Source: a virus
Taxonomy: Duplodnaviria > Caudoviricetes
Length of the DNA: 64,000 nucleotides
Direction: 5' to 3' (one strand)
Virus record (IMG/VR): IMGVR_UViG_3300034065_000151
Coordinates: 1 to 64,000 of that record
Shown: positions 1 to 64,000 of the stretch, piece by piece
Position numbering within the stretch: position 1 is the first letter of the stretch
Layout: each line of letters starts with the position of its first letter
Position numbers and translations under genes: made by a program
The notes under the pieces: model-generated
Databases searched by the model: none
Told to the model about the DNA's origin: nothing
What the model saw: the letters and a program-made list of their open reading frames with translations, nothing else

Positions 1-864
1 CAAGTGAGTATCTTTCATATCACCAACAGCAAACATATTTTGGATCAATTTGATAACTCTTGTTGGAATAACATAACCAGCAGTCCAGATTGTTTTACGA
101 CGAGTATCACTTGTAACAACAGAAGCCATAAAAAAATCTAATCTTTCTTCTGCGGGAATCATTTTAGTAACCAAATCAGCATACAATTCAAAATCTACAT
201 TCAAACGGTGGCTAGTAATTACACCAAAGATATCAGAAAAGAATTTAACATGAGTCAAGGCACCAAATGTATTCAAGGCACGGAAAAACCAAATTGGGTT
301 TTGTGACTGTTCAAACATTTTTCCCATCTCTGCCCACAAGCGTTCATATGGCAAAACATCAATTTCACCTGAATCAACAATATCTTGACACATTTTGATT
401 GTTGGTGAAGCAATACCAAAATCAGCAAAACGAGAATAGAAACGAGCCAAACGGATTACCCGCAATGGATCTTCTTTAAATGCATTTGAGACATGACGCA
501 ATAGTTGTTCTTTGATATCACCACGGCCATTGAATGGATCAATGATTTCACCGGTTTCAATATCTTGTGCGATCGCATTAATTGTTAAATCACGACGAGA
601 CAAATCCTCTTCCAATGTAACACCAGAATCATATTCAACTTCAAAACCCAAGTAACCTTTACCGGATTTGCGTTCACGACGAGCCAATGCATATTGATCA
701 CCGGTTTTTGGATCCAAAAACACAGGAAAGTCTGCACCAACCTCAGAATAACCACGATCCAACATATCTTGACGAGTAGCACCAACAACCACATAATCAT
801 GGTCATTACTTTCGATCCCCATCAAGTGATCACGTACGGCACCACCAACCAAATATATTTTCAT
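1..864 (-). CDS. cca: CCA-adding tRNA nucleotidyltransferase (runs off the window; absent from the ORF track)
   Basis: Manual translation from ATG at 864: MKIYLVGGAVRDHLMG..DHDYVVVG..VGADFPVFL..YALARRERKSGKGY.GF..LEEDLSRRDLTINAIA..IDPFNG..LRHVSNAFKEDPLRVIRLARF..ERLWAE; class II CCA motifs. Confidence 0.95.
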   Translation of the reverse strand, partial: MKIYLVGGAVRDHLMGIESNDHDYVVVGATRQDMLDRGYSEVGADFPVFLDPKTGDQYALARRERKSGKGYLGFEVEYDSGVTLEEDLSRRDLTINAIAQDIETGEIIDPFNGRGDIKEQLLRHVSNAFKEDPLRVIRLARFYSRFADFGIASPTIKMCQDIVDSGEIDVLPYERLWAEMGKMFEQSQNPIWFFRALNTFGALTHVKFFSDIFGVITSHRLNVDFELYADLVTKMIPAEERLDFFMASVVTSDTRRKTIWTAGYVIPTRVIKLIQNMFAVGDMKDTHL

Positions 865-865
865 T

Positions 866-1081
866 TTAATAGTCCTTATGAAACTTTGCATCAGAACGAC
901 GAGCCGCTTTCTTAGCAGCTTTATGCATTGCCGGATCTTTGTTCAGTTTCTTAATATTTTTCTCTTGAGCTTCAACGTGACTTCCAAGTTGAGCACCATT
1001 AGGAGTCAGTGCAGTACCATACTGGAATACTCTTCCAACATGGCCTACACCACGGCGACTTTTCATTTTTTCTAAGTTCAT
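866..1081 (-). CDS. small basic hypothetical protein
   Basis: 71-aa ORF with AGGAG upstream, downstream of an extended -10 box, abutting cca. Confidence 0.6.
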   Translation of the reverse strand: MNLEKMKSRRGVGHVGRVFQYGTALTPNGAQLGSHVEAQEKNIKKLNKDPAMHKAAKKAARRSDAKFHKDY

Positions 1082-1110
1082 GTGAATCTCCTAATGGATT
1101 GATTTCGACT

Positions 1111-1119
1111 ATTATAACA
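1111..1119 (-). promoter_or_regulatory. extended -10 promoter (TGTTATAAT)
   Basis: TGnTATAAT on the minus strand in the gap upstream of 1081; no good -35. Confidence 0.5.
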
Positions 1120-1132
1120 TAGAAATAAACTT

Positions 1133-1687
1133 TTAGGTAGAAATAACTACTGATTCCATTCCAACTGATGGACTATATGTTCCAGCTACTTTAATAGCAG
1201 TTTTCACAACACTAGTAGCAAAATCTTCATCAATTTGTTTATTGTCAGTAATATCTGCTATTACAGCAAGTGAAGTATGTAAACTTCCCATTGCATATTC
1301 ATAACCAGAACCTACTGAACCAAAACCACGAATGGATCGGAGAACACTGAAATCATTTTGTAATTCCCATAACTGTCCTTTAACACCAATCAAACAGTTA
1401 CCACCAGTTTCATAGTTATTCATTTTTAATGCATTTCTGATATCTGGAATCAATACAGTAATTAACCAACGATAGATATCAGTATCATCTTCTGGAATTA
1501 CAGGATCAGCAAGACCATGTTCAAGAATTTGACCAAAGCGATATGAAGTTGTGAATCCGAAAAGAACACCTTTCTTATTAAATACTTTTGGTTGTGTATG
1601 GACAACTTTGTTGTTGCCTCCTGTACCCTGGATATCACCACCCATAAGTACTTTACCATTCATTTCCAGTCCGACTATACATGTCAA
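1133..1687 (-). CDS. HslV/proteasome-beta-like Ntn peptidase
   Basis: N-terminal M-T-C-I-V-G (Thr nucleophile), GGD motif, PKVF, GSVGSGYEYAMGSL. Confidence 0.75.
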   Translation of the reverse strand: MTCIVGLEMNGKVLMGGDIQGTGGNNKVVHTQPKVFNKKGVLFGFTTSYRFGQILEHGLADPVIPEDDTDIYRWLITVLIPDIRNALKMNNYETGGNCLIGVKGQLWELQNDFSVLRSIRGFGSVGSGYEYAMGSLHTSLAVIADITDNKQIDEDFATSVVKTAIKVAGTYSPSVGMESVVIST

Positions 1688-1699
1688 AATATTACTCCT

Positions 1700-2380
1700 T
1701 TATTTTTTAATTTTTCGACCTAAACAATATCCATTATTAAGATATTCTTGAAGTACCTCTTTTTTAACACCTAATTTATTAATACCATTGTTTATCCATA
1801 TTTTACCAAAATTTGGATTCTTTTCTCCTTTACTATGACCAGTAATTAAATAAGTAGCTTTACGTTTTGCAATGGCTACTGGTAGTCTAGCCACTGCAGT
1901 TGCAGCTTTCTGTGATGATAAAACTTTTTCTCGATTTTTATTAACCCAGTTTTTCATACCTATAGATATTTTACTATCTATATTTTCTTTAAAAATTTTA
2001 TCTTCTTTTCTTTTTTTACTTGTTGATAATCCACCACCGGAATGAAATTTTGATTTATGATCCTTACTATAAAATCCGCCTCCACCAATATTGCCACCTG
2101 TTCCGCCTGGTACCATATTCAAACATAATGAATTAGTTAATAAAACTTCATTAACTATTTCTTTTTCTTTTTCTACTGCTAACTTTCTATTAGAAAAGAA
2201 TTCAATAATTTCTAATTTATGGTTATTCTGTCCATATTTATTAATTGATCTTTTAAGTAATATACCACTACCAAAATAGTTATCTTTTAAATTATCCGTT
2301 GAATGAATACCAATATAAAATTTCCCATCAAATCTTGTAATTTTATATAAGTAATGAATATTTCTATTATATGCAGGCAT
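1700..2380 (-). mobile_element. free-standing GIY-YIG homing endonuclease (Seg-like)
   Basis: YLYKITR..KFYIGIH..YFGSG..A..KEKE..LN motif; C-terminal NUMOD-like GEKNPNFGKIWINNG; very AT-rich. Confidence 0.85.
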
Positions 2381-2958
2381 TATAATAATCCCGCCTCTAT
2401 TAAATGTAACTGTAGAACAATATTCATAGCATAAGCAATACCATGAGATTTTTTAAAATGGTATCCATTTTCATCTGGTGTCCATAAAACTTTTCTAACT
2501 GATTCTCTGTTTGTTTTATACAACTTGATATACTGTTTCTTACCAGGACGGATCAAAGCCAGTACATCAGCCAGTTCTTCAATACATGTAGGTTTAATTA
2601 TTTTAAGAAGTTCACCATGTTTGGCAAGTTGGAATAATTTAGGATGGACATTACTCATCTGAAGTAAACCCCAATCTGGTTCTTCAGCAAGCATTGCATC
2701 AATCTCTTGGCGGGTTTCAATACTATCTAATAATCCCAAATGGAGAAAGTCAATCTTGGTGAAACCTTCTTGTTCAGCTTCTTTATAGGGAATTGCACAT
2801 AATCCGGTGACTGGATCGATCGGAACTGTTTGTGGATAATAGCCACAGGGATGTGGTCTAAGTTCATCATCTTTAACTATAGAAGCCCTTGTCCAGGGGA
2901 ATAGTTTCTTAGGATTGATATCTGTTCGGAAATCAATATCAATATCAGCTAATTTCAT
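2380..2958 (-). CDS. DNA polymerase III alpha (DnaE)-like, C-terminal piece carrying catalytic aspartates
   Basis: DIDIDF, HPCG, KIDFL.LGLL, LFQL, LALIRPG, GYHFKKSHGIAYA. Confidence 0.85.
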   Translation of the reverse strand: MKLADIDIDFRTDINPKKLFPWTRASIVKDDELRPHPCGYYPQTVPIDPVTGLCAIPYKEAEQEGFTKIDFLHLGLLDSIETRQEIDAMLAEEPDWGLLQMSNVHPKLFQLAKHGELLKIIKPTCIEELADVLALIRPGKKQYIKLYKTNRESVRKVLWTPDENGYHFKKSHGIAYAMNIVLQLHLIEAGLL

Positions 2959-2965
2959 TTAAGTC

Positions 2966-3211
2966 CTATATTACTAAGGAGGTTGTTTTACCTTTGCTAT
3001 ATTCATACTCAATATAGATATCACCCATATGGGAATCATACCAGATAACAATTTCATTCTTTGGTATCTTAGTAATCATATGGATATAATTATGAAGGGC
3101 ACCTGAAGCAACCATATCGGTTTTAATATGCATGAAGAAGTGAGTGATAATACTTCTTATTAGCCATGCTTTATATTCATCGGAATTAGCTTTGATAATT
3201 CTTGTTTTCAT
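2966..3211 (-). CDS. hypothetical protein
   Basis: ORF tightly packed in operon. Confidence 0.55.
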   Translation of the reverse strand: MKTRIIKANSDEYKAWLIRSIITHFFMHIKTDMVASGALHNYIHMITKIPKNEIVIWYDSHMGDIYIEYEYSKGKTTSLVI

Positions 3212-3212
3212 A

Positions 3213-3458
3213 TTATCCTAATTGATCTGGTAGGAACATTGATGGAATTGAATATCCATCTTTATTCATAATAGCAATTGCATTTTGGAGATTTCCAACC
3301 ATATGATAGAAGTCTTTATATTTCATAAGATCAGCAATTTTAATTCCAAGTTCTTCTTCAATTTGCTCAATACAACTATTCCAACCCGAATTCCATTCAG
3401 CTTCATCATGGTTGTCAAATGAATTTTGACCAGGTGGTAAGAATCTACGTTCAATCAT
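3213..3458 (-). CDS. hypothetical protein
   Basis: Packed ORF; GWNSCIEQI motif of a type common in small phage proteins. Confidence 0.55.
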   Translation of the reverse strand: MIERRFLPPGQNSFDNHDEAEWNSGWNSCIEQIEEELGIKIADLMKYKDFYHMVGNLQNAIAIMNKDGYSIPSMFLPDQLG

Positions 3459-3651
3459 TATCTAACTCCTCAATAACTTTTCTAGCTAATAAAACTGGGC
3501 AATCATCCATATGAGGTCGTCCTTTAAAAGCCCGACTACAAAAAATGCATCCCCAAACATAACCATGATAATCATCAGGAATGAATTCATAAGTATACCC
3601 TTCATCAAGGGTTTTAGCTAGTTTTAAAATGGTTTCATTATCAATTGCCAT
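3451..3651 (-). CDS. small putative Zn-binding protein
   Basis: CIFC..H..DCP. Confidence 0.55.
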   Translation of the reverse strand: MAIDNETILKLAKTLDEGYTYEFIPDDYHGYVWGCIFCSRAFKGRPHMDDCPVLLARKVIEELDND

Positions 3652-3853
3652 TTTTTACCATCCTCATAATACGTTTTTGGATTTCTGTTTGTGGTCGGTT
3701 TAAGAAAGCCACTTTCTCAGCAACTTCCCATCTTTCTTCATCAGACATACCTGGAATATATGGACAGAAAAACATTGCAGCATCAACTGGACTTTGTCCT
3801 TTATATCCTATCAAAGTTCCGGACTGTGATTCTGTATCAATATAGACTTTCAT
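3641..3853 (-). CDS. 70-aa protein resembling a fragment of T4-type major capsid protein gp23
   Basis: KVYID....LIGYKGQSPVDAAMFFCPYIP matches the conserved gp23 VYID..GYKG....DAG.(Y/F)Y.PY motif. Confidence 0.6.
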   Translation of the reverse strand: MKVYIDTESQSGTLIGYKGQSPVDAAMFFCPYIPGMSDEERWEVAEKVAFLNRPQTEIQKRIMRMVKNGN

Positions 3854-4581
3854 AATCCAATCTCCCTGATAATGTTTTTCACATTTTCAACCACTGATCT
3901 TTCAGTTTGGAATCTGCCACCCCAGTATGCGGCATTTACCACATTATTGAATGCAATGAGCTCTGGTTGATCTAATGTCTTAAGGAAGGTACCAAACACT
4001 GAAGAACAAAATAGGAACCATGGTGATAGCCTACGTTGTCTCACATAGGATAATACTTGCTGAGCACCAAGATGATTGAATATGTTTTCAAGTGGAATAG
4101 AATCAGCTTCACAGATATCCATCAAGTAGTTAATGGAATCCTGTACTTGACTATATGGATCAGCTAGCTTATCAACCCAATCTAAGTATACACGGTAACA
4201 GTTATCCCGGCACCAAAGAACTGGAAGAATATCATTGGCAACCATAATTTCAATGTACTTATCAGGGCGTGCAATATTTGCTTTGATAACCATTTCAGTG
4301 AAACTAATAAAGGCACGATAGTATTTTGATTCTTTAAATGCGGTAGCCCCCGGAGCACTAAACTTCTTCAAGCGCATCCAATCACTGTAATAGCCATATG
4401 CTGCTTGACCTAATGGGCTTGCCATTTCTTGAGCACGTCTACGAGGTTCACATATATGCTTCATGAACACGACTTCACCTGTGAAATGTCGATTACAGAA
4501 AGTACAATGCCAATTGCTGGTTTTACCAAGTGTTATCTCAGCATCTTCAATTGGAATTCTACGAGCTGCTATCTGTTCCAC
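3850..4581 (-). CDS. C2H2-type Zn-finger phage protein (probable GTG start at 4581)
   Basis: CTFC..HF....MKHIC; the longer ORF-track start overlaps the upstream gene. Confidence 0.65.
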   Translation of the reverse strand: MEQIAARRIPIEDAEITLGKTSNWHCTFCNRHFTGEVVFMKHICEPRRRAQEMASPLGQAAYGYYSDWMRLKKFSAPGATAFKESKYYRAFISFTEMVIKANIARPDKYIEIMVANDILPVLWCRDNCYRVYLDWVDKLADPYSQVQDSINYLMDICEADSIPLENIFNHLGAQQVLSYVRQRRLSPWFLFCSSVFGTFLKTLDQPELIAFNNVVNAAYWGGRFQTERSVVENVKNIIREIGL

Positions 4582-5245
4582 ATTTAGAACGACGGGCTTC
4601 GTCTCTTGTCCTGATTTCTTGGGGTATGACTTCAACTTCATCACCTTTCCAGGTCCAACCTGGTTTTGTTGGTTCTCCGAGTGATCGGAAAAAACTAATA
4701 AACTCTCTGATAGTATTTGCATCTATTTCTTCTTTATTTATTGTTACCCAAAGCCCTATAGCAACTGGGCCATAATCCTTAACAACAATCTTGGGAGTTA
4801 CTTTGTATTGAGTATTTAAATAGGCAGTTTCATGTTTCTTATAAAGTTCCCTACGAGCAACAGCTATTTCTGAATTCCAACGATTATTTGGTTTATTAAG
4901 ACTATCAAGAAACTCATCACAACTTTCTTCATTATCTAATTCCCATGGATATATTTGAGTAGCTAAACCCCAGGCCCAATCTTCGCATTTATCCCATGCT
5001 TCCATTTCACAAGTAACCATTGCTACTGCATAGTAACATTTTTGTTTAGTATGGAAGAAGCGAAAATCAACCCAAACTGTTCCACGATCGCCATCAACAA
5101 CTGATGCATGGTTACAATAAAAATCACCATTGAAAGAACATTCAGGCCACTTGCGCATTAAATTCTTGACATGAATCCAGGAAGCTTTCCGTTGTTTACG
5201 GTTCTTATCTCTTACAGCTTCTTTATAGTATGGTCTACTTCCCAT
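4559..5245 (-). CDS. hypothetical protein
   Basis: 228-aa ORF, coupled to neighbours. Confidence 0.65.
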   Translation of the reverse strand: MGSRPYYKEAVRDKNRKQRKASWIHVKNLMRKWPECSFNGDFYCNHASVVDGDRGTVWVDFRFFHTKQKCYYAVAMVTCEMEAWDKCEDWAWGLATQIYPWELDNEESCDEFLDSLNKPNNRWNSEIAVARRELYKKHETAYLNTQYKVTPKIVVKDYGPVAIGLWVTINKEEIDANTIREFISFFRSLGEPTKPGWTWKGDEVEVIPQEIRTRDEARRSKCGTDSSS

Positions 5246-5603
5246 ATTCCATCGCTTTTAAATATGATAGAGCTTCTTTTTCAGAAAGGGCTTTAATCCA
5301 GCCGGTTTTTTGAGCGGCTAGTTTTTCTTGTAAACTGATATAGATACTACCTGCCAAACTTGACATACCATATCCAGATTTACGGCAATTATAAATTGTA
5401 CCTGAGACCTGTGGTAAGGTGAAGAAAGAATCATCATCAAAGACATCATCAATGCCAGAACTTAGTTTCCATGAATCTGCACCTGCAAATCCACCATACC
5501 AAGATGCAAGGACACGATGGTGGATTTTACCATCCATGCCATTGTTAATTTCTATGATAGTCCATAGATCGGGAGTGTATATATTATTACTTGTCATTAC
5601 CAA
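5235..5603 (-). CDS. conserved phage hypothetical protein
   Basis: YTPD.W..I..WYGGFAGADSWKLSSGI motif recalled from other myoviruses. Confidence 0.65.
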   Translation of the reverse strand: MVMTSNNIYTPDLWTIIEINNGMDGKIHHRVLASWYGGFAGADSWKLSSGIDDVFDDDSFFTLPQVSGTIYNCRKSGYGMSSLAGSIYISLQEKLAAQKTGWIKALSEKEALSYLKAMEYGK

Positions 5604-5928
5604 TCATTCTTTCTATTAATACAAGTGATTCTGTTGTGGGAGCAAAACGAGCAATAGGTGAACCTTTGCTGTTGCAGAAATGTGGATCTAATTTGAACAA
5701 ATTATATTTAATAAGTTCTTCACTTGTTTTAAATCCCTTGTATACCATTAACTTTTGACCTTCAAAATTCTTACAGTCCGGATATTTAACATGGAGTATA
5801 AGGTATTTACCAATTCGTTGTTCATGAAGAATAATGAAGTTGGTGGGGTTGGGATTAGAATTCTCAACCGCATAAGGGCTATTTTTACACCTTGATCCGA
5901 AACTAACACCCATAATTATTTCCCACAA
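5587..5928 (-). CDS. hypothetical protein
   Basis: YPDCKNFEG.K..LDPHF..SPIARF.PT. Confidence 0.6.
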   Translation of the reverse strand: MWEIIMGVSFGSRCKNSPYAVENSNPNPTNFIILHEQRIGKYLILHVKYPDCKNFEGQKLMVYKGFKTSEELIKYNLFKLDPHFCNSKGSPIARFAPTTESLVLIERMIGNDK

Positions 5929-6146
5929 AAAATGTCAAATAAATCTAACTTATGTCGTTCCACCATCTTTGCAGTGGCTGTTAAGCATACCACAACTAAT
6001 GCTAAAAGTAACCAAATACCGGGTGCCATTAAAAGTAAACCTATTCCAAAAAGCACTATACCAATAATTAATACCATACCAATTACTGTTAAGTAGGAGT
6101 GGATATCAGGAAACCAGCTAACTATACTTTTAAGTTTATCTATCAT
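5916..6146 (-). CDS. small membrane protein
   Basis: Two hydrophobic segments. Confidence 0.6.
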   Translation of the reverse strand: MIDKLKSIVSWFPDIHSYLTVIGMVLIIGIVLFGIGLLLMAPGIWLLLALVVVCLTATAKMVERHKLDLFDIFCGK

Positions 6147-6607
6147 TCTTTGAACTCTTTCTTTAACTTAGCCAATTCATCTTTTTGCCAACCGAGTTCT
6201 TCAGCCATTTGAAGTACTTCAGCTTCTGGTGGGAACGGATTCAATAGTTTAACTTCCCGTTCTGACATATCAAAATATTCTTGTACTACTTTTACTATTT
6301 CAGTATTTTTCTTTTTACCTTTGATTGCAACCCACTGATACCGCTTTGGTACCTTTGTAGAACAGGCCTGTAATATCTTCATCAAAAGATGTGGATGTTT
6401 AGCCAATGTAAATATGGAAGGATTAGCAAACTCATTGAGAAGCATTATCTGTTGTTCATCTGAACAACCGGCCATCCATTGCATAACAATTAAAGGAAAG
6501 AACCCCTTCTTTTCATCAGTTGTTAGTTTAGAATAGATATCACCTGATTTCCGGTTATCAATTTTCTTAAGAGTATCAAAAATATCTAATTTATAATCAG
6601 TTGCCAT
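6143..6607 (-). CDS. probable clamp loader small subunit (gp62-like)
   Basis: F.P.IV.QWM..LLNE.AN..KHP.L..KRYQW pattern; near the gp44-like gene. Confidence 0.55.
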   Translation of the reverse strand: MATDYKLDIFDTLKKIDNRKSGDIYSKLTTDEKKGFFPLIVMQWMAGCSDEQQIMLLNEFANPSIFTLAKHPHLLMKILQACSTKVPKRYQWVAIKGKKKNTEIVKVVQEYFDMSEREVKLLNPFPPEAEVLQMAEELGWQKDELAKLKKEFKE

Positions 6608-6845
6608 ATAATGGAATACTTTCAGTGATATGGCTACTAATATTTAGCCACTGTTCAATCTTACCCAATTTATATTCTTCTTCTGTTACAAATGTCCATG
6701 TAAAAAGTACATTATATGGTGGGGGGTTATCAGTATCCATCCAGGATAGAAACATATGGTAATAGTTATTTTCTTTACCATGGGCGTGTGCATCAATAAG
6801 ACTCATTAATGGCTCATCAAAGTCATCTGGGCGTTCATCATACAT
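6597..6845 (-). CDS. hypothetical protein
   Basis: Packed ORF. Confidence 0.5.
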   Translation of the reverse strand: MYDERPDDFDEPLMSLIDAHAHGKENNYYHMFLSWMDTDNPPPYNVLFTWTFVTEEEYKLGKIEQWLNISSHITESIPLYGN

Positions 6846-7014
6846 TTGGTATTACCTCATATTCATCTATATCTTGATGCCAAGTATTACATGATGGACA
6901 AATCCAATTTTCATTAGCATAATCTGGACTACCATCCTCACAAAGATCATATGTATAATCAGCACCCATATCAGATTGTTTTCCAACCCAACTACAGTTT
7001 GGGCATTTATACAT
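6838..7014 (-). CDS. 58-aa Zn-ribbon protein (below ORF-track cutoff)
   Basis: Manual translation MYKCPNCSWVG...WICPSCNTWHQD..; two CxxC; fills the gap. Confidence 0.65.
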   Translation of the reverse strand: MYKCPNCSWVGKQSDMGADYTYDLCEDGSPDYANENWICPSCNTWHQDIDEYEVIPNV

Positions 7015-7030
7015 TATATCACCAATTCAT

Positions 7031-7357
7031 TTAAGAAGATATAACTGTATGGACTATATCATATGGCTCATTAGGAAACATTTCTTCCCATTGTTTTATA
7101 CCATCATAATAGTCCCACTTAAAATCATTTGGTGTATCACACCTTATTTTAAAACCAAGATAATAACCATAACCAGTAAAAAAATTTAATGGGCTACCTT
7201 GTAAGTTACCAGGGAGATTATCTTCTAAACCAGATTGATCAAGTTCTTCATCAGTAATATCAATTAAAATTTTATTATTATGAAGAAAGCCAATAGCTTC
7301 TTCTGTATTTCTAAATACTTTACCAATTGCTAATAATGCATCATGGTCAACACTCAT
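7031..7357 (-). CDS. hypothetical protein
   Basis: Packed ORF. Confidence 0.6.
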   Translation of the reverse strand: MSVDHDALLAIGKVFRNTEEAIGFLHNNKILIDITDEELDQSGLEDNLPGNLQGSPLNFFTGYGYYLGFKIRCDTPNDFKWDYYDGIKQWEEMFPNEPYDIVHTVISS

Positions 7358-7358
7358 A

Positions 7359-7556
7359 TTATTTCCTTTGTTTAATTACTAAATGAGCAATACCTTCTTT
7401 TTCTAGTCGGCGTTGCAAGCGGTATTGTTTAAAACTATTTTTAACTGTACTAATACCATATTCAACTGGGGATATTATAAAATACCACAAAACCCAGAAA
7501 GGTAAACTCAAATATTCCAGGATATAAAGAAAGTCTGATAGTCGTTTTTTCATCAA
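7359..7556 (-). CDS. small membrane protein
   Basis: One hydrophobic helix. Confidence 0.5.
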   Translation of the reverse strand: MMKKRLSDFLYILEYLSLPFWVLWYFIISPVEYGISTVKNSFKQYRLQRRLEKEGIAHLVIKQRK

Positions 7557-8089
7557 TCTTCCAGATTAATATTGTCTGCTACATGGTCGGCAAAGGCATG
7601 AAGAAGTTTTCTAACTGATTCAGGGCCCATTCCTTCATTAGAACATTCATATTTTTTGGTTTCATCACTATAGCCAAAGCTGAGTTCACCAATACCACAT
7701 GATGGCCAGTCCCATGTAAATCTTGCTGTACCACGACCGAACAGAATAGTTGGTGGGTGTGCATTCATTAATTCATCCCGTCGGGTTTCAGTAATATTAA
7801 AAAATGACTCTTTTAACGGAATAGTAATTCTAAACTCATTAAATTTATTATAAGGATAATCAATTCTTATATGTACATTATCCCAAATATCTTGAAGCTT
7901 TTCATTTAATCTATCAACACCATAAGCATCAATTTCATCCATAGCAGGATGAAATTTTACAATGAGATATTCTTCGCCAACAACTTGCTGAAATCTAATA
8001 TAAGTAATACCAGCAGATTGAAGGACTTTTTTAATTTCGTCAGTATTTGGTAAATTGTTTTGCCAACTTTGATTCTTTAAATCTATCAT
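7553..8089 (-). CDS. hypothetical protein
   Basis: ATGA overlap with the clamp loader stop codon. Confidence 0.6.
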   Translation of the reverse strand: MIDLKNQSWQNNLPNTDEIKKVLQSAGITYIRFQQVVGEEYLIVKFHPAMDEIDAYGVDRLNEKLQDIWDNVHIRIDYPYNKFNEFRITIPLKESFFNITETRRDELMNAHPPTILFGRGTARFTWDWPSCGIGELSFGYSDETKKYECSNEGMGPESVRKLLHAFADHVADNINLED

Positions 8090-9000
8090 GAAATTCTTCC
8101 TAAGGATATGAAACATGCTGCAAGATTGAGTTCAGTGTTTGAAGAAAGGGCATGCTTGACCATATAGTCACCAATAGTAAGGATGGCTGAATCAGTATCC
8201 TTCAGGCTTGACTTTTCGATGTTATTATACAGGAATGTATAAACTTCTTCATGTTCTTCACGGGTGGCTGAATTACATACCATTTTACGAGCTTGTGCCC
8301 ATTGACCTTTGGTAATAGCATCAAGCAATCCAAATTTCCATTCAGCAGTTTCTGCTGTGGCATTCCGTGGATTGAGTAGAACCTTGTTTTGAGTATTCTG
8401 TTGAAGCAACTGGATAGTCTTACGAATATCTGGATAGCCAACATCAATATATGTCAGTAAGTCTTCTGCTTCATAAGTGACTTCTTCCTTTTCCAGGATG
8501 TCAATCATGCGACCGGCAATATCATCTTTGTTAGGTGATTTAAAATAGTGCTGTTGAAACCTGGATTTCAACTCTGGCATTACTTTATTTTCATAGTTAC
8601 AGGTGGCAATAAAGCGACAGGTTGATGATGAGTCTTCAATAACACTACGAAGTAGAGCTTGACCATCTAAGGAAAGGTAATCAAATTCTTCTAATTGAAC
8701 TATCTTGAATTTACCGAGTGGCATTGTATTTGCAAAGGAATCAACTGAATTTCGCATTGCATCAATTTTATCTTTGGAACAGTTGATCTTTAATATATCA
8801 GTACGTTCAATACCAAGTTCTCGAACAAGAGCTTTAGAGATTGTACTCTTACCTGTTCCACGAATACCTGATAATAGTAGATGGGGAATGTCACCATCTT
8901 TTAGAAAATTATTGAATGATTGTTGCTGTCTTTCATCTTGAAAAATAACATCAGAAATATGTTTCGGACGGTATTTTTCTACCCAAATTGAAGTTTTCAT
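8086..9000 (-). CDS. sliding clamp loader ATPase subunit (T4 gp44/RFC-like)
   Basis: WVEKYRP, GIRGTGKST Walker A, LEEFDYLS..Q.LLR, TCNY, SRF. Confidence 0.93.
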   Translation of the reverse strand: MKTSIWVEKYRPKHISDVIFQDERQQQSFNNFLKDGDIPHLLLSGIRGTGKSTISKALVRELGIERTDILKINCSKDKIDAMRNSVDSFANTMPLGKFKIVQLEEFDYLSLDGQALLRSVIEDSSSTCRFIATCNYENKVMPELKSRFQQHYFKSPNKDDIAGRMIDILEKEEVTYEAEDLLTYIDVGYPDIRKTIQLLQQNTQNKVLLNPRNATAETAEWKFGLLDAITKGQWAQARKMVCNSATREEHEEVYTFLYNNIEKSSLKDTDSAILTIGDYMVKHALSSNTELNLAACFISLGRIS

Positions 9001-9020
9001 TTTATCCCATTAAAAATAAT

Positions 9021-9060
9021 AAAGCCTTTAGTAAATACATTATATCATACTAAAGGCTTT
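9021..9060. repeat. perfect 13-bp inverted repeat whose loop contains TGATATAAT (minus strand)
   Basis: AAAGCCTTTAGTA(9021-9033)/TACTAAAGGCTTT(9048-9060). Confidence 0.8.
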
Positions 9061-9080
9061 TGGGGAATTACTTTTACAGT

Positions 9081-10661
9081 TTAATTTGGTGGACTATCTG
9101 CTGTATATACATTATGTAATGATTTTAATAATGTGGTATCATCAGCATCTAAAATCACATCAGATTTGTCACTAACTAAGTTAAGTGATGTTTGAGGTAT
9201 CACATCAGAAGTATCACTGCTTAAACTAACTGTTGGAGTTGGTTTTGAAGTTAATTGCTTTAAAGTAATAACATCAATTGCTTGTTGTTCCTTCATTGTT
9301 TTGGTCATATCAACATCCCAAGCTGGGGATTTCATTATTTCTTCGGCCATAACAATTGGTTCAGGATCTTCTGAAGTTTTAGTTTCATCTTCAGGTAAGA
9401 TAGCATAATTTAAATTACCAAATCGTTTAGTATCACCATCATATGGTTTCAAAAGAAATTCTTTAGTGTTGAATGACTCAGGTCTTGGCTCAAATGATTC
9501 CCTAACCTGATCTAACATTTTTTCCAATTTTGGTTGTTCTGTAGGAATAACTTCTTCAACCACTGGAGCAATAATTTCAGGTTCATTCATCGTTGTTTCA
9601 ACAACAGGAACTACCTCGGGAGCAGGTTCAGGTGTTAAATGTGCCAGAATATTTTCATGCTTTAATTTCTTTTCAGCAGCCACCTGTTCAGCTTCTTTAA
9701 TAGCTTCAACTTCTGCAGCCATATTTTGCATACTCAATTCAAAATCTTCTTGGGTCTCATAAAGATCACCCCATCGTTTTTGTAAGTATTCATCATGCCA
9801 TTTAGGAACTACTGCTGAAATAACCTCTTTAGGTTCTTCAACAACTTGTTCTTCAGCCAATGGCCAACCCATTTCAACTGGTTCTGGATTAACCCAATGA
9901 ACATCTTTAGTTTCTGGATCAACTTTTAAAACCTGACCTACTTTACCAACTTCTAATGCCTTAAAAGCTTTCTCGGCTTTAATTCTTTGTCGGCGGGCAA
10001 TCAAAAAGTTAGCATTGATAAGTGATGCAACAGCAAGTGGATCAAATACAAATATTAAAGTAAATATAACCCAAACAACTGCATGTTCTGTATCTGTGTT
10101 AAATACTTTGGCAATGTAAATAATCGGGCCCACTTCAACATCTTTTTTAAGTGATGCAACTTTTAATGCTGGAAGTTGTTTATCAATTTCTTCAAGACGC
10201 TTATTAATGCGGCCAACCTCAGGACCAAACTGTCGCATTAATGATGTTCTACCTCTTACATTATTATCTGGAAGTTTAGCAATCTGGGCATCAATTTCTT
10301 CTTTACGTTTTTGAAGTTTTGTTTGTTCTGCTGATGTTGCATCAAGGATAACAGTATCTTGGTTTGTTCCAGAGATTGCTTTCTGAAATGATCCAGACAA
10401 ATAACCAAAAGCACCAGCTGATGTAATAGTCATAAGGACAATACAAGCTGCCACCATATACACTTTCATAGTGATACCAACCTCTTTCCAGTACTTATAA
10501 GTAAAGGAAACGGTAACTAATTTACCAACATCTAGTGCTACCGCTAAAGCAATGATAACAGGATCAGATGCAAAGAGGGCAGACAAACCGATAACAGAAA
10601 CAAAAGTTCCTATACTTTCGATTCCTAACGCAGTTAAAAGCATTAAAATTATAAAAAACAT
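9081..10661 (-). CDS. membrane protein with coiled coil and long acidic tail
   Basis: Three N-terminal TM helices, coiled coil, EVGPIIYIA, IFVFDPLA TM, E/P-rich tail. Confidence 0.75.
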   Translation of the reverse strand: MFFIILMLLTALGIESIGTFVSVIGLSALFASDPVIIALAVALDVGKLVTVSFTYKYWKEVGITMKVYMVAACIVLMTITSAGAFGYLSGSFQKAISGTNQDTVILDATSAEQTKLQKRKEEIDAQIAKLPDNNVRGRTSLMRQFGPEVGRINKRLEEIDKQLPALKVASLKKDVEVGPIIYIAKVFNTDTEHAVVWVIFTLIFVFDPLAVASLINANFLIARRQRIKAEKAFKALEVGKVGQVLKVDPETKDVHWVNPEPVEMGWPLAEEQVVEEPKEVISAVVPKWHDEYLQKRWGDLYETQEDFELSMQNMAAEVEAIKEAEQVAAEKKLKHENILAHLTPEPAPEVVPVVETTMNEPEIIAPVVEEVIPTEQPKLEKMLDQVRESFEPRPESFNTKEFLLKPYDGDTKRFGNLNYAILPEDETKTSEDPEPIVMAEEIMKSPAWDVDMTKTMKEQQAIDVITLKQLTSKPTPTVSLSSDTSDVIPQTSLNLVSDKSDVILDADDTTLLKSLHNVYTADSPPN

Positions 10662-10996
10662 TATGGGCCAATCAAAGGAATAGTTAAAATAAGAGCTGTC
10701 ATATGAAGGGCTTGATCTATACCAATCACCACAAAGAACCAGTGCACTTCATTCTTTTGCCAAAGATGTGACGTAATTCTTGATGAGATATAGTCTGTTA
10801 TTATATGAGCAGTAAAATTTGCTAGAGCATATTTCCATCCAAAGAAAACAAGGAATGGTAAGCTGTAGGTAGAGACATGGGTGAAAAGCCACCCATTGGA
10901 TTTACTTTTGCCTCGGGCCATTTTATCTGATTGTAGTACAAAATCAGCAAGGACATGAAGCCAAATTATAGCGAGAAGTAAGTAGATTGAAATCAT
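10661..10996 (-). CDS. DUF3307-like membrane protein
   Basis: [22 protein letters not shown]. Confidence 0.75.
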
Positions 10997-11313
10997 ACGT
11001 AATCGTAGGTTACACTTTCATCATCAGCAACTGCAATAACTTTAGCAGCATCGGATTTCCAAAATGTGTGTTCTTTATGTTTAACAACGGTTGTCCATTT
11101 TAAAGCTTCAACTAAAACAATATTACCAGGAGCAAAATCCTTGATATCTTTGCCTACTGCCAGAACTTTAACCCAACGAGCACGGTCAGCTTGATGTGAC
11201 ATATCCTGGTTAGTTAAAATGATGGAACCTTTATTCTTTTCAATAAACTGTCCACCTGCAGTATCACTACAAAATTCAAATAAAAAAGCGTCCTTGACTG
11301 GTTTAAAAACCAT
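10993..11313 (-). CDS. GroES/gp31-like co-chaperonin
   Basis: FKPVKD..IIL..VLAVGKD....PG.IVLV. Confidence 0.75.
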
Positions 11314-11342
11314 AATTAATTCTCCAAAATTTAGTTGTTTAA

Positions 11343-11618
11343 TTACTTAGTAGCTTTTTTGCTATCTGTAGTTGGTGCAGGTGTATCAGTAGTTGCTGCT
11401 GATATTGCTGCGGATTCAACTGCAATCGAAAGAGCTGCTGGTAATGGGGCTGGCGTAGTAATATAGTTAACTTGTGATTTACCACCATCACGCTCATCAA
11501 TAAACTTTCTGCGCTGATTAACACTTACAGAGATTGGTTTAGAGGTGAGATGTTGTTTAATTGCAAGTAAATCAAAATCCACTATTGTACCGCGGGCACT
11601 TCGTGCTGTTTTTGCCAT
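11343..11618 (-). CDS. hypothetical late protein
   Basis: ORF with GGAG RBS, downstream of TATAAATA. Confidence 0.65.
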   Translation of the reverse strand: MAKTARSARGTIVDFDLLAIKQHLTSKPISVSVNQRRKFIDERDGGKSQVNYITTPAPLPAALSIAVESAAISAATTDTPAPTTDSKKATK

Positions 11619-11662
11619 TTAAGAATTCTCCGAAAAAGGTCATTTATTAATAAATACTATGT

Positions 11663-11670
11663 TATTTATA
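11663..11670 (-). promoter_or_regulatory. T4-type late promoter TATAAATA
   Basis: Exact T4 late consensus in an intergenic gap. Confidence 0.7.
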
Positions 11671-11871
11671 GTTTATTTTCGGAGAGTATTTTTATTTCTT
11701 CAGGAAAAGCTTACTTATAATAATTGTTGGAATACTTATAAAGAAACATACCACTCTATTCCTACGCTTCGTTGAAAACACATCTGTCAACAAATACAAA
11801 ACACTGCAAATAGTCCAGATAATTAGTAATAAAACAATAATAACAATAGTAGAAAAACTCATTTAAGTTCC

Positions 11872-12414
11872 TTAATCATGGAAAAATTCGGTCATTGGAA
11901 TGTTATATTTGATCGGGTTTACTTTATGGATACCGATCAAATATAGGATAAGGGAAGCACAAGAAGATCCTCGACCGACTCCCCATACAGTGTTTGTTTC
12001 TTTTAATTTATCGACGATGTAAATGATAGTCTTGAATAGATATTCTGTATTATTCTTCTTAATCTCAGCAAGTTCCGCTTCAACCCTAGCCACATAAATT
12101 CGTCGTAGTTCTTCCGTAAAAGTTGGATCATGTTTAATCATGTCTCCAATTTTATCCAAACTATATAGTGCAATATCAGTAGTTTGATATCTAACTGGTA
12201 TCTGATACTGATGACGAATTCGCCCATTAGCTTCTTTACCTATAACAATAGGATCATCAGCCATTGAATTATATTTTTCGACATCAGGATTTGTATGGGT
12301 AATTGCTATCTTATCGATGGCAACACCCAATAAAAGGAATTCAGAAATAAGCAAGGGATCAACCTCACTTATTCCATCATACCAAAGAACCCGATCTTTT
12401 AACTGGGTTTTCAT
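11872..12414 (-). CDS. DNA polymerase III alpha (DnaE)-like, N-terminal piece
   Basis: Y.ARVEAEL..I..YIVD..WGVGRGSSCASLILYLIGIHKVNPIKYNIPMTEFF. Confidence 0.85.
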   Translation of the reverse strand: MKTQLKDRVLWYDGISEVDPLLISEFLLLGVAIDKIAITHTNPDVEKYNSMADDPIVIGKEANGRIRHQYQIPVRYQTTDIALYSLDKIGDMIKHDPTFTEELRRIYVARVEAELAEIKKNNTEYLFKTIIYIVDKLKETNTVWGVGRGSSCASLILYLIGIHKVNPIKYNIPMTEFFHD

Positions 12415-13058
12415 TTCAAGCCATTAGCCACAATCGCACGGGTAAGTTTACCAAAGATTGCATCAAAGAACTTAGCAACATGTTTACCCAATTTGATTAA
12501 CAGGTCAACAAAAGCTGTATGAACAATCACGAATGGCCATGTAAAAATCCATGAAGTGATACGATCAACTTGTTGAACTGCAGCAGGATTGATTTCAGTA
12601 ATCAACTGATCCAATGAAGTAATTTGTAAGCCAGATGCTTTTTGGTTAATAAGACGACCAATTATATTGGTGTAATTACCACCACGTGAAGTGATTCGAT
12701 CATACAATTTCTTCAAGTGTTCAGCATTGGTTGCATCAAAGGTACCAAGATCACGAGTCAAATTTGCTTTGATATCTGCAAGTTCAGATGCAAATTTAAA
12801 GCTGGACTGAATCCATTTAAGGAAAGCAACACCAACACCAATACCCAAATACAATGGAATGTGGTGGAATAGAATTTCTTTCCAACCAATTGAATTGACA
12901 TAAGTTTCAACATCACCAATCAAGTAGTATGCTAAACCACTAGCAATAAAGATCATAGTGACAGACCAACCATAGAAGTCTTGTTCAATCAGAAACACTT
13001 CTACAAGTGAAAAGACAACAACTAAAGCGATTAAAAACAAAAAAGATAATGCAAACAT
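12411..13058 (-). CDS. membrane protein
   Basis: 3-4 TM segments. Confidence 0.65.
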   Translation of the reverse strand: MFALSFLFLIALVVVFSLVEVFLIEQDFYGWSVTMIFIASGLAYYLIGDVETYVNSIGWKEILFHHIPLYLGIGVGVAFLKWIQSSFKFASELADIKANLTRDLGTFDATNAEHLKKLYDRITSRGGNYTNIIGRLINQKASGLQITSLDQLITEINPAAVQQVDRITSWIFTWPFVIVHTAFVDLLIKLGKHVAKFFDAIFGKLTRAIVANGLK

Positions 13059-13066
13059 GGTTTTCC

Positions 13067-13303
13067 TTACAAAATTTTATTCAATGTTTCTAGGGCAAAC
13101 TTCCTAGATACGGTTTCAGGGACAGTAACATAAGGAAATTCACAATAGAATCGTGCAGGTCCCCAATTACCAGTTGTTAAAAAAGACTTGTAACTTTCAC
13201 AATGTCTTCGGTTAGTAGGATCAAATTCTTCGCGCTTCAACATATTTTTACGCAAAAGATGTGATTGCAAACGTTCATCACTTGTTTCTACAAAGTTCGG
13301 CAT
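13067..13303 (-). CDS. hypothetical protein
   Basis: FDPTN..H..F...GNWG..RF.CE.PY. Confidence 0.6.
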   Translation of the reverse strand: MPNFVETSDERLQSHLLRKNMLKREEFDPTNRRHCESYKSFLTTGNWGPARFYCEFPYVTVPETVSRKFALETLNKIL

Positions 13304-13443
13304 TTTTCAAATTCCTTTTTAGTTCTTTCAATTTCATCAATCAAATGCTGGAAAATGTCAACTTGTGGATGACAGTTTTCCAACGCATAAGTTAAACCAC
13401 GTTCAGCAATACGTCTTAAAACTTCTAACTGTTCTTCAACCAT
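13288..13443 (-). CDS. 51-aa hypothetical protein (below cutoff)
   Basis: Manual translation MVEEQLEVLRRIAERGLTYALENCHPQVDIFQHLIDEIERTKKEFEKCRTL; TAATG coupling. Confidence 0.55.
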   Translation of the reverse strand: MVEEQLEVLRRIAERGLTYALENCHPQVDIFQHLIDEIERTKKEFEKCRTL

Positions 13444-14030
13444 TAGAATATGCACTTCAGTGAAACAATCAATGTTACTAGACTTACAACACCGGCAGAT
13501 AATAATTTTACAGCTGCTGCATCACATTCAAGTTCAATAGCCTTGATAACCTTACGGTTCCACATACCCCACAAGAATGGTTTGTATTCATATTCAACTG
13601 AACGAGTATATAGTGCTTGTCCCTTAAGCAAATAAATTGCCACTGATAGACCAGCAAGTAAAATAAATACACCAACTAATACCCCAATTACGGACTGACC
13701 AATTACCTTATAAACAACAACGGCGACTGTAACTTGTCCAAGTGGAGTAGCAGCAAATTCATTAGCGGCAACACCAACTTCTTTTGCAGCACCAACTAAT
13801 GCTTTACCCATATTTGAACCAAGGTCACCCCAAGCTTCTGCTTCAGAACGAACTGTTGCTGAGACATTTTTGATATCCCCACTTTTTTGAGCCAATGCAT
13901 CTTGGCGCATTTTAGCAGCTTGTACTTCAAGTTCTGCTTTTTGTGCTTCAGATAAACCAACAGTTCCAACTTCTGCCATAGCACCCATAGATAATACAGC
14001 AATTAATAGACCTACAAATATTTGTTTCAT
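13443..14030 (-). CDS. exported/membrane protein
   Basis: Signal peptide plus TM helices. Confidence 0.65.
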   Translation of the reverse strand: MKQIFVGLLIAVLSMGAMAEVGTVGLSEAQKAELEVQAAKMRQDALAQKSGDIKNVSATVRSEAEAWGDLGSNMGKALVGAAKEVGVAANEFAATPLGQVTVAVVVYKVIGQSVIGVLVGVFILLAGLSVAIYLLKGQALYTRSVEYEYKPFLWGMWNRKVIKAIELECDAAAVKLLSAGVVSLVTLIVSLKCIF

Positions 14031-14560
14031 GTTTCACCTTTTAAATGATCAACGATAATGTTATACTTCTTAAGTAAATTGATGCCTGCAGTTCTCTTAT
14101 GTGGAGTTCTGTAGACAACACGTGTAACTTGTGCTTGGATAATCATTTTAGCACAATCAATACAAGGCGCTAAGGTAACATATAATGTTCCACCTTTTGC
14201 ACCCAAACCACCTCTACGACAAATTTTCATTAAAGCATTTGCTTCAGCATGAAAGACTTCAGGCTTTGTTTTCTGTATCCATGGAAATGGACTTGCTACT
14301 TGTTGGAATCCTTGTGGGATTTCAATCCATTCTTCACATACATCACTTGAAGAACCAGCAGGCATACCATTATATCCATCTGATATAATTTGTTCGTCTT
14401 TAATAATTAGTGTACCAACTTGGAATTTGTTGGCTTTAGATCGCTTTGCCCAAATTTCAGCCATTTGCATATAGGCTTCATCCTTGACAAGTCGACAAGG
14501 ATTTTCGGTGATTGATGGTGGATCTTCTGGATATTCAGGTTCAGTGTAGTATTCGGTCAT
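14027..14560 (-). CDS. dCMP deaminase
   Basis: GYNG.P.G, HAEANA, PCIDC; start placed at MTEYY. Confidence 0.92.
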   Translation of the reverse strand: MTEYYTEPEYPEDPPSITENPCRLVKDEAYMQMAEIWAKRSKANKFQVGTLIIKDEQIISDGYNGMPAGSSSDVCEEWIEIPQGFQQVASPFPWIQKTKPEVFHAEANALMKICRRGGLGAKGGTLYVTLAPCIDCAKMIIQAQVTRVVYRTPHKRTAGINLLKKYNIIVDHLKGET

Positions 14561-14903
14561 CTTTTTCCTGTTGTAATGTATCCACTGCGGCAATTTCAAA
14601 ATCTGCTTCGAGGTCTCGAATGACCTCACGGATTATATTGAAAAGCGTTAATTGTTTGTGTTCTATTTGGTCAGCAAGTTCGGCATACAAACCTTCGGCA
14701 AGTACACCGGATTTTCCCGCTGACATAATATAAGTTTGGCATCCTTGTTCTTCATCGGGTTCAGCACCATCATAATACTTGACGCCTAATACAAGCACTG
14801 CAACGTCTTGATGTTGATCAACTTCTTTATCCAAACTATCAGAAGCGGTTGCAATCACCTGAATAAATTCATCAACATTTTCTACATTACTATCTATTGC
14901 CAT
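14541..14903 (-). CDS. acidic hypothetical protein
   Basis: AGGAG RBS; D/E-rich. Confidence 0.6.
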   Translation of the reverse strand: MAIDSNVENVDEFIQVIATASDSLDKEVDQHQDVAVLVLGVKYYDGAEPDEEQGCQTYIMSAGKSGVLAEGLYAELADQIEHKQLTLFNIIREVIRDLEADFEIAAVDTLQQEKDDRILH

Positions 14904-14936
14904 GGCTTTAAATCTCCTATAAGAAATCTTATTATA

Positions 14937-16493
14937 TCATGATTTCTCATCAGATGGAGCAGTCACATCAATTAATTCATGTAATGTGCGTGTAATGGCA
15001 ACATATTCCAAATTACTTTCTTGTTCTTGCTGCCACTGTTTCTTAGCATAAGGACTTGGCATGTATTTCGCACGACCTAATAAGAACACACGAATCCATT
15101 CACGTCCCTTACTACGATGAATAGTTGACAAAGTTAAAACATCAGGAACAGTACCATCTGGTGTGTTACCAAACATTTTTTCGATATCTATTACTAAATC
15201 ATCAACAGTTGTTTTCTTGCCAAGCAAGCAGCGAGTAATAACAACACGTAAACAATCAAGTTGGTCAACCAAACTTTCAATACGTTCTTCTTGACCTTTG
15301 CTCATGAATTTTGCTGTCTCACGACCTTGATGTTCATCAAGTTTAGTAATCAGTTTGTCAAGAGATTTGATTTTCCACCGACGTGCTAATTTGATAAGAC
15401 CTGTACCAATTTCACGACCTTCAACACGACATGCAATACCTTTGGATAACAAAGAGTATGCAGTTTGTACTAATGGTGCAGTATTACGGCAAAGGATAAC
15501 ATCTTTAGAAGACAAAGATTGGGAAGCCAATTCAGCATATTCAATTGCACGAATCACACCTTCTTTAGCAGAAGGATGAGCTTGGAAATCACAAACTAAT
15601 TTAGCAGCTTGTGCAACTACTAATTTAGGACAGCGATAGGTGACATTCAATGGAAGTGTCTTAGCATTAGTTGCTTTCTTCAATTGGCCCATTGAATTAG
15701 AATCAGCACCCGTGAAACCATAAATGGCTTGTTTGTCATCACCAACAAAGATCATACGACCGGTTTTTGGTTTCAACATTGCTAATGCTAATGCACGACG
15801 AGCGGGATTTGTGTCTTGTGATTCATCCAACAAAACCCAATCTTTTGGCCAAAAACGTGCACGATGATAAAGTGGAGCTAAGATCATATCATCAAAGTCA
15901 ATCATTTCTTTACATTGACTTAATGAGATTTTGTAAACAACAATGGCTTGGTTGATAACATCTTGTGGTTCAACACCTTCAAGAACATCATTTTCAATAC
16001 CAAAGTGATCCCAAATATCAAACCATACTGCATGGTCATCAATCGGACAAAGATGACCAACAGCACGTTGCTTTGCTAAAGAGCAAAGTTTGATAATTGC
16101 ATCACGGTTGTCATAGTAGGCAATATTATTTGTGTTTAAATCGGCACAAATAAAAGAGAGTTTGGAGGATTCGATTTTAACAGATGGAGCAACTTTGCGC
16201 CATGCAGCATATCCAAATGAATGAACAGTTCCAGCTTGGGCAATACGCCAATCATATTTGGTTGCTGTTAACTTATCTTTAAGTTCATCAGCAATCTTTT
16301 TGTTGTATGCCATAATAGCACAATCACCAAGTTTGTATTTGACGATCGCATCAACAACTTTCATGAGAGTGTATGTTTTGCCACAGCCCGCACGTGCAAG
16401 CAGTTCAAGGGAACCTGTATCTTCAACTACCCATTTGATAACATCAAACTGTTGTTCAGAAAGATTAATCCAATCGTTAGTTTCGCATATCAT
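14937..16493 (-). CDS. UvrD/Rep-like SF1 helicase
   Basis: ARAGCGKT, DESQD, VGD..QAIYGF.GA, TYRCP, STIHRSKGREW, YVAITR. Confidence 0.92.
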   Translation of the reverse strand: MICETNDWINLSEQQFDVIKWVVEDTGSLELLARAGCGKTYTLMKVVDAIVKYKLGDCAIMAYNKKIADELKDKLTATKYDWRIAQAGTVHSFGYAAWRKVAPSVKIESSKLSFICADLNTNNIAYYDNRDAIIKLCSLAKQRAVGHLCPIDDHAVWFDIWDHFGIENDVLEGVEPQDVINQAIVVYKISLSQCKEMIDFDDMILAPLYHRARFWPKDWVLLDESQDTNPARRALALAMLKPKTGRMIFVGDDKQAIYGFTGADSNSMGQLKKATNAKTLPLNVTYRCPKLVVAQAAKLVCDFQAHPSAKEGVIRAIEYAELASQSLSSKDVILCRNTAPLVQTAYSLLSKGIACRVEGREIGTGLIKLARRWKIKSLDKLITKLDEHQGRETAKFMSKGQEERIESLVDQLDCLRVVITRCLLGKKTTVDDLVIDIEKMFGNTPDGTVPDVLTLSTIHRSKGREWIRVFLLGRAKYMPSPYAKKQWQQEQESNLEYVAITRTLHELIDVTAPSDEKS

Positions 16494-16518
16494 AGCCAGC
16501 TCCTTAAAGTATGAAGTA

Positions 16519-16569
16519 ATTATACTTTAACTTAAAAGCTATGTACACATTTAAATTGTAACGGAATTA
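16519..16569 (-). promoter_or_regulatory. sigma70-type early promoter with conserved 23-bp upstream element
   Basis: TGTACA-17-TATAAT; 16547-16569 identical to 35961-35983. Confidence 0.75.
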
Positions 16570-17076
16570 ATGATGCCAATAAAAGATACAAGTATTATTA
16601 AGCTTCATTTCAAATAACTGTTTAGTTATTATATTGAACTCATTTCGGATTTCTTCACCAATATTCAAATATAAATCCATTACCTGAAAAGTATTAGGAT
16701 TTGGACCGTAATAATCATGTTTAGAAAATCCAGTCACCTCACTAAAAGATTGATATGTTTGAGTCATAATAGTTGGATATTTTGCAACCATTCTATCACA
16801 TGCAGCATAAGCAGCTTCAACTGCTAAATCTCTAATTGTGCCAATTTGCACTTGTGAAAATCCAGCACGTTGTAATTGATCAATTACATAATCTTTAGGA
16901 AGCATCCTAAGTGGATCTTTTGTTATTAAGAATTTAGCAACATGAAATCCAATTTTATTTTTGAAACCAAGTGGTGGTTTATTACCATAAACAAAATCAA
17001 TAATATTAGCTGTGCTATATATTCTATCACTAACACTATGTCGTAATTCTCGTGATTGTCGTGAATGTTCAGTCAT
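16567..17076 (-). CDS. hypothetical protein
   Basis: 169-aa ORF. Confidence 0.6.
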   Translation of the reverse strand: MTEHSRQSRELRHSVSDRIYSTANIIDFVYGNKPPLGFKNKIGFHVAKFLITKDPLRMLPKDYVIDQLQRAGFSQVQIGTIRDLAVEAAYAACDRMVAKYPTIMTQTYQSFSEVTGFSKHDYYGPNPNTFQVMDLYLNIGEEIRNEFNIITKQLFEMKLNNTCIFYWHH

Positions 17077-17578
17077 ATGATCTTTCTACAAGTGCATGTT
17101 TGTTATCTGCACGATGAAAACATTTAGTATCATTGAATTCACTTGGCTTTATTATTAACCTGGAATATTGATAGATGCCACAAAATTTAAATTGCCATGG
17201 ATTCTTTGGATCAAACTGTTCAAAGGCTGTAATAAACACATCACCACCTTTCATTACAATTTTATTCCATTCTGGCCATTCAGTTCTACCGATTGTCCAG
17301 GTGACAGCGGGTTTACCTTTATTGTAATTATATAAAGCTACCTTATCATCCATCATTATTTTCTCACCAGTTGGAGTAATAATAGTTCTATCTAATGGAT
17401 GGGTATCTTCATATGCTTCAAAAATATAACCACGTGAATCTAATTGCAAAGAATGTTCTGATTGTACTGTAAGACCGATAAAAAGATTATGTTTGTGTGC
17501 ATACAAGGAATGCAGATATGATATCACATCATTCCTTGGCTGCAGAACATCACCTGTTTTTAAATAGGTGTATTTCAT
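17069..17578 (-). CDS. hypothetical protein
   Basis: 169-aa ORF, ATGA-coupled. Confidence 0.6.
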   Translation of the reverse strand: MKYTYLKTGDVLQPRNDVISYLHSLYAHKHNLFIGLTVQSEHSLQLDSRGYIFEAYEDTHPLDRTIITPTGEKIMMDDKVALYNYNKGKPAVTWTIGRTEWPEWNKIVMKGGDVFITAFEQFDPKNPWQFKFCGIYQYSRLIIKPSEFNDTKCFHRADNKHALVERSYD

Positions 17579-18360
17579 TTAAAGATTTCCTGTGCTTTAA
17601 GATCATTCTTGATATAACCAAGCTTGATATCTTCAACAACAGTTCTTTCAACTGTATCACCGATTTTACCAGTTCGATGTTTTTCTGGTATCAGTTTATA
17701 GGATTCTTCATTGATAAGAACTTGCTTAACAACTCGCTGAAGGAAAGTTCCTGTTTTAAAGAATGCTGGTTCATCTTCCCATGGCTTATCAAGCCCACGA
17801 AGCATTGACTTCTTCATTTGGCTACCAACACCATGAAGTTGTTTAGCAGAGAAATGTGCTTGTGCTGCCATGCTGATTGAGTTCTTGATACAATCGTCTT
17901 GACGCCATAGGTAGTTCAAGTACACATCATTCTTTGATTCAACATTCCAAACCCTGCAATCGAAAATCTGAACAGTTCCAGTTTTTTCAGGAAGGTACTC
18001 AGCAAGTTTTTGGCAAAAGAATCCACTAGCCATACCTGCAAGTACAGAGGTTAGCTTTTGAAATTTACCATCAAACATGTAAAGTGATTCTGGATTTTCA
18101 GGATCATTCCACCAGCAAAGAGTTATTTCATCTGATTGAGTATAACCGATTTTTGCATGTGTATGTTTAACAAGATATTCAGTTGTAGCAACCATAAGAT
18201 TGGTCAACCGAGTATCATAAGGACGTTGTAGTCCTTTAGTAAAGGTATGGAAAGCACGACCATCAAGACGTGCCATCAGTGGTTTGTTTGGATCAGCTTT
18301 ACGACCGGCTTCAAGTTGTTCTTGAGCTTTAAGGTAGTCACCCATTTTATCTTTGTTCAT
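17575..18360 (-). CDS. tRNA(His) guanylyltransferase Thg1-like (3'-5' polymerase)
   Basis: ARLDGRAFH.FT, YTQSDEI, FDGK.QKL.S, FDCR, WRQ.DC.KNS. Confidence 0.93.
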   Translation of the reverse strand: MNKDKMGDYLKAQEQLEAGRKADPNKPLMARLDGRAFHTFTKGLQRPYDTRLTNLMVATTEYLVKHTHAKIGYTQSDEITLCWWNDPENPESLYMFDGKFQKLTSVLAGMASGFFCQKLAEYLPEKTGTVQIFDCRVWNVESKNDVYLNYLWRQDDCIKNSISMAAQAHFSAKQLHGVGSQMKKSMLRGLDKPWEDEPAFFKTGTFLQRVVKQVLINEESYKLIPEKHRTGKIGDTVERTVVEDIKLGYIKNDLKAQEIFK

Positions 18361-18368
18361 ATCATTCC

Positions 18369-18827
18369 TTAAACAGTGTCTAATTCTTCAACATATTCAT
18401 CGCCCAATATAATTGGTTCATTGAATGGTTTGAGTGTATCTAATATACTACGATCGACATTAAATGCGATTGTAATGTGTGGTTGATAAACCGGAAAATC
18501 GTAAGTCAAATTATATTTGGCCATCAATCGTATATGTCTTGCATATAAAGCAGGACAATTCAATTTCATTACTAATACACCAGGATTACCTTTAGCATCA
18601 GAAAATATATCATACCCAATACAATCAGCTGTAAATGTGCGAGTTGGATTGACTTCAATATCTTTATTGTATTTTCTACTAAAGATTACAGTGGTATGTA
18701 ATCGACGTTCAAATTCTGAAGACTTTATATCAAGGCCTTCAAAATGTTTAATAAATGTGTCTCTGGATGGTTGTAAAACACGAACAGCCACATATGAACC
18801 CTGTGGCACTATTTCAGACATTTTCAT
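18369..18827 (-). CDS. 2H phosphoesterase, T4 gp57B/Acb1-like anti-CBASS nuclease
   Basis: G.YVA, LHTTVIFSR, YDFPVYQPHITIA (two HxT motifs), EY.E.LD C-terminus. Confidence 0.78.
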   Translation of the reverse strand: MKMSEIVPQGSYVAVRVLQPSRDTFIKHFEGLDIKSSEFERRLHTTVIFSRKYNKDIEVNPTRTFTADCIGYDIFSDAKGNPGVLVMKLNCPALYARHIRLMAKYNLTYDFPVYQPHITIAFNVDRSILDTLKPFNEPIILGDEYVEELDTV

Positions 18828-18855
18828 AATACTCCCTAATGATTATTATGATTGT

Positions 18856-18884
18856 ATTATATCACATAATCACTAAAAAGTATA
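18856..18884 (-). promoter_or_regulatory. sigma70-type promoter
   Basis: TATACT-17-TATAAT with TG extension, upstream of the Acb1-like gene. Confidence 0.6.
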
Positions 18885-18889
18885 TTTGA

Positions 18890-19333
18890 TTATCCCTTGG
18901 CGGAACCTGCTGGAGGAGATGGTGGTGATAACGGAGTATCTGCAATTGGTGATTGTACACCATATTTTGCAAGGATAAATTTACTGAAACCTTCTACTGA
19001 AGCAACATATGCCAAGTAAATAGAAAACATATCCCAATTGATATTATTTTGTAGTGTTAATCTTATAACAATAAATGTTGCTGTAAGGCCACCAAGTAGT
19101 TGTAAGACTTTTGTTGTTGATACTTTAACCTTACCAGTAACTTGGTCAATGTTAGTGATCATATCTAACCAGCTTACTTGTGGAGCTTTATGAATAATAT
19201 ATAAAGCATATACAGCAAGTACAAGCATTATGCAAAGTATAATTACAAAAACATCAACATTATATCCGAAAAATGGAACAATTGTTAAAAGATTGATTTG
19301 CCCGGTTGCTGCTGGGATTACGGGAAGTGTCAT
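18890..19333 (-). CDS. membrane protein, possibly holin-like
   Basis: Three hydrophobic helices; function not established. Confidence 0.5.
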   Translation of the reverse strand: MTLPVIPAATGQINLLTIVPFFGYNVDVFVIILCIMLVLAVYALYIIHKAPQVSWLDMITNIDQVTGKVKVSTTKVLQLLGGLTATFIVIRLTLQNNINWDMFSIYLAYVASVEGFSKFILAKYGVQSPIADTPLSPPSPPAGSAKG

Positions 19334-19344
19334 GGTGTTGCCCT

Positions 19345-19352
19345 AATAAATA
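19345..19352 (+). promoter_or_regulatory. late-promoter-like AATAAATA
   Basis: TAAATA core about 30 nt upstream of the only plus-strand gene. Confidence 0.45.
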
Positions 19353-19383
19353 TATATTAATGATATTATATTTAAGGAATTTT

Positions 19384-20013
19384 ATGAAAATGGTTGATAT
19401 TCACATGATTGATCGTGGTTCTTATCCAGAAGCAGCAAGACAGAGAGAATTAATACAACACCCATTAGTCCAATTCCAAGAAGGGGTTTATGTTCTAGAT
19501 AACATAAGAGAAGCCAGATACTTATCTTATAGTAAAGGCACATGCCCATATGTTTCATGGATTGATGATGATGATGAAGTTTTAGATATAAGCTGGTTAG
19601 ATGAAGCCATTGAGATATTAGAATCCAATCCTAAAATATCAGCAGTCTATCCAAGATATGTAATATATGAACATGGTAAAGTTAGAGAAACATTACCTAT
19701 ACAGGATCCATGGAATAAGAATCTACATCGAAAATCATGTCCAGTTGCTCACCACTTAACAATAATGAGACGGGAACAAGTAATGGCTATTCAGGAATTA
19801 TATAAAGATCATCCTAAGATGAATAGAATGCCAGATATGATATTAACACAAACTTTATTACGCTATGGTGTTTTACATCCAATTTCTAATATTGCTTATA
19901 AATGGATATTAAGGGATAACTCATCCCGGTTAACTAATGATGGTAAAGCAGTAAATCATTGGGCAAACCAATTCACCTGTGAAACTTACCGTTTACATTC
20001 GTTACTGACCTGA
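19384..20013 (+). CDS. GT-A fold (family 2-like) glycosyltransferase
   Basis: EARY..Y..G..PYVSWIDDDD (DxD motif); AAGGA RBS before ATG 19384. Confidence 0.75.
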   Translation: MKMVDIHMIDRGSYPEAARQRELIQHPLVQFQEGVYVLDNIREARYLSYSKGTCPYVSWIDDDDEVLDISWLDEAIEILESNPKISAVYPRYVIYEHGKVRETLPIQDPWNKNLHRKSCPVAHHLTIMRREQVMAIQELYKDHPKMNRMPDMILTQTLLRYGVLHPISNIAYKWILRDNSSRLTNDGKAVNHWANQFTCETYRLHSLLT

Positions 20014-20265
20014 TACAGAAACTGGGAAGGTTGAAGTTTCAACCCCATTAATAATTGTTAAGCCATTAGCAACTTGTACCGGGAATGATGCTACTTCAAC
20101 ACTTTGAATTATATAAGCACCACCGCCCGATTGAACTGGGAATGATGATACTGCTGGAGCAATTAATAAAGCCCCAGCATTTCCTGCCTGAACAGGAAAC
20201 ATAAAATCAATAGTATTCGCTTTCTGTCTATCACATGAAAGTACACCAGTTATAGCTGCAAACAT
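20002..20265 (-). CDS. small protein with four FPV(Q/S) repeats, probably virion-associated
   Basis: About 19-20-aa periodic FPVQ repeats. Confidence 0.55.
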   Translation of the reverse strand: MFAAITGVLSCDRQKANTIDFMFPVQAGNAGALLIAPAVSSFPVQSGGGAYIIQSVEVASFPVQVANGLTIINGVETSTFPVSVSGQ

Positions 20266-20853
20266 TTAGAATGTCCAAGAAGTTGGGAATTGAATTTTAA
20301 AATTCACAATACGATATTGTTGCCCAGTAATGATATTAGTATCGGGAAGTTCTAAATCCATACCAGAACCCGTAGCACCAACTGTTCCAACGATTTGATG
20401 AATGATTGGATCTAATTGAATTCCATAAGCATCATTAGTACAGATAGCTGTCACTAACCAAAACCAAGTAACTGTACCAGAAGCAAGAGCACTCTTAAAA
20501 TGGGTTTCAATCACAGCAGGATTTATAGTTGTTTGTGTTGGTAAAAAATCTCCTTCTGGATTAGTAGTACCATCCATTGTGGTGAAGGTGGCAAGAATAT
20601 CAGTAGAACGTGAACTAACAGAAGTAAGTGTTGTTAAGTCAGTTGGTACGGTTCCCTGCATTAAATGTAAATAAGAAACTTCAGCATATGGACCAAGATT
20701 ACCATTTGAACCACCATTTAGTATACCAGTTAAATTTGGAGAACCATACGCCCAGGCACCACTTTGATCAGCAGCTCGGTTAAAATGTACATTCAACATA
20801 CGACCTGGAATCACTGCTGCAAGGTCTGGACTCATTTCTAAAAAATTACTCAT
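20266..20853 (-). CDS. putative virion structural protein (paralog of next gene)
   Basis: GTVP..A.ASGTVTWF..G.VGA.GSG.DL.L..TNI..GQ. Confidence 0.6.
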   Translation of the reverse strand: MSNFLEMSPDLAAVIPGRMLNVHFNRAADQSGAWAYGSPNLTGILNGGSNGNLGPYAEVSYLHLMQGTVPTDLTTLTSVSSRSTDILATFTTMDGTTNPEGDFLPTQTTINPAVIETHFKSALASGTVTWFWLVTAICTNDAYGIQLDPIIHQIVGTVGATGSGMDLELPDTNIITGQQYRIVNFKIQFPTSWTF

Positions 20854-20854
20854 A

Positions 20855-21340
20855 TCATACTCCCGGTACAAAGTTGGTTAAAATACTAGCATCTAAAACA
20901 GAAACTGGAGTACCAGCCACAAATGTTGTAGATTCAAATCTAATAATACCTGTACCTGTTGTATCTGAAACTGGTACAACAAAAAACAAACTGGTTGGGA
21001 TAACACTACCAGATAACTGTGATGCATTAACGTCCATATTACACCATAGGATTGCCCAGGTTGCAATACCTGAATAAGCAGGGGTTGAAGTTGGATAGGT
21101 TGCTACTTGTGCTAAGCTACTTCCTACTGGTTGTGTTTGCCAAATACAACCATTGAAATGTGCTAAACAATTTGCATTACTACTTGTGTAGCTTGCCCAA
21201 TTTGTAATAATATCTGCAGCTGCTGGTTGAGTACCAGAGTAAACAGTAATTGCAGTATTATCATTGGATGGCGAAAGTATTGAAGAAATACCAGAAGTCG
21301 TCATTAATTTTGTAATACTTGTTGAGAATATAAGTGCCAT
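20855..21340 (-). CDS. putative virion structural protein
   Basis: VYSGTQP..SGIATWAIL..GTGIIRF.ST.F.AG. Confidence 0.6.
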   Translation of the reverse strand: MALIFSTSITKLMTTSGISSILSPSNDNTAITVYSGTQPAAADIITNWASYTSSNANCLAHFNGCIWQTQPVGSSLAQVATYPTSTPAYSGIATWAILWCNMDVNASQLSGSVIPTSLFFVVPVSDTTGTGIIRFESTTFVAGTPVSVLDASILTNFVPGV

Positions 21341-21352
21341 AATTTTCCTTGA

Positions 21353-24274
21353 TTATCCTAAGTGACCTTCAATGTCCCATTGATTCGGGCCAACTTTTAT
21401 TAGTGTTACTTTTGTATATTCACCTGCAGTAATAAGTGAACTTGGAGTATTAATTGTTACCCCAACATCAGGAACAAATGTAATAACTCCCTGAGATGCT
21501 TGGGTTACTAATGCAAAACCACCAATTGGCATCGGGCCTGGATTAGCTGGATTATAATCATTCATCCAATACTGATCAGTACCTGGCCAAAATGAATCAG
21601 CTCTTACTGTAACAGTAACTGGTGGATTACCAACACCAAGACGTAAATGAGCATTGTGATGAGCAGATGATCCGAAATCAAAAGCTAAAACTGGCGGTTC
21701 CATTTGATTCATTGGTGCAGGTGCAATTATTGGATCTTGCCATGTTGGTTGATTACCAACACCACCTGACATCATAAGTGTACCAGTATCACCTGGATCA
21801 CCAGCTAATTCAAGTTCACCAGCAGCAGTAATTGTCATACGAGTATATGGATTACCATATGAATCATAACCAGCAACTATATTAACATTACCATTACCAC
21901 TTTGACCGACATTATTAAAACCACCACTTAATGTTAAATCGAAATTACCATATTCACTAGCAGCTAAACCAGTAACATTACTAACAGCAAGGGTATCACT
22001 TGAAACATTATAGGTAAATGCTGAAGATGAAGTAATACCTGTACCATTACCAAATACAACTTGTTGATCTGGCATTGCAACAGTAGGGTCTGGAAGTGTT
22101 GTCCAGATAACACCAGCTTGTTGTTGTGGACCATATTCAGTTACAGGAACTGGTCCTTGTGACATTAAGAATTGACCAGGAGTACCAACTGAACCGGTTG
22201 TATCAGTCACACTATCATCACTGTTCATTGAGACAAGTATACCAGCTGCAACAGTAGGTGCATAAAGATACTGACCAGATACACTGTATATAAAGTTTGG
22301 ATCAGATGTAATTCCAGTACCAGCTTGATTACCAAAAACAACTTGCTCTGATTGGATTGCAATATTTGGTACTGGTAAAGTTGTCCAGTGTACTGAAGTA
22401 CCATTACCGGTTGAAGTAAGAACTTGACCGGCAGTACCTTCAGATGAATTTGCAAGAATACTACCATCAGCCTGTAATGTTAATTTAGAACCAGTGCTTA
22501 AACCATTTGCTGTTAGTTGACCAGTCATGGTATCACCAGCTTTATTAACTGGTACATAACCTAATGCAGTAACCACTTGACTGAATGTAAGACCTGGAAG
22601 TGATGCCCAGTGTGGAGTATTACCTATACCTTGTGATGTAATAACTTGACCTGCATTACCAGAATCGCCTTGAATCCACCAATCACCTTGTGTAGTAATA
22701 GTAAGACGGTTTAATGGATTTTGATAACTATCATAACCAGCATTAAAATTGATATTACCACTTGGTCCACTATTATTAAATCCACCACTTATATTTAAAT
22801 CAAAGCTACCATATGGATCAGTACTTAAACCTGTAATATTTGTTACACCAAGAGTATCAGTATTTTGATCATAGATGAAACTTGCAGTTGAAGTTGTTGT
22901 TGTACCAGTGCTATCACCATATATAATTTGACCATTAGGTGCAGCTGTAGTAATACTAGCAGGTGGTAAGGTTGTCCATGCAACTGAATTAACACCAAAG
23001 GAGGTTAATACTTGACCAGAGGTACCAACAGTTCCACCAGCAGTAATAGAACCAGTAGAATTTAATAACAATACCGAATTAAGATTTAATGATGGTACTG
23101 TTAAGTTACCAGTCATTGTATCACCAGACTTATTAACCTTGGTGATAATCTCAGAATTTAAAAGTGAAACCTGACCTTCAAGGGTTGGGATTCTTAGGAA
23201 ATCAAGTGCAGCAAGATAACCATCACTAACAGGAGATGATTTAGTAATACTGACTATTGGGGTATTAGGAAAACCGGTAACAGTAATTGGAGCAGTACTG
23301 GAAACATATTGAACGCCAACTGATTCACCAATAACAGCCACATCAGTTTCCCAATCAAAACCGAGAAGTATGCTTTGTGCGCCAACGATAGTTCCGACAT
23401 TAACATATTTTAATACACTTGGCTTATCAGTAGTTACTTGACCAGTACCATCACAATATACAATTGTGCCCCAAATGCTTGGGTCCCATGACCACTGTTG
23501 ATTAACAACAATACGACCACGAGTAATAATATCAACAGTACCATTTTGTGCGACAGCTTGGGTAACCATACCGATCGGAGCTTTTGCAGTATCATATGGT
23601 GGAACACTTGAAGCAAGTGCTGCCTGACCATTAAGAAGATAGACTAAAGAGAATGCTGGAAGATTTTCAAGTGCTTGTACTGTTACTTGGGCATTTTCAA
23701 GTTTAACTAAACTACCAGTACTATTTGAAACTACTGGACTATCTGTTGTTAATAAGTTACCATTATTATCTCTGAAGATACTACCATAACCATCAGTGAG
23801 TACGAAACCACCAGTGGAATTTGGATTGTTTAAACCGACTTGAGAAGCAAATGGAGCTTGAACAATGATACTACCATTTTGAAGTGTACCAGCAAAGACA
23901 CGAAGAACCATAGTCCAACGAGTACCATCCCAGACATTCATTGTGTTATTAGCAGTATCCCACCACATCTGACCAATGGCCGGAGATAATGGATGAGTTG
24001 CAGCAATGACAACTTGGTATGGAGTTGAACCGCGAGTAATAGAACCGTTTACTTGGTTAATTTCCCAGTAAAGGTATTGTGTTGTATTTCCTGTGAATGG
24101 ACCCCAAGCATTACGAACAATGCTATATTCACCGATTATATAGTTTACTGATCTATTAGCAATGGTTGCTAAGGTAGGAACCGGTCCTACTACTAAATCA
24201 ATAAAATTGTTTTGGCCCTGTTGTAAGAAATTGGCTTGAGTAGATAAAAGCCCCTGTCTGTAAGAAATTCTCAT
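21353..24274 (-). CDS. tail fibre/fibre-like virion protein
   Basis: VNK.GDTMTG x2, repeated G..GQV.TS.G....W..LP, Gly/Thr/Ser-rich. Confidence 0.8.
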   Translation of the reverse strand: MRISYRQGLLSTQANFLQQGQNNFIDLVVGPVPTLATIANRSVNYIIGEYSIVRNAWGPFTGNTTQYLYWEINQVNGSITRGSTPYQVVIAATHPLSPAIGQMWWDTANNTMNVWDGTRWTMVLRVFAGTLQNGSIIVQAPFASQVGLNNPNSTGGFVLTDGYGSIFRDNNGNLLTTDSPVVSNSTGSLVKLENAQVTVQALENLPAFSLVYLLNGQAALASSVPPYDTAKAPIGMVTQAVAQNGTVDIITRGRIVVNQQWSWDPSIWGTIVYCDGTGQVTTDKPSVLKYVNVGTIVGAQSILLGFDWETDVAVIGESVGVQYVSSTAPITVTGFPNTPIVSITKSSPVSDGYLAALDFLRIPTLEGQVSLLNSEIITKVNKSGDTMTGNLTVPSLNLNSVLLLNSTGSITAGGTVGTSGQVLTSFGVNSVAWTTLPPASITTAAPNGQIIYGDSTGTTTTSTASFIYDQNTDTLGVTNITGLSTDPYGSFDLNISGGFNNSGPSGNINFNAGYDSYQNPLNRLTITTQGDWWIQGDSGNAGQVITSQGIGNTPHWASLPGLTFSQVVTALGYVPVNKAGDTMTGQLTANGLSTGSKLTLQADGSILANSSEGTAGQVLTSTGNGTSVHWTTLPVPNIAIQSEQVVFGNQAGTGITSDPNFIYSVSGQYLYAPTVAAGILVSMNSDDSVTDTTGSVGTPGQFLMSQGPVPVTEYGPQQQAGVIWTTLPDPTVAMPDQQVVFGNGTGITSSSAFTYNVSSDTLAVSNVTGLAASEYGNFDLTLSGGFNNVGQSGNGNVNIVAGYDSYGNPYTRMTITAAGELELAGDPGDTGTLMMSGGVGNQPTWQDPIIAPAPMNQMEPPVLAFDFGSSAHHNAHLRLGVGNPPVTVTVRADSFWPGTDQYWMNDYNPANPGPMPIGGFALVTQASQGVITFVPDVGVTINTPSSLITAGEYTKVTLIKVGPNQWDIEGHLG

Positions 24275-24339
24275 TTACTGTCCCTAAAATTAGAAGAATT
24301 GTATATGAGATATTTATTAAATTAGGGGCGTTCGGGATA

Positions 24340-24588
24340 TTATCCTACCAATTTTTGTTTCAAAGCATCGAAACCACCAATAAGTGTATCGCCTTCGAAA
24401 ATTTGCGGAACCGTTCGGGCTCCTGGTACTTTAGATTGTAATTCTGCTACTGAATAATAGTCACCTGGTTCTGATTTAGTTTGTCCAACATCAAGGATTT
24501 TCTCACTATAACTAAGTCCCTTTTGTGTTAAAAGTTCTTTAGCACGATCACAATAACTGCAGCTCTCTTTTGAATAAATTGTATACAT
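24340..24588 (-). CDS. glutaredoxin
   Basis: CSYC, TVPQIF, IGGF. Confidence 0.93.
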   Translation of the reverse strand: MYTIYSKESCSYCDRAKELLTQKGLSYSEKILDVGQTKSEPGDYYSVAELQSKVPGARTVPQIFEGDTLIGGFDALKQKLVG

Positions 24589-24605
24589 TTAGTCTCCTTA
24601 TAAAA

Positions 24606-24626
24606 TGGGAGGTTTAAGGCCTCCCA
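24606..24626 (-). terminator. putative intrinsic terminator/hairpin
   Basis: TGGGAGG/CCTCCCA stem after the RNR stop, followed by TTTT. Confidence 0.5.
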
Positions 24627-24634
24627 CTATTTAT

Positions 24635-26614
24635 TTAAATTTCACAACCGCCGGCTGTACAAGCAAGCATTTGTGCACCTTCAACATTATCCTCAATTTC
24701 GATAATACTATCCCAGTCAGGATCAGTAGGCATTTTATCCATAAGTTCATTGTATTGTTTTTCAGTACAATCTTCATATGGTGCTTGCTTGTAGCTACCA
24801 CCATCGTATGGAAGGAATGATACACCAGACATTTCATCAAAGTGTTCCCAAACGAATGCACCAACAGCTGGCCATTCTTTTTCACTAACTGAAATAGTTA
24901 CTGAAGGTTTGTGTTCACAATAATGACGTTGATATACTAACCATAATTTTAAATGTTGAATAGCAGTTAATTGTTCACGAAGTAAAGCACCGTGTGGAGC
25001 TTTTTTCGGGAATGTAAAGATGGTTGTATGATTTGGTTTAGTAACATCGGGTTCATGTGGAATACCAGATTCAATCATAAACTTTGTCAACGGGTCTTTA
25101 TTATCGGCACGAACACGACGGAAATAATATACTGCATGACGTGGATGTAAACCAGAAGCTGAATCAACTAATTGTGAAACAGTACCTGATGGTTTAACTG
25201 CAGTAATAGCAGTACTCTGTTGGATACCAAGAATTTCAGAGAATTCAAGATTGACAGCAACACAGTGTGCTTTGATTGCTTCTAAGCGTGCAGGAAGATC
25301 TTTATCATCTGGATTATTGAAATTTGCATTATCCAGAATACCAGTCATTGAAACACCAAGCAAACGTTCTTGTTCAGTATTATCTTTCCAAATCTTACGA
25401 AGATATGGGAAGTGTGTTAATGTAGATTGGTAAGTTCCCATGATTGCAGCAATACGAGCTTTACGTTTAATGCTTTCAACTGTATCATCTGAACGAACAA
25501 TAATTTCAGTAAGGTTACAGAATTGATATGGACGCAAGATAATTTCCGAACATGGATTAGTACCAAAGTCAAAATCTGGATTACGACGACCATTCATCTT
25601 AACTACATTTTTAGCGGCTTCACGATTGAAGATACCACGTTCACCTGATTTAGAATCATACAATGAAAGCCATTCACGTAGGAATGTACCAACATCTGGA
25701 CGTTCAGTATAACAAGCTGAGTTATTGGCAAGAGCACGTTGACCTTGGGTTTCATACCAAGCACCAGCTTTTGCATGGCGAAGACGATCATCTGAAAGGT
25801 TAGATAATGAAATCATTGCAGAACGGCGAACACCACCAACAACTACAACTTCACCAATCTTACACATGATATCATGGCATTCAAGACTGTTCAATTTACG
25901 ACCTGCTGCGGCTTTGAAAGTCTTAACAGCAAATTTAAATAATTCTACTAATGGTTCTGGACCTGATGCACGACCACCAAAGGTTTTTAAACGAGCACCT
26001 GCTGGACGTACTTTAGACACATCCCATTGTGGGGCTTCACCAGCATAGAGCATTGCCAAGACTTGACGAAGGGCTTTTGCCCAACCTTCTTTTGAATCTG
26101 ATACTACAATAGTGGTTTCACTATCATAAACTTTTTCTGGGATTTCAGGAAGTTTATTTACGTATTGACGTTCAACTGAGAAGCCAACGCCTGTACCTGC
26201 AAGTAAAATATACATTGCTTCATCAAAGGCTTTTGGATCATCGATTGGAAGATATGAACAGTTATATCCACAAGTGTTATCACGGTTCAAAGCTTTACCT
26301 GCGGTCATCAATGAACGCATTGATGGCATTACTTCAAAGTTTTCAATAGCACTAACAATTTCAGCACGAGTTTCTGCTGGGATAGTATAGTTGTGTTTTG
26401 CCAATAAATGAGCATCCATAAACTCAATATAACGAGCAACTGTTTCTGACCAATTTTCTCTACGTTTTACTGGATCTAAATAACGAGCATAACGAGATTT
26501 TGCAATATATGTTTCATATAATTTATTTTGTTTGTCTACCGTGGTTGCTGTTGGCATGCCCACTTCTTCTCCTGTGGTAGATACTTCTTTTACTACTTGT
26601 TCTAATCTAGTCAT
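24635..26614 (-). CDS. nrdJ: ribonucleotide reductase, class II (B12-dependent) type
   Basis: YNCSY, GTGVGFS, GGVRRSA.ISL, TNPCSEI, KPSGTVS, C-terminal CTAGGCEI; no beta subunit adjacent. Confidence 0.85.
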   Translation of the reverse strand: MTRLEQVVKEVSTTGEEVGMPTATTVDKQNKLYETYIAKSRYARYLDPVKRRENWSETVARYIEFMDAHLLAKHNYTIPAETRAEIVSAIENFEVMPSMRSLMTAGKALNRDNTCGYNCSYLPIDDPKAFDEAMYILLAGTGVGFSVERQYVNKLPEIPEKVYDSETTIVVSDSKEGWAKALRQVLAMLYAGEAPQWDVSKVRPAGARLKTFGGRASGPEPLVELFKFAVKTFKAAAGRKLNSLECHDIMCKIGEVVVVGGVRRSAMISLSNLSDDRLRHAKAGAWYETQGQRALANNSACYTERPDVGTFLREWLSLYDSKSGERGIFNREAAKNVVKMNGRRNPDFDFGTNPCSEIILRPYQFCNLTEIIVRSDDTVESIKRKARIAAIMGTYQSTLTHFPYLRKIWKDNTEQERLLGVSMTGILDNANFNNPDDKDLPARLEAIKAHCVAVNLEFSEILGIQQSTAITAVKPSGTVSQLVDSASGLHPRHAVYYFRRVRADNKDPLTKFMIESGIPHEPDVTKPNHTTIFTFPKKAPHGALLREQLTAIQHLKLWLVYQRHYCEHKPSVTISVSEKEWPAVGAFVWEHFDEMSGVSFLPYDGGSYKQAPYEDCTEKQYNELMDKMPTDPDWDSIIEIEDNVEGAQMLACTAGGCEI

Positions 26615-26625
26615 TAAAATTCCTG

Positions 26626-27198
26626 TTAAATTTGTGATAAAGAAAATGCTGTTACTTCATTGACTCGGCGTAACCAACCATTTAAAAATTGTGCATCTGA
26701 TGGTGTGGTTTCAACGATTGTGTGATATCGAGCAATTCTAATTGTGGATAAAGTATTAATTAAAGTTGCTGGGTCTTGCGGTGTTACTAAAGCTAAAGTG
26801 GCTGGTCCAACTAAACCATCAATTGGGTTTGCCCCAACTGCTTGCTGTAGAATTTTACCTGCACGTGGTACACCATTGTTGACACAGGTGTCAAAATGGA
26901 ATATACATAATGGACTGGCCATCTTGTCACATGAACCTGCTAACCAATAGTGAGTATAATAAATTTGCATTGCACTATTCAAATCTAGATTAGCAACATC
27001 TACACTTGGATTTTCACTTAATGCAATACCAAATTTAGTTAAGCCACCAGCATCGCCGGCAGTATTGGTATAGCCACATTTATGTGGAGTATTAACATTA
27101 CCTGAAATAGTATCTGGATCATTTGGATTCCAATCACTACCTACTTCATATTTCATGGCATTATTAAAAGAGGTTACAAAGTTGGTATCGAATGTCAT
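26626..27198 (-). CDS. GH108-family lysozyme with peptidoglycan-binding domain (endolysin)
   Basis: D.GG.TKFGI, IYY..YW, FD..VN.G, LQ.AVG..DG.VGP.TL, FL.GWLRR. Confidence 0.88.
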   Translation of the reverse strand: MTFDTNFVTSFNNAMKYEVGSDWNPNDPDTISGNVNTPHKCGYTNTAGDAGGLTKFGIALSENPSVDVANLDLNSAMQIYYTHYWLAGSCDKMASPLCIFHFDTCVNNGVPRAGKILQQAVGANPIDGLVGPATLALVTPQDPATLINTLSTIRIARYHTIVETTPSDAQFLNGWLRRVNEVTAFSLSQI

Positions 27199-27240
27199 AT
27201 AGCGTTCCTTATAGTTTTGTTATATACTAAGATCAATTGG

Positions 27241-27750
27241 TTATGAGAAAATATCACCAACTATCTTATCAGATAGGTATTTATAAAGATCGTGAGGACC
27301 GATGACAACTGAGAGAGCAACTTGTTTTCCGATTCCTTGAGACGGACCAACAGGATGTACTAGTGCCGTACCTTTTCCAATCATTGGATGAATTAATGAC
27401 ATGCTATCGCAATAATCAAGCACCATAATGTCTAAAGTACGTAGTTTCAACTCGTCTTTTGCAAAAACAAAAGCGATGTGTTTTGTTGCTGCACATGATT
27501 GTATATTGACAGTATCTAATTGAAAGGTGTCTCTATCCGTAACTAGAATATTCCAAGTGGCAGGAATCCAAAATTCAGAATTATTAATTCGAACTTTAAC
27601 AGCTGCACCAGTAGTTTCTTCAAGGTAGAGAATGGGGAGGAGGGTAAAATCTGTATCGATTCCACGGAACATCCAACAGTGCTTAATTACTATTGGAGCT
27701 GTCAAAGAATCAACAGAGAATGGAATTGCGAAGTCTGGTAGGACTAACAT
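27241..27750 (-). CDS. beta-rich hypothetical protein
   Basis: 169-aa ORF with its own promoter. Confidence 0.6.
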   Translation of the reverse strand: MLVLPDFAIPFSVDSLTAPIVIKHCWMFRGIDTDFTLLPILYLEETTGAAVKVRINNSEFWIPATWNILVTDRDTFQLDTVNIQSCAATKHIAFVFAKDELKLRTLDIMVLDYCDSMSLIHPMIGKGTALVHPVGPSQGIGKQVALSVVIGPHDLYKYLSDKIVGDIFS

Positions 27751-27784
27751 GTTTCTTTTATTCCTTAATTTATATTATGTATCT

Positions 27785-27813
27785 ATTATACCACAAATTG
27801 TAACCAAATGCAA
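27785..27813 (-). promoter_or_regulatory. sigma70-type promoter
   Basis: TTGCAT-17-TATAAT; spacer contains GTTACAATTT. Confidence 0.65.
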
Positions 27814-27817
27814 CATA

Positions 27818-29248
27818 TCATTTGATTGATTTGTAAACTTTGATAACTTGTTTCTTGAGTACTGGATATTTTGCTTCTGCATAATGCTTTAATCTTTCTT
27901 TAGCATGCTTCTTGGCATACTTCAATTTAGAATGAATATCAACACAGCGGGCTTTTGTTTTATCACGGCCAATACGCATTGAACGTCCAAGCCCTTGAAT
28001 ACATTTAACAAATGATTTGCCTGCATCAACAAAGACTAAACAGAAAATACGATCGATAGAAATTCCTGTTGATGCAATACCAACAGTTGCAATAACGATT
28101 AAATCATCATGCTCCTCGAACATATCATAATGCTCTTTACGTAAATCGGATGAACTGTTACCATAAAGAAATACTGCACCTTTGATAAGAGCTGTTAACT
28201 TTTTACCAAACGATATATCATTGACAAGTACTAAAGTATTACCATTGGCTGCACATTCAGAAATAATAATATCAGCAATCATTTCTAAACGATCTGGTGA
28301 TTTTGCCAAGAATGATTTTTCAGCAGCATAATTTTCAAACTCTTCTATGACATAGGTTTCATTTAATTCAATTGGTTGAATCTCAACTTCTGCAAGATAA
28401 CCATTTGCAATTAACCATTCAGCCGGAATCTCTTTCAAGATAGGACCAATTGCAGAGAAGATTGCCATCTGATCACTTGGTGGTTTTGGCATTGTACCAG
28501 TTACACCAAAACGGAAAGCAATATGCTTACCATTTTCATTAAGTAATTTTTTAGCAACATCTGCCTTACAACCTTGGGCTTCATCCCAGATTAATGCAGA
28601 GAACTGTAATAGAATGGTTGGGTTGTATTGAATAGCTTGCCAGGAGGCCACAATGTGCTTGTGGTCCAAATCTTTATCCTCACCTGAATATATACCAGTA
28701 TCTAAACCGAGGCTCTCATAGGTTGCTATGGTTTGCCCAACCAAGTCTGCTGATGGAACAATAGTAATAACTTTACAACCTATTGAAGCATAGATATGAG
28801 AGATACCCGCAGTGATCATTGTCTTACCTGCAGCAGTTGCGGCAATAAGAATACCTGAACCCGCATCAACTAATGTATTGATAGCTTCAACTTGATACTC
28901 ACGGACAAGACATGGTTTACCACGGAATTGGATATTACCAAACATGTCAACTGATGCACGCATGGTTGGATTAGTGACCAGTTTACGGTTATCCTCGAGC
29001 TCAATATCATATCCCCATTTTTCAAGATGTGGAAGTATCTTATCAAGCAAGCGAATATAAGTTTTACCAGTCTTAGCATAGAATCTAACTTTACCATCCC
29101 AGCCACCAAATTTAAATGATGGATTGAAAAAATAACCTTCGGCAAAGAGACCGAAGGTATTATAAAGTGATTCTTGTTCTGAAGGGAATAAACCGGTGAT
29201 TACACAGTTAACTTCATCAGTTACTGTTATTTTACATTTTCTACTCAT
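27818..29248 (-). CDS. uvsW: UvsW SF2 helicase
   Basis: WDGK.R, REYQ, AATAAGKT, DEAQ, GVTGT, STGISI, QGLGR..R. Confidence 0.9.
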   Translation of the reverse strand: MSRKCKITVTDEVNCVITGLFPSEQESLYNTFGLFAEGYFFNPSFKFGGWDGKVRFYAKTGKTYIRLLDKILPHLEKWGYDIELEDNRKLVTNPTMRASVDMFGNIQFRGKPCLVREYQVEAINTLVDAGSGILIAATAAGKTMITAGISHIYASIGCKVITIVPSADLVGQTIATYESLGLDTGIYSGEDKDLDHKHIVASWQAIQYNPTILLQFSALIWDEAQGCKADVAKKLLNENGKHIAFRFGVTGTMPKPPSDQMAIFSAIGPILKEIPAEWLIANGYLAEVEIQPIELNETYVIEEFENYAAEKSFLAKSPDRLEMIADIIISECAANGNTLVLVNDISFGKKLTALIKGAVFLYGNSSSDLRKEHYDMFEEHDDLIVIATVGIASTGISIDRIFCLVFVDAGKSFVKCIQGLGRSMRIGRDKTKARCVDIHSKLKYAKKHAKERLKHYAEAKYPVLKKQVIKVYKSIK

Positions 29249-30426
29249 TAGTGTGTATCATAAAGAAATACGTATTGGATGCCCATGTCAAGTTTATATT
29301 GTTTAGGATCAGGGAAACCATCTTCAAAATGGTTATTGATACCAAGGTTATCAATCAAGTCTGACCACTGTACTTTAATATTTGTATGTTGTCCAACAAT
29401 CGATACTTGGCTTACCATACTAATGAACTTAGCAATATTCAACATTTCACGTGGGGTCATTGTTTGCTGTTCAACTAATTCAATGCATTGACCATCTTTC
29501 AAAACTACAATATATTGCACATCATCTTTTGGAATTGTATTACCACCAGTGATAGACATAGATGTAAGTTGAACTGTAGTCAAAGCAGGAATTGGATTGG
29601 CATAAGATACACTACCAGATAAAGAACCCACACCACTTGATCCGACAATAGTTTGTCCTAATGGACCTGAACCACCTGTTGGGAATGGCCAACCTAATCC
29701 ACCATTACCTGTGACCTGTGGTTTAGGAGTAATTGGTGATGAATTAACTGGAGCACTACAATCAGTACCTGCATCCATATCAACTTTTGAAATTGAATCT
29801 TCTGTTGGTTTACTAATACCTGTAACAGTATAGATACCATTTTTTGTATCAACTGCTTGGCCTTTAACTAAAACTTTATCTGCTAACATATAAGCGGGAA
29901 TAGTCATAGCTTGATTAGTTTTTTTATTCATGAGTCTGATATCAGATTCAAAAGTTACTTCACCACCATGCCAACGTTCACCACCAGTCCAGCGACCAAG
30001 GTCAGCTGATTCTAATTGAGAGACAACTGGTTTTTTAATATCAACTGCAATAGTTGATGGCTTTGGTAAATTTGCACAATGCCAGTAACTACCAGACTGT
30101 GGACGTTTAGTCATTTCTAAAACGGGATGAACATCTTCAAAATTGCCACGATGAAATCCAGCTTTTTGCATTGGAGTCATGTCTTCATTGAATACCCGAT
30201 TGAATTCCTGTTGGAAGACTATATCTTTATATGGGTTTGGCATTAGAGTAATAGTACCAGGACGAGGTGTTGTATTTCCAACTGGTACCTCAAGTTTTTC
30301 CCATTTGACTGGTTTTGGTAATTTTAAAGTTTTTCCAGGTTTTGTGGTATCTGTATTGACTTCTTCTATGTCAGACATTTTCTTAAAGCCTGTAACACCA
30401 TGAATCATTGTGGGTTGTTTATACAT
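29248..30426 (-). CDS. hypothetical low-complexity protein
   Basis: 392-aa ORF; internal VLVKGQ....NGIY motif. Confidence 0.6.
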   Translation of the reverse strand: MYKQPTMIHGVTGFKKMSDIEEVNTDTTKPGKTLKLPKPVKWEKLEVPVGNTTPRPGTITLMPNPYKDIVFQQEFNRVFNEDMTPMQKAGFHRGNFEDVHPVLEMTKRPQSGSYWHCANLPKPSTIAVDIKKPVVSQLESADLGRWTGGERWHGGEVTFESDIRLMNKKTNQAMTIPAYMLADKVLVKGQAVDTKNGIYTVTGISKPTEDSISKVDMDAGTDCSAPVNSSPITPKPQVTGNGGLGWPFPTGGSGPLGQTIVGSSGVGSLSGSVSYANPIPALTTVQLTSMSITGGNTIPKDDVQYIVVLKDGQCIELVEQQTMTPREMLNIAKFISMVSQVSIVGQHTNIKVQWSDLIDNLGINNHFEDGFPDPKQYKLDMGIQYVFLYDTH

Positions 30427-30437
30427 TTTTATATTCC

Positions 30438-30899
30438 TTATAAAACTGTTTCTTGAAGTTCGGCAACTCTAATTTTTGTAATATGTGAAACCATCCAAGA
30501 CATGCTTTTGAGGGCTTCAACAATAGAATAGAGATTGTTCTTAAGTAGTGAAACTTCAATGATGATCTGATTAAGTTCCACAATATCTTTCTCACCGGCA
30601 ATATACATTTGGATATCTTTAGTGGAAAGTGCACGAGAATAGTTCTCGTTATATTTACGCCAGAGTACACTGACTCTTTTGTCTTTGATATTATTTACCC
30701 ATTCTTCCAGGCCTTTAATTTCATTATAGGTCCGGTCGTAACTGGATTGGTGTTGTGGGAGTGTTTTAGCGATTTCTTCTAAGCGGCGTCCATCGAGATT
30801 AAAAATTGGAGCGGCTGCAGCAATCTTGTCTTCGAATGCAGAAAGCAGAGGGATAATTTTCCCTAGCTCATTTTCGTCTAATGTAAGTATAAAGCTCAA
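30438..30899 (-). CDS. uvsY: UvsY recombination mediator (TTG start)
   Basis: Helical; KDIQMYIAGE.D, W....ITK.R; located between UvsX and UvsW. Confidence 0.75.
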   Translation of the reverse strand: MSFILTLDENELGKIIPLLSAFEDKIAAAAPIFNLDGRRLEEIAKTLPQHQSSYDRTYNEIKGLEEWVNNIKDKRVSVLWRKYNENYSRALSTKDIQMYIAGEKDIVELNQIIIEVSLLKNNLYSIVEALKSMSWMVSHITKIRVAELQETVL

Positions 30900-30932
30900 T
30901 TTAAAACCTCTTATTATTATAACATAATAAAG

Positions 30933-30944
30933 GGGCCGAAGCCC
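30933..30944 (-). terminator. C(UUCG)G hairpin terminator
   Basis: GGGC-TTCG-GCCC followed by CTTT, then TGTTATAAT upstream of uvsY. Confidence 0.6.
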
Positions 30945-30950
30945 GCTTTA

Positions 30951-31139
30951 TTATTCTGATACTAAACTTAGAGTTCCAATTACTTCTTTGAGTCTCTGGT
31001 TTAGTTTACGTTGTGAAGAGAAAACTTCGCGAGTTACACTAAATTTATCTTCTTCTGTTGTAAGTGTTGGGTAAGCTAAAATAAAACCACCTGACACTAC
31101 TTCGATTGTGATTTGATCACCATATGTTGATTGCATCAT
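30951..31139 (-). CDS. hypothetical protein
   Basis: ATGA-coupled to uvsX. Confidence 0.55.
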   Translation of the reverse strand: MMQSTYGDQITIEVVSGGFILAYPTLTTEEDKFSVTREVFSSQRKLNQRLKEVIGTLSLVSE

Positions 31140-32224
31140 TCTTCTCCTTCAGTTTCTTCGATTAAGGATACTTCAAAATCCTCTGGGTCCATATCTGTAT
31201 CTGGAGAAATAACAACTGGTGTAGCCTTAGGATGTTTGAAGATTAGTTGACACATTTCTTCAGTAAGGTCACCATCTTTAAATGCTAATCGTTGTCCATC
31301 AACTTCACAGATATACTTGGTTTTTTCACCTACTTGAGTACCCTTAGCGATAACACCCATATCAACAAGCATATCAACTAATCCACTGAATGGACTCATT
31401 CCAGTATTATATGGAACTTCCAATTCAATTTTTGTACCAAGGCGGGCAAAGCGTGATTTGTATGTTTCAAATCTCATACGTACACCAATAACATCTTTTT
31501 CATCTTTGAGTTTCAACTTGGTAACAAGTCCAATGATTGAGCTGCTATATTTTGTACTATTAGTAATTGCCCATGCACCATCACCTAACATGATATCTTG
31601 TGGATATACATGGTCGGTACAAATACATGCGATTGGCAAACGAGCTATTGAACCAACAATCATACGTAACATGCTTTTACTACGTTTTGCACGAATACCT
31701 TGATCTGATTTGATAGTACCATCTTTTGCATAGTTATCAAATTCAGTTGTTGTACTAAGCATAGCCAGTGAATCAATTACCAATAGAATTTTAGGACCAT
31801 CGGAATTGTTCTTACCATATGCTTTAATATATGCTTGGAAGAATTCGGAACATATTCTATTAACATCTTCGATCGTTGTTACTTGGAAGTATGTCAATCC
31901 GTCTTCACTAATATCAACACCAATTTTTGTTAAGAAATCAATATCAATAGCATTTTCAGAATCAAGAACTAATAAATGGAAACCTTCATCTTGCGCTTCC
32001 TTCATACAGTTACTTGAGATAAAACTTTTACCGGCACCTGGCGGACCAGCAAATAAAGTAATCCTACCTAAAGGAATACCTTTTGTAAAATCACCACTCA
32101 ATGATCTATTCAATGCATAGTTCCCTGTGGAAATCCATGTTTGTGGTTCACCTAACCCACTATTGATAGTGTCGATTTTCGCAATGCTTTTCTTAAAACC
32201 ATCTAGAAATTTTAGACCTGTCAT
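31136..32224 (-). CDS. uvsX: UvsX RecA-like recombinase
   Basis: STGNYALN..LSG..GIP.GRIT.FAGPPGAGKS, DSENA, IDSL, KSRF. Confidence 0.93.
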   Translation of the reverse strand: MTGLKFLDGFKKSIAKIDTINSGLGEPQTWISTGNYALNRSLSGDFTKGIPLGRITLFAGPPGAGKSFISSNCMKEAQDEGFHLLVLDSENAIDIDFLTKIGVDISEDGLTYFQVTTIEDVNRICSEFFQAYIKAYGKNNSDGPKILLVIDSLAMLSTTTEFDNYAKDGTIKSDQGIRAKRSKSMLRMIVGSIARLPIACICTDHVYPQDIMLGDGAWAITNSTKYSSSIIGLVTKLKLKDEKDVIGVRMRFETYKSRFARLGTKIELEVPYNTGMSPFSGLVDMLVDMGVIAKGTQVGEKTKYICEVDGQRLAFKDGDLTEEMCQLIFKHPKATPVVISPDTDMDPEDFEVSLIEETEGEE

Positions 32225-32274
32225 ATACTCCTCCAATTAATATGGGCAGGGAAAATCCCCACCCATTGTTTTAA

Positions 32275-33165
32275 TTACTCTGCATTTTTATCAGCAAGTT
32301 TAGCTGCTGCAGCACGAGCACGGAGTTGTTCAAGAACAGAACCACCTTTTGATGGAGCAGCTTCTTCTTTAGGAGCTGATTCTTTAGCTTCTTCTTTAGG
32401 AGCTGGAGCTGGAGCTTTTTGAGCAGGAGCTTCTGATTTAGCTGGTGCACCACTATCATCAGCTGGCAAGTTAAGAGTAGAACCTGTTTGGTCTGCTACT
32501 AACAATGCTTCGATAGTTGCTACATCCAATTTTGCACCACGATAATCAGCAAGATTGAACAAGGTTAATTGTTCGATAACTTCATCTTCTAAATCTGATT
32601 GTTTAGGTTGGAAATTTGATGTATCATAAGATGCATATTTACCATCTTGTGTTTTCTTGATACGGAAGTTGTAACCACCTTTTAATTCATATGGTGCTTC
32701 TTCAAGATCACCAGACTGGAATGCAGCTTGGATTTGTTTGAAGATTTTTGGACCAAAGTCAATCAACTTAACCAATTGAGTTTGGTCATGTTCGATTGGT
32801 GATTCAATAACAAGAACCTGACCAACATATGATTTCTTACGGTAATATTTCTTACCCATTTCTTCATTCTTGTCATCATAATATTTACGAGACAAATCAC
32901 AGATTGGGCACTGTTCACCATGCATAGAAAGACATGGGACTTTTTTCTTCTGACCATTGACAAATAGTTCATGCTCAAGTTTTTCAACAAGGAAGCCCAA
33001 CTGATTATTTGCGTCTAAATCTGGTAAGAAACGGATGATTGAAGTTGTACCAACTTCAGCTTTCCAGAAACTAAAGAAAAGTTTCCAGGATTGGTCGCCA
33101 TCAGTAGTGGTGGCTTTTTTATTGAATGCTGCTTTGAGCCTATCGAGTTTGTTTTGTGCTGACAT
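32275..33165 (-). CDS. single-stranded DNA-binding protein (gp32-like)
   Basis: IRFLP, H..C....G..CPIC Zn site, FG.KIF, GYNF.IKK....YASYD.S.F, acidic tail. Confidence 0.9.
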   Translation of the reverse strand: MSAQNKLDRLKAAFNKKATTTDGDQSWKLFFSFWKAEVGTTSIIRFLPDLDANNQLGFLVEKLEHELFVNGQKKKVPCLSMHGEQCPICDLSRKYYDDKNEEMGKKYYRKKSYVGQVLVIESPIEHDQTQLVKLIDFGPKIFKQIQAAFQSGDLEEAPYELKGGYNFRIKKTQDGKYASYDTSNFQPKQSDLEDEVIEQLTLFNLADYRGAKLDVATIEALLVADQTGSTLNLPADDSGAPAKSEAPAQKAPAPAPKEEAKESAPKEEAAPSKGGSVLEQLRARAAAAKLADKNAE

Positions 33166-33232
33166 TTGAATCTCCTAAATTTAAAAATTAAAGTGTAAAA
33201 TAATAAAAGTGCACGAAATTAATCGTACATTC

Positions 33233-33240
33233 TATTTATA
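33233..33240 (-). promoter_or_regulatory. T4-type late promoter TATAAATA
   Basis: Exact consensus upstream of gp32. Confidence 0.65.
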
Positions 33241-33321
33241 AAAATTTTTCATCGGGAAGAAATTCGGAAGGCACTTCAGAATTACAGCATCATTAGAAGG
33301 CATTGCACCTCCATTACAAAC

Positions 33322-33350
33322 ATTATAACATGGATTTTATTTAATGTACA
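33322..33350 (-). promoter_or_regulatory. sigma70-type early promoter
   Basis: TGTACA-17-TATAAT. Confidence 0.7.
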
Positions 33351-33353
33351 TCT

Positions 33354-33917
33354 TTATTCAATAAAATCCAAGTTAAATGATGGTTGTTTAGTACCATCAA
33401 CTATTATCAAAAAGTCAACTTCTTCCCCCAAAAGGACTTCAGTTTGACGCATGTACATATCACGGACCACAGATTCTGGTACAGATTTGTCAGTACGAGT
33501 CTTTTGACGATCGATAACAACCTGCAAAGGTGTTTGCATTTGTACAGCACAAACTTTGAAACCTTTAGCACGAGCTTCAGTTGTCCAACGAGCACGAGAC
33601 TTTTTAGACAAGTTAGTATTGTCAATAAACAATACATCATATGCCAAACACTTATTCCATTCCTGGGTAGTGAATTCTTTGAACTCTTTTTCATGTTCAG
33701 TAGCATAAGCAAAAACCATAGCATACTGAGCTTTCATAGAATCATTATCTGACCACCCCTGACCTGCATGTGAATGGTTCATAAATGAGAATCGGCAGTC
33801 ATCCAAAGAGAAGACTGCTTGAGTACAATCTTTCAACAGATCGGATATGGCTTTCTGAGCTGTAGATTTACCAGAGCCAGAAACACCAACCATCAAAAAT
33901 GCTATTTTATTTTTCAT
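33354..33917 (-). CDS. P-loop kinase, polynucleotide kinase-like (AAA_33)
   Basis: GVSGSGKST, SLDD.R, IDNTNL.K.SR, RQ.TR.DK.VP. Confidence 0.85.
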   Translation of the reverse strand: MKNKIAFLMVGVSGSGKSTAQKAISDLLKDCTQAVFSLDDCRFSFMNHSHAGQGWSDNDSMKAQYAMVFAYATEHEKEFKEFTTQEWNKCLAYDVLFIDNTNLSKKSRARWTTEARAKGFKVCAVQMQTPLQVVIDRQKTRTDKSVPESVVRDMYMRQTEVLLGEEVDFLIIVDGTKQPSFNLDFIE

Positions 33918-34153
33918 ACAAATGCTTTCCATGATTCATTAGGATCGTAAATTGGATTACCTTCTGCATCAGTCTCAATACCAGATTGAAACCAAGTAAG
34001 GTCATACAAGCGGGCAAGATCAACTTCACTTACAGGTTTATCAGTTGCCCATACATAAATTTCATCATGATCGGCACCAATATTATAACCATTTGGGTTG
34101 TCTTTATACTTCATCAGGATACTAAGTCCTGTCATAAAATTTAATGTATTCAT
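33914..34153 (-). CDS. hypothetical protein
   Basis: A.HDEIY motif; coupled. Confidence 0.6.
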   Translation of the reverse strand: MNTLNFMTGLSILMKYKDNPNGYNIGADHDEIYVWATDKPVSEVDLARLYDLTWFQSGIETDAEGNPIYDPNESWKAFV

Positions 34154-34389
34154 TCTTTACCATCCTCAATTTGATCTTGGCGAAGTCGTGCTAATAAAGC
34201 TACCACTTGTTCAAGACCAGTTAAGTGTTTATATTTTTCATTCATGAAAAAATCATCACCAAATAATCCCACACATGTATGATGAATAGTTATCCATGGA
34301 CTTGGTTGATCATTTAATGTGCATATCGTATATTCAAGATGAATTTCATCATCACGATATGGTATAACTATAACTTTTTTCTCAGCCAT
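34150..34389 (-). CDS. hypothetical protein
   Basis: Packed ORF. Confidence 0.5.
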   Translation of the reverse strand: MAEKKVIVIPYRDDEIHLEYTICTLNDQPSPWITIHHTCVGLFGDDFFMNEKYKHLTGLEQVVALLARLRQDQIEDGKE

Positions 34390-34391
34390 AG

Positions 34392-35012
34392 TTATACATG
34401 CTCCCATTCTTTTATCCACACATCAACAGCTGCCAACTTCACAGCTTGATCGTCGGAGAAACGGCCATGTTGATCACTCAATAACAAATCCAACCATGCT
34501 CTATGACCAGGTTCACCCATACGAAGCATGAAAGCATCCTTCAAAGCTTTACGCTTTCTTTTATCTTTCAATCCGAATGGTACATGGTGTTCCAACATCA
34601 TAGCCACATTAGCTATATCTTCCAATGAGAAACCCAACAAAGTGGTAACCATATCCAAATTAGACATAGCATAGTCAACCCACATACGAGCAGACAACTG
34701 TTCATGACCATGATAAGCACGATACTCACCACGTTCTTCAGAATGTTTTATGATCTGTGCTGGTGGTTTACCCACATCATGGAAAGTACAAGCGATCAAA
34801 GACAACATCCGCTGCTTTTCATTTCTGTAAGTGTAAAAATTATCCATGTAGTATTCGATAAGCATACGAGTATGCTCCGCCACATTTGGCTCACGATGCC
34901 AAGGAGAATCTTCACGAGTATTTGCCATAGCACGATACAAATCAGTTTTACGGAATTGACCATAAAATTGATTAAATCGTTGTCCAGCTGTTGTTGGTTT
35001 AGGGTCTGCCAT
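34392..35012 (-). CDS. HD-domain phosphohydrolase (CCA/Pnkp-associated type)
   Basis: SPWHRE.NV.EHT, FHDVGKP, YHGHEQLSAR, HH, SD..GR. Confidence 0.85.
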   Translation of the reverse strand: MADPKPTTAGQRFNQFYGQFRKTDLYRAMANTREDSPWHREPNVAEHTRMLIEYYMDNFYTYRNEKQRMLSLIACTFHDVGKPPAQIIKHSEERGEYRAYHGHEQLSARMWVDYAMSNLDMVTTLLGFSLEDIANVAMMLEHHVPFGLKDKRKRKALKDAFMLRMGEPGHRAWLDLLLSDQHGRFSDDQAVKLAAVDVWIKEWEHV

Positions 35013-35610
35013 TTGGTTCCTTAATTGTTCTAATTCTATTTGCTCCGGCCCATTCATCACCGAATTGCTTTGGGTAATTATACCACACTCTGGCCGACCA
35101 TACATCTATTTTATGACAAAATGCAGCTAATTCATTCATTACTCTATGAGTACTTGAGTAATCTGAGATTTCACCTTCTACATATGTCAAACCATTCAAT
35201 TGGTAATCTGTTAAAACAATACCATATTCTTTTAATTTATCTTCACGGAATTGTTTAAATGCTTCTTTGGTATCTAATCCGGGTTTGTTTCTAACTGTAC
35301 CATCCTTAAGAACCTCAATTCTCCATGGCTTTTCTAAGTCATGAAGGAAGAAAATCAGTAAGGCATCCGAAATACTGAATGGTAATGGTCGTCCAAACAT
35401 CTCATCAAAGTGATAAAGGTGACAAGCATAATTCATGCCATCAGTAATGTGATCAATATAACCACCATCCCAAGCTTGATGATTATGAGTGGATCCTCTT
35501 GTTTGTTCAAAGAGTGCTCTGTTATCTTTTAAAATAGCAAGACAGCCCTCACTAAAGGGGCTGTCAATTAAAAACAATAATTGTTCAATTCGATAATATC
35601 GTGGTGTCAT
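34999..35610 (-). CDS. HD-domain protein
   Basis: GSTHNHQAW.GGY.DH, FLHDLEKP. Confidence 0.8.
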   Translation of the reverse strand: MTPRYYRIEQLLFLIDSPFSEGCLAILKDNRALFEQTRGSTHNHQAWDGGYIDHITDGMNYACHLYHFDEMFGRPLPFSISDALLIFFLHDLEKPWRIEVLKDGTVRNKPGLDTKEAFKQFREDKLKEYGIVLTDYQLNGLTYVEGEISDYSSTHRVMNELAAFCHKIDVWSARVWYNYPKQFGDEWAGANRIRTIKEPNGRP

Positions 35611-35913
35611 TTATTTTGGGCGACCTTCTTGTAACCAAGTATGAATAGCTTCTTGGCATTCATTAATATAATCAAGCATACCTTGTGGCATACCTTCGTG
35701 TTCATCACGTCCACCAAAGTTTAAAACTAAGGCATCAAACATAGCATCTTCACAAAAACCACCAAGTTCATTTGCATCGATGTAATCATGCAGGTCACCA
35801 AAAGTTTTAACTGTTTTTGGAATCCGTTTTGTTTTCATCTCATCAAGAACTTCTTGTTTCATTCTTGCGACAGTTTGTTCGATTGTTGGAATTGTTGACA
35901 TTTGAATCTCCAA
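35611..35913 (-). CDS. hypothetical early protein
   Basis: F.DLHDYIDANE.GG; directly downstream of an early promoter. Confidence 0.65.
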   Translation of the reverse strand: MEIQMSTIPTIEQTVARMKQEVLDEMKTKRIPKTVKTFGDLHDYIDANELGGFCEDAMFDALVLNFGGRDEHEGMPQGMLDYINECQEAIHTWLQEGRPK

Positions 35914-35932
35914 GTGGTTAGCGTATGTAAAG

Positions 35933-35983
35933 ATTATAACCAGCTTTCAGATAAAAGTAAACATTTAAATTGTAACGGAATTA
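35933..35983 (-). promoter_or_regulatory. T4-early-like promoter (GTTTAC..TATAAT) with 23-bp upstream element
   Basis: TTTACT-17-TATAAT; 35961-35983 identical to 16547-16569. Confidence 0.78.
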
Positions 35984-36250
35984 GTCCATTTCAAATAATT
36001 CTCTTAATACCTTGTTAAAAAATCGGTTGGTTTCAGCTGTAGCAATACCAAGTCGTTGAAGTTCATCTATCATGATATCCCCTTCAAACTGTATTTGTTT
36101 GATAAAATTACCACAGTTAAAACTAGCTTTAAGGAAATTGTTTAAATCCCTTGTGGCTCTTGTACTAGCAACTGTCAATGGCTTTATCAAGCCCCAATCA
36201 TTTGGTGTAAAGCTTGGATCGATAATAATTTTTTTATTAAGTTGTCCCAT
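35981..36250 (-). CDS. hypothetical protein
   Basis: Packed ORF. Confidence 0.55.
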   Translation of the reverse strand: MGQLNKKIIIDPSFTPNDWGLIKPLTVASTRATRDLNNFLKASFNCGNFIKQIQFEGDIMIDELQRLGIATAETNRFFNKVLRELFEMD

Positions 36251-36251
36251 T

Positions 36252-36455
36252 TTAAATCACTTCTATAGTATGAGGGCATGAATTTTTAAATAGTCGAGTA
36301 TACTGGTGGCCACTATATGTATAGTAACATTCCCACATTACTTCATGTGTAACTGTGGTAACCATCTCTTGACGACCAGTAAAGTATGCAGTTATTGGGA
36401 ACGCATATACAGTCGTAACAAAAGTCAATAATATAATTGATAATAGTTTTTTCAT
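36252..36455 (-). CDS. small secreted protein
   Basis: Signal peptide MKKLLSIILLTFVTTVYA; two Cys. Confidence 0.6.
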   Translation of the reverse strand: MKKLLSIILLTFVTTVYAFPITAYFTGRQEMVTTVTHEVMWECYYTYSGHQYTRLFKNSCPHTIEVI

Positions 36456-36673
36456 TATCGAGCCTTTTCAAATTGCATACAAAGGGATTCTGGAAGGGCA
36501 CTAAACATATAACAATGTTGAATATCATCACCATCAAATTTTGTATTGTTGGGATTGTGTTTACATTGAAGGCATGCTTCTGAATCAGGTGGTAAATCAG
36601 CTAATAGTGAACTAGACATACAGTCTAAGTCCATAATTGCAAACATAATATTCATTGCCTGAGCTTGATTCAT
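36455..36673 (-). CDS. Cys-rich hypothetical protein
   Basis: CLQC..HCYMF..C. Confidence 0.5.
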   Translation of the reverse strand: MNQAQAMNIMFAIMDLDCMSSSLLADLPPDSEACLQCKHNPNNTKFDGDDIQHCYMFSALPESLCMQFEKAR

Positions 36674-36674
36674 A

Positions 36675-37001
36675 TTAGTCCTCAAACAGAAAAGCCAATT
36701 CTGTATTAATATCAATATATGTGGTTGCATCATCGGTCATATTGATTAGAATTATCAAACGTTGAAGTTCACCAACATAAAAACTTCCATGTAAACTAAT
36801 CATATACCATTCATTCCAAATATCTGCTGTCAAACGGTCAATAGCAATTTCACGGGTTTTAGCAGGAAAAAACCATTTTGACATTTGGTGTTTAATTAAT
36901 TCTTCACGTTCTTCAGAAATACGTAGATTATGATTTTCTAAATACTTTGTTGCTACGTCATGAACCATATGTTTATTTAATGGCACTTTATTGTTCATCA
37001 T
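36675..37001 (-). CDS. hypothetical protein
   Basis: Packed ORF. Confidence 0.55.
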   Translation of the reverse strand: MMNNKVPLNKHMVHDVATKYLENHNLRISEEREELIKHQMSKWFFPAKTREIAIDRLTADIWNEWYMISLHGSFYVGELQRLIILINMTDDATTYIDINTELAFLFED

Positions 37002-37194
37002 TGACTCCAGGTCTAATTATTGCATCGGGAAAGAATTCAGCCACTAATTCTTCAGGTGTTCGTATTGTACCATCTAAATTGTATTCTGGGTATAATTCTT
37101 TTAACCGGATACACTGTTTACAAGTGGCTGGTGGACCAGAAAAGAAATTACAGAAAATATGATGCCGATCTAACTCGACTTTAATCTTTTTCAT
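36988..37194 (-). CDS. hypothetical protein
   Basis: HH.FC...CKQC. Confidence 0.55.
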   Translation of the reverse strand: MKKIKVELDRHHIFCNFFSGPPATCKQCIRLKELYPEYNLDGTIRTPEELVAEFFPDAIIRPGVNDEQ

Positions 37195-37616
37195 AGATCG
37201 AATTGTTTAGCAATATGGTGGAAGATTGCTTCTTCTTTAGCATGAGCTTCAATTTCCCATGGACGTTTTGCATATGGTGTTTTCATTGAAATCTTTTTAC
37301 CCATCCAGATCATATCAAAATTGGAACCATGTGGAACCATTTTAAGTTGACCTTTAGCAATTTGTTTTACGTGGATCATTTCATGACCGAAGGTTCTAAC
37401 CAAATCCATAGGAGAAAGCCTACAGCTAAACTGTACATGGATATTTTTACCTTCATGAATACATGCACCTAATTTTTCTTTACTTGGTGCTGTCACAAAT
37501 GAAATTTGCAATGAATATTTGCTGTTCTGTAAAGCCAGAGACTTAATATAATATTCACATAAAACGGTCGCTAATTGTTTTTTTATTTCTGATCGAGTTG
37601 AAATACTATAAATCAT
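37191..37616 (-). CDS. zincin-type metallopeptidase
   Basis: HEMIHVKQ (HExxH) and Y..RPWEIEA. Confidence 0.8.
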   Translation of the reverse strand: MIYSISTRSEIKKQLATVLCEYYIKSLALQNSKYSLQISFVTAPSKEKLGACIHEGKNIHVQFSCRLSPMDLVRTFGHEMIHVKQIAKGQLKMVPHGSNFDMIWMGKKISMKTPYAKRPWEIEAHAKEEAIFHHIAKQFDL

Positions 37617-37619
37617 TTA

Positions 37620-37934
37620 TTAGAAGTCCTTGGTTATAACAACAGTGATATCTTTCAATCGTGGTTGTAATGCTAATGTCCATTCAGTTGGTACAAATAC
37701 CCAAGTAGTAATAACATCATCAGCATCTCTTATACAATCTTTCAATGTAAAGTATGCAACATTACCAGTTTTCTCAGAAAAGATACCGAAGCCAAGTTCC
37801 ATTTCATCGGCCGATAGTTGACGGAGAACTGCAGGACACCGAGAGATTGGGGCTGTAAAATACTTAAATGATTTGTTATAAGTAAAGCAGTTTGATAAAT
37901 AAGTTACACCAATTATATTTTCCATTAGAAGCAT
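37620..37934 (-). CDS. hypothetical protein
   Basis: Packed ORF. Confidence 0.55.
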   Translation of the reverse strand: MLLMENIIGVTYLSNCFTYNKSFKYFTAPISRCPAVLRQLSADEMELGFGIFSEKTGNVAYFTLKDCIRDADDVITTWVFVPTEWTLALQPRLKDITVVITKDF

Positions 37935-38140
37935 CCTATAAGTATAGTTTCACAATGATCAACACAACACTCATAGGTATTGTTTTCTATATGTTTAATT
38001 GGTATAATCCCATAATTGCAAATCTTTTCAAAAATACAATGCTGGCCCATAAATGGATGAGCTGCCCCATCACATTTAATACTTCCAGATTCAGGAAGGG
38101 AAACACTATCACCCGGTTTTAAATCTTTGATGTCATTCAT
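37925..38140 (-). CDS. hypothetical protein
   Basis: Packed ORF, start MNDIKD. Confidence 0.45.
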   Translation of the reverse strand: MNDIKDLKPGDSVSLPESGSIKCDGAAHPFMGQHCIFEKICNYGIIPIKHIENNTYECCVDHCETILIGCF

Positions 38141-38525
38141 TAGGTTTATCTGTAAATTGACACCAGCAGGTTTCCCATGTTGCTGATCCACCATAGGTAT
38201 CAAGACCTTCCATTAAACCTGTGCCATTACAATGATGGCATACCTTTGGGGCTTCAGGTTCTTTTGGACGTTCATTATGGCGACGTTTGGTCCAACTGTA
38301 ATTAGAACCATCTGGAAGTTTGCCATCTTCAACAGCAGTACAACCATTACCACCGACTTGGCTACCAAGTTCAGAAGAGATAACAACATGTCGACATTTT
38401 GCTTTACGCAATTCTTCAGTAAATGATAAAGCTTTTCCGAGCTCATCATCATTAAATTCTTGGCATGATGAACCATCACCATACTCTATTTTATTTGGAT
38501 CTATCCAAAATACAACTATACTCAT
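38133..38525 (-). CDS. hypothetical protein with DnaJ-like Zn finger
   Basis: CHHCNGTG..TCWC. Confidence 0.6.
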   Translation of the reverse strand: MSIVVFWIDPNKIEYGDGSSCQEFNDDELGKALSFTEELRKAKCRHVVISSELGSQVGGNGCTAVEDGKLPDGSNYSWTKRRHNERPKEPEAPKVCHHCNGTGLMEGLDTYGGSATWETCWCQFTDKPNE

Positions 38526-38540
38526 ATCATCCTTTATAAA

Positions 38541-38834
38541 TTAACCGGGTCCACCATCATAAGATTTGGTAGTGTTACTTTTAATTTCTGTCAACAATTC
38601 TATTACGGCGGAACTATCCACGGCAGGTTTTGTACCATCCATGTATATTAAATCTTTTAAAAGTTGGGTTTGTTTTTTGGCTTCTTCCAAAATCGCAAAG
38701 AGGAGATTGGCTTCCATACTATTACTTGTCATAATAGTTTGATCATAAAGATTCATATTAACATATGAAGAATGAATCATAGTATGTAGTGCAAATGTTA
38801 ATTCTTTTTTTGGTGCAGTCTCTGACATAATCAA
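38541..38834 (-). CDS. hypothetical protein
   Basis: First gene after the promoter at 38857-38885. Confidence 0.55.
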   Translation of the reverse strand: MIMSETAPKKELTFALHTMIHSSYVNMNLYDQTIMTSNSMEANLLFAILEEAKKQTQLLKDLIYMDGTKPAVDSSAVIELLTEIKSNTTKSYDGGPG

Positions 38835-38856
38835 TATCCCTTTAAAAGTTAAATTG

Positions 38857-38885
38857 ATTATATCATGATTATAGTTGAATGTAAA
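38857..38885 (-). promoter_or_regulatory. sigma70-type early promoter
   Basis: TTTACA-17-TATAAT with TG extension. Confidence 0.7.
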
Positions 38886-38890
38886 TTACT

Positions 38891-40036
38891 TTATATGACA
38901 AATGGTAAGGCTTCACCTTCAAATTGATCCTTACCTTCTTCATCATCATTATGTGCATCAGCATCAGGTGCTACTGATTCATAAACTATTTTCCTAGCCT
39001 TCTCGTCATAAGATGATAACCGTGTTAATAATTTCATAATTAATGTCATAGCCATAACAGCATCATCAGTACAACCAGTTTTTGCTTTGTAAGTATTACC
39101 AACTGAGATAAAGTTCTGTAACTCAAATAATAATGTTTCTGATCTAATATGTAAACCATCCTTAGAACCTTTTTCTAAAAGATTCTTTAACTGCATACAA
39201 GTTAACATTTTAACTTTGTTTGTTGTATAAACACCAAGTCTATTATCCTTTTCACTATATAAATCAACACCATCTATATAGACACCACCATCGGGGGATT
39301 CATCATTTTGTATAAGAGCAACTAATGCTTCACCAACACCATTACGTTCAAAGGTCCAAAGAATTTCAGAACGACCACCCATTTTCCCAGGCTTCCTTAG
39401 GAATTTGAATAACCATTTTATCTTGGCATAAATTAATGGTACATTAACTTGATTCAATCGAAGTTCAATGACCTGTTCTAATGAAGGGAATTCTACCACC
39501 TGTATAACAGTGAAGTCATTACCTGTACCAGTAGCAGGATCAATACCAACCAAATAGGTTTTATCACGGCCACCAAAGTCTTCTTTCCAGAATTTGAATC
39601 CCATATCTTCACGGATTGGTTGTGCGGCTTTAAGATATGACAATTTTAATGAGTCAAGTAACATTGCCTCAGATGAAATAAATTGACAATTATGGGAAAT
39701 TACCCCAGTAGTCATATAAGCACTACCACCCTCTACATCTAATAAATCATATAAAAACTGAGGTTCTTTTAATATTTTAACTGATAATATAGGATCATCA
39801 CCACCATCTATAGTAGTAAGTGACATTCCTGGTTCAATATGCTCAGCATCACACCAACCACATTCTACTAAAAATTTATGATGTAACCCACAAATAATTT
39901 TATTTGAAGTAGATATAATTTCAACAACTTCTTCATGCCAAGTTTTAGACATTCCACTAAAAGATTTCATTCCAGTTGGAGTCTGAATCTTTAAACCTTT
40001 AGTATTCTTTATTATTGATTGAGCCAAATTTTGCAT
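38891..40036 (-). CDS. terminase large subunit C-terminal half (nuclease) preceded by a 116-aa C-intein
   Basis: Intein blocks B (ICGLHHKF), F (LYDL..V), G (GVISHN/C); extein GIDPATG.G.D, ERNG.G, DDAVMA. Confidence 0.9.
   Translation of the reverse strand: MQNLAQSIIKNTKGLKIQTPTGMKSFSGMSKTWHEEVVEIISTSNKIICGLHHKFLVECGWCDAEHIEPGMSLTTIDGGDDPILSVKILKEPQFLYDLLDVEGGSAYMTTGVISHNCQFISSEAMLLDSLKLSYLKAAQPIREDMGFKFWKEDFGGRDKTYLVGIDPATGTGNDFTVIQVVEFPSLEQVIELRLNQVNVPLIYAKIKWLFKFLRKPGKMGGRSEILWTFERNGVGEALVALIQNDESPDGGVYIDGVDLYSEKDNRLGVYTTNKVKMLTCMQLKNLLEKGSKDGLHIRSETLLFELQNFISVGNTYKAKTGCTDDAVMAMTLIMKLLTRLSSYDEKARKIVYESVAPDADAHNDDEEGKDQFEGEALPFVI
39689..40036 (-). mobile_element. split intein, C-fragment (IntC, 116 aa)
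   Basis: Begins at Met, ends HN followed by Cys+1 (CQF). Confidence 0.88.
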
Positions 40037-41034
40037 TCTTCTATTACCTTATTAGGATTTTTCTTATAATCAGATTCCCATACAACTTTAACTTGAAATC
40101 CAGCATCTTCTACTATTTTTTTCTTTAAAGCATCATGTTCCCATATTTTACAAGCCATTCTTTTTTTATTTCGACCAATTAAAAAATCAGCATTATATTT
40201 TTTGGGATTACCATGCCAATAATCACCATTAAATTCTATAATTTTCATATTATAATTAAAATCATATATTTTTCCATTTACTGATTTTTCTTTAGTCTTT
40301 GGTTTAAACATTGCTTGATTATTAATATCTAAGTAACTAAATAATATTGAAGCAATTTTAGAATATCCAGCAAATTTATGTTTATTAGCAGGACATTCCA
40401 TACCATATCTTTTAATATTAGTCTTTCTACGTTTTTCTATATTACCTTGCTTTTCTTCTTGAGATTTTAAATTCCAATTATCACTAATTTTCTTACCATG
40501 AATATTCAATTCTTCTTCAGATTTATTAGCCCAAGTTTCTTTTGTCTTGTCCCAATTAGCATAATCTTCTCTACCATACTTACCTAACATTGTCACTTTA
40601 CGCTTCTGAGCTGTTCTTTCATATCCAGTTAACCCATCTTTACCAATTTTATTATTAGCTTCATCACATCGTTTTATCATCTCTATTTTTATATCTGGAT
40701 TATCTTTTAATGTTTTAGCTCTCTTAATATTACCCTCTAACTTACATTCATCAGATTTATTTTTACCAGCTTAACTATAGGCCTTACTAGTACATTCTTT
40801 ACTACCACATACTTCATGAAATATCCAATTTATACCATCATTACTTTTTAATTTAGTAGTGTTATCACAATATATACATTTTGGTGCAATCTGTTCATAC
40901 TTAACCACATAATCATGTAATGTTAAATTTTGTTTAGCTAATGATAATGAAAACTTACCATTAGTTAAACAATACTCCTTATTATCAATTAATGAATTGA
41001 TGTATTTCGATTTCCCCCGATTCAAGATTGGCAT
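40012..41034 (-). pseudogene. Vsr/EDxHD-like homing endonuclease interrupted by an in-frame TAA at 40771-40773
   Basis: ORFs 40771-41070 and 40012-40680 share a frame with 30 open codons between; YDF..KIIEFNGDYWHG..D..K; T...KYG repeats; N-terminal CxxC..C...C. Confidence 0.8.
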
Positions 41035-41095
41035 AAAGTTCTCCCATTGTAATTTGTCCAATACATGCATTTATAGAAGTTGAAGCACTAAGGCA
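40985..41095 (-). mobile_element. split intein, N-fragment (IntN, 36 aa)
   Basis: QEVL/CLSASTSI...GQITMGELYANL block A, then stop. Confidence 0.85.
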
Positions 41096-41869
41096 TAAAA
41101 CTTCCTGGGCAAAACCAATTGGTCCTAATTCACCTTTCATATCACTAAGATACTTTTCACCACGACCTGGAACTAAGTGCCATGGGAAATATTTTGGTTT
41201 GAAGTTGTTACCACCTGAGTTTGCTTCTCTCCAAAGAGTTGCAAATAAATCAGTATCTCCATTTGGTGTGGATGTAATAATCATATCACCACCTGTTGAA
41301 AGGGTTGGTGCAATAGAACGCCACATTTCAGTTTGGATTTTTGGTGAGATGAAAGCTAATTCATCAAGGTATAGTTTTGAAATTGCATAACCACGACCTG
41401 TCTTTGAAGTGGTAGCTTGGGAGATAATACGGGAACCATTATCAAATTCAATTCTGTGTTTGTTATAATACTTACAACCAGCCTTAAGCCAGTTAGGAAG
41501 TTCTTCATAAGCAAAGCGAATACGGTCCAGAATTTCCTGGGCATGGGTATCATTTTTAGATGCGATAACAATAGTCTTATCTTCATGGAACATTGCGAAC
41601 CATAATAAGAACATGGAAATAGTTTGGGTTTTACCAGACTGACGGGAAATAAGACCAATCAAACGAGATTCAGTTAAACAAGCCTGAACTAATTCTTCCT
41701 GGAAAGGATATAGATCAAACAACATAGTACCCTTGGTAGCATGTTGAAGATAAACATAATTTTTAATGAAATAGACTGGATCAACTCTACAACGTTTTAA
41801 TTCTTCTATGAGTTCTGGTGTATATTCAGATTCCGAAAATGCCTTTTTAATAAGTTCATTTTTAGCCAT
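40985..41869 (-). CDS. terminase large subunit N-terminal half (ATPase), T4 gp17-like, ending in the N-intein
   Basis: DPVYF..NY, LYPFQ, SRQSGKT Walker A, GRG, YLDELAF Walker B, TSTPNG. Confidence 0.93.
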   Translation of the reverse strand: MAKNELIKKAFSESEYTPELIEELKRCRVDPVYFIKNYVYLQHATKGTMLFDLYPFQEELVQACLTESRLIGLISRQSGKTQTISMFLLWFAMFHEDKTIVIASKNDTHAQEILDRIRFAYEELPNWLKAGCKYYNKHRIEFDNGSRIISQATTSKTGRGYAISKLYLDELAFISPKIQTEMWRSIAPTLSTGGDMIITSTPNGDTDLFATLWREANSGGNNFKPKYFPWHLVPGRGEKYLSDMKGELGPIGFAQEVLCLSASTSINACIGQITMGELYANLESGEIEIHQFIN

Positions 41870-41940
41870 GGTCCTACCTTTTAATATTAATCAATATACT
41901 ATTTACTGATAGTATATTATTTTTTTATCAATAAGTAGTT

Positions 41941-42285
41941 TTAATCGGGATTACGGATCATTGATTGTCGAGTGGTATAATCTTTATTACGACCTCGATT
42001 ATCTACAAAGCCAAAGGACTTATAAAATTTTTTGAGGCGGGTAAGAGAAGATGCACCAAATTCAATGGTTGGAGAAAGGGCAACTCTTTGTTTTGTGTTG
42101 TCTGCGTAAGCACAGACAGATTTCATAAATTTGGTACCAAGACCAGTTCTTTGTTTATCTTTATCAACTTTTATTATAGAAATAGTAATAGTACCTTTAT
42201 CTTCCCAGACAAATGCATCAATGCCAGGAGCAATAAAATTTTTACTAATATCACCTTCAGTAATAAATTGTTTAAAGGTTTTCAT
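41941..42285 (-). CDS. GNAT acetyltransferase with CTS-like leader
   Basis: MKTFKQFITE; I.V....QRTGLGT.FM, L..FYKSFGF. Confidence 0.75.
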   Translation of the reverse strand: MKTFKQFITEGDISKNFIAPGIDAFVWEDKGTITISIIKVDKDKQRTGLGTKFMKSVCAYADNTKQRVALSPTIEFGASSLTRLKKFYKSFGFVDNRGRNKDYTTRQSMIRNPD

Positions 42286-42827
42286 TCCAGTAAACCTTTT
42301 ACCTTAAGAATACTTGGATCCCAACAGATAAAGTGTACTGTATGACCATCTGACCCGGGAATTATAGTAAATCCTTGATAACCAAAAACTTGAAGTTTTT
42401 CTAAGTACTTTGCGGCTTCATGTCTATAAAAATCATACCATACCTGTTCTAATGCATTACGATAGATTGGATTATATTTACAAATAGAATCAGTAGCAAC
42501 ATCAATAGCTCTTGATTTATTCTGATCCCAATTATAAAGATCATCTGGATCAGGACATTTTGAAATAAGAATATGAATACCACGTCTAATAGTTTTTACT
42601 TTGTCTGTTAATATTTTAGATTTAACCATATTAACCTCCACTTCATGGATATACTTACCATAAATTTTTGCATCTTCTGGGTTATTAGTAAGATAAACAC
42701 CCGGACCACGAGTATCATGACCTTGACCTTTACCAAGATGATCTAATGAAAAACTTTCAATCTTAGTATTACTTCCATGGTACCAAATTTCTTTGGCTTC
42801 AATTAAATATTCTTTAAAAGTAATCAT
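42282..42827 (-). CDS. ADP-ribosyltransferase-like protein with CTS-like leader
   Basis: MITFKEYLIE; WYHGS..F....G.G..GPGVYLT....A..YG..GY.G. Confidence 0.7.
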   Translation of the reverse strand: MITFKEYLIEAKEIWYHGSNTKIESFSLDHLGKGQGHDTRGPGVYLTNNPEDAKIYGKYIHEVEVNMVKSKILTDKVKTIRRGIHILISKCPDPDDLYNWDQNKSRAIDVATDSICKYNPIYRNALEQVWYDFYRHEAAKYLEKLQVFGYQGFTIIPGSDGHTVHFICWDPSILKVKGLLE

Positions 42828-43555
42828 GGCTTCCATGCCTTTGCATATTCAAAAAAGTTTGATCCATCATGTTTCATATGGATAACATCTGCTCTGTCAA
42901 ATCTATAACACTTACTTGGATGTAATTTACCAGCATGCCCTAAGTGGGCACCACAATCAACAATTTTTAAAAGAAATTCATCATCCATTTTTGAAATTAA
43001 TTTTTTACCACCCTTAGCCCAGTACTCAATATCACCATCTTTTATTTTTTCTAAGTCTCTAACAGAAAGCCAAGCTTTAGCCATGTTAACTAATTCTTTT
43101 CCAATTGGTTTTAGTTTTTCATTTCTAATAGCATATTTTTCGTCTGCTTGATGCCATTTACTATTTTGATTAAGTAAATAATATAAAAACTCACCAATAC
43201 TATCTTCATCTGGAACAATATCATTAAAAGCAGTTCCAGTAAATTCAAATACAAAACCATACTGACCATAGACTTTAATATCTCTAGTACAATCTGATCC
43301 GGCCATATCACCACCAATACCATAAATCATTGCATATGGTAAATCAGTAGTTATATAAACCCTATCTTGTTGTGGTTTAAAATTTGACTTGGTTCTTTTA
43401 CCAGAATATTTAATTTCAGTATGAACTGGATCAAGTCCCTGTTCCCAAATACCTCGAGCAGCTTTTTCATTATTAGTTCCATGATAATAAACTTTAGCTT
43501 TATCAGATTCTCTAGGAGTAGCCATTTCAGCCACATATTGTTTAAATGTAATCAT
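42824..43555 (-). CDS. ADP-ribosyltransferase-like (H-Y type) protein with CTS-like leader
   Basis: MITFKQYVAE; YYHGT....I...GL..VYITT....A..YG. Confidence 0.65.
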   Translation of the reverse strand: MITFKQYVAEMATPRESDKAKVYYHGTNNEKAARGIWEQGLDPVHTEIKYSGKRTKSNFKPQQDRVYITTDLPYAMIYGIGGDMAGSDCTRDIKVYGQYGFVFEFTGTAFNDIVPDEDSIGEFLYYLLNQNSKWHQADEKYAIRNEKLKPIGKELVNMAKAWLSVRDLEKIKDGDIEYWAKGGKKLISKMDDEFLLKIVDCGAHLGHAGKLHPSKCYRFDRADVIHMKHDGSNFFEYAKAWKP

Positions 43556-44133
43556 AGGTGGAATAATATCTTTTCAATTTCATTAACAGTTTGATGATGT
43601 TTAAGTATATCAAAATGGCCAGTAGCAATAGGGATTACTAATTCTGCACATCCTGCTTCTTGCGAATTTATGCTTATAATGCCATCATTTGAACCATTAA
43701 TGAATGGATTGAACCCTTTGGTGCTAATAAGTGAAGCAAATTTACCGGTTATACGCGGTTGTACAGTCATCTTCTTAATTGTCCCACTTTGTGGGGTTAT
43801 ATCATCTAACACACCATAATTAGGTAGGAAATACTTAGTCGAGAACAAACTATCACTTCCACCAAATGGTGCTGATATAGTTACTAAATCTTTAACTTTA
43901 ATATTAGGTTGTAATGTTATAAGGTGGCCTAAGATACCACCGAGACTATGACCAACAATTGATATCTCAGTATCTGTAGGAATCTGTGATAATACTTCTT
44001 CAAGAATATTATCAATATTTTTAGATCCACTATAACTAATAAAAGTAGATTTATGAACAGAAAGCATCTCATCAATTAAGTTGAAAACTTCGGGACCACT
44101 TGCCATTCCATGTATCCAAACTATATGGTTCAT
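43552..44133 (-). CDS. alpha/beta hydrolase (lipase/esterase)
   Basis: IHG, GHSLGG, P.GGS, NDG, GH; no leader. Confidence 0.85.
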   Translation of the reverse strand: MNHIVWIHGMASGPEVFNLIDEMLSVHKSTFISYSGSKNIDNILEEVLSQIPTDTEISIVGHSLGGILGHLITLQPNIKVKDLVTISAPFGGSDSLFSTKYFLPNYGVLDDITPQSGTIKKMTVQPRITGKFASLISTKGFNPFINGSNDGIISINSQEAGCAELVIPIATGHFDILKHHQTVNEIEKILFHL

Positions 44134-44948
44134 TCGTCTATTTCTTCCTGGTCTATCTCTTTATAGTCTCGTATAGCATCACGTATAAAGTGCCATTGAT
44201 CTGCTTCAATCATTAATACAGGACCACCTACCCAAACCTCTTGTTCACCTAAATTATGATGAATATCTTTAGTTGTACAAACATCAAATTCTAAAGATTG
44301 TGGACTGTATGCCTTATAGATATCTGTTATAAATTGATTTGCAAATTCGTGAAGGGTACCCATATCATGAATTTCAAAAGCTTTTCTGAATACCTCAATT
44401 GCTTTTTCATCACCAGCTTCTAATTTACCAGCAAACTTTAAAAAACTTCTCCAACTTGATGGTTTAATTTCGGGAATATCTTCCCAATAGTCATTCATTC
44501 TGTTTATAGTGACAAATATACCAAATAAGGTTACTCTTGTTCTCCATAAATCATGACCACTACATACACCAATTTTTACACCATTATATGGAATAACAAC
44601 ATAAGGATCACCAAAACCTTGAGTATAATTAAGACGAGTTGAACAGACAAATGAGCGAGAACGTTTTGGGTATGCATTCATTAAAGGATTGTTATCCAAA
44701 ATGGTTGTATAGTAATTTGTTGTGTTTTCTGATTGACGACGAGTTAATGCTGGATTAACAGTATAGGCTTTATAGCCACCCAAACGTTGTGATTCACCAC
44801 GATACAATGGTTTATCTTTGATAGCCATCCATGTAGCATCAGAACATTTTGTTTTATAGATTTTAACAGCTTCATCAATGTCATATTTTTTATACATTGG
44901 GGTTTTTGTAATAGCTGCTTCGTCAAGGTATTCTTTAAATGTGATCAT
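44130..44948 (-). CDS. family A putative R-S-E ADP-ribosyltransferase with CTS-like leader
   Basis: MITFKEYLDE; LYRG..NYYT..YPKRSRSFVCST..EQEVW. Confidence 0.6.
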   Translation of the reverse strand: MITFKEYLDEAAITKTPMYKKYDIDEAVKIYKTKCSDATWMAIKDKPLYRGESQRLGGYKAYTVNPALTRRQSENTTNYYTTILDNNPLMNAYPKRSRSFVCSTRLNYTQGFGDPYVVIPYNGVKIGVCSGHDLWRTRVTLFGIFVTINRMNDYWEDIPEIKPSSWRSFLKFAGKLEAGDEKAIEVFRKAFEIHDMGTLHEFANQFITDIYKAYSPQSLEFDVCTTKDIHHNLGEQEVWVGGPVLMIEADQWHFIRDAIRDYKEIDQEEIDE

Positions 44949-45745
44949 GAAAGTTCTTCTTTAATATCTGCCCACATATTTAGCGAGATTAATAATACCG
45001 GACCACTTACCCACACTTCATTATTTCTGGCATCATGTGGAAAATCTTCAGTTGTGCAACATTCGAATCCTGTTTCTTCTGGACTATAAGCTGCCATGAC
45101 TGTTTCTAAGAAATCATTTCTGTGTTTATCTGCTTGTCCAAAACTGATAGCATGACCTAATCTGTTATAAGCAGCTTCACCACCAGCTTTAAGTAATTTA
45201 TCAAACTCAATCCATTTAGACCAGTCAGTTGAAGATAAATTTAAATCAGTGAATATAGTACGATTCATATTGGGTAAATTACGTTCTCTATTAAACAGAT
45301 TAATTTTAATATCCCAAATATCTTCTTCAGGTACTATCCCGATCTTAACTCCATTGTATGGAATCATTATCATAACATCATCAGTATTATGAGTGTACTG
45401 TTCAGCACGACCGAATGAGGTAGAAGCAATAAAACTTCTTGAACGTTTTGGATAGTCTTTCATACTAGGAATATTATCAAATATTAAAGTATAAAAGTTT
45501 GATGTATTTTGGCTAGCACGTTCTGTTTTAGATGGATCAACAGCTAAGCAACCAGTTTTATTTAATTTTTTAATTGTTGTTTCATTTCTTTCACCACGGT
45601 ACAACGGACGATCTTCACTGATCATCCACATTGCATCTCTGCAGTGACTCTTAATGGTTTTGATTGCGTCAGATAAATCAACGGGGCTATATTTCGGATC
45701 CCGTGTTTTGGCGCGCTCATTTAAAAAATCTTTAAAGGTTAGCAT
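44945..45745 (-). CDS. family A putative ADP-ribosyltransferase with CTS-like leader
   Basis: MLTFKDFLNE; LYRG..YPKRSRSFIASTS..NEVW. Confidence 0.6.
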   Translation of the reverse strand: MLTFKDFLNERAKTRDPKYSPVDLSDAIKTIKSHCRDAMWMISEDRPLYRGERNETTIKKLNKTGCLAVDPSKTERASQNTSNFYTLIFDNIPSMKDYPKRSRSFIASTSFGRAEQYTHNTDDVMIMIPYNGVKIGIVPEEDIWDIKINLFNRERNLPNMNRTIFTDLNLSSTDWSKWIEFDKLLKAGGEAAYNRLGHAISFGQADKHRNDFLETVMAAYSPEETGFECCTTEDFPHDARNNEVWVSGPVLLISLNMWADIKEELS

Positions 45746-45746
45746 T

Positions 45747-46070
45747 TTATTGACGTGTCAATTCTTTCCAGTTTACTAAAGGCATAGTAAGACGGATACT
45801 ACCCTTGCTGTCAATAATACTAACTTGTTCATTGTCACCAAGTTGAACTTTATAGTCACCAGCTTTAGCGATTACTTTTGGTTCTTCTTTTGATGGTTCT
45901 GAATTTGGTGGAGGTGTTTCTTGTTCAGTGCCTTCAGGACCTTGTTGTGAAGTAGCAGAACCCTGTGGCATGCCACCTTGAGTCTGTTTATCTAAACTAC
46001 CATTACCACCTGGCATATCATCTTCAGCAAGCTGGGTTGTGATTGCAGTAAGTTCTTTTAAAAAATTCAT
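45747..46070 (-). CDS. hypothetical protein, possible internal head protein
   Basis: MNFLKEL..LAE variant leader. Confidence 0.55.
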   Translation of the reverse strand: MNFLKELTAITTQLAEDDMPGGNGSLDKQTQGGMPQGSATSQQGPEGTEQETPPPNSEPSKEEPKVIAKAGDYKVQLGDNEQVSIIDSKGSIRLTMPLVNWKELTRQ

Positions 46071-46081
46071 TGTATTTCCTT

Positions 46082-46387
46082 TTATTTTGGGGTCTCGAAA
46101 TCGAGCGGGTTTTCATCCTTAGGGATAAAATATAACTGCTTGGCATCAGCACCATTTGGTGGATCAACTCTTGCAAACTTCTTATTCAAAAACGTGAATA
46201 GACTTATAATCCATGCACCACCAACAGTATCAATGACCTTATGCTTTTCTTCATGAGCTTTCATTAAGATATCATCTTTAACATCAAGAATTGAAACCAC
46301 ATCAGGAACACCTAATAATTTTTTAGCCATGGCAGATGCCTGAGCTTGTACTGCAATTTCAACTAGATACTGTTTGAATGTAATCAT
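46082..46387 (-). CDS. hypothetical protein with CTS-like leader
   Basis: MITFKQYLVE. Confidence 0.65.
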   Translation of the reverse strand: MITFKQYLVEIAVQAQASAMAKKLLGVPDVVSILDVKDDILMKAHEEKHKVIDTVGGAWIISLFTFLNKKFARVDPPNGADAKQLYFIPKDENPLDFETPK

Positions 46388-47190
46388 TTTCTTTCTCTAA
46401 CAACGCGTAAATTGGTAGCTTTAAGTTCAACTGTATCTGGATGATCTTCACCATCACGATCGAATTCAACAACAAAAGTCCTACCACCATCAATTGACTT
46501 ACCAACTTTAACAATAGTTGCTTCCCAACCCACTGCATCTTTTGGACCACTTTTAATCTTAACTCTTACACCCTTTTGGAATGGGGAAATATCATCAATA
46601 AATCCAGCAGATGCTTTTTTCTTTGCTACTGGCTTACCTTTGTTTTGTGATGACCAATGGCCTTTGTGAGCTTCATGTAATACTTTACCAGTACCTTCAT
46701 CAGCACCACCTTCTTCAGATGGGTCCCAAACACCAAAGCGACGATCGATACCAGGAACTTCTGCACTGACAGTCATCTTACCACCTTCCATACGGCCATT
46801 GAAACGCATCTTGGCAGCTTGGGTTGGATGGGATGTCTTAACAGCTTTCTTCCAATCATCAATATTCGTATATGTTACTTCTTCAGCAACTTTTAAAAGT
46901 TTTGCTTTAAAACCTTCAGCATATGAAGATACATCTTCTTTAACTTTTTTAGACTTGACTTTTTCACCAAGATCATCAATCTCTTGCTGCATCTTATTCA
47001 ATGTCTTTTCCAAATCTTTATAGGCTTTCTTCTCAGCAGTCAAATTCTTTAACTGACGCTGGAGCATGATAAACTTACGACGTTTATCAATAAGTGACTG
47101 GCGCATTAAGGCAATAGTATCCTCATTGGCTTTTGTAATAGCTGTTAGTTTGATAGCTTCATTAACTGGTTTGATATCACTGATTTTCAT
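46384..47190 (-). CDS. coiled-coil protein with C-terminal KOW/SH3-like region, possible head core protein
   Basis: MKISDIKPVNE leader; KGVRVKIKSGP..G.EATI; upstream AATAAATA. Confidence 0.55.
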   Translation of the reverse strand: MKISDIKPVNEAIKLTAITKANEDTIALMRQSLIDKRRKFIMLQRQLKNLTAEKKAYKDLEKTLNKMQQEIDDLGEKVKSKKVKEDVSSYAEGFKAKLLKVAEEVTYTNIDDWKKAVKTSHPTQAAKMRFNGRMEGGKMTVSAEVPGIDRRFGVWDPSEEGGADEGTGKVLHEAHKGHWSSQNKGKPVAKKKASAGFIDDISPFQKGVRVKIKSGPKDAVGWEATIVKVGKSIDGGRTFVVEFDRDGEDHPDTVELKATNLRVVRERK

Positions 47191-47222
47191 AGTATCCTCA
47201 AGATTGGTTAATTATTTATTGA

Positions 47223-47921
47223 TTATGACAACAATTTAACCACATCTCGTGTGAAACCATCATTCCAATTGAGTGTGTAATATTCAGTACAATGGATCAT
47301 AATTTCCGGACCATCACCATCACCCATTGCTTTTTTCAAATCATGGTCGATATATGGGTTAACCTTTTCTAAATACTTTTTAATAATCTCGGCATACTCC
47401 TCGGAATCCACTGGTGGTAAGGAAGTACTTAATTGTAAAGCATGGGTGATATCACCATAGCCTTCACGATTTTCATCACTTCTGTTTTCTTTGCTTTTCT
47501 TATTATCAAAGAAACGGTAAGCATCAAGGATTTTTGGAGACCATACATATTTGTATTCTCCTATTGGGAATACTATAAAAGCATCTCCATATTCTTCGGC
47601 GACATGACGACGGCCAGTTGTAAATACGGCATTACTTCTAAATTTGATACCAAACTTACTTTTGAAATAATTATCCAATACTTCATGGATTTCTTCAGAT
47701 GAATCTGTTGGACCACGATTGGTTCTTACTTTTTGTGTTGAGAATGCAGGAAGTTGCATATGACCGGAAACCCCACGCCATAAAGTATGATCATCCATAT
47801 TATTATAAGAGAATCCACTTTCCTTTAGGAAAGGTTGACAGTTAGCCTTAATCAAATCAGCAACTTGTTGAGGAGTCTGCTTTTCTTCTTTTTCATTTAG
47901 GAATTGTTTAAATGTTATCAT
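47223..47921 (-). CDS. family B putative ADP-ribosyltransferase with CTS-like leader
   Basis: MITFKQFLNE; LWRG..KFG..FRS.AVFTTG..A.EYG..FPIG..WS..PEIMIHC. Confidence 0.6.
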   Translation of the reverse strand: MITFKQFLNEKEEKQTPQQVADLIKANCQPFLKESGFSYNNMDDHTLWRGVSGHMQLPAFSTQKVRTNRGPTDSSEEIHEVLDNYFKSKFGIKFRSNAVFTTGRRHVAEEYGDAFIVFPIGEYKYVWSPKILDAYRFFDNKKSKENRSDENREGYGDITHALQLSTSLPPVDSEEYAEIIKKYLEKVNPYIDHDLKKAMGDGDGPEIMIHCTEYYTLNWNDGFTRDVVKLLS

Positions 47922-48577
47922 AATAGTTCCAATACTCTTTCAGTAAATTTATCTGGTAGACGGCTATCATATCTCAATGCATAATAGCTATCACAGTGTA
48001 TCATTATTTCATGACGAGATACAATAGCTTTAGCTAATTCATTGCTTTTATATGGATTAACTTTTCTAAGGTACTCACCAATGTCATCAACATAATCATC
48101 ACTTTCTCTAGCAATATCTTTACCTAATACATCACACATATCAGGAATACCATCAGCTTTAGGTTGAGCAAAATATGAATAAGCATCTTCAATTTTAGGT
48201 GACCAAATAAATTTGAAATTACCAATAGGAAATACTAAAAATGCATGACCATAGTTCTCAGCAATTTTTTCACTGCCGGTGACAAAAAAGGCTTCTGATC
48301 TATATTCAACCCCAAACTTTTCATCAAAGTACTTATTGAGTTCATTATGAATATAGCGATTAGTATCAACCGGATCACGTTGCATCCAACGTGTTTGTTT
48401 TGAAAATATAGGAAGGTCTACATAATCACCAACTCCACGGAATAATGATGTATCATTAAGTTCTCGTGGATCAAAACCACTCTGTGCCAAAAATGAATGA
48501 CAGTGCTCAATTATTAATTCAGCAGCTACTTCTGGTGTTTGAGTTTCTTCATTTAAGAATTGGCGGAAGGTAATCAT
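47918..48577 (-). CDS. family B paralog
   Basis: MITFRQFLNE; LFRG..FVTGS..YG..FPIG..HEIMIHC. Confidence 0.6.
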   Translation of the reverse strand: MITFRQFLNEETQTPEVAAELIIEHCHSFLAQSGFDPRELNDTSLFRGVGDYVDLPIFSKQTRWMQRDPVDTNRYIHNELNKYFDEKFGVEYRSEAFFVTGSEKIAENYGHAFLVFPIGNFKFIWSPKIEDAYSYFAQPKADGIPDMCDVLGKDIARESDDYVDDIGEYLRKVNPYKSNELAKAIVSRHEIMIHCDSYYALRYDSRLPDKFTERVLELL

Positions 48578-49266
48578 AATAAGTCTAATACCTCTTTGGT
48601 AAAATCTATTTTTGCACGGTTACTCTTACCATAATATAAAGTATAGTAGTTTTCACAATGAATCATAATTTCAGAATCATGATCAATTGCTTTAGATAAA
48701 TTGGTATCTTTATAAGGATGTGTTTTTTCTAAATACTGTTTAATAGCTTTACAATAATTTCTGTTATTTGAATCTTCATCATGATCAATATATTCAATCT
48801 TATGACCAAATATTTCATGATAGTCATTCATAAATTCACGATTTTCAGCATCAAAGAATAGATAAGCATCCCTAATCTGTTCTGACCAAATATATTGATA
48901 ATTACCAATTGGGAATATTATATAAGCACACCCATAATCCCTGGCTAATGAACAGGAACTAGTAGCAAAGAATGCATTACTACGATAGTTAATTCCAAAT
49001 TGTTCCATAAAATATTCATTTAATGTTTCATGTTGAAGTTTACTTGTATCTTTTGGTTGACGATTCATTTCAACACGGTTTTTGTGGAATGCTGGAAGTT
49101 CTGCTTTGATCCCACGATATAATTCATGTTGTGGACCAAAACCTTTAAATCTACTTTCTTCAAGAAACTTGGCGCAGTCTTTTTTAATTTTTTCGGCTGC
49201 TTGCTCTGGTGTAAAGTCACCTAGTTCATTATCACCTTCATTTAGAAACTGTTTAAATGTAATCAT
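48574..49266 (-). CDS. family B paralog
   Basis: MITFKQFLNE; LYRG..FATSS..YG..FPIG..SEIMIHC. Confidence 0.6.
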   Translation of the reverse strand: MITFKQFLNEGDNELGDFTPEQAAEKIKKDCAKFLEESRFKGFGPQHELYRGIKAELPAFHKNRVEMNRQPKDTSKLQHETLNEYFMEQFGINYRSNAFFATSSCSLARDYGCAYIIFPIGNYQYIWSEQIRDAYLFFDAENREFMNDYHEIFGHKIEYIDHDEDSNNRNYCKAIKQYLEKTHPYKDTNLSKAIDHDSEIMIHCENYYTLYYGKSNRAKIDFTKEVLDLL

Positions 49267-49907
49267 ACAGTCTCCATAAATGGTTTTACTAGTTCATTAT
49301 AAACAGAACCATTAAGATCAAAAATATAATATTCACCACACTTAAACATAATTTCATTTCCTGCACGCAGGCATTCTTTAATATCAGTATTATGATACCA
49401 TCTAAAGTGTTTTAATTTAGCTAACATTCTGTCCCAAGCAGATTCCATTCTTTTATCACCACTTGGATCATTTTTATTATCTATTGGGGTAGCATCTTTA
49501 GTATCCCAAAAAAAGCTTGTCATATCTTTAGATTCTTTATTAATACCACTTATCCATTCAAATTTTCCAATGGGAAATATTGCATATACTTTACCATATA
49601 CAGTTGCTACAGCATTATGTCCACTGGCAAATATCCAATTACGGATTGGCTCACCAAATTTTTCAGTAAAGAATTCATTTAGTTTTTTATGGATATAATC
49701 AGGAGTGCTCATTGGTGACCAACGGGCTTCCCATTTATTGATAGCCCAATTCTTAGTACCTTTGAAAGAAGCACCACGGTACATTACTAAATTACCTTGG
49801 GAACCCTTAAGTTCACCAAGGTAAAAAGCACAATCCTTTTTAAATTTATCTAAGTCAAAGTCATCAAAGGCTTTATCTTCAGATAAGAACTGTTTGAAAG
49901 AAATCAT
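49263..49907 (-). CDS. family B paralog
   Basis: MISFKQFLSE; MYRG..FASG..YG..FPIG..NEIMFKC. Confidence 0.6.
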   Translation of the reverse strand: MISFKQFLSEDKAFDDFDLDKFKKDCAFYLGELKGSQGNLVMYRGASFKGTKNWAINKWEARWSPMSTPDYIHKKLNEFFTEKFGEPIRNWIFASGHNAVATVYGKVYAIFPIGKFEWISGINKESKDMTSFFWDTKDATPIDNKNDPSGDKRMESAWDRMLAKLKHFRWYHNTDIKECLRAGNEIMFKCGEYYIFDLNGSVYNELVKPFMETV

Positions 49908-50611
49908 TCTTCGCCAAAGGAACCTATATGTTGATTCTTAAGACGAGTAATACCATTTCTTAAGTTGATTAGGAATTGTTCGATATCACCAATAGTTTGG
50001 GTCATATCTTTCCACTGAGTTTCAAATTCAGGAGTCCATGTCTTAGCTGACATCATCAAGTTACGACGATAACTAGTTACTTTATTTTTATTGTTTGGAT
50101 CTACTCTATTAAGTTCACTAACTAAATTATTATTTTCTTCTTCAAGTTTGTCAACCAAAGCAACAAGTTTTTCATCATTGACTTTAACTTTTTTTAACCA
50201 ATAGGTTAAAAGACCATGTGCATCTTGATGTTTAGCAACATCGATAACAGTATTCAAACCTTCAATCATTTTGTCTAAACGGAATTCTTTACGATCGACA
50301 CGTGGTAAGTACTTAGCCAAGATTGGTTTGATAAAGGATTCAAGATAGTCTTCAAGAGCTTTTTCATTTTCCTTACGATCACCCCATTTACCACTTAAGC
50401 CTTTAATAGCCAAAGCTTTAGGGAAATCACCATCATTGTAATAACGATAATAAGCACGGAAGATAGTATCTTTCTTTGCTTTTTCACCAGCCGTTAAAAT
50501 ACCCTTATCATACATCCATGACATAAGAGCATCAACCTTTTTAAGGCGACCTTCCCAAGCACGACCGGCAGAGGAGGCTTCATTTATTTGGTGCAATTCT
50601 TTAAGTAACAT
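49904..50611 (-). CDS. helical hypothetical protein with variant leader
   Basis: MLLKELHQINE; YYRYYNDGD.P. Confidence 0.6.
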   Translation of the reverse strand: MLLKELHQINEASSAGRAWEGRLKKVDALMSWMYDKGILTAGEKAKKDTIFRAYYRYYNDGDFPKALAIKGLSGKWGDRKENEKALEDYLESFIKPILAKYLPRVDRKEFRLDKMIEGLNTVIDVAKHQDAHGLLTYWLKKVKVNDEKLVALVDKLEEENNNLVSELNRVDPNNKNKVTSYRRNLMMSAKTWTPEFETQWKDMTQTIGDIEQFLINLRNGITRLKNQHIGSFGEE

Positions 50612-50698
50612 TTTGGTTTCCTTGTGTTAATTTACTTCTATGTGTAAGGTATTCATTATAATCTAATACCCAGTCTTTTATTCATTTATTTAAGCTTT

Positions 50699-51058
50699 TT
50701 ACTTGTTTCTGTCCATAAATTCTTTGTATTTCTTTTTATACCATTCATGGGTATCCATATTCCCCCTTTTACCATAATCCATCAATAGTTCAATATATTG
50801 ATCAGTGGCATGTTCATCCTTTGAAATAGCCTTCTCTCCTTTGGGAAAGGGACCATCAAGAACTGTTTGTGCATATAAAAGAGCAACCTCTGCATCTTTA
50901 GCAAGTATATTTTCATGTTTCTTTAATGCAGCAGGATCATTATGGTATTTTTGCCATACCAATCTTGGTACTGTTTCATGTGCTTTATCATATCCATGCA
51001 CAGACTCTGGCTTATCATGAAATTTATAAAGGCTTGAATATAGATTATTACTTGTCAT
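50699..51058 (-). CDS. helical-repeat protein (short paralog)
   Basis: Shares H..PES.HGY.KA..TVP..VW.KY with the next gene; one repeat unit. Confidence 0.65.
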   Translation of the reverse strand: MTSNNLYSSLYKFHDKPESVHGYDKAHETVPRLVWQKYHNDPAALKKHENILAKDAEVALLYAQTVLDGPFPKGEKAISKDEHATDQYIELLMDYGKRGNMDTHEWYKKKYKEFMDRNK

Positions 51059-51570
51059 GTGTCTTCTTCTTCTTTATCTTTTAAAAATTCTTTATATCTA
51101 GCTTTGTATATTGAACTACTATAAATTGCTTTTTCACCAGGTTCCCATGAACCACCAACCACATCTCGGGCATACAAATATGAACACTGGGCAGACTTTG
51201 CAATAGCTGCTTCACCAGCTGGAAACTCACCATCCAATACATCAATAGCATATTCTAATGCATGTGATGCACTTTTGGCAATAGCCGGTTCACCTTCTTT
51301 AAATCTTCCATGAACTACTTGCATTGCATATAAAGTAGAATATTCCGGATTGGTTGCAATTGCTTCTTCTCCTGCCGGGAATTCCTGACCAATTTCTTTA
51401 CGAGCATATTCATAAGCTAACTTTGGACTCTTAGCTATGACATGTTCATATTTTTTTAATTCTCTCGGATTGTTTTTATACTTATCCCATACTACTTGTG
51501 GAACTGTGGTTTGAGCTTTCTTGTAACCATGAATAGATTCAGGATCATTGTGGTGAGCATATAAGTTCAT
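51055..51570 (-). CDS. helical-repeat protein (4 x 26 aa)
   Basis: YA....G.F..GE.AIA repeats. Confidence 0.7.
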   Translation of the reverse strand: MNLYAHHNDPESIHGYKKAQTTVPQVVWDKYKNNPRELKKYEHVIAKSPKLAYEYARKEIGQEFPAGEEAIATNPEYSTLYAMQVVHGRFKEGEPAIAKSASHALEYAIDVLDGEFPAGEAAIAKSAQCSYLYARDVVGGSWEPGEKAIYSSSIYKARYKEFLKDKEEEDT

Positions 51571-51965
51571 ATTTCAGATTCTATTTCTTTTGATAAGGAA
51601 ATTAATTTGTTTAACTTAGCACCAGTACAATTTTGTGCACTAACTTCAACTGGTAACCATTTTTTCTTAGTCTGTTTTGCTGCAGCTGTTCTATGATGAC
51701 CATCAGTTAATGTAACTTTAGCAGTATTATTTTTATTAGCTTTATCATAATGATACGCAGTTACTTCAACTGGTTTATCATACTTCATATTCTTGGCAAC
51801 CTCATCTGATACTGACATTACTTCAGGTCTAAAATCCATTTCCGTCCGTTCAATAGCAGATACTGGAAGATACTTAATCTCAGAAATTATCCCACGATAA
51901 CCCTTATCATCTTCATAAGGGCCATGTAAAATAGCTTCACTAATAAACTGCTTGAATGTTATCAT
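51567..51965 (-). CDS. ParB/Srx-like domain protein with CTS-like leader
   Basis: MITFKQFISE; LTDGHHR.AAA....LPV. Confidence 0.7.
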   Translation of the reverse strand: MITFKQFISEAILHGPYEDDKGYRGIISEIKYLPVSAIERTEMDFRPEVMSVSDEVAKNMKYDKPVEVTAYHYDKANKNNTAKVTLTDGHHRTAAAKQTKKKWLPVEVSAQNCTGAKLNKLISLSKEIESEI

Positions 51966-52684
51966 GATCTATACCAGGATGATATCTTTTTATCTAAAGC
52001 TTCTTTAGTGAATACATCAGGAACCAAATACTTGGCCTTCTTTTCCTGTAATTCTTCTAATGTTCTTTTACCAACTGGATTACTAATTGGTTCATTATAG
52101 AATCCCTGTACTGCTTTGAAAGCTTTCTGCATAACCGCATCATCTAAACCATCAGTCGTGTTATCAATCTGTTTAAAGAAGTTTACTTTAGCCTTAAGGT
52201 ATTCCGCATTTTCTAAGTTCTTTTTATCAACAGTATGGATGAAGTCTTCATCAACATCTCGACCGGTTCTTGACTTGGCACGGGCAATGGCCGTATCAAT
52301 ATCTGTGTGTACAAATATTACACCGATATCATAACCAATAGATTCAAGGATACCAATACGATTTAAAATGTTGGACACATCATTAGAGGTTCCATCAATA
52401 AATAATGGAAGCATACTATCTAAGTAGTTTAGAAGTGTATTGTTGGTAATACGATGAGCTGAGTCTTTAAACTCATTCCAGTTTTTAGAGGTTGAGGTCT
52501 TCTTATATTTCTTGGCAAGATACTCGGTTGCTCTATCAGTATTGACAACTTTTGGTGATATTGAACCACTAAGCTGTTTAACAGTATAACTCTTACCAGC
52601 TCCTGGTAAACCAATAATAAAGATTGCCTTCATAATCCCCTTATCATTAACAGACTCGGCGATGAATTGTTTAAACGAAATCAT
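51962..52684 (-). CDS. P-loop kinase (zeta-toxin/AAA_33-like) with CTS-like leader
   Basis: MISFKQFIAE; KAIF..G.PGAGKS, VN.D, IDGT, GY....FV.T....A.AR...R..R.V. Confidence 0.75.
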   Translation of the reverse strand: MISFKQFIAESVNDKGIMKAIFIIGLPGAGKSYTVKQLSGSISPKVVNTDRATEYLAKKYKKTSTSKNWNEFKDSAHRITNNTLLNYLDSMLPLFIDGTSNDVSNILNRIGILESIGYDIGVIFVHTDIDTAIARAKSRTGRDVDEDFIHTVDKKNLENAEYLKAKVNFFKQIDNTTDGLDDAVMQKAFKAVQGFYNEPISNPVGKRTLEELQEKKAKYLVPDVFTKEALDKKISSWYRS

Positions 52685-53151
52685 TACTTAAGTACTTTCT
52701 TTTGTTCATCAATAGTAATTGCCCTTAAGACATCTTCACGGGAAGCAACTATAATATTGTTAGTTGTCTTACCCTGATTGGCATAAGGAATGAATGTTTG
52801 ATTAGCACGTTTACGATCGGTCTTTACACGGGAACGACTTGTAGCTGCGGCTAATGCTATATTTAAATAATTAGCTGCAACTTCCGCATTTCTGGCTGCA
52901 TATCTTGGTTCAATCACGTCCATGTAAGCTGTTTGGTTTTGGAAGGCTTCAATAGCCGCATCATAGACTTCATCAATACGATTTTCAATTAAGATATCAT
53001 CAGCATCCTTAACATCAGGTGGTGCTTCAGTATGGGCAACAGGAAGATTTGGAGATGTTTCTGTCATCCCATATTCTTGTTCAATATCGAGCTCACTTTC
53101 GCCTGGGCCCATATTAAAGGCGGCTTCTAAAGGATGTTGGATAGGTTTCAT
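52684..53151 (-). CDS. probable terminase small subunit (gp16-like)
   Basis: Helical core EPR...R..EVA, C-terminal TTNNIIVASREDVL; position upstream of TerL. Confidence 0.6.
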   Translation of the reverse strand: MKPIQHPLEAAFNMGPGESELDIEQEYGMTETSPNLPVAHTEAPPDVKDADDILIENRIDEVYDAAIEAFQNQTAYMDVIEPRYAARNAEVAANYLNIALAAATSRSRVKTDRKRANQTFIPYANQGKTTNNIIVASREDVLRAITIDEQKKVLK

Positions 53152-53594
53152 TGTGTTCCCCTTGTTGTGCGTGTACTATTAGTTGATTTCTTTCTATACA
53201 ATTGCTGTTCAGTTACTACTCTAAACTTTGCACCAATCTTCTTTGCAAAAGCAGATGCTGCAGCCCACTTTGCTGAGTTAGTAATAAGGGAAAGTTTATC
53301 AAAGCGAGTCATTGCTTTTTCAGCAACTGATTGTGCCATTGGTTTTATTTCAACTATTTCGATATCACCATTTGTATATTGTATTAAAAAGTCTGGCCAG
53401 TAATTTTGTACTTTTTTAGTAACTGGGTCCAGGTATTTTATATTTAGTTGTTTTGGTTCTGACATCCACTTTAATACCATGTTTGAGCCATCTAAGGTTG
53501 ACATATACAATAGTTCCCATTTTGATCTGGCAAAAATAGAAGTTGAATCACCTGCATATTTAGCAGGATATTTACACTGGTATTGTACGTGCAT
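53148..53594 (-). CDS. head completion nuclease gp4-like (TnsA-type), copy 2
   Basis: KY.GD..I.ARS.WE, W.SE, Y.PDF, VEIKP, N.AKW.AA. Confidence 0.85.
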   Translation of the reverse strand: MHVQYQCKYPAKYAGDSTSIFARSKWELLYMSTLDGSNMVLKWMSEPKQLNIKYLDPVTKKVQNYWPDFLIQYTNGDIEIVEIKPMAQSVAEKAMTRFDKLSLITNSAKWAAASAFAKKIGAKFRVVTEQQLYRKKSTNSTRTTRGTQ

Positions 53595-54048
53595 TTTTAG
53601 TTTTCTTTATTTTAGGTACTCGTTTAGGACCTTGATGAAATATACTTTTCTCTGTCAAGACATGAAAAATCATGCCATGTTCTTCACAGTATAAAGATGC
53701 AGCTTTCCACTTGGCTTCATTTATAACTAATGCATCTTTTGATCTATCAGATTTTGCAAAGGCAGCATCAGCTTCATGTAATGGTTTTACTTCAACCATT
53801 TCCTTAATAATATTTTTATTGATATCATAATAAGTAACTATGAAATCTGGAAAGTATCTATGTACTTTTAAATCGACTGGGCTAAAATAAGGAATTGAAT
53901 CTTCTTCACTTTCCCAACTTATTACATCAGCACGACTATCAAAGTATTCCATCACTTTAGCTTCCCATAAGGATCTAAAGAATATCTTTTCTGCATCACC
54001 AATATACTTCTCTGGGTTCTTGGGTATAAATCTGCCATGAATTGCCAT
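53572..54048 (-). CDS. head completion nuclease gp4-like, copy 1
   Basis: GRF.PKNP.KY.GD..RS.WE, HRYFPDF, EVKP, NEAKWKAA. Confidence 0.88.
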   Translation of the reverse strand: MAIHGRFIPKNPEKYIGDAEKIFFRSLWEAKVMEYFDSRADVISWESEEDSIPYFSPVDLKVHRYFPDFIVTYYDINKNIIKEMVEVKPLHEADAAFAKSDRSKDALVINEAKWKAASLYCEEHGMIFHVLTEKSIFHQGPKRVPKIKKTKNARTIPV

Positions 54049-54050
54049 TA

Positions 54051-55343
54051 TTAATTACCTGTACTTATAAGAACTTCATTAGAACCTGTTTGTGTACTTA
54101 AATTGGCTTGTGAAGTTGTTGCACTATTATCAGAAAGAATTGGTACTGTTGGTAATGATATTGTTGAAGCAATACCCACAGTATTACTGGCTAATGTTCT
54201 GGCGGCATTTGTACCAAGAGGTCCTAATATTGCACTAGTACTTCTACCACCACCAGCTGACTTTGATAGTAATGCATTTGTTACCAAAGCAGAAGCAGCA
54301 GATGATATTGTGTTAGTTGCAAGGGATGCAAGAGAATTGAAGAATGGGTTACCATAACCACCACCACCAGCTTTTGTATTACTACGGTACTGGGAGAAGT
54401 TTGATGGACTACCGGTAAGCATATCCTGTGTGGCCATCAAACCAATTGATGGTTTATCTAATTGATCTGCTTGTTGACCGGTTACAATATAAAGGGAATC
54501 ATAATCAAATCCGACATTAACAAAACTTGCTTCAGATCCTTTTTCATGATCTAAATCTTCAATGTTGAAATGGGTAAGACGTGGATTTGTAAATTCATAA
54601 GTATTAACTTTGATAGCATCACGAGCACTTCCACCCAAGGTACCATCACGAGTAAGATAGTATTGTTCAATTACCATATTGCGCATTACATCAATTGTAT
54701 TATTACCGAGAACATCACGACCTGATGTATCAATACCATCAGCTGATGAGAATCCAAAGCCATGATCACCCATAACTGTACCAGTTGAAAATGGTTGGCG
54801 AGCACTTGGCATTAATAATTGGAGATAAGCATTGATGAAGTTGATAGAACGGTTACCAGTATCATCATAGAATGAGAAGGTAAGTTCTTCATGCTTAATC
54901 ATTTTTAAAACTTTAGTACGGAAGTTATACATATTAACTTCTTCATAGTCAAATGTATATTTCGGAAGATCAATATGTTTTACAAGATAAGTTAAGTCAC
55001 CATTGATATAACCAAGCATATTAATCCCAGACATAGAAGCTGCCTGATTAATAACATCTGGATCAAGGTTGAATGTAACTTTGAAAAGAAATTTAGTTTT
55101 AGGATCAAATCCACCTTTACCAGAAGCAAGAGCTGCTGCATAAGGGGTTGGTTGCCAAGATGATGGATGGGAATTTCTAATATCTTGTTTGGCTGTATCA
55201 ACATTGTAGGTGATACCAGTTCCAAACACACCACGTAATACATCAGTGGCTTGATTTTGTACGGCTGCGCCAAAGGTATTAACCGCTGTGTGTTCCAGCT
55301 GAATACCCATTTGACCAACAATATTGGAAACATCAGTTGCCAT
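54051..55343 (-). CDS. tail tube-like baseplate/tube initiator protein (gp48/gp54-like)
   Basis: PK.KFLF.V.F, IDLPK..F.....N.YN, F.FYDD, F.YD; next to tail tube gene. Confidence 0.6.
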   Translation of the reverse strand: MATDVSNIVGQMGIQLEHTAVNTFGAAVQNQATDVLRGVFGTGITYNVDTAKQDIRNSHPSSWQPTPYAAALASGKGGFDPKTKFLFKVTFNLDPDVINQAASMSGINMLGYINGDLTYLVKHIDLPKYTFDYEEVNMYNFRTKVLKMIKHEELTFSFYDDTGNRSINFINAYLQLLMPSARQPFSTGTVMGDHGFGFSSADGIDTSGRDVLGNNTIDVMRNMVIEQYYLTRDGTLGGSARDAIKVNTYEFTNPRLTHFNIEDLDHEKGSEASFVNVGFDYDSLYIVTGQQADQLDKPSIGLMATQDMLTGSPSNFSQYRSNTKAGGGGYGNPFFNSLASLATNTISSAASALVTNALLSKSAGGGRSTSAILGPLGTNAARTLASNTVGIASTISLPTVPILSDNSATTSQANLSTQTGSNEVLISTGN

Positions 55344-55370
55344 TTTTTTTCCTAAGAGAACTATACTATT

Positions 55371-55378
55371 TATTTATA
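55371..55378 (-). promoter_or_regulatory. T4-type late promoter TATAAATA
   Basis: Exact consensus. Confidence 0.7.
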
Positions 55379-55395
55379 AAATAACCATATATGAA

Positions 55396-55417
55396 AAAAG
55401 GCACCTAAGTGCCTTTT
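55396..55417. terminator. intrinsic terminator
   Basis: AAAAGGCAC-CTAA-GTGCCTTTT. Confidence 0.75.
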
Positions 55418-55438
55418 AGTATTACTTTATTATGTTGT

Positions 55439-55855
55439 TTAAGCAACAATTGCTGGAGCAGCTGCAACAGTAATTGAAACATCGCCTGATTCATTATGTG
55501 CTGTAACAATAGCACTGATGATATTACCTACATCGGTAGATTGGCAAAGGTATTCAGAAGCTGTTTGATCTGGGATGACACCAGTTGCTGAGCTTGACCA
55601 TGCATAAGTAAAGGTTGGAGCTGGAACACCAGTCCATGTACCATTACTAATAAACAATGGCATACCAACTTTAGCAGTACCTGTCATTCCAGGAGGAACT
55701 GTATTTACCGGGGCTGAACCAGGAGGAGTAACTGCTGGAGCACCATGGGCCCAATCAACTTTCCAGTCAGCTTTCGCATCTTCTTTCCAGTCAAGTTTAA
55801 AATCTTGCTTAACACCAGTAAGGCTTGTGTATAAGTTAGCAATGTTATTAGTCAT
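55439..55855 (-). CDS. Ig-like domain virion protein
   Basis: APVNT.PP...G.....GTWTG.P.PTFTY.W..Y....DVG..I...VTA.N. Confidence 0.7.
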   Translation of the reverse strand: MTNNIANLYTSLTGVKQDFKLDWKEDAKADWKVDWAHGAPAVTPPGSAPVNTVPPGMTGTAKVGMPLFISNGTWTGVPAPTFTYAWSSSATGVIPDQTASEYLCQSTDVGNIISAIVTAHNESGDVSITVAAAPAIVA

Positions 55856-55867
55856 GTAATTCCCCTA

Positions 55868-56461
55868 TTAAGAAAGGTTACCAGCAAGAGCAGTACCATA
55901 GCCTTGACCAGTTAATGTTTGTGAAGCCATATCGAAACGGATTGATAAATCAATAGTAACCGCTTCATTAGAATCATAGGACAATTCACCAAAGTTAGAT
56001 GAAGTAATCCAGCAACCTTCAATATTCCATTGTTCAACAATACCTTCATTACCATCTAGTTGTTGAAGAATCATACCGAATTTGTAATCGGAACCAGTTG
56101 CAGCAGTATTCAAGAATTGACCAGGAAGATCAGCACCAATCAAACGTTGTTGAGTTTGCAATTGACCTTGGATAGCAGATGATGCCAAACCAGTCATATC
56201 ATCTTCAACAGTTAATGTCAAAGGATCGAATACATATTTACCAGCAACATATGCTGTTGAGTTATAGCGATGAATAGCGATTTCATCAAATTTGATATTT
56301 GGACGAGTTACGTGTGTTAACTGTCTTGTAAGATCGCGAGAAGAACTACCAGGCACTAAGGAAGCTAAACCCGAGAAAATTACCTGCCAACGATATTTCT
56401 GCTTTGGTTGCAAAATACCAAATCCCGCAGCAGGAACTCCCATTTGGGATAGAGTAGCCAT
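55868..56461 (-). CDS. tail tube protein (gp19-like)
   Basis: QPK..YRW.V.F, RPN..F, Y.AGK, WNIEGCW, L.Y, IRFD; follows the sheath gene. Confidence 0.85.
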   Translation of the reverse strand: MATLSQMGVPAAGFGILQPKQKYRWQVIFSGLASLVPGSSSRDLTRQLTHVTRPNIKFDEIAIHRYNSTAYVAGKYVFDPLTLTVEDDMTGLASSAIQGQLQTQQRLIGADLPGQFLNTAATGSDYKFGMILQQLDGNEGIVEQWNIEGCWITSSNFGELSYDSNEAVTIDLSIRFDMASQTLTGQGYGTALAGNLS

Positions 56462-56519
56462 AATTAAATCTCCTTGTTTTTAATATATTAGTAATATATT
56501 ATTGTTTAATACGTGTACT

Positions 56520-56527
56520 TATTTATA
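56520..56527 (-). promoter_or_regulatory. T4-type late promoter TATAAATA
   Basis: Exact consensus upstream of the tube gene. Confidence 0.7.
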
Positions 56528-56555
56528 TAAATTTACACAAAATTTTGAGTTTTTT

Positions 56556-56584
56556 AAAAGGCCAAGATCAAACTTGGCCCTTTT
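56556..56584 (-). terminator. intrinsic terminator after the sheath gene
   Basis: GGCCAAG/CTTGGCC stem flanked by A/T runs. Confidence 0.65.
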
Positions 56585-56585
56585 C

Positions 56586-58448
56586 TTAACTTGGTAAGGC
56601 TGTAGTCAAGGCTAATACTCGGATTGGGATGTAGATGAATTCAGTTGAAGTAACTGCATGAATAGCAACATCCATAAACATTTCATTTGCTTGAACAACA
56701 CTTGGTGGGTTATTTGATGAATTACATAAAGTAACGAAGTCATACAAACCACGTAAAGCCATGATACCGTTCAAGAAGCCATCAGCAGATGCTTTAAGGT
56801 TACCTTGGGTAATAACATCATTTGGTTCAAATACGAATGGGAATGAACCCTTACGAAGTTGACGTTTGATGTACATAACAAGACGAACCACATTAATACG
56901 ATCTAATGCTGAAGCTGCACCTTGTGAAGTCTTATTACCCCAAACAATCATACCTTGTCCTGGGAAGAACACGATAGGATTAATATTTGTTGGATACTGA
57001 TAAAGATTATCACGTTGACCTTGATTCAAATATGACTGAGTGAATGTGGTTGCTGTACCAAGAGTACCGGATACATAACCCAAATCAGAAACACCAGTAA
57101 CTGTACCACGTGTCAAACCTGCTGGAGCAAACCAAACATATGATTGATTATCACTGAAAGCATAAGTTCTTAATGCAATACCAGATGGAGCGATCGCAAC
57201 TAATGTACCATCAAGATTTGCTGCAAGACCCCATGGGTAGTAATAACCAATATTTGAAGAAGCAGCACGAGCAGCAGTCAATGCCCAATTAGCAGCTTGA
57301 TCTGGTGTTAAGTTACATGGAACTTCAGAAATTGTAAAGGCTTCATCATTGATTTCATCTGAAAGAGCTAACATATCAGTTGCAACTTCTGGATAACCAG
57401 GACATACAATAAGATTGTACTCATACAATTCAGAACGGACCAATGTGTTGCTATTGATTTCTGCAGCTAATGCAGTAACAATTGAAACACGTTTAGCAGC
57501 ATCATTTGCACCCAATGGGTTAAACAAATTAACTTGTGATAAAGTGATCTGAAATTCTGCGTTCACACCAAATGGTACTGAACCTTCAGTAATAAGAAAA
57601 TCAATTTGACTGTTACTAAATGGTGAACCAGCTGTTGCTGTACCACTTGGACCAGATACTGAACCTGTTACTGAGAATGTTGCTGGAGTCGCACCAACAG
57701 TAATTGATGTACATACAACTGACCAGATTTCAGGAATAACAGCAGATGCTGGAGTAATACCAGTCATGTTGCCATTGCCAGTTCCAGTGAATGAACTTGG
57801 AGCATATACTAAATCAAACTGGAAATAGTCATCACCAGAATATGGTGTTGAACCAGCATTGATAGTAAAGTTAACAGTAGTAGAAGTAAATGGGGTACCA
57901 ACGATACCTGTACCGATAATACCAGCATTAACACCTTGAACAGTGAAAGCAGTTGAAGAATTCATTACAACTTGAATTGTATCTAATTGAACAAATGCTG
58001 AAGTTGCTGTAATACCAGTGATTGTACCATTACCTACACCAACAAAAGTAGGTGTGTCATATGTTGGAACACCAGCACTAATAAATGTTTTTGCTGCATC
58101 AGTAAGGTCAATGTTAGCACGGACAACATATGCAAGATTACCAACTCCTATGAATTGATTCAATGCAAACAATCCGTATTCATTACGTGCATCACCGTGG
58201 AATTGATTTCCAGATGAATCGGCCATGAAATGTGGATTACCGTATAATTGAACGCTCTGACCAAGTGAAGTAACTGTGCGGATTACACCGTTTTCAGTCG
58301 TACCTGCAGCTGATGAAACACCATCAGGCTGTAATTTATTTGCCTGAGTAGCTATGAAAAGTAATGGAACAGTAGGTGCACTGGCCGGAATATAAAAACT
58401 CTGATCCGTTACGGGTACTGAAACTCCAGGTGATACAAGTGTAGCCAT
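56586..58448 (-). CDS. contractile tail sheath protein (gp18-like)
   Basis: LVSPGV, WFAPAG.TRG, RD.LY...INPI, GNKT, LDRINV.RL, FEPND, EFIYIP. Confidence 0.95.
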   Translation of the reverse strand: MATLVSPGVSVPVTDQSFYIPASAPTVPLLFIATQANKLQPDGVSSAAGTTENGVIRTVTSLGQSVQLYGNPHFMADSSGNQFHGDARNEYGLFALNQFIGVGNLAYVVRANIDLTDAAKTFISAGVPTYDTPTFVGVGNGTITGITATSAFVQLDTIQVVMNSSTAFTVQGVNAGIIGTGIVGTPFTSTTVNFTINAGSTPYSGDDYFQFDLVYAPSSFTGTGNGNMTGITPASAVIPEIWSVVCTSITVGATPATFSVTGSVSGPSGTATAGSPFSNSQIDFLITEGSVPFGVNAEFQITLSQVNLFNPLGANDAAKRVSIVTALAAEINSNTLVRSELYEYNLIVCPGYPEVATDMLALSDEINDEAFTISEVPCNLTPDQAANWALTAARAASSNIGYYYPWGLAANLDGTLVAIAPSGIALRTYAFSDNQSYVWFAPAGLTRGTVTGVSDLGYVSGTLGTATTFTQSYLNQGQRDNLYQYPTNINPIVFFPGQGMIVWGNKTSQGAASALDRINVVRLVMYIKRQLRKGSFPFVFEPNDVITQGNLKASADGFLNGIMALRGLYDFVTLCNSSNNPPSVVQANEMFMDVAIHAVTSTEFIYIPIRVLALTTALPS

Positions 58449-58574
58449 TTTAATAACTCCCTATGAATATGGTTATAATGCTAGAAAGAGCTGTAAATAG
58501 TTCAATTTCTATCATTCTTACTTATATTTAGAAAAAAAGACTAAAATTCTTCAAAAAACTTGAGGACTTTCAGC

Positions 58575-59321
58575 TTATCCGGTAATTGTGGTATTGCCAA
58601 AACTGAAACCTGGTGCAAACGGAATTGATTGTCCATTCTCATCAAACTCATTAAACTGTAATCCAGCTGTATCACCCATCCTGATTGTGATTGATCTGAC
58701 AATTTCATTTTTAATATCCATTGGGGCAGATATATAAATTGGTATCTCAAATGCTAAGGACCATAAAATAATTCTACGATCGCCACCAGGAGGATAGTTT
58801 TCTTCATTTGTCATCCCGGTTAATTCAACTGTAGTAATCTTTGTCCAATCAAAAGCCACATCATTAATCTGTATCTGTAATACTGGATCAAACATCATCA
58901 TCAATTGTTCTAATATCTGATGCATTTGCTGTTGATTAGAAGCATATATCGATAACTCACAATTCATAATATATGGAATCGGCATTACTCTTTCAGCAAC
59001 TCTTAAATCATCAGGGAATACTCCACCTTCAGGTAAGTAAGTTTTACGATCTATTACACCAATACCTTTTCTATGTGGAGCCATATTAAGACCTGTCATA
59101 GATAAAGCCATTTGTGGTAATGAGAAAGGTTTATTCTGGGTATTACCAGCACCAATAGCAGCAACCACTCGGTCACGACTACCAAGACTAATTGGTACGG
59201 TCATCATTTCTGCTTCACCACAAGTACCTTTACCTGTTTGAACTTGTAAACCTGCAAAGACATTTGCTACTTGTAATAAGTATTTTCTGATTTGACCATC
59301 ATAATAATAAAAATTAATCAT
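58575..59321 (-). CDS. tail sheath stabiliser/terminator (gp15-like)
   Basis: YYYD.QIR.Y...F, VPI, LP.M, P.PY....ELSI....Q..QI.EQ....F.P. Confidence 0.8.
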   Translation of the reverse strand: MINFYYYDGQIRKYLLQVANVFAGLQVQTGKGTCGEAEMMTVPISLGSRDRVVAAIGAGNTQNKPFSLPQMALSMTGLNMAPHRKGIGVIDRKTYLPEGGVFPDDLRVAERVMPIPYIMNCELSIYASNQQQMHQILEQLMMMFDPVLQIQINDVAFDWTKITTVELTGMTNEENYPPGGDRRIILWSLAFEIPIYISAPMDIKNEIVRSITIRMGDTAGLQFNEFDENGQSIPFAPGFSFGNTTITG

Positions 59322-61228
59322 ACTTTCCCTCCTAATGGGACTCGTGTTGCTGATTGCATAATACTTCTGATTGAAGGTTTTGCAGATGTGTATAAACCAC
59401 GTTTGTCTTGTTCTAAGAATAACCAAGCATTTTTAACTGTTGAGAAACGATATAAACGTGGTGCAATAACAGTTTCAGGTGGATAATATAAACGGAAATA
59501 AGCACCATCAGCAACACCTGCGATTGGTGGTAAAGTATAACCTTCAGTATATGGTTCTCCATTTTTTGGCAAACCATCTTCAATATACAAGTTAGGTGTG
59601 CTTCCAACTGGAGCAGATAGTGGTTGACCAGATGGATTTCTAGGAGGTGGAGCAATATACTCTACAATACCTGCAATTTCCTGTCTATCATCGGAACCAA
59701 CTTCTGGAACAGCATCAGCTGCATTCTTGATTATCTCTTCTGTATTGGTTAATGGTAATGTATCAATTTGCTGACCTACACCATTTGTAAACAATGCATC
59801 AGCAATTAAATATTTCTGAGTATCCATCGTACCAAAAATATCTCTGGTTTCCTGTGATGGTAATGCTTGCTGACCTGAAAAACGATAAGTGGTTGGGTTA
59901 TACAATGGACCAAATCCAGAACTCTGCCAAGCAGCATCAGTTACTTCCAAGAACTTACGGATAGGTAATAAGTTCTGATCATATTGCATCTCTGGTATAA
60001 CTTCAATAATATCTCCAACAACTATAGGACGACCTAAAGCTTTTACCATAGTTGCAAAGGAAACAACAAATGTATATTGTTCGAGAATATTAAGACCGAA
60101 GCGGGCAAGGTCACTAACAGAGTCTGCTGGTGAATATTGGGCTTTAAGTGGGATTGGAACCAATCCATATTCACGATCACGATTTTCATTAAAGAATAAA
60201 TCTTGAATATTATTAATTGTGGTTGGCATTTCATCAAGTACATCAAATGCAACTACTTCCCAGCTACCAGTTCCAGTGAACATGGTAGGGGTTACCATAA
60301 TAGCTTTAACTTTTAATAAAGTATTAAGATTAAGAGTTTGTGGTAATGGTGATTGAACCATATTATATAAACCAACACGTTTCCAATTATAATTAAGTGG
60401 AACCATAAACATATCACCAACAGCAAAGGGAGTCGATCCAGAAGCTATTGTTAAATTAAGGAAGGTACTATAAAATGGAATATCAGATGTCAAGGTTCCC
60501 AAATTAATAGTTGTACTATCAGGCAAGGTAGCATACACATTAAAGGTCATTGAAGAAATTGCAACTATATTAATAACACTTTGAGTTGCATCAGAACCAA
60601 TACCATTAGTAGTAAGTACACCATTACCGGTTCCAGAAAAGAAAGTAATGCCGGGAGATACATCTCCAGAAGTAATTTCAACTTTAACCTGTTGTGCAAA
60701 TTGACCAGGGTTATTTGATTGTGTTAAATTGATAGCACCAACACTTACCCATTTTTGAGCTTCTGGTTCATATTCAGTACGACCATTAGCAAGTAATTTA
60801 ATACCAAAGTCAACACCGACATAAGCAGTATTAGTAACTGCAGAACCTTGTTGGGAAGACCACCATGATTGTCCTGGTTGATTTAAACCAGTTAATGGAT
60901 AACCTGGATATGAGGTAGAACCAATTATGCGGCCTTGTGATAATACAGAACCATTTCCTTGTTGGTGAATACCAAGTAAAGGATAGATATTAAGGGGAGC
61001 ACCTGAAATATTAATAGTTTCAGCAACATAAGTCTGCTGATTGAGTGCTTCATTTTGTGCACATATATCTGGGTTAATACCTGTAATCTGCCAGTCACCA
61101 ATCGGTAAGGCAGGTGGAACATATGGTTTTAATGCAGTATTATTCAAACCAGTTTGAGCTGGAGGTGCATTGGGATTGTTTAAACTACCCCCACCATTTT
61201 CACAAGGTAATGTTGGTTGTTGTATCAT
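59318..61228 (-). CDS. neck protein (gp14-like) with inserted domains
   Basis: IQDL.F.ENRDR.Y, DL.RFGL, LGR..VGD.IE; position before gp15. Confidence 0.7.
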   Translation of the reverse strand: MIQQPTLPCENGGGSLNNPNAPPAQTGLNNTALKPYVPPALPIGDWQITGINPDICAQNEALNQQTYVAETINISGAPLNIYPLLGIHQQGNGSVLSQGRIIGSTSYPGYPLTGLNQPGQSWWSSQQGSAVTNTAYVGVDFGIKLLANGRTEYEPEAQKWVSVGAINLTQSNNPGQFAQQVKVEITSGDVSPGITFFSGTGNGVLTTNGIGSDATQSVINIVAISSMTFNVYATLPDSTTINLGTLTSDIPFYSTFLNLTIASGSTPFAVGDMFMVPLNYNWKRVGLYNMVQSPLPQTLNLNTLLKVKAIMVTPTMFTGTGSWEVVAFDVLDEMPTTINNIQDLFFNENRDREYGLVPIPLKAQYSPADSVSDLARFGLNILEQYTFVVSFATMVKALGRPIVVGDIIEVIPEMQYDQNLLPIRKFLEVTDAAWQSSGFGPLYNPTTYRFSGQQALPSQETRDIFGTMDTQKYLIADALFTNGVGQQIDTLPLTNTEEIIKNAADAVPEVGSDDRQEIAGIVEYIAPPPRNPSGQPLSAPVGSTPNLYIEDGLPKNGEPYTEGYTLPPIAGVADGAYFRLYYPPETVIAPRLYRFSTVKNAWLFLEQDKRGLYTSAKPSIRSIMQSATRVPLGGKV

Positions 61229-62115
61229 TCGTCACTTTCTTCATAATCTTTCGGATCATGTTTTACATACCATTGCTTTGGGATATATTCTTTTACAAAT
61301 TCTTCTAGGGCATCATTTTGTGCCATACGACGAAGAAGTCCTTCAAATCTCAAAAAGGCACATTTACCTTGTACCCAGATTTCATTATCGTGACCACCAA
61401 ATGAAGCAGAACCTGAAACAACATGACTAAAACCGTTCTTGGTAGGATCCATTCCATTTTCAAAAAGATCATATAGTGTTCTAAACCCATGAGTTTTAAA
61501 TGCTTGAAGGTATTTTTTCCATTCTTCACGTTTACCGGTTTCAGTATTTAAATCATCTATTAATTCAAAGGTAACTCTTTTTAAACAGCTACATAAAGCT
61601 GCATAGTTTTTATGAGCCATATTATATTCAGACAAATGCTCACGCTTATTTGCGGCCATAATAAGGTCTTGAACATCAGACATAAAACCATCCATACTTC
61701 TACCGGTCATGCGATCGATATAATCAAAGCCATACCATAAATCATCACCAGCAATGATACCAATTTCTGAACCATCTGCTGGAATAATTAAATGGACATT
61801 ACCAAAACCACCTGCCATATCATTGTTAGTACTACAAATATAAGACTTAGAACGTTTCGGATAATCTTTCCATGCAGGATTGTTATCCATCCAAATTGTG
61901 TAATAGTTTACAGTATTGGCGGATTCCCGATTTAAACTGTTAGTATCAAAAACCCCCATTTTTATGCTCATTGGCATACCACGAAATATAGGACTCTTTT
62001 TAATCTGTGGTAGATATTTTGAGGCATTAGTTTCACACCACTTCACAAACAGATCGGGTTCCATCTCGGTGTGGGCAAACTGGTCTTCATTTAAAAATTG
62101 TTTGAATGTTATCAT
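61225..62115 (-). CDS. family A putative ADP-ribosyltransferase with CTS-like leader
   Basis: MITFKQFLNE; IFRGM..NYYTIWMDNNP.W..YPKRSKSYICST..NEIWVQG. Confidence 0.62.
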   Translation of the reverse strand: MITFKQFLNEDQFAHTEMEPDLFVKWCETNASKYLPQIKKSPIFRGMPMSIKMGVFDTNSLNRESANTVNYYTIWMDNNPAWKDYPKRSKSYICSTNNDMAGGFGNVHLIIPADGSEIGIIAGDDLWYGFDYIDRMTGRSMDGFMSDVQDLIMAANKREHLSEYNMAHKNYAALCSCLKRVTFELIDDLNTETGKREEWKKYLQAFKTHGFRTLYDLFENGMDPTKNGFSHVVSGSASFGGHDNEIWVQGKCAFLRFEGLLRRMAQNDALEEFVKEYIPKQWYVKHDPKDYEESDE

Positions 62116-62957
62116 TATCTATCCAACATGTATTTAGTCATAAAATCTTCGAGTACTTCATTGTCACTTTCTTCAAGGCCATCTTCACTATATTTAAGGA
62201 TGCCACAAGTACCTTGAATCCATACTTCTTTGCTAGGACCTGGATTTTTATAGGTTGCTCCAGTTTCAACATCAAAGCCATTTTGTAATGGGTTGAAACC
62301 TAACTGCATTAAATCAAATAAGTTGTCACAGCCACTACGTTCAAAAGCAAGTAAGAAGTGTTCAAAATCTTTTTTTCTTGTTAGGTTTTTGGTAAGGTTT
62401 TTTAATGTTACTTTTTTCAAACACTTAACCAATGCTTTATAATCCATTTGAGCATTTTTAAATTCTTCTGTTTCTTCACTATCTAATTTCATTACCAGAT
62501 GAATCCAGCTATTAAAATTATCAAGGGTGGAATAGTTACCCATACCCATTTTCTTAAACAAGTATTTAAAGGACATCCACAAATCATATTCTGGACAGAT
62601 ACCAATCTTGGCATTATCAGCAGGGATAATTAAAAACGTATTATCATTACCATAGCTACTAGCAGTAGTTAAATTGGTAGAACAGATAAAAGACTTAGAA
62701 CGCTTCGGATACTCTTTCCAAGCTGGATTGTTATCAATCCAAATTGTGTAATAATTTAAAGAGTTAGCAGACTTACGGTTTAAACCATTAGTATCTGAAA
62801 TTCCCACTTTGGTTTCACCAGGCATACCACGATAGATATGTTTGTCCTTAGCACCATTTAAATAGGCACTAGCATTAGTTTCACACCACTTAACAAACTC
62901 TTCTGGTGAAACATCTCTAGTAATATCTCCATTAATAAACTGTTTAAATGATATCAT
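62115..62957 (-). CDS. family A paralog (leader lacks Glu10)
   Basis: MISFKQFING; IYRGM..YPKRSKSFICST..KEVWIQG. Confidence 0.62.
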   Translation of the reverse strand: MISFKQFINGDITRDVSPEEFVKWCETNASAYLNGAKDKHIYRGMPGETKVGISDTNGLNRKSANSLNYYTIWIDNNPAWKEYPKRSKSFICSTNLTTASSYGNDNTFLIIPADNAKIGICPEYDLWMSFKYLFKKMGMGNYSTLDNFNSWIHLVMKLDSEETEEFKNAQMDYKALVKCLKKVTLKNLTKNLTRKKDFEHFLLAFERSGCDNLFDLMQLGFNPLQNGFDVETGATYKNPGPSKEVWIQGTCGILKYSEDGLEESDNEVLEDFMTKYMLDR

Positions 62958-63898
62958 TTAAAACTCACATGATCAAAGTGTTTCTTTAGGAATTCATTAA
63001 TAACATCATGTTGTTTAATTATCTTGCCACCCATTGGATTTTCTTCTTCATCTTCTTCAGTCTCATCATTTTCATCTTCACTCTCAATTTTAAGAATGGC
63101 ACAATTTCCCTGAATCCAAACCTCTTGATTTGTTGGGGGTGGACGATATCCATGACCAGTATAAACTTTAAACTTGTTTACTTTTGGATCAAAGCCTTTC
63201 TGGAATACTTCATACATACTTGTGTAGCCATATTTTTCAAAGACTTTAACAGCATCCATAAATCCGCCTTTTGTTTTTTGATTGGCTTCTTTAAGTGACT
63301 CTAAAGTAACTCGCTTTAAACAACTACATAAGGCGGCATAATCATTTTCTATGTTCTTATAATCTGGATCATTCTCACCTAATACTGCTTCAAACATTTT
63401 TTGAAAATCATTCATATATTCTTCTAATGTTCCACGATATTTTGGATCAGCATCAAATATTTTATCCAACTGTTTAAAGCCATACCATAAATCTATCTCA
63501 GGACATACACCCATTTTGGCATCATCTGCCGGGATAATTAAAAAAGTACTTCCATAACCCATCTCGGAAGCACTATTAAAAGAAGTAGCACAACATAAGG
63601 ATTTGGAACGCTTTGGATAATTTTTCCATTCAGGATTATTATCCATCCAAATAGTATAGTAGTTATAAGTGTTCAATGATTTACGGTTCAATTTGTTAGT
63701 ATCACAAAGACCAATCTTAATATCTTCTGGCATACCACGAAAAAGCATTTTATCTTTGGAACCCTTAAGATAATGAGTAGCATTGGTCTCGCACCATTTT
63801 ACAAAGGCTTCAGGGCTTATAGATTGTGTAACCCCTTTAGCTGGGCCATATCTACTTGCTGATATGTCTTCATTTAAGAACTGTTTAAATGTTATCAT
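62954..63898 (-). CDS. family A paralog
   Basis: MITFKQFLNE; LFRGM..YPKRSKSLCCAT..QEVWIQG. Confidence 0.62.
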   Translation of the reverse strand: MITFKQFLNEDISASRYGPAKGVTQSISPEAFVKWCETNATHYLKGSKDKMLFRGMPEDIKIGLCDTNKLNRKSLNTYNYYTIWMDNNPEWKNYPKRSKSLCCATSFNSASEMGYGSTFLIIPADDAKMGVCPEIDLWYGFKQLDKIFDADPKYRGTLEEYMNDFQKMFEAVLGENDPDYKNIENDYAALCSCLKRVTLESLKEANQKTKGGFMDAVKVFEKYGYTSMYEVFQKGFDPKVNKFKVYTGHGYRPPPTNQEVWIQGNCAILKIESEDENDETEEDEEENPMGGKIIKQHDVINEFLKKHFDHVSFK

Positions 63899-63900
63899 TA

Positions 63901-64000
63901 TTATCCAATAAAAATACTTGAATTACCAGCAGCTGTTCCATTACCAATTTCATAGTCAGTAATCTGGCGACGAAGTTCAGCTTTTTTCTCGGTTGCCATT
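63901..64000 (-). CDS. C-terminal end of a probable neck protein (gp13-like), truncated by the window edge
   Basis: ..EKKAELRRQITDYEIGNG....SIFIG*; ends in a gp13-like FIG and lies upstream of the gp14-like gene. Confidence 0.55.
   Translation of the reverse strand, partial: MATEKKAELRRQITDYEIGNGTAAGNSSIFIG

Follow-up and report, generated by a model that had tools for sequence, protein, structure and literature searches.

Fifteen minus-strand open reading frames between positions 41941 and 63898 of the window, a 64,000-nucleotide stretch of DNA from an uncultured giant phage related to T4, begin with a common ten-residue leader, M-x-[TS]-F-[KR]-x-[FY]-[LIV]-x-E (one with Gly in place of Glu 10). 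We consider it likely that this leader acts as a capsid targeting sequence (CTS) like that of phage T4, by which the tagged proteins would be packaged in the head, cleaved by a gp21-type protease and delivered with the DNA. The preliminary description had proposed such a reuse of a T4-type address label, and its core, a CTS ending in a protease site on separate cargo genes, is well supported, because the contig pairs the motif of T4 ipII and ipIII with a gp21-type protease, the genes lie in late operons and leader-bearing homologues occur in the published virion proteomes of Atu_ph07 and RsoM2USA. The diversity of the cargo and the uniqueness of the system had been overstated.

The leader peptide and its T4 counterpart

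A six-frame scan for M-x-[TS]-F-[KR]-x-[FY]-[LIV], required at the first Met of an open reading frame, placed the leader start codons at 42285, 42827, 43555, 44948, 45745, 46387, 47921, 48577, 49266, 49907, 51965, 52684, 62115, 62957 and 63898, and the left ends of these fifteen frames agree with those first described. Phe 4, Phe or Tyr at position 7 and Leu, Ile or Val at position 8 are present in all fifteen leaders and Glu 10 in fourteen, as had been reported, the exception being ORF 62115–62957 with Gly 10 (its codon is GGA, against GAA or GAG in the rest). The absence of the leader elsewhere in the window, also noted earlier, holds for the entire 140.8-kb contig, which represents no more than about 40% of the genome as estimated. 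A degenerate DNA pattern, M-x-[ST]-[FY]-x-x-[FY]-[LIVMF]-x-E, has 14 matches on the 140,766-nt contig, all of them at starts of leader genes, while the reversed control pattern has none there and the chance expectation by our own estimate is about 0.02. Within the leader, synonymous codon use varies freely, and the DNA upstream of the starts is unconserved, so that conservation lies at the level of the peptide; as judged from the sequence, it is the peptide and not the DNA that is under selection. The leaders are nearly 100% identical, compared with 24–45% identity among the bodies that follow. Residues 1–10 have pLDDT values of 50 or less in both AF2 models, in which the leader appears as a flexible extension.

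[quoted passage not shown] It reads M-K-T-Y-Q-E-F-I-A-E (PMC8442874), with residues 4 and 7 serving in targeting and residues 8 and 10 in processing (PMC9026906), and the present leader agrees with it at all four of these functional positions. The degenerate pattern matches only ipII, ipIII and gp61.1 in T4, so that the contig's own leader pattern retrieves the two genes whose CTS is experimentally defined. In common with IPII, IPIII and IPI, the leader is ten residues long with Met 1, Thr 3, an aromatic residue at 4, Phe 7, Ile or Leu at 8 and Glu 10, and ends in L/I-x-E; in both phages it precedes mutually unrelated bodies, and a gp21-type protease is encoded in the same genome. The two systems differ in scale and content. 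The canonical leader is found 15 times here (18 if the variants are counted) and three times in T4; the T4 internal proteins are small, basic and anti-restriction, whereas the present cargoes are enzyme-like proteins of 10–35 kDa that are mostly not basic (the predicted mature forms are mostly acidic or neutral, pI 4.9–7.8). The T4 genes occupy the T-even ip loci and the tagged genes late neck, tail and terminase operons.

The contig encodes a Peptidase_S77/gp21 homologue at 73511–74125 (PF03420, 88.4 bits, above cut-off; phrog_207, E 4.7e-54) that aligns to T4 gp21 (5jbl) and has intact His and Ser motifs, G-E-L-N-H-P and S-S-R-G. An early [LIV]-x-E is found in seven head-module genes, including the protease itself (L-I-E at residue 8) and the major capsid protein. 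Beyond the head module and cargo cluster it is found in only 14 of roughly 150 genes. The L-Q-E-39 of the major capsid protein directly precedes the segment aligned with the beginning of mature T4 gp23*.

Cargo genes and their late operons

All genes of the array lie on the minus strand. Each tagged gene encodes a single domain in a product of 101–314 residues, and we describe them here from the left end of the array. The gene at 41941–42285 (114 residues, leader M-K-T-F-K-Q-F-I-T-E) encodes a GNAT acetyltransferase (Acetyltransf_10, E 1.3e-7) that also matches phrog_11975 and an internal part of phrog_10691, a profile of 3925 positions, and a homologous segment is contained in gp63 of Agrobacterium phage Atu_ph07. 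It is followed by an ART-PolyVal-like body of the ADP-ribosyltransferase (ART) type (42282–42827, 181 residues; PF18760, E 2.9e-6, below the curated cut-off), for which the leader Met is at 42827 and the longest frame starts at 42836; L057 carries a leader-bearing homologue. The body at 42824–43555 (243 residues) may have a DarT/DUF4433/DUF3990-like ART fold, a lead from an Atlas structure search at TM ~0.5, and shows homology to part of Tunturi_5 gp205, which bears the annotation ADP-ribosyltransferase exoenzyme toxin. An alpha/beta-hydrolase (lipase-like; PGAP1, Lipase_3) at 43552–44133 lies within the array and has no leader, and no homologue of it was found in the phage collection. Two genes of family A (44130–44948 and 44945–45745; phrog_12810) follow, and further along a leader precedes a 91-residue body of unknown function (46082–46387) to which profile searches assigned no family. 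Family B (phrog_11975, with ART-fold matches) comprises four tandem genes at 47223–47921, 47918–48577, 48574–49266 and 49263–49907. This block ends with a candidate ParB_N-like body (51567–51965, 132 residues; TM 0.5–0.55 to ParB_N clusters in the Atlas structure search, a lead only) and a P-loop kinase (AAA_33/zeta-toxin-like; 51962–52684, 240 residues) whose orthologue RsoM2USA_254 is likewise leader-bearing. The second block consists of three tandem family A genes, 61225–62115, 62115–62957 (Gly 10) and 62954–63898, wedged between two neck genes and syntenic with RsoM2USA ORFs 403–405; the AF2 model of family A from this block has a pLDDT of 88.

The three variant N-termini listed in the preliminary description are all present in the first block. 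The 107-residue product of 45747–46070 starts MNFLKEL, with L-K-E ending at residue 6, and its L127 orthologue starts similarly, M-L-L-R-E-L. The 268-residue product of 46384–47190 starts MKISDIKPVNE, with V-N-E ending at residue 11, and the 235-residue product of 49904–50611 starts M-L-L-K-E-L, with L-K-E at 5 and I-N-E at 11, and resembles at its N-terminus the head-core gene 71382–72164.

BLASTP grouped five cargoes in family A and four in family B, and the two families are themselves related (hhalign probability 98.3%). In VIA-align searches against about 48,000 chains, ART-fold proteins made up a large part of the family A match list and the majority of the family B list, among them Arr, diphtheria toxin, cholix toxin, DarT, PARPs, Tpt1, TccC3 and AvrPphF ORF2. 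Even the highest Z scores are modest (6.4 and 5.6 for family A, 6.0 and 4.9 for family B), Foldseek gave no significant match and Pfam no family at E <= 0.01. The ART assignment of both families is therefore tentative. Candidate catalytic residues in family A are Arg 45 (Y-R-G, >=90% of sequences), Cys 94 (>=90% of sequences, in the consensus C-S-T-x) and the invariant Glu 245; in family B they are the invariant Arg 51-Gly 52 and Glu 199. With these nine frames forming one superfamily and two more resembling ARTs, about 11 of the 15 cargoes look ART-like, and the remaining four are the GNAT acetyltransferase, the ParB_N-like protein, the P-loop kinase and the 91-residue protein. The cargoes are not fifteen diverse proteins but make up about seven sequence classes. 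The leader nevertheless precedes no fewer than four plainly distinct folds (ART-like, GNAT, P-loop kinase and ParB_N-like) as well as the one body of unknown function.

The operons that contain the tagged genes are late ones for neck, tail and terminase proteins. Minus-strand tail genes separate the two cargo blocks (54051–59321), namely a sheath stabiliser (58575–59321), the sheath (56586–58448), the tube (55868–56461), a 138-aa ORF and a tube-like gene (54051–55343). Next to them is a minus-strand neck or virion structural gene, a homologue of RsoM2USA_402 (59318–61228), which shares 4 nt with the family A genes. Such 4-nt overlaps occur at most gene junctions, including those of the tagged genes with each other and with neck genes. 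A T4-type late-promoter motif, TATAAATA, is located at 55371–55378 on the minus strand, 35 nt upstream of the tube-like gene, and the tightly coupled genes downstream of it include the cargo block 52684–41941; the contig has 18 copies of this motif, and 15 of them are no more than 90 nt upstream of a gene on the same strand. Directly downstream of the cargo block is the large terminase (nuclease part; 40985–41869, minus strand).

Leaders in related phages and comparable effectors

The strongest support is comparative and comes from Atu_ph07 and RsoM2USA, whose virion proteomes do not separate head from tail or neck proteins and do not report N-termini. Families A and B and the GNAT protein all have homologues in Atu_ph07, and its gp54–gp63 resemble the present array in their tandem arrangement, in one common leader ending in L-x-E and in their presence in virions, although the leader itself is a different one of eight residues, M-[RK]-W-x-Q-L-x-E. 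All ten exact carriers of that leader (gp54–62 and gp408) were detected in the virion proteome by ESI-MS/MS, while that proteome as a whole covers 131 of the phage's 714 proteins (Attai et al. 2018, PMC6102473); the nine array genes are paralogues in one cluster and therefore not independent observations. In the sections of that paper that were considered, gp54–gp63 are given as hypothetical virion proteins, with no discussion of a leader or CTS (PMC6102473). Both gp63, which joins GNAT and family B, and the two-domain gp54 have a single leader, so the leader goes with the N-terminus of the polypeptide and not with the domain. In RsoM2USA, ORF89, which has the leader of this window (M-K-T-F-K-Q-F-L-S-E), is among the ten reported virion bands.

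Further lineage-specific leaders, all ending in [LI]-x-E at residues 8–10, precede family A and B homologues in SCTP-2 and in the 484-kb phage LR756508. Three leader versions were observed: F-K-Q-F-L-x-E in this phage, W-x-Q-L-x-E in Atu_ph07 and K-[DN]-L-L-x-E in the 484-kb phage. Homologues found through their bodies alone retain the leader at 35–45% body identity. The system is not special to this phage: its leader is widespread among uncultured T4-like phages and T4-like cyanophages, at least 119 IMG/VR stretches carry it, and T4 gp61.1 has it as well. A homologue of some contig gene, often a T4-type core gene, is contained in 81 of the 119 leader-bearing stretches. The leader is absent from the capsid relatives XacN1, RAS14, CBB, Phosso and Vibrio phage 2.275.O.

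Comparable domains and leaders are described in other phages. T4 Alt is an ART packaged in the head, processed by gp21 and delivered with the DNA (PMC9026906, PMC9503650); the same carriage and delivery are predicted here for ART-like enzymes, although families A and B have no detectable Alt/VIP2 homology (no Pfam family at E <= 0.01) and eleven much smaller genes stand in place of one. ART-PolyVal, GNAT and kinase-like domains also occur in polyvalent proteins, predicted to be packaged in virions and injected (Iyer et al. 2017, PMC5512222; Iyer et al. 2022, PMC9503650). What these have in common with the present set is the domain types alone: polyvalent proteins carry 2–15 effector domains in one large polypeptide, and they and the head-associated ARTs are single giant chains or fusions to MuF or portal proteins, whereas here each domain has its own gene and address tag. 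PHROG profiles record such fusions for the present cargo domains (family A with the kinase in phrog_12810, GNAT with family B in phrog_11975) and also place these domains at internal positions of long polyvalent proteins. In giant phages of the phiKZ type, SPN3US for example, a gp21-related protease cuts after Glu to remove N-terminal propeptides from ejection proteins, and these propeptides are believed to direct the proteins into the prohead (PMC5694885); they are mostly 80–130 residues long and end in A/S-x-E, whereas the present leader is short and of the T4 type.

Probable packaging, possible delivery and alternative roles of the leader

We propose that the leader is this phage's own version of the T4 CTS. 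The tagged proteins would be made late, alongside the neck, tail and terminase proteins, and the aromatic residues at positions 4 and 7 would dock them onto the scaffolding core of the prohead, where the gp21-type protease would cut the leader off after Glu 10, at [LIV]-x-E. Packaging and cleavage after Glu 10 are probable. The mature enzymes would remain in the head, rather than at another site of the virion, and by analogy with T4 would exit with the DNA at infection and enter the host before phage transcription, where they would meet their presumed targets. The delivered set would comprise eleven ART-like proteins, the GNAT acetyltransferase, the ParB_N-like protein, the P-loop kinase and the one protein of unknown function.

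Neck genes flank three of the tagged genes, and the remaining twelve come after tail-tube genes, an arrangement that would also suit a peptide docking its proteins outside the DNA-filled head, on neck, collar, whiskers or tail, with no cleavage at Glu 10 and no injection. Atu_ph07 does have whisker-like structures, and its proteome and that of RsoM2USA show virion association only. We nevertheless regard external docking as unlikely, since the cargo folds depend on NAD, acetyl-CoA or ATP and need cytoplasmic substrates, the leader ends in a gp21 cleavage motif and fits T4 head targeting at its four functional residues, and head-core genes of this phage have similar early [LIV]-x-E N-termini. 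ARTs could harm the cell that produces them, and the leader might then be a silencing pro-peptide, or else a degron, a tag for a RiPP-type modifying enzyme or an RNA-level translation signal. Such roles are very unlikely: the contig, about 40% of the estimated genome, has no radical-SAM gene, the free codon variation and differing upstream DNA argue against an RNA or DNA signal, the leader as read has no hydrophobic core for secretion, and it co-occurs with T4-type head genes in the IMG/VR stretches. Least probable, and already disfavoured, is mere inheritance of the N-terminus within an expanded paralogue family with no sorting role, since, although nine of the fifteen proteins belong to one superfamily and most are ART-like, the unrelated GNAT, kinase and ParB_N-like folds have the identical type of leader, the leader is far better conserved than the bodies, homologues of families A and B in other lineages have a different leader, fused two-domain forms have only one, and the same domains occur internally in polyvalent proteins.

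On the head-targeting reading, the set extends the known T4 mechanism and is not a new mechanism; it is probably a large, sequence-readable group of enzymes delivered with the DNA. A broader proposal, for which we see an even chance, is that T4-related jumbo phages use a short, lineage-specific address code, co-evolving with the head core and the protease, to load a dozen or more separate enzymes, mostly ADP-ribosyltransferases, into the capsid for a strike on multiple targets ahead of all phage transcription. If this is true, the injected proteome of uncultured phages would be readable straight from their sequence.

The leader peptide and other shared N-termini

When all six frames of the window, and of the 140,766-nt contig as a whole, were scanned for M-x-[TS]-F-[KR]-x-[FY]-[LIV], exactly 15 ORFs proved to have this motif at their first Met, all on the minus strand and within 41941–63898. 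Their left ends are the fifteen left coordinates of the preliminary description, which had also reported that no other gene of the window bears the leader; this holds for the whole contig. The commonest form is M-I-T-F-K-Q-F-L-N-E, and ORF 41941–42285 begins M-K-T-F-K-Q-F-I-T-E. The motif continues with x-E in 14 of the 15 leaders, the number previously given, the exception being ORF 62115–62957, which has Gly at position 10, encoded by a codon one G/A change away from Glu. The three ORFs with variant N-termini (45747–46070, 46384–47190 and 49904–50611) are likewise present as described. A degenerate DNA pattern for the leader gave 14 matches on the contig, every one at a tagged start, and a reversed control pattern gave none. 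Synonymous positions within the leader are freely variable (TTT/TTC, CAA/CAG, ATT/ATA/ATC, TTA/CTA/CTT) and the 40 nt upstream of the tagged ORFs are unrelated to one another, so the leader is conserved at the peptide level; a DNA repeat, gene conversion, a recombination cassette and an RNA or translation signal are ruled out by the same two observations. In both AF2 models the first 10–12 residues are of low confidence and lie outside the fold.

Other N-termini are also shared on the contig. About ten ORFs start M-N-L-Y-x-x-H-x-x-P-E-S-I-H-G-H (window 51055–51570; contig 76622–76876 and 102112–106407), one of them within the cargo array and one adjoining the portal region. The start M-K-V-A-E-L-F-E-A-R, with two early [LIV]-x-E sites, is common to contig ORFs 75975–76562, which adjoins the portal gene, and 103671–104039, within the array at contig 102112–106407. 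The start of the variant-leader ORF at window 49904–50611 is M-L-L-K-E-L and resembles the M-K-L-L-K-E-L of a head-core ORF (contig 71382–72164) situated between the genes for protease and capsid protein; similar starts are found in Ralstonia phage RsoM2USA and in the relative L127, and judged from these sequences they may form a second leader class.

Gene context and cargo families

Among the proteins encoded by the contig, an IMG/VR virus record, are a portal, a prohead protease and a major capsid protein of the T4, gp21 and gp23 types, respectively, together with sheath, tube, sheath stabiliser, neck proteins and large terminase. Megablast of the 22-kb region found no nucleotide-level relative among GenBank phages; among cultured phages the closest in capsid protein is the 344-kb RsoM2USA (63% identity), followed by Stenotrophomonas, Xanthomonas (XacN1, 51%) and Rak2-like jumbo phages. 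The contig has 18 copies of the T4 late-promoter motif TATAAATA, 15 of which lie no more than 90 nt upstream of a same-strand, mostly structural, gene. The tagged genes sit in these same-strand operons, with a 4-nt overlap at most junctions; three are placed between two neck genes and twelve between the tube/head-closure genes and the terminase.

An alpha/beta-hydrolase (lipase-like) gene at 43552–44133 lies in the middle of the array, has no leader and overlaps both neighbors by 4 nt; a match to the XacN1 virion lipase was considered and dropped, since the gene has no homologue in the phage collection. At 53148–54048 there are two tandem paralogues, each with a match to phrog_218, the 'head closure' family; for the second of them there are also weak matches to endonuclease PHROGs. 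The large terminase is seemingly split (38891–41869), ORFs 40985–41869 and 38891–40036 matching a single 523-aa ORF of L127 at 76% and 64% identity, respectively, with a 222-aa ORF (40012–40680) between them; an intron, an intein or the insertion of a homing endonuclease could account for the interruption. Beside recombination genes at contig 85946–86347 there is a second match to Peptidase_S77, a weak one (23 bits, under the cut-off).

BLASTP of the bodies that follow the leaders defined two families, A (ORFs with left coordinates 44130, 44945, 61225, 62115 and 62954) and B (47223, 47918, 48574 and 49263), and comparison of their profiles shows the two to be related (probability 98.3%). Searching the PDB by Foldseek with the family A model returned nothing at E ≤ 0.001, so VIA-align was needed, and the family B profile had no matches among PDB sequences. 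The structure-comparison lists for both models feature ADP-ribosyltransferase (ART)-fold proteins prominently (Arr, diphtheria and cholix toxins, DarT, PARPs, Tpt1, TccC3), with modest scores (best Z 6.4 for family A and 6.0 for family B). An Arg in Y-R-G and a Glu are retained in each family, and in family A a C-S-T stretch is conserved in addition. ORF 42282 has an ART-PolyVal match under the Pfam cut-off, and ORF 42824 resembles DarT/DUF4433/DUF3990 models and matches a portion of a protein from Tunturi_5 whose annotation is ADP-ribosyltransferase toxin. The remaining cargoes are a GNAT (41941), a P-loop kinase (51962), a ParB_N-like protein assigned as a lead (51567) and ORF 46082, which was assigned to no family. 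Weak sub-cut-off matches aside, no Pfam family matched family A, family B, ORF 42824, ORF 46082 or any of the three variant-leader ORFs at E ≤ 0.01. The fifteen proteins had been called diverse; unrelated folds do share the leader, and for this reason the label is still modular, but the cargoes comprise only about seven sequence classes, and about 11 of the 15 look ART-like.

PHROG profiles fuse family A with the kinase (phrog_12810) and the GNAT with family B (phrog_11975), and the GNAT also matches within a 3925-position profile. The same domain types make up the "polyvalent proteins", for which Iyer et al. predicted injection (PMC5512222, PMC9503650), and on the basis of gene context phage ARTs have been proposed to be packaged in the head (PMC9503650).

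Leaders in related phages

Among family A homologues found through the body alone, at 35–45% identity, 90% or more of the sequences retain F4 and K5. In IMG/VR at least 119 stretches carry the leader, most at ORF starts, and 81 of those listed also have a homologue of some gene of the contig, often a T4-type core gene. In one 14-kb contig seven tagged genes, with GNAT and ART-PolyVal homologues among them, lie between the sheath and portal genes, and T4-like cyanophages such as P-TIM68 have a family of ~165 aa starting M-K-T-F-K-E-F-L-[DE]-E. In RsoM2USA the contig's leader heads ORFs 81, 89, 254 (the kinase orthologue), 385 and 404, and one-residue variants of it head ORFs 255, 90 and 403; ORFs 403–405 belong to family A and occupy the syntenic neck position. 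From mass spectrometry and abundance the authors of the RsoM2USA study assigned ten virion bands, ORF89 among them (PMC8504454). The contig's form of the leader is absent from XacN1, RAS14, CBB, Phosso, Vibrio phage 2.275.O, KVP40 and Tunturi_5, and the XacN1 virion proteome is consequently of no use as a test.

Agrobacterium phage Atu_ph07 (NC_042013) has a tandem array of ART-like and GNAT proteins, gp54–gp63, at 43293–50592, in which gp55, gp56, gp58 and gp59 belong to family A, gp57 and gp60–62 to family B, gp54 is a two-domain fusion and gp63 joins a GNAT to family B. Unlike the contig's leader, the one common to gp54–gp62 has eight residues, M-[RK]-W-x-Q-L-x-E; gp63 has a variant of it, all ten leaders end in L-x-E, and the fusions have a single leader at the N-terminus of the polypeptide rather than one for each domain. 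The exact pattern occurs ten times in the 490-kb genome (gp54–62 and the distant gp408, a separate locus) and its control never. In Table S5 of the Atu_ph07 paper, all ten exact carriers are in the virion proteome with 3–15 unique peptides each, against 131 of 714 proteins overall (PMC6102473); these are not ten independent trials because nine are clustered paralogues. Salicola phage SCTP-2 and the 484-kb uncultured phage LR756508 have further lineage-specific leaders on family A/B homologues, all ending in [LI]-x-E at residues 8–10. A full-text literature search for the leader strings returned no paper, and none was found that describes the leader of the contig or of Atu_ph07.

Comparison with T4 and implications

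The T4 capsid targeting sequence (CTS) is M-K-T-Y-Q-E-F-I-A-E (PMC8442874), and in T4 (NC_000866) the degenerate leader pattern matches in three places only, ipII, ipIII and the small ORF 61.1 (control, 0). Gene 61.1 (18966–19130) adjoins the primase gene 61 and encodes a 54-aa hypothetical protein starting M-K-T-F-K-E-F-I-K-E, the environmental form of the CTS; by this resemblance it may be an unrecognised small internal protein. In T4 genetics, capsid targeting depends mainly on residues 4 and 7 and processing on residues 8 and 10, gp21 cuts after Glu in L/I-x-E, and a CTS with Asp10 is still targeted but no longer cleaved (PMC9026906). Positions 4, 7, 8 and 10, that is, the T4 targeting and processing residues, are the most conserved in the contig's leaders. 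The contig's prohead protease aligns with gp21 and retains the His and Ser motifs; its L-I-E at 8 is a feature also noted for T4 gp21. Seven head-module genes, those for the protease and capsid protein among them, have an early [LIV]-x-E, and outside the head module and cargo cluster only 14 of ~150 genes do. In the capsid protein, L-Q-E-39 stands directly ahead of the stretch aligned with residue 12 of mature T4 gp23*.

The likeliest reading of these sequences, which we regard as probable, is that the leader serves as a tag of T4 type for capsid targeting and processing, borne by a large set of enzymes packaged in the head. Incorporation of the tagged proteins into the virion is the firmest part and likely; location in the head with cleavage after Glu10 is favored by the T4-like residues at a somewhat lower level, and ejection with the DNA, argued by analogy, is only a little better than an even chance. 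The product of ORF 62115–62957, with its Gly10, is predicted to be targeted and left uncut at that site. The main rival holds that the tagged proteins dock at a virion location outside the head; the Atu_ph07 proteome fits either location, and the matches at the T4 targeting and processing positions point to the head. Simple paralogy, which would suit families A and B, is unlikely for a leader carried by unrelated folds, and a tag with no role in sorting is unlikely as well. The idea of a radical-SAM tag was set aside, there being no radical-SAM gene on the contig, which is estimated to be ~40% complete.

The literature already establishes the CTS, the packaging of foreign proteins by means of it and how diverse T-even internal proteins are ("at least 10 reported") (PMC3012670, PMC9026906, PMC12373910), and because the mechanism has been known since the 1990s the advance lies in scale, cargo type and phylogenetic reach. 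What distinguishes the present case is the copy number, the enzyme cargo and the lineage-specific leaders of related phages. The cross-lineage comparison accounts for a block of Atu_ph07 virion proteins, gp54–gp63, listed as hypothetical in the 2018 paper (PMC6102473). The short tags could be used for loading foreign proteins into the heads of non-model phages. Provided that the tag functions as in T4, the genome of an uncultured phage would by itself be enough to list the "first-strike" proteins that the phage injects, and here the set would be dominated by ART-like enzymes, with an acetyltransferase and a kinase, as candidates for rapid host takeover or counter-defence; comparison across lineages gives an indication of the way in which T4-related jumbo phages exchange cargo modules.

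What the first reader, a model, noticed from the sequence alone, without database searches (positions are those of the whole stretch)
44130..63898. Nine-member paralog expansion of probable R-S-E ADP-ribosyltransferases in two subfamilies
Seen: family A (44130, 44945, 61225, 62115, 62954) shares [YF]RG...NT.N[YF]YT...DN.P....YPKRS[KR]S...[SA]T...E[VI]W. Family B (47223, 47918, 48574, 49263, in tandem) shares [WFY]RG...KFG...F.[TS]...A..YG...FPIG...EIM. Both show Arg (xRG), a Ser/Thr strand and a late Glu, the order of the R-S-E ART triad. The residue two before the Glu varies (E-Q-E, N-N-E, D-N-E, S-K-E, N-Q-E, G-P-E, R-H-E, D-S-E, G-N-E). Established: in R-S-E ARTs this position influences acceptor specificity, and T4 Alt is a packaged, injected ART. 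Inference: diversified injected ARTs or NADases aimed at different host targets or defence systems.
Basis: partly seen in the sequence, partly recalled or inferred. Interest (0 to 1): 0.82.

Follow-up and report, generated by a model that had tools for sequence, protein, structure and literature searches.

The report
Capsid-packaged ART-fold enzyme paralogs in phage
A giant T4-like phage carries nine diverged copies of an undescribed protein family whose predicted fold and key residues resemble NAD-using ADP-ribosyltransferases. Each copy has the short T4-type address tag that loads proteins into the phage head, so they are probably injected into the host with the DNA.

Summary
Nine minus-strand ORFs at the stated coordinates form two homologous subfamilies, A (5 copies) and B (4 copies). 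With the leader removed, hhalign gives 97.7% probability, E 2e-12.

All nine, plus six neighbouring genes, begin with MITFKQF[LI]xE. This closely matches the T4 internal-protein capsid targeting sequence MKTYQEFIAE, and a gp21-type prohead protease lies 10 kb away. In Agrobacterium phage Atu_ph07, an array containing both subfamilies (gp53-gp65) was detected in virions by published mass spectrometry.

Best reading: packaged, ejected ART-fold enzymes that have diversified mainly in a helical insert at the usual acceptor-recognition position. The family is large, with 4,335 clusters at 50% identity, and uncharacterised. The scan has not noted it on other DNA.

The parts
44130..44948 (-). Family A paralog A1 (272 aa), leader MITFKEYLDE, E-Q-E before strand 5
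   Evidence: A4 HMM E 1.8e-63; phrog_12810 E 5e-34; alignment
44945..45745 (-). Family A paralog A2 (266 aa), leader MLTFKDFLNE, N-N-E
   Evidence: A4 HMM E 1.8e-60; forms a clade with A1, support 1.0
61225..62115 (-). Family A paralog A3 (296 aa), leader MITFKQFLNE, D-N-E
   Evidence: A4 HMM E 2.7e-87; ortholog P0003 in another metagenome
62115..62957 (-). Family A paralog A4 (280 aa), leader MISFKQFING (Gly instead of Glu at position 10), S-K-E. This is the protein that was modelled.
   Evidence: AlphaFold pLDDT 93.1, pTM 0.90; ART-dominated fold hits; leader DNA GGA versus GAA
62954..63898 (-). Family A paralog A5 (314 aa), leader MITFKQFLNE, N-Q-E, acidic C-terminal tail. Lies directly downstream of the gp13-like adaptor gene.
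   Evidence: A4 HMM E 3.8e-81; upstream gene matches phrog_211 head-tail adaptor
47223..47921 (-). Family B paralog B1 (232 aa), leader MITFKQFLNE, G-P-E. This is the protein that was modelled.
   Evidence: AlphaFold pLDDT 90.3; ART-dominated fold hits; A6 HMM E 1.7e-75
47918..48577 (-). Family B paralog B2 (219 aa), leader MITFRQFLNE, R-H-E
   Evidence: A6 HMM E 3.7e-67; phrog_11975 E 5e-36
48574..49266 (-). Family B paralog B3 (230 aa), leader MITFKQFLNE, D-S-E
   Evidence: A6 HMM E 2.5e-70; also a weak phrog_12810 hit
49263..49907 (-). Family B paralog B4 (214 aa), leader MISFKQFLSE, G-N-E
   Evidence: A6 HMM E 5.8e-62
41941..43555 (-). Three further leader-tagged cargo genes of other families: a GNAT acetyltransferase (41941-42285), an ART-PolyVal-like YHGS protein (42282-42827) and a YHGT protein (42824-43555)
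   Evidence: Leaders; Pfam Acetyltransf_10 E 1.3e-7 and ART-PolyVal E 3e-6, below the gathering score
46082..46387 (-). Leader-tagged 101-aa protein of unknown fold (MITFKQYLVE)
51567..52684 (-). Two leader-tagged genes: a 132-aa unknown (51567-51965) and a Zeta-toxin/AAA_33-type P-loop kinase (51962-52684, leader MISFKQFIAE). In Atu_ph07 gp53 this kinase domain is fused to a family A domain.
   Evidence: Pfam AAA_33 E 1.9e-9 and Zeta_toxin E 1.5e-8; phrog_12810 positions 255-458; BFVD 778-aa fusion

Best explanation
The nine genes encode two related subfamilies of an uncharacterised ART-fold enzyme family that the phage carries inside its head.

Proposed course of events, with shown and inferred steps marked:
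1. Each protein is made late, co-transcribed and translationally coupled with head, neck and tail genes. The gene overlaps are shown; the expression timing is inferred.
2. The 10-residue N-terminal leader MITFKQF[LI]xE acts like the T4 internal-protein capsid targeting sequence and takes the protein into the prohead core. The sequence match is shown; the function is inferred.
3. The gp21-type prohead protease clips the leader after [LI]-x-E (inferred). The mature 24-35 kDa protein stays among the packaged DNA and is ejected into the host with it (inferred).
4. In the host, the conserved cleft most likely binds NAD+ and transfers ADP-ribose to a host protein or nucleic acid, for early takeover or to disable a defence (inferred). 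The cleft residues are Arg on strand 1, Cys/Ser/Thr on strand 2 and Glu at the start of strand 5, plus family-specific invariant Arg, Arg, Asn and Asp.
5. The paralogs differ most in the helical insert between strands 4 and 5 and in the loop before the Glu. ARTs place their acceptor-recognition (ARTT) element at this position, so each copy probably has a different target (inferred).
For: Fold:
- AlphaFold models have pLDDT 93.1 and 90.3.
- These are followed by tankyrase and other PARPs, cholix toxin, exotoxin A, DarT, Tpt1, AcrIF11, scabin and pertussis toxin. About 38 and 42 of the top 50 are ART folds.
- BC2332-like is SCOP d.166.1.6, within the ADP-ribosylation superfamily (PMC3000352).

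Residues:
- In A, R43 is Arg in 146/147, position 93 is S/T in 137/147 and E244 is Glu in 147/147.
- In B, R49 is Arg in 45/50 with His in 4/50, the R/H interchange typical of ARTs, and E206 is Glu in 50/50.
- The residues lie on strands 42-44, 90-93 (followed by a helix) and 244-248.
- Local hhalign matches to T4 ModA and ModB fall on their WRG/YRG and E-Q-E-V-M motifs.

Packaging:
- 15 ORFs between 41941 and 63898 share the leader, and none do elsewhere in the 140 kb.
- T4 IPII and IPIII begin MKTYQEFIAE.
- In T4, the first 10 residues suffice for head targeting (positions 4 and 7 for targeting, 8 and 10 for cleavage), and gp21 cuts after L/I-X-E (PMC9026906).
- Peptidase_S77 scores 88 bits at contig 73628-74056.
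- The leader is the most conserved segment among paralogs (69-78% identity against 16-45% elsewhere) and carries many synonymous DNA differences.
- The Atu_ph07 homologue array gp53-gp65 was detected in virions by ESI-MS/MS with 3-31 peptides each (PMC6102473 Table S5; homology).

Synteny: the order gp13, A, gp14-like, B, gp15 recurs in a 375-kb metagenomic phage.
Against: - No ART Pfam model or solved ART matches by sequence.
- The hhalign matches to ModA and ModB have only 1.6-10.6% probability.
- The Ser of the S-T-S position is not invariant.
- The residue two before the Glu is mostly D or N, not the E or Q of classical R-S-E enzymes.
- Several family-specific invariant residues (R61, N68, R86 and D125 in A) have no counterpart in known ARTs. 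The chemistry or ligand could therefore differ.
- Packaging, cleavage and ejection are not shown for this phage.
- The mature proteins are mildly acidic to near-neutral (eight have pI 4.9-5.9; B4 is 7.8), unlike the basic T4 internal proteins.
Confidence: 0.55

Rival explanations
1. The proteins are packaged and ejected and have the ART fold, but they do not ADP-ribosylate. They might hydrolyse or bind NAD+ or immune signalling nucleotides (NADase or sponge). They might act on RNA or DNA ends in the manner of Tpt1. Or they might be stoichiometric inhibitors of host defence proteins, as T4 IPI* is of GmrSD.
For: - Extra invariant Arg, Arg, Asn and Asp are absent from known ARTs.
- The closest structural neighbours include Arr (small-molecule acceptor), Tpt1 (RNA 2'-phosphate), DarT (DNA) and the anti-CRISPR AcrIF11.
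- The family domain is fused to a Zeta/polynucleotide-kinase-like P-loop domain in Atu_ph07 gp53.
- T4 internal proteins include a pure inhibitor (PMC3012670).
Against: - The absolutely conserved Glu at the start of strand 5 and the Arg (or His) on strand 1 are the hallmark of NAD+-dependent transfer.
- A pure binder would not need them conserved across 147 and 50 diverse sequences.
Confidence: 0.27
2. They are structural or scaffolding components of the large head (internal core or DNA-organising proteins), multiplied to fill a jumbo capsid, with no enzymatic role in the host.
For: - They lie in the head-neck-tail gene module.
- The Atu_ph07 homologues were detected in virions with 12-47% sequence coverage.
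- Jumbo phages carry paralogous internal-body proteins (PMC9026906).
Against: - The invariant polar residues sit on catalytic-type positions of an enzyme fold.
- The paralogs have diverged by more than one substitution per site while keeping these residues.
- The proteins are mostly mildly acidic rather than basic.
- The co-tagged neighbours are enzymes (GNAT, kinase, H-type ART-like).
Confidence: 0.12
3. The shared N-terminus is not a packaging signal. It could be a translation, regulatory or recombination cassette, and the proteins act only inside the infected cell.
For: No direct evidence in this phage. One member (62115) lacks the Glu at position 10.
Against: - The leader is conserved as a peptide with many synonymous codon differences.
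- It matches the T4 CTS at its functional positions 4, 7, 8 and 10.
- The Atu_ph07 homologues carry their own variant, M[RK]WxQLxE, and are found in virions.
- A gp21-type protease is encoded nearby.
Confidence: 0.05

Closest known systems
T4 Alt (capsid-packaged, injected R-S-E ADP-ribosyltransferase) and T4 ModA/ModB
   Same: - A T4-type phage, an ART fold, and packaging in the head with an N-terminal propeptide removed by gp21 (Alt; PMC9026906).
- The YRG and E-[VI]-[WM]-[IV] motifs resemble ModA WRG and E-Q-E-V-M-I.
   Different: - No significant sequence homology (hhalign probability 10.6% or less).
- No ModA homologue in the 140-kb contig.
- Nine copies instead of one packaged enzyme.
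- A 65-90-residue helical insert between strands 4 and 5.
- Extra invariant Arg, Arg, Asn and Asp.
- The leader is of the IPII/IPIII type rather than Alt's own propeptide.
[quoted passage not shown]
   Same: - A ten-residue leader with an aromatic residue at positions 4 and 7, L or I at 8 and E at 10. T4 reads MKTYQEFIAE and this phage MITFKQFLNE, MKTFKQFITE or MISFKQFIAE.
- A gp21-type protease is present.
- Diverse mature parts sit behind one conserved tag.
   Different: - The T4 internal proteins are small (8-20 kDa), basic and non-enzymatic as far as known.
- The proteins here are 24-35 kDa, mostly mildly acidic and have an enzyme fold.
BC2332-like (PDB 2aua, SCOP d.166.1.6) and Arr rifampin ADP-ribosyltransferase (PDB 9iaf): minimal ARTs of the H-Y-E side
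   Same: - Four family B members carry His instead of Arg on strand 1.
   Different: - Sequence identity is 8-14%.
- Arg replaces His in more than 90% of members.
- There is no Tyr on strand 2 (Ile in A, invariant Phe in B).
ART-PolyVal domains of phage and plasmid polyvalent proteins (PF18760)
   Same: - Delivered with the DNA.
- They co-occur with GNAT and kinase-type domains. The same domain set appears here as separately tagged genes and is partly fused in Atu_ph07.
- There are weak structural matches in BFVD and the ESM Atlas.
   Different: - Families A and B do not match PF18760.
- Only the neighbouring gene 42282-42827 does, and it scores below the gathering cut-off.
Atu_ph07 gp53-gp65, with homologues in Ralstonia phage RsoM2USA, Salicola phage SCTP-2 and huge-phage contigs LR756508 and LR756502 (PHROGs 12810, 11975, 15932, all 'unknown function')
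   Same: - True family members: profile E down to 2e-65, Foldseek E down to 2e-16.
- Tandem arrays that mix A-type and B-type copies, each with a short N-terminal [L]-x-E leader.
- Presence in virions shown by mass spectrometry.
   Different: - All are annotated as hypothetical.
- In the library searched here, no paper assigns them a fold or a function.

Membership tests
ADP-ribosyltransferase superfamily (SCOP d.166.1 / Pfam clan ADP-ribosyl) | Split beta-sheet ART core fold | tested here: met
   [not shown]
ADP-ribosyltransferase superfamily | Arg or His on strand 1, Ser/Thr or Tyr on strand 2 followed by a helix, and Glu at the start of strand 5, all converging on one cleft | tested here: inconclusive
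   The order and the secondary-structure elements fit (R43 on 42-44, S93 on 90-93 followed by helix 96-103, E244 on 244-248). The R/H interchange is seen in B.
ADP-ribosyltransferase superfamily | Binds NAD+ and transfers or hydrolyses ADP-ribose | not testable with these tools
   Needs biochemistry.
R-S-E clade (cholera/pertussis/C3/VIP2/Alt/ModA/ModB type) | Aromatic-Arg-Gly on strand 1 | tested here: met
   In A, [YFW]-R-G: Arg in 146/147 and Gly in 145/147. In B, Arg in 45/50 and Gly in 47/50.
R-S-E clade | Conserved S-T-S on strand 2 | tested here: inconclusive
   A reads [ILF]-I-C-[ST]-[TNS], with position 93 as S 88, T 49, A 10 and Cys 92 in 143/147. B reads F-[ACV]-[TS]-G. A hydroxyl residue is usual but not invariant, and the register is uncertain by one residue.
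R-S-E clade | [QE]-x-E motif before strand 5 | tested here: not met
   The Glu is invariant, but the residue two before it is D 50, N 39, G 9, E 9 and so on in A, and G, N, D or K in B. Only one of the nine window copies reads E-x-E.
R-S-E clade / T4 Alt-ModA-ModB family | Detectable sequence homology to known members or their Pfam models | tested here: not met
   No Pfam ART hit for any of 147 members or the nine window copies. hhalign against ModA and ModB gives 1.6-10.6% probability. PDB profile searches find nothing.
T4-type CTS-tagged internal (ejected) head proteins | Ten-residue N-terminal leader with targeting residues at 4 and 7 and an [LI]-x-E cleavage site at 8-10 | tested here: met
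   Eight of the nine (and 14 of the 15 tagged ORFs) read M-x-[TS]-F-x-x-[FY]-[LIV]-x-E. T4 IPII and IPIII read MKTYQEFIAE (rules from PMC9026906). The ORF at 62115 has Gly at position 10.
T4-type CTS-tagged internal head proteins | gp21-type prohead protease encoded by the same phage | tested here: met
   PF03420 scores 88.4 bits, above the cut-off, at contig 73628-74056. phrog_207 head maturation protease matches at E 5e-54.
T4-type CTS-tagged internal head proteins | Physically present in virions, processed, and ejected | not testable with these tools
   Shown only for homologues: Atu_ph07 gp53-gp65 in virion ESI-MS/MS (PMC6102473 Table S5). Processing and ejection are not shown for any member.
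ART-PolyVal (PF18760) | Match to the Pfam model | tested here: not met
   No hit for A or B. Only the neighbouring ORF 42282-42827 matches, at E 3e-6 and below the gathering score.

The most novel reading that the evidence does not exclude
Families A and B represent a very large, undescribed branch of the ART superfamily with its own catalytic constellation: Arg, Cys/Ser/Thr and Glu plus invariant Arg, Arg, Asn and Asp. It would modify a new class of acceptor, such as nucleic acid, a nucleotide immune signal or a defence protein. In giant T4-like phages, a ten-residue capsid-targeting tag would serve as a modular address label that loads a multi-enzyme kit into the head for co-injection: about nine ART-fold enzymes, two H-type ART-like proteins, a GNAT and a Zeta-like kinase.
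Probability: 0.35. Interest if true: 0.82.

Novelty: new variant of a known kind. Interest (0 to 1): 0.68.

Why it matters
Phage proteins that enter the cell with the DNA act before any phage gene is expressed. They are therefore prime candidates for first-strike host takeover and anti-defence functions. Only a handful are understood: T4 Alt, IPI*, and the polyvalent proteins.

This locus offers a family of thousands of sequence clusters with a confident fold, clear candidate catalytic residues, a recognisable delivery tag and a cultured relative (Atu_ph07) in which the homologues are already known to be virion proteins. That makes several questions directly testable:
- what giant phages inject;
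- whether ADP-ribosylation, of proteins or of nucleic acids, is a general injected weapon;
- how paralog diversification tracks host targets.

The tag itself could also be used to mine other injected effectors and as a packaging handle in non-coli phages.

Tried and rejected
- Pfam on the nine ORFs and on all 147 family A members: no family.
- PDB sequence-profile searches with three alignments: only spurious helical-bundle hits on the insert.
- Foldseek against the PDB for both models: nothing at E 1e-3 or better.
- Megablast of 44130-50611 against cultured phages: no match.
- hhalign of A and B against the neighbouring H-type ART-like proteins: only the leader aligns, plus one weak strand-2/helix stretch. 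A and B are therefore not close kin of those neighbours.
- hhalign against T4 ModA and ModB: motif-level matches only, not significant.
- ModA protein search in the contig: nothing, but the contig is only about 40% of the genome.
- T4 late promoter TATAAATA: present upstream of the two tail-tube-like genes but not directly upstream of the arrays, and overall no more frequent than chance. Late expression is therefore inferred only from operon structure.
- ESM Atlas: only unnamed viral clusters. DUF2441 at score 0.83 is a lead I did not pursue.
- Supplementary files of the jumbo-phage survey PMC7824862 were not held, so I could not check whether its authors had classed Atu_ph07 gp53-gp65 as ARTs.
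- The idea that the shared N-terminus reflects recent DNA duplication or gene conversion is rejected: the codons differ synonymously throughout.

Full report
Setting. The window is the first 64 kb of a 140.8-kb IMG/VR viral contig that CheckV rates about 40% complete, so it comes from a giant phage. All genes lie on the minus strand. The gene content is T4-like: tail sheath, two tail-tube-like genes, a gp15-like gene, a split large terminase, UvsX, a gp32-like SSB, helicases and RNR. Just beyond the window lie a gp13-like adaptor, the major head protein, a gp21-type protease and the portal.

Observation. Family A (five copies) matches phrog_12810, and family B (four copies) matches phrog_11975 and phrog_15932. 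All three PHROGs are 'unknown function'. HMMs built from wider alignments score the nine at E 1e-60 to 1e-87 and find no other member in the 140-kb contig. A and B are homologous: hhalign gives 98.7% probability, E 2.5e-16, and 97.7%, E 2e-12 over 115 columns after the shared N-terminus is cut off. The aligned columns pair YRG with YRG, R-x-S with R-x-P, K-R-S with F-R-S, A-x-x-Y-G with A-x-x-Y-G, and the I-I-P and F-P-I-G prolines.

Size of the family. A profile search of 1.84 billion representative proteins found 4,335 clusters at E 1e-3 or better and 2,257 at E 1e-30 or better. None of 147 members hits any Pfam family, and no solved structure matches by sequence. Cultured phages with members are Agrobacterium phage Atu_ph07, Ralstonia phage RsoM2USA and Salicola phage SCTP-2; two huge-phage metagenome contigs also have them. 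All are annotated as hypothetical.

Fold. AlphaFold2 with these alignments gave confident models: A (62115-62957) at pLDDT 93.1 and pTM 0.90, and B (47223-47921) at pLDDT 90.3 and pTM 0.86. Foldseek found nothing in the PDB. The exhaustive VIA-align search of 48,161 representative chains returned ART-superfamily proteins almost exclusively.

Catalytic positions.
- In A, Arg43 (146/147) lies on strand 42-44.
- I-C-[ST]-[TNS] (Cys 143/147; position 93 S or T in 137/147) forms strand 90-93 and is followed by the helix carrying A-x-x-Y-G.
- Glu244 (147/147) opens strand 244-248.
- In B, the equivalents are R49, F100-x-[TS] and E206 (50/50).
- Four B members from other phages read Y-H-[GS] instead of Y-R-G. 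This is the Arg/His alternation that separates the two great ART branches.
- The best local hhalign matches to T4 ModA and ModB are not significant (1.6-10.6% probability). Still, they land on the ModA/ModB WRG/YRG motif and the ModA E-Q-E-V-M-I motif.

Against a simple R-S-E label:
- the nearest structures are H-Y-E-type minimal ARTs;
- the Ser is not invariant;
- the residue two before the Glu is mostly Asp or Asn;
- the family has its own invariant residues (R61, N68, P84, R86, P112 and D125 in A; R95, F100, P119 and D133 in B) with no known ART counterpart.

I could not obtain model coordinates, so convergence of the triad in one cleft is not verified.

Delivery. All nine proteins begin with MITFKQF[LI]xE or a near variant. 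So do six neighbouring genes:
- a GNAT;
- two H-type ART-like proteins;
- a 101-aa protein;
- a 132-aa protein;
- a Zeta-toxin/AAA_33-type kinase.

No other ORF in the 140 kb has this start. T4 IPII and IPIII begin MKTYQEFIAE. In T4, these ten residues are sufficient to load a protein into the head. Positions 4 and 7 serve targeting and positions 8 and 10 serve cleavage, and gp21 cuts after L/I-X-E (PMC9026906; PMC3012670). The leader here has Phe at 4, Phe or Tyr at 7, Leu, Ile or Val at 8 and Glu at 10.

The leader is the best-conserved segment among the paralogs, at 69-78% identity. The core is 39-45% identical and the insert 16-20%. The codons differ synonymously, so the peptide itself is under selection. 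One copy (62115) has Gly at position 10. By analogy with the T4 position-10 Asp substitution, which blocks processing but not targeting, this copy may be packaged without being clipped.

The phage encodes a gp21-type protease (88 bits).

Independent experimental support comes from Atu_ph07. Its genes at 39484-53137 (AUZ94865-AUZ94878, that is gp53-gp66) hold eleven proteins of this family. They comprise A-type and B-type copies and fusions, and nearly all begin with M[RK]WxQLxE-type leaders. Every one of gp53-gp65 was detected in purified virions by ESI-MS/MS, with 3-31 unique peptides each (PMC6102473, Table S5).

Organisation and evolution. The genes overlap by 1-4 bases with their neighbours and sit inside the late structural operons. 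A3-A5 lie between the gp13-like gene and a 636-aa virion protein, next to gp15. The other block follows the terminase. The order gp13, A, gp14-like, B, gp15 recurs in a 375-kb metagenomic phage.

In a 147-sequence tree, A3-A5 form one clade (support 0.92) that includes an ortholog of A3 from another sample. A1-A2 form another clade (support 1.0), and the two join only at the root. Branch lengths exceed one substitution per site. The picture is old tandem duplications, deeply diverged, with the catalytic-type residues retained.

The most variable part is the helical insert between strands 4 and 5 (131-222 in A, 136-200 in B) and the loop before the Glu. From established ART structural knowledge, this is where ARTs carry their acceptor-recognition (ARTT) element. 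The link to target choice is my inference.

Fusions in Atu_ph07 tie these cargo domains together functionally: A + Zeta-like kinase (gp53), B + A (gp54) and GNAT-like + B (gp63).

Mechanism proposed. The sequence of events is late synthesis, leader-mediated loading into the prohead core, leader removal by the gp21-type protease, storage with the DNA, ejection into the host, and then NAD+-dependent modification of host targets that differ between paralogs. Shown here:
- the family and its homology;
- the fold class;
- residue conservation and placement on secondary-structure elements;
- leader identity with the T4 CTS;
- the protease gene;
- virion presence of homologues.

Inferred: packaging and clipping in this phage, ejection, NAD+ use, and the targets. 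The extra invariant arginines leave open a nucleic-acid or nucleotide acceptor, or hydrolase or binder roles. The rival explanations cover these.

Novelty. Packaged ARTs (Alt), CTS-tagged internal proteins and ART-containing polyvalent proteins are known. A review has already suggested that the CTS may let T4-like phages load varied proteins. New here:
- an undescribed, very large ART-fold family with an atypical residue set;
- its multiplication to nine copies per genome (eleven in the Atu_ph07 array);
- its place in a 15-gene set of separately tagged enzymes.

I found no paper describing the family, and the scan has not noted it on other DNA.

Noticed in passing
41941-43555: Three more leader-tagged genes directly after the terminase ATPase gene: a GNAT (Pfam Acetyltransf_10 E 1.3e-7), an ART-PolyVal-like YHGS protein (PF18760 E 3e-6, below the cut-off; also weak DUF3990) and a YHGT protein with no family hit.
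   Followed up: partly
51962-52684: A leader-tagged P-loop kinase (AAA_33 E 1.9e-9, Zeta_toxin E 1.5e-8; phrog polynucleotide kinase E 3.6e-8). It matches positions 255-458 of phrog_12810, and in Atu_ph07 gp53 (778 aa) the same domain is fused behind a family A domain.
   Followed up: partly
62928-62957: The leader of the 62115-62957 copy reads MISFKQFING. A single-base difference (GGA versus GAA) removes the Glu at the predicted protease cleavage position, so this copy may be packaged but not clipped.
   Followed up: no
43552-44133: An alpha/beta-hydrolase-like ORF (PGAP1-like E 1.3e-6, Lipase_3 E 1.4e-4) sits inside the cargo array, but it has no leader.
   Followed up: no
46082-46387 and 51567-51965: Two small leader-tagged proteins (101 and 132 aa) with no family or fold assignment. 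They are further candidate ejected proteins.
   Followed up: no
50699-51570 and 53148-54048: Two pairs of adjacent paralogous ORFs without the leader: 50699-51058 with 51055-51570, which share an HGY-K-A-x-x-TVP-x-VW-x-KY start, and 53148-53594 with 53572-54048, which share an F-x-RS-x-WE motif.
   Followed up: no
L011 (Atu_ph07 MF403008.1 39484-53137): An array of eleven family A/B proteins with phage-specific leaders of the MRWEQLTE or MKWHQLTE type. It includes the fusions B+A (gp54, 490 aa) and GNAT-like+B (gp63, 362 aa). All of gp53-gp65 are in the published virion proteome.
   Followed up: yes
L016/L017 (375-kb JGI contig Ga0308169_10000034): The same neck-gene synteny occurs in another giant phage: gp13 (642 aa), family A (280 aa, leader MQTFKQFLLD), a 644-aa protein, family B (208 aa, leader MITFKQFLSE), then gp15. 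A second family B gene lies two genes further downstream.
   Followed up: partly
54051-56461: Two tail-tube-like genes (a 430-aa ORF and a 197-aa ORF, both matching phrog_4542), each preceded by an exact T4 late-promoter box TATAAATA (55371 and 56520).
   Followed up: no
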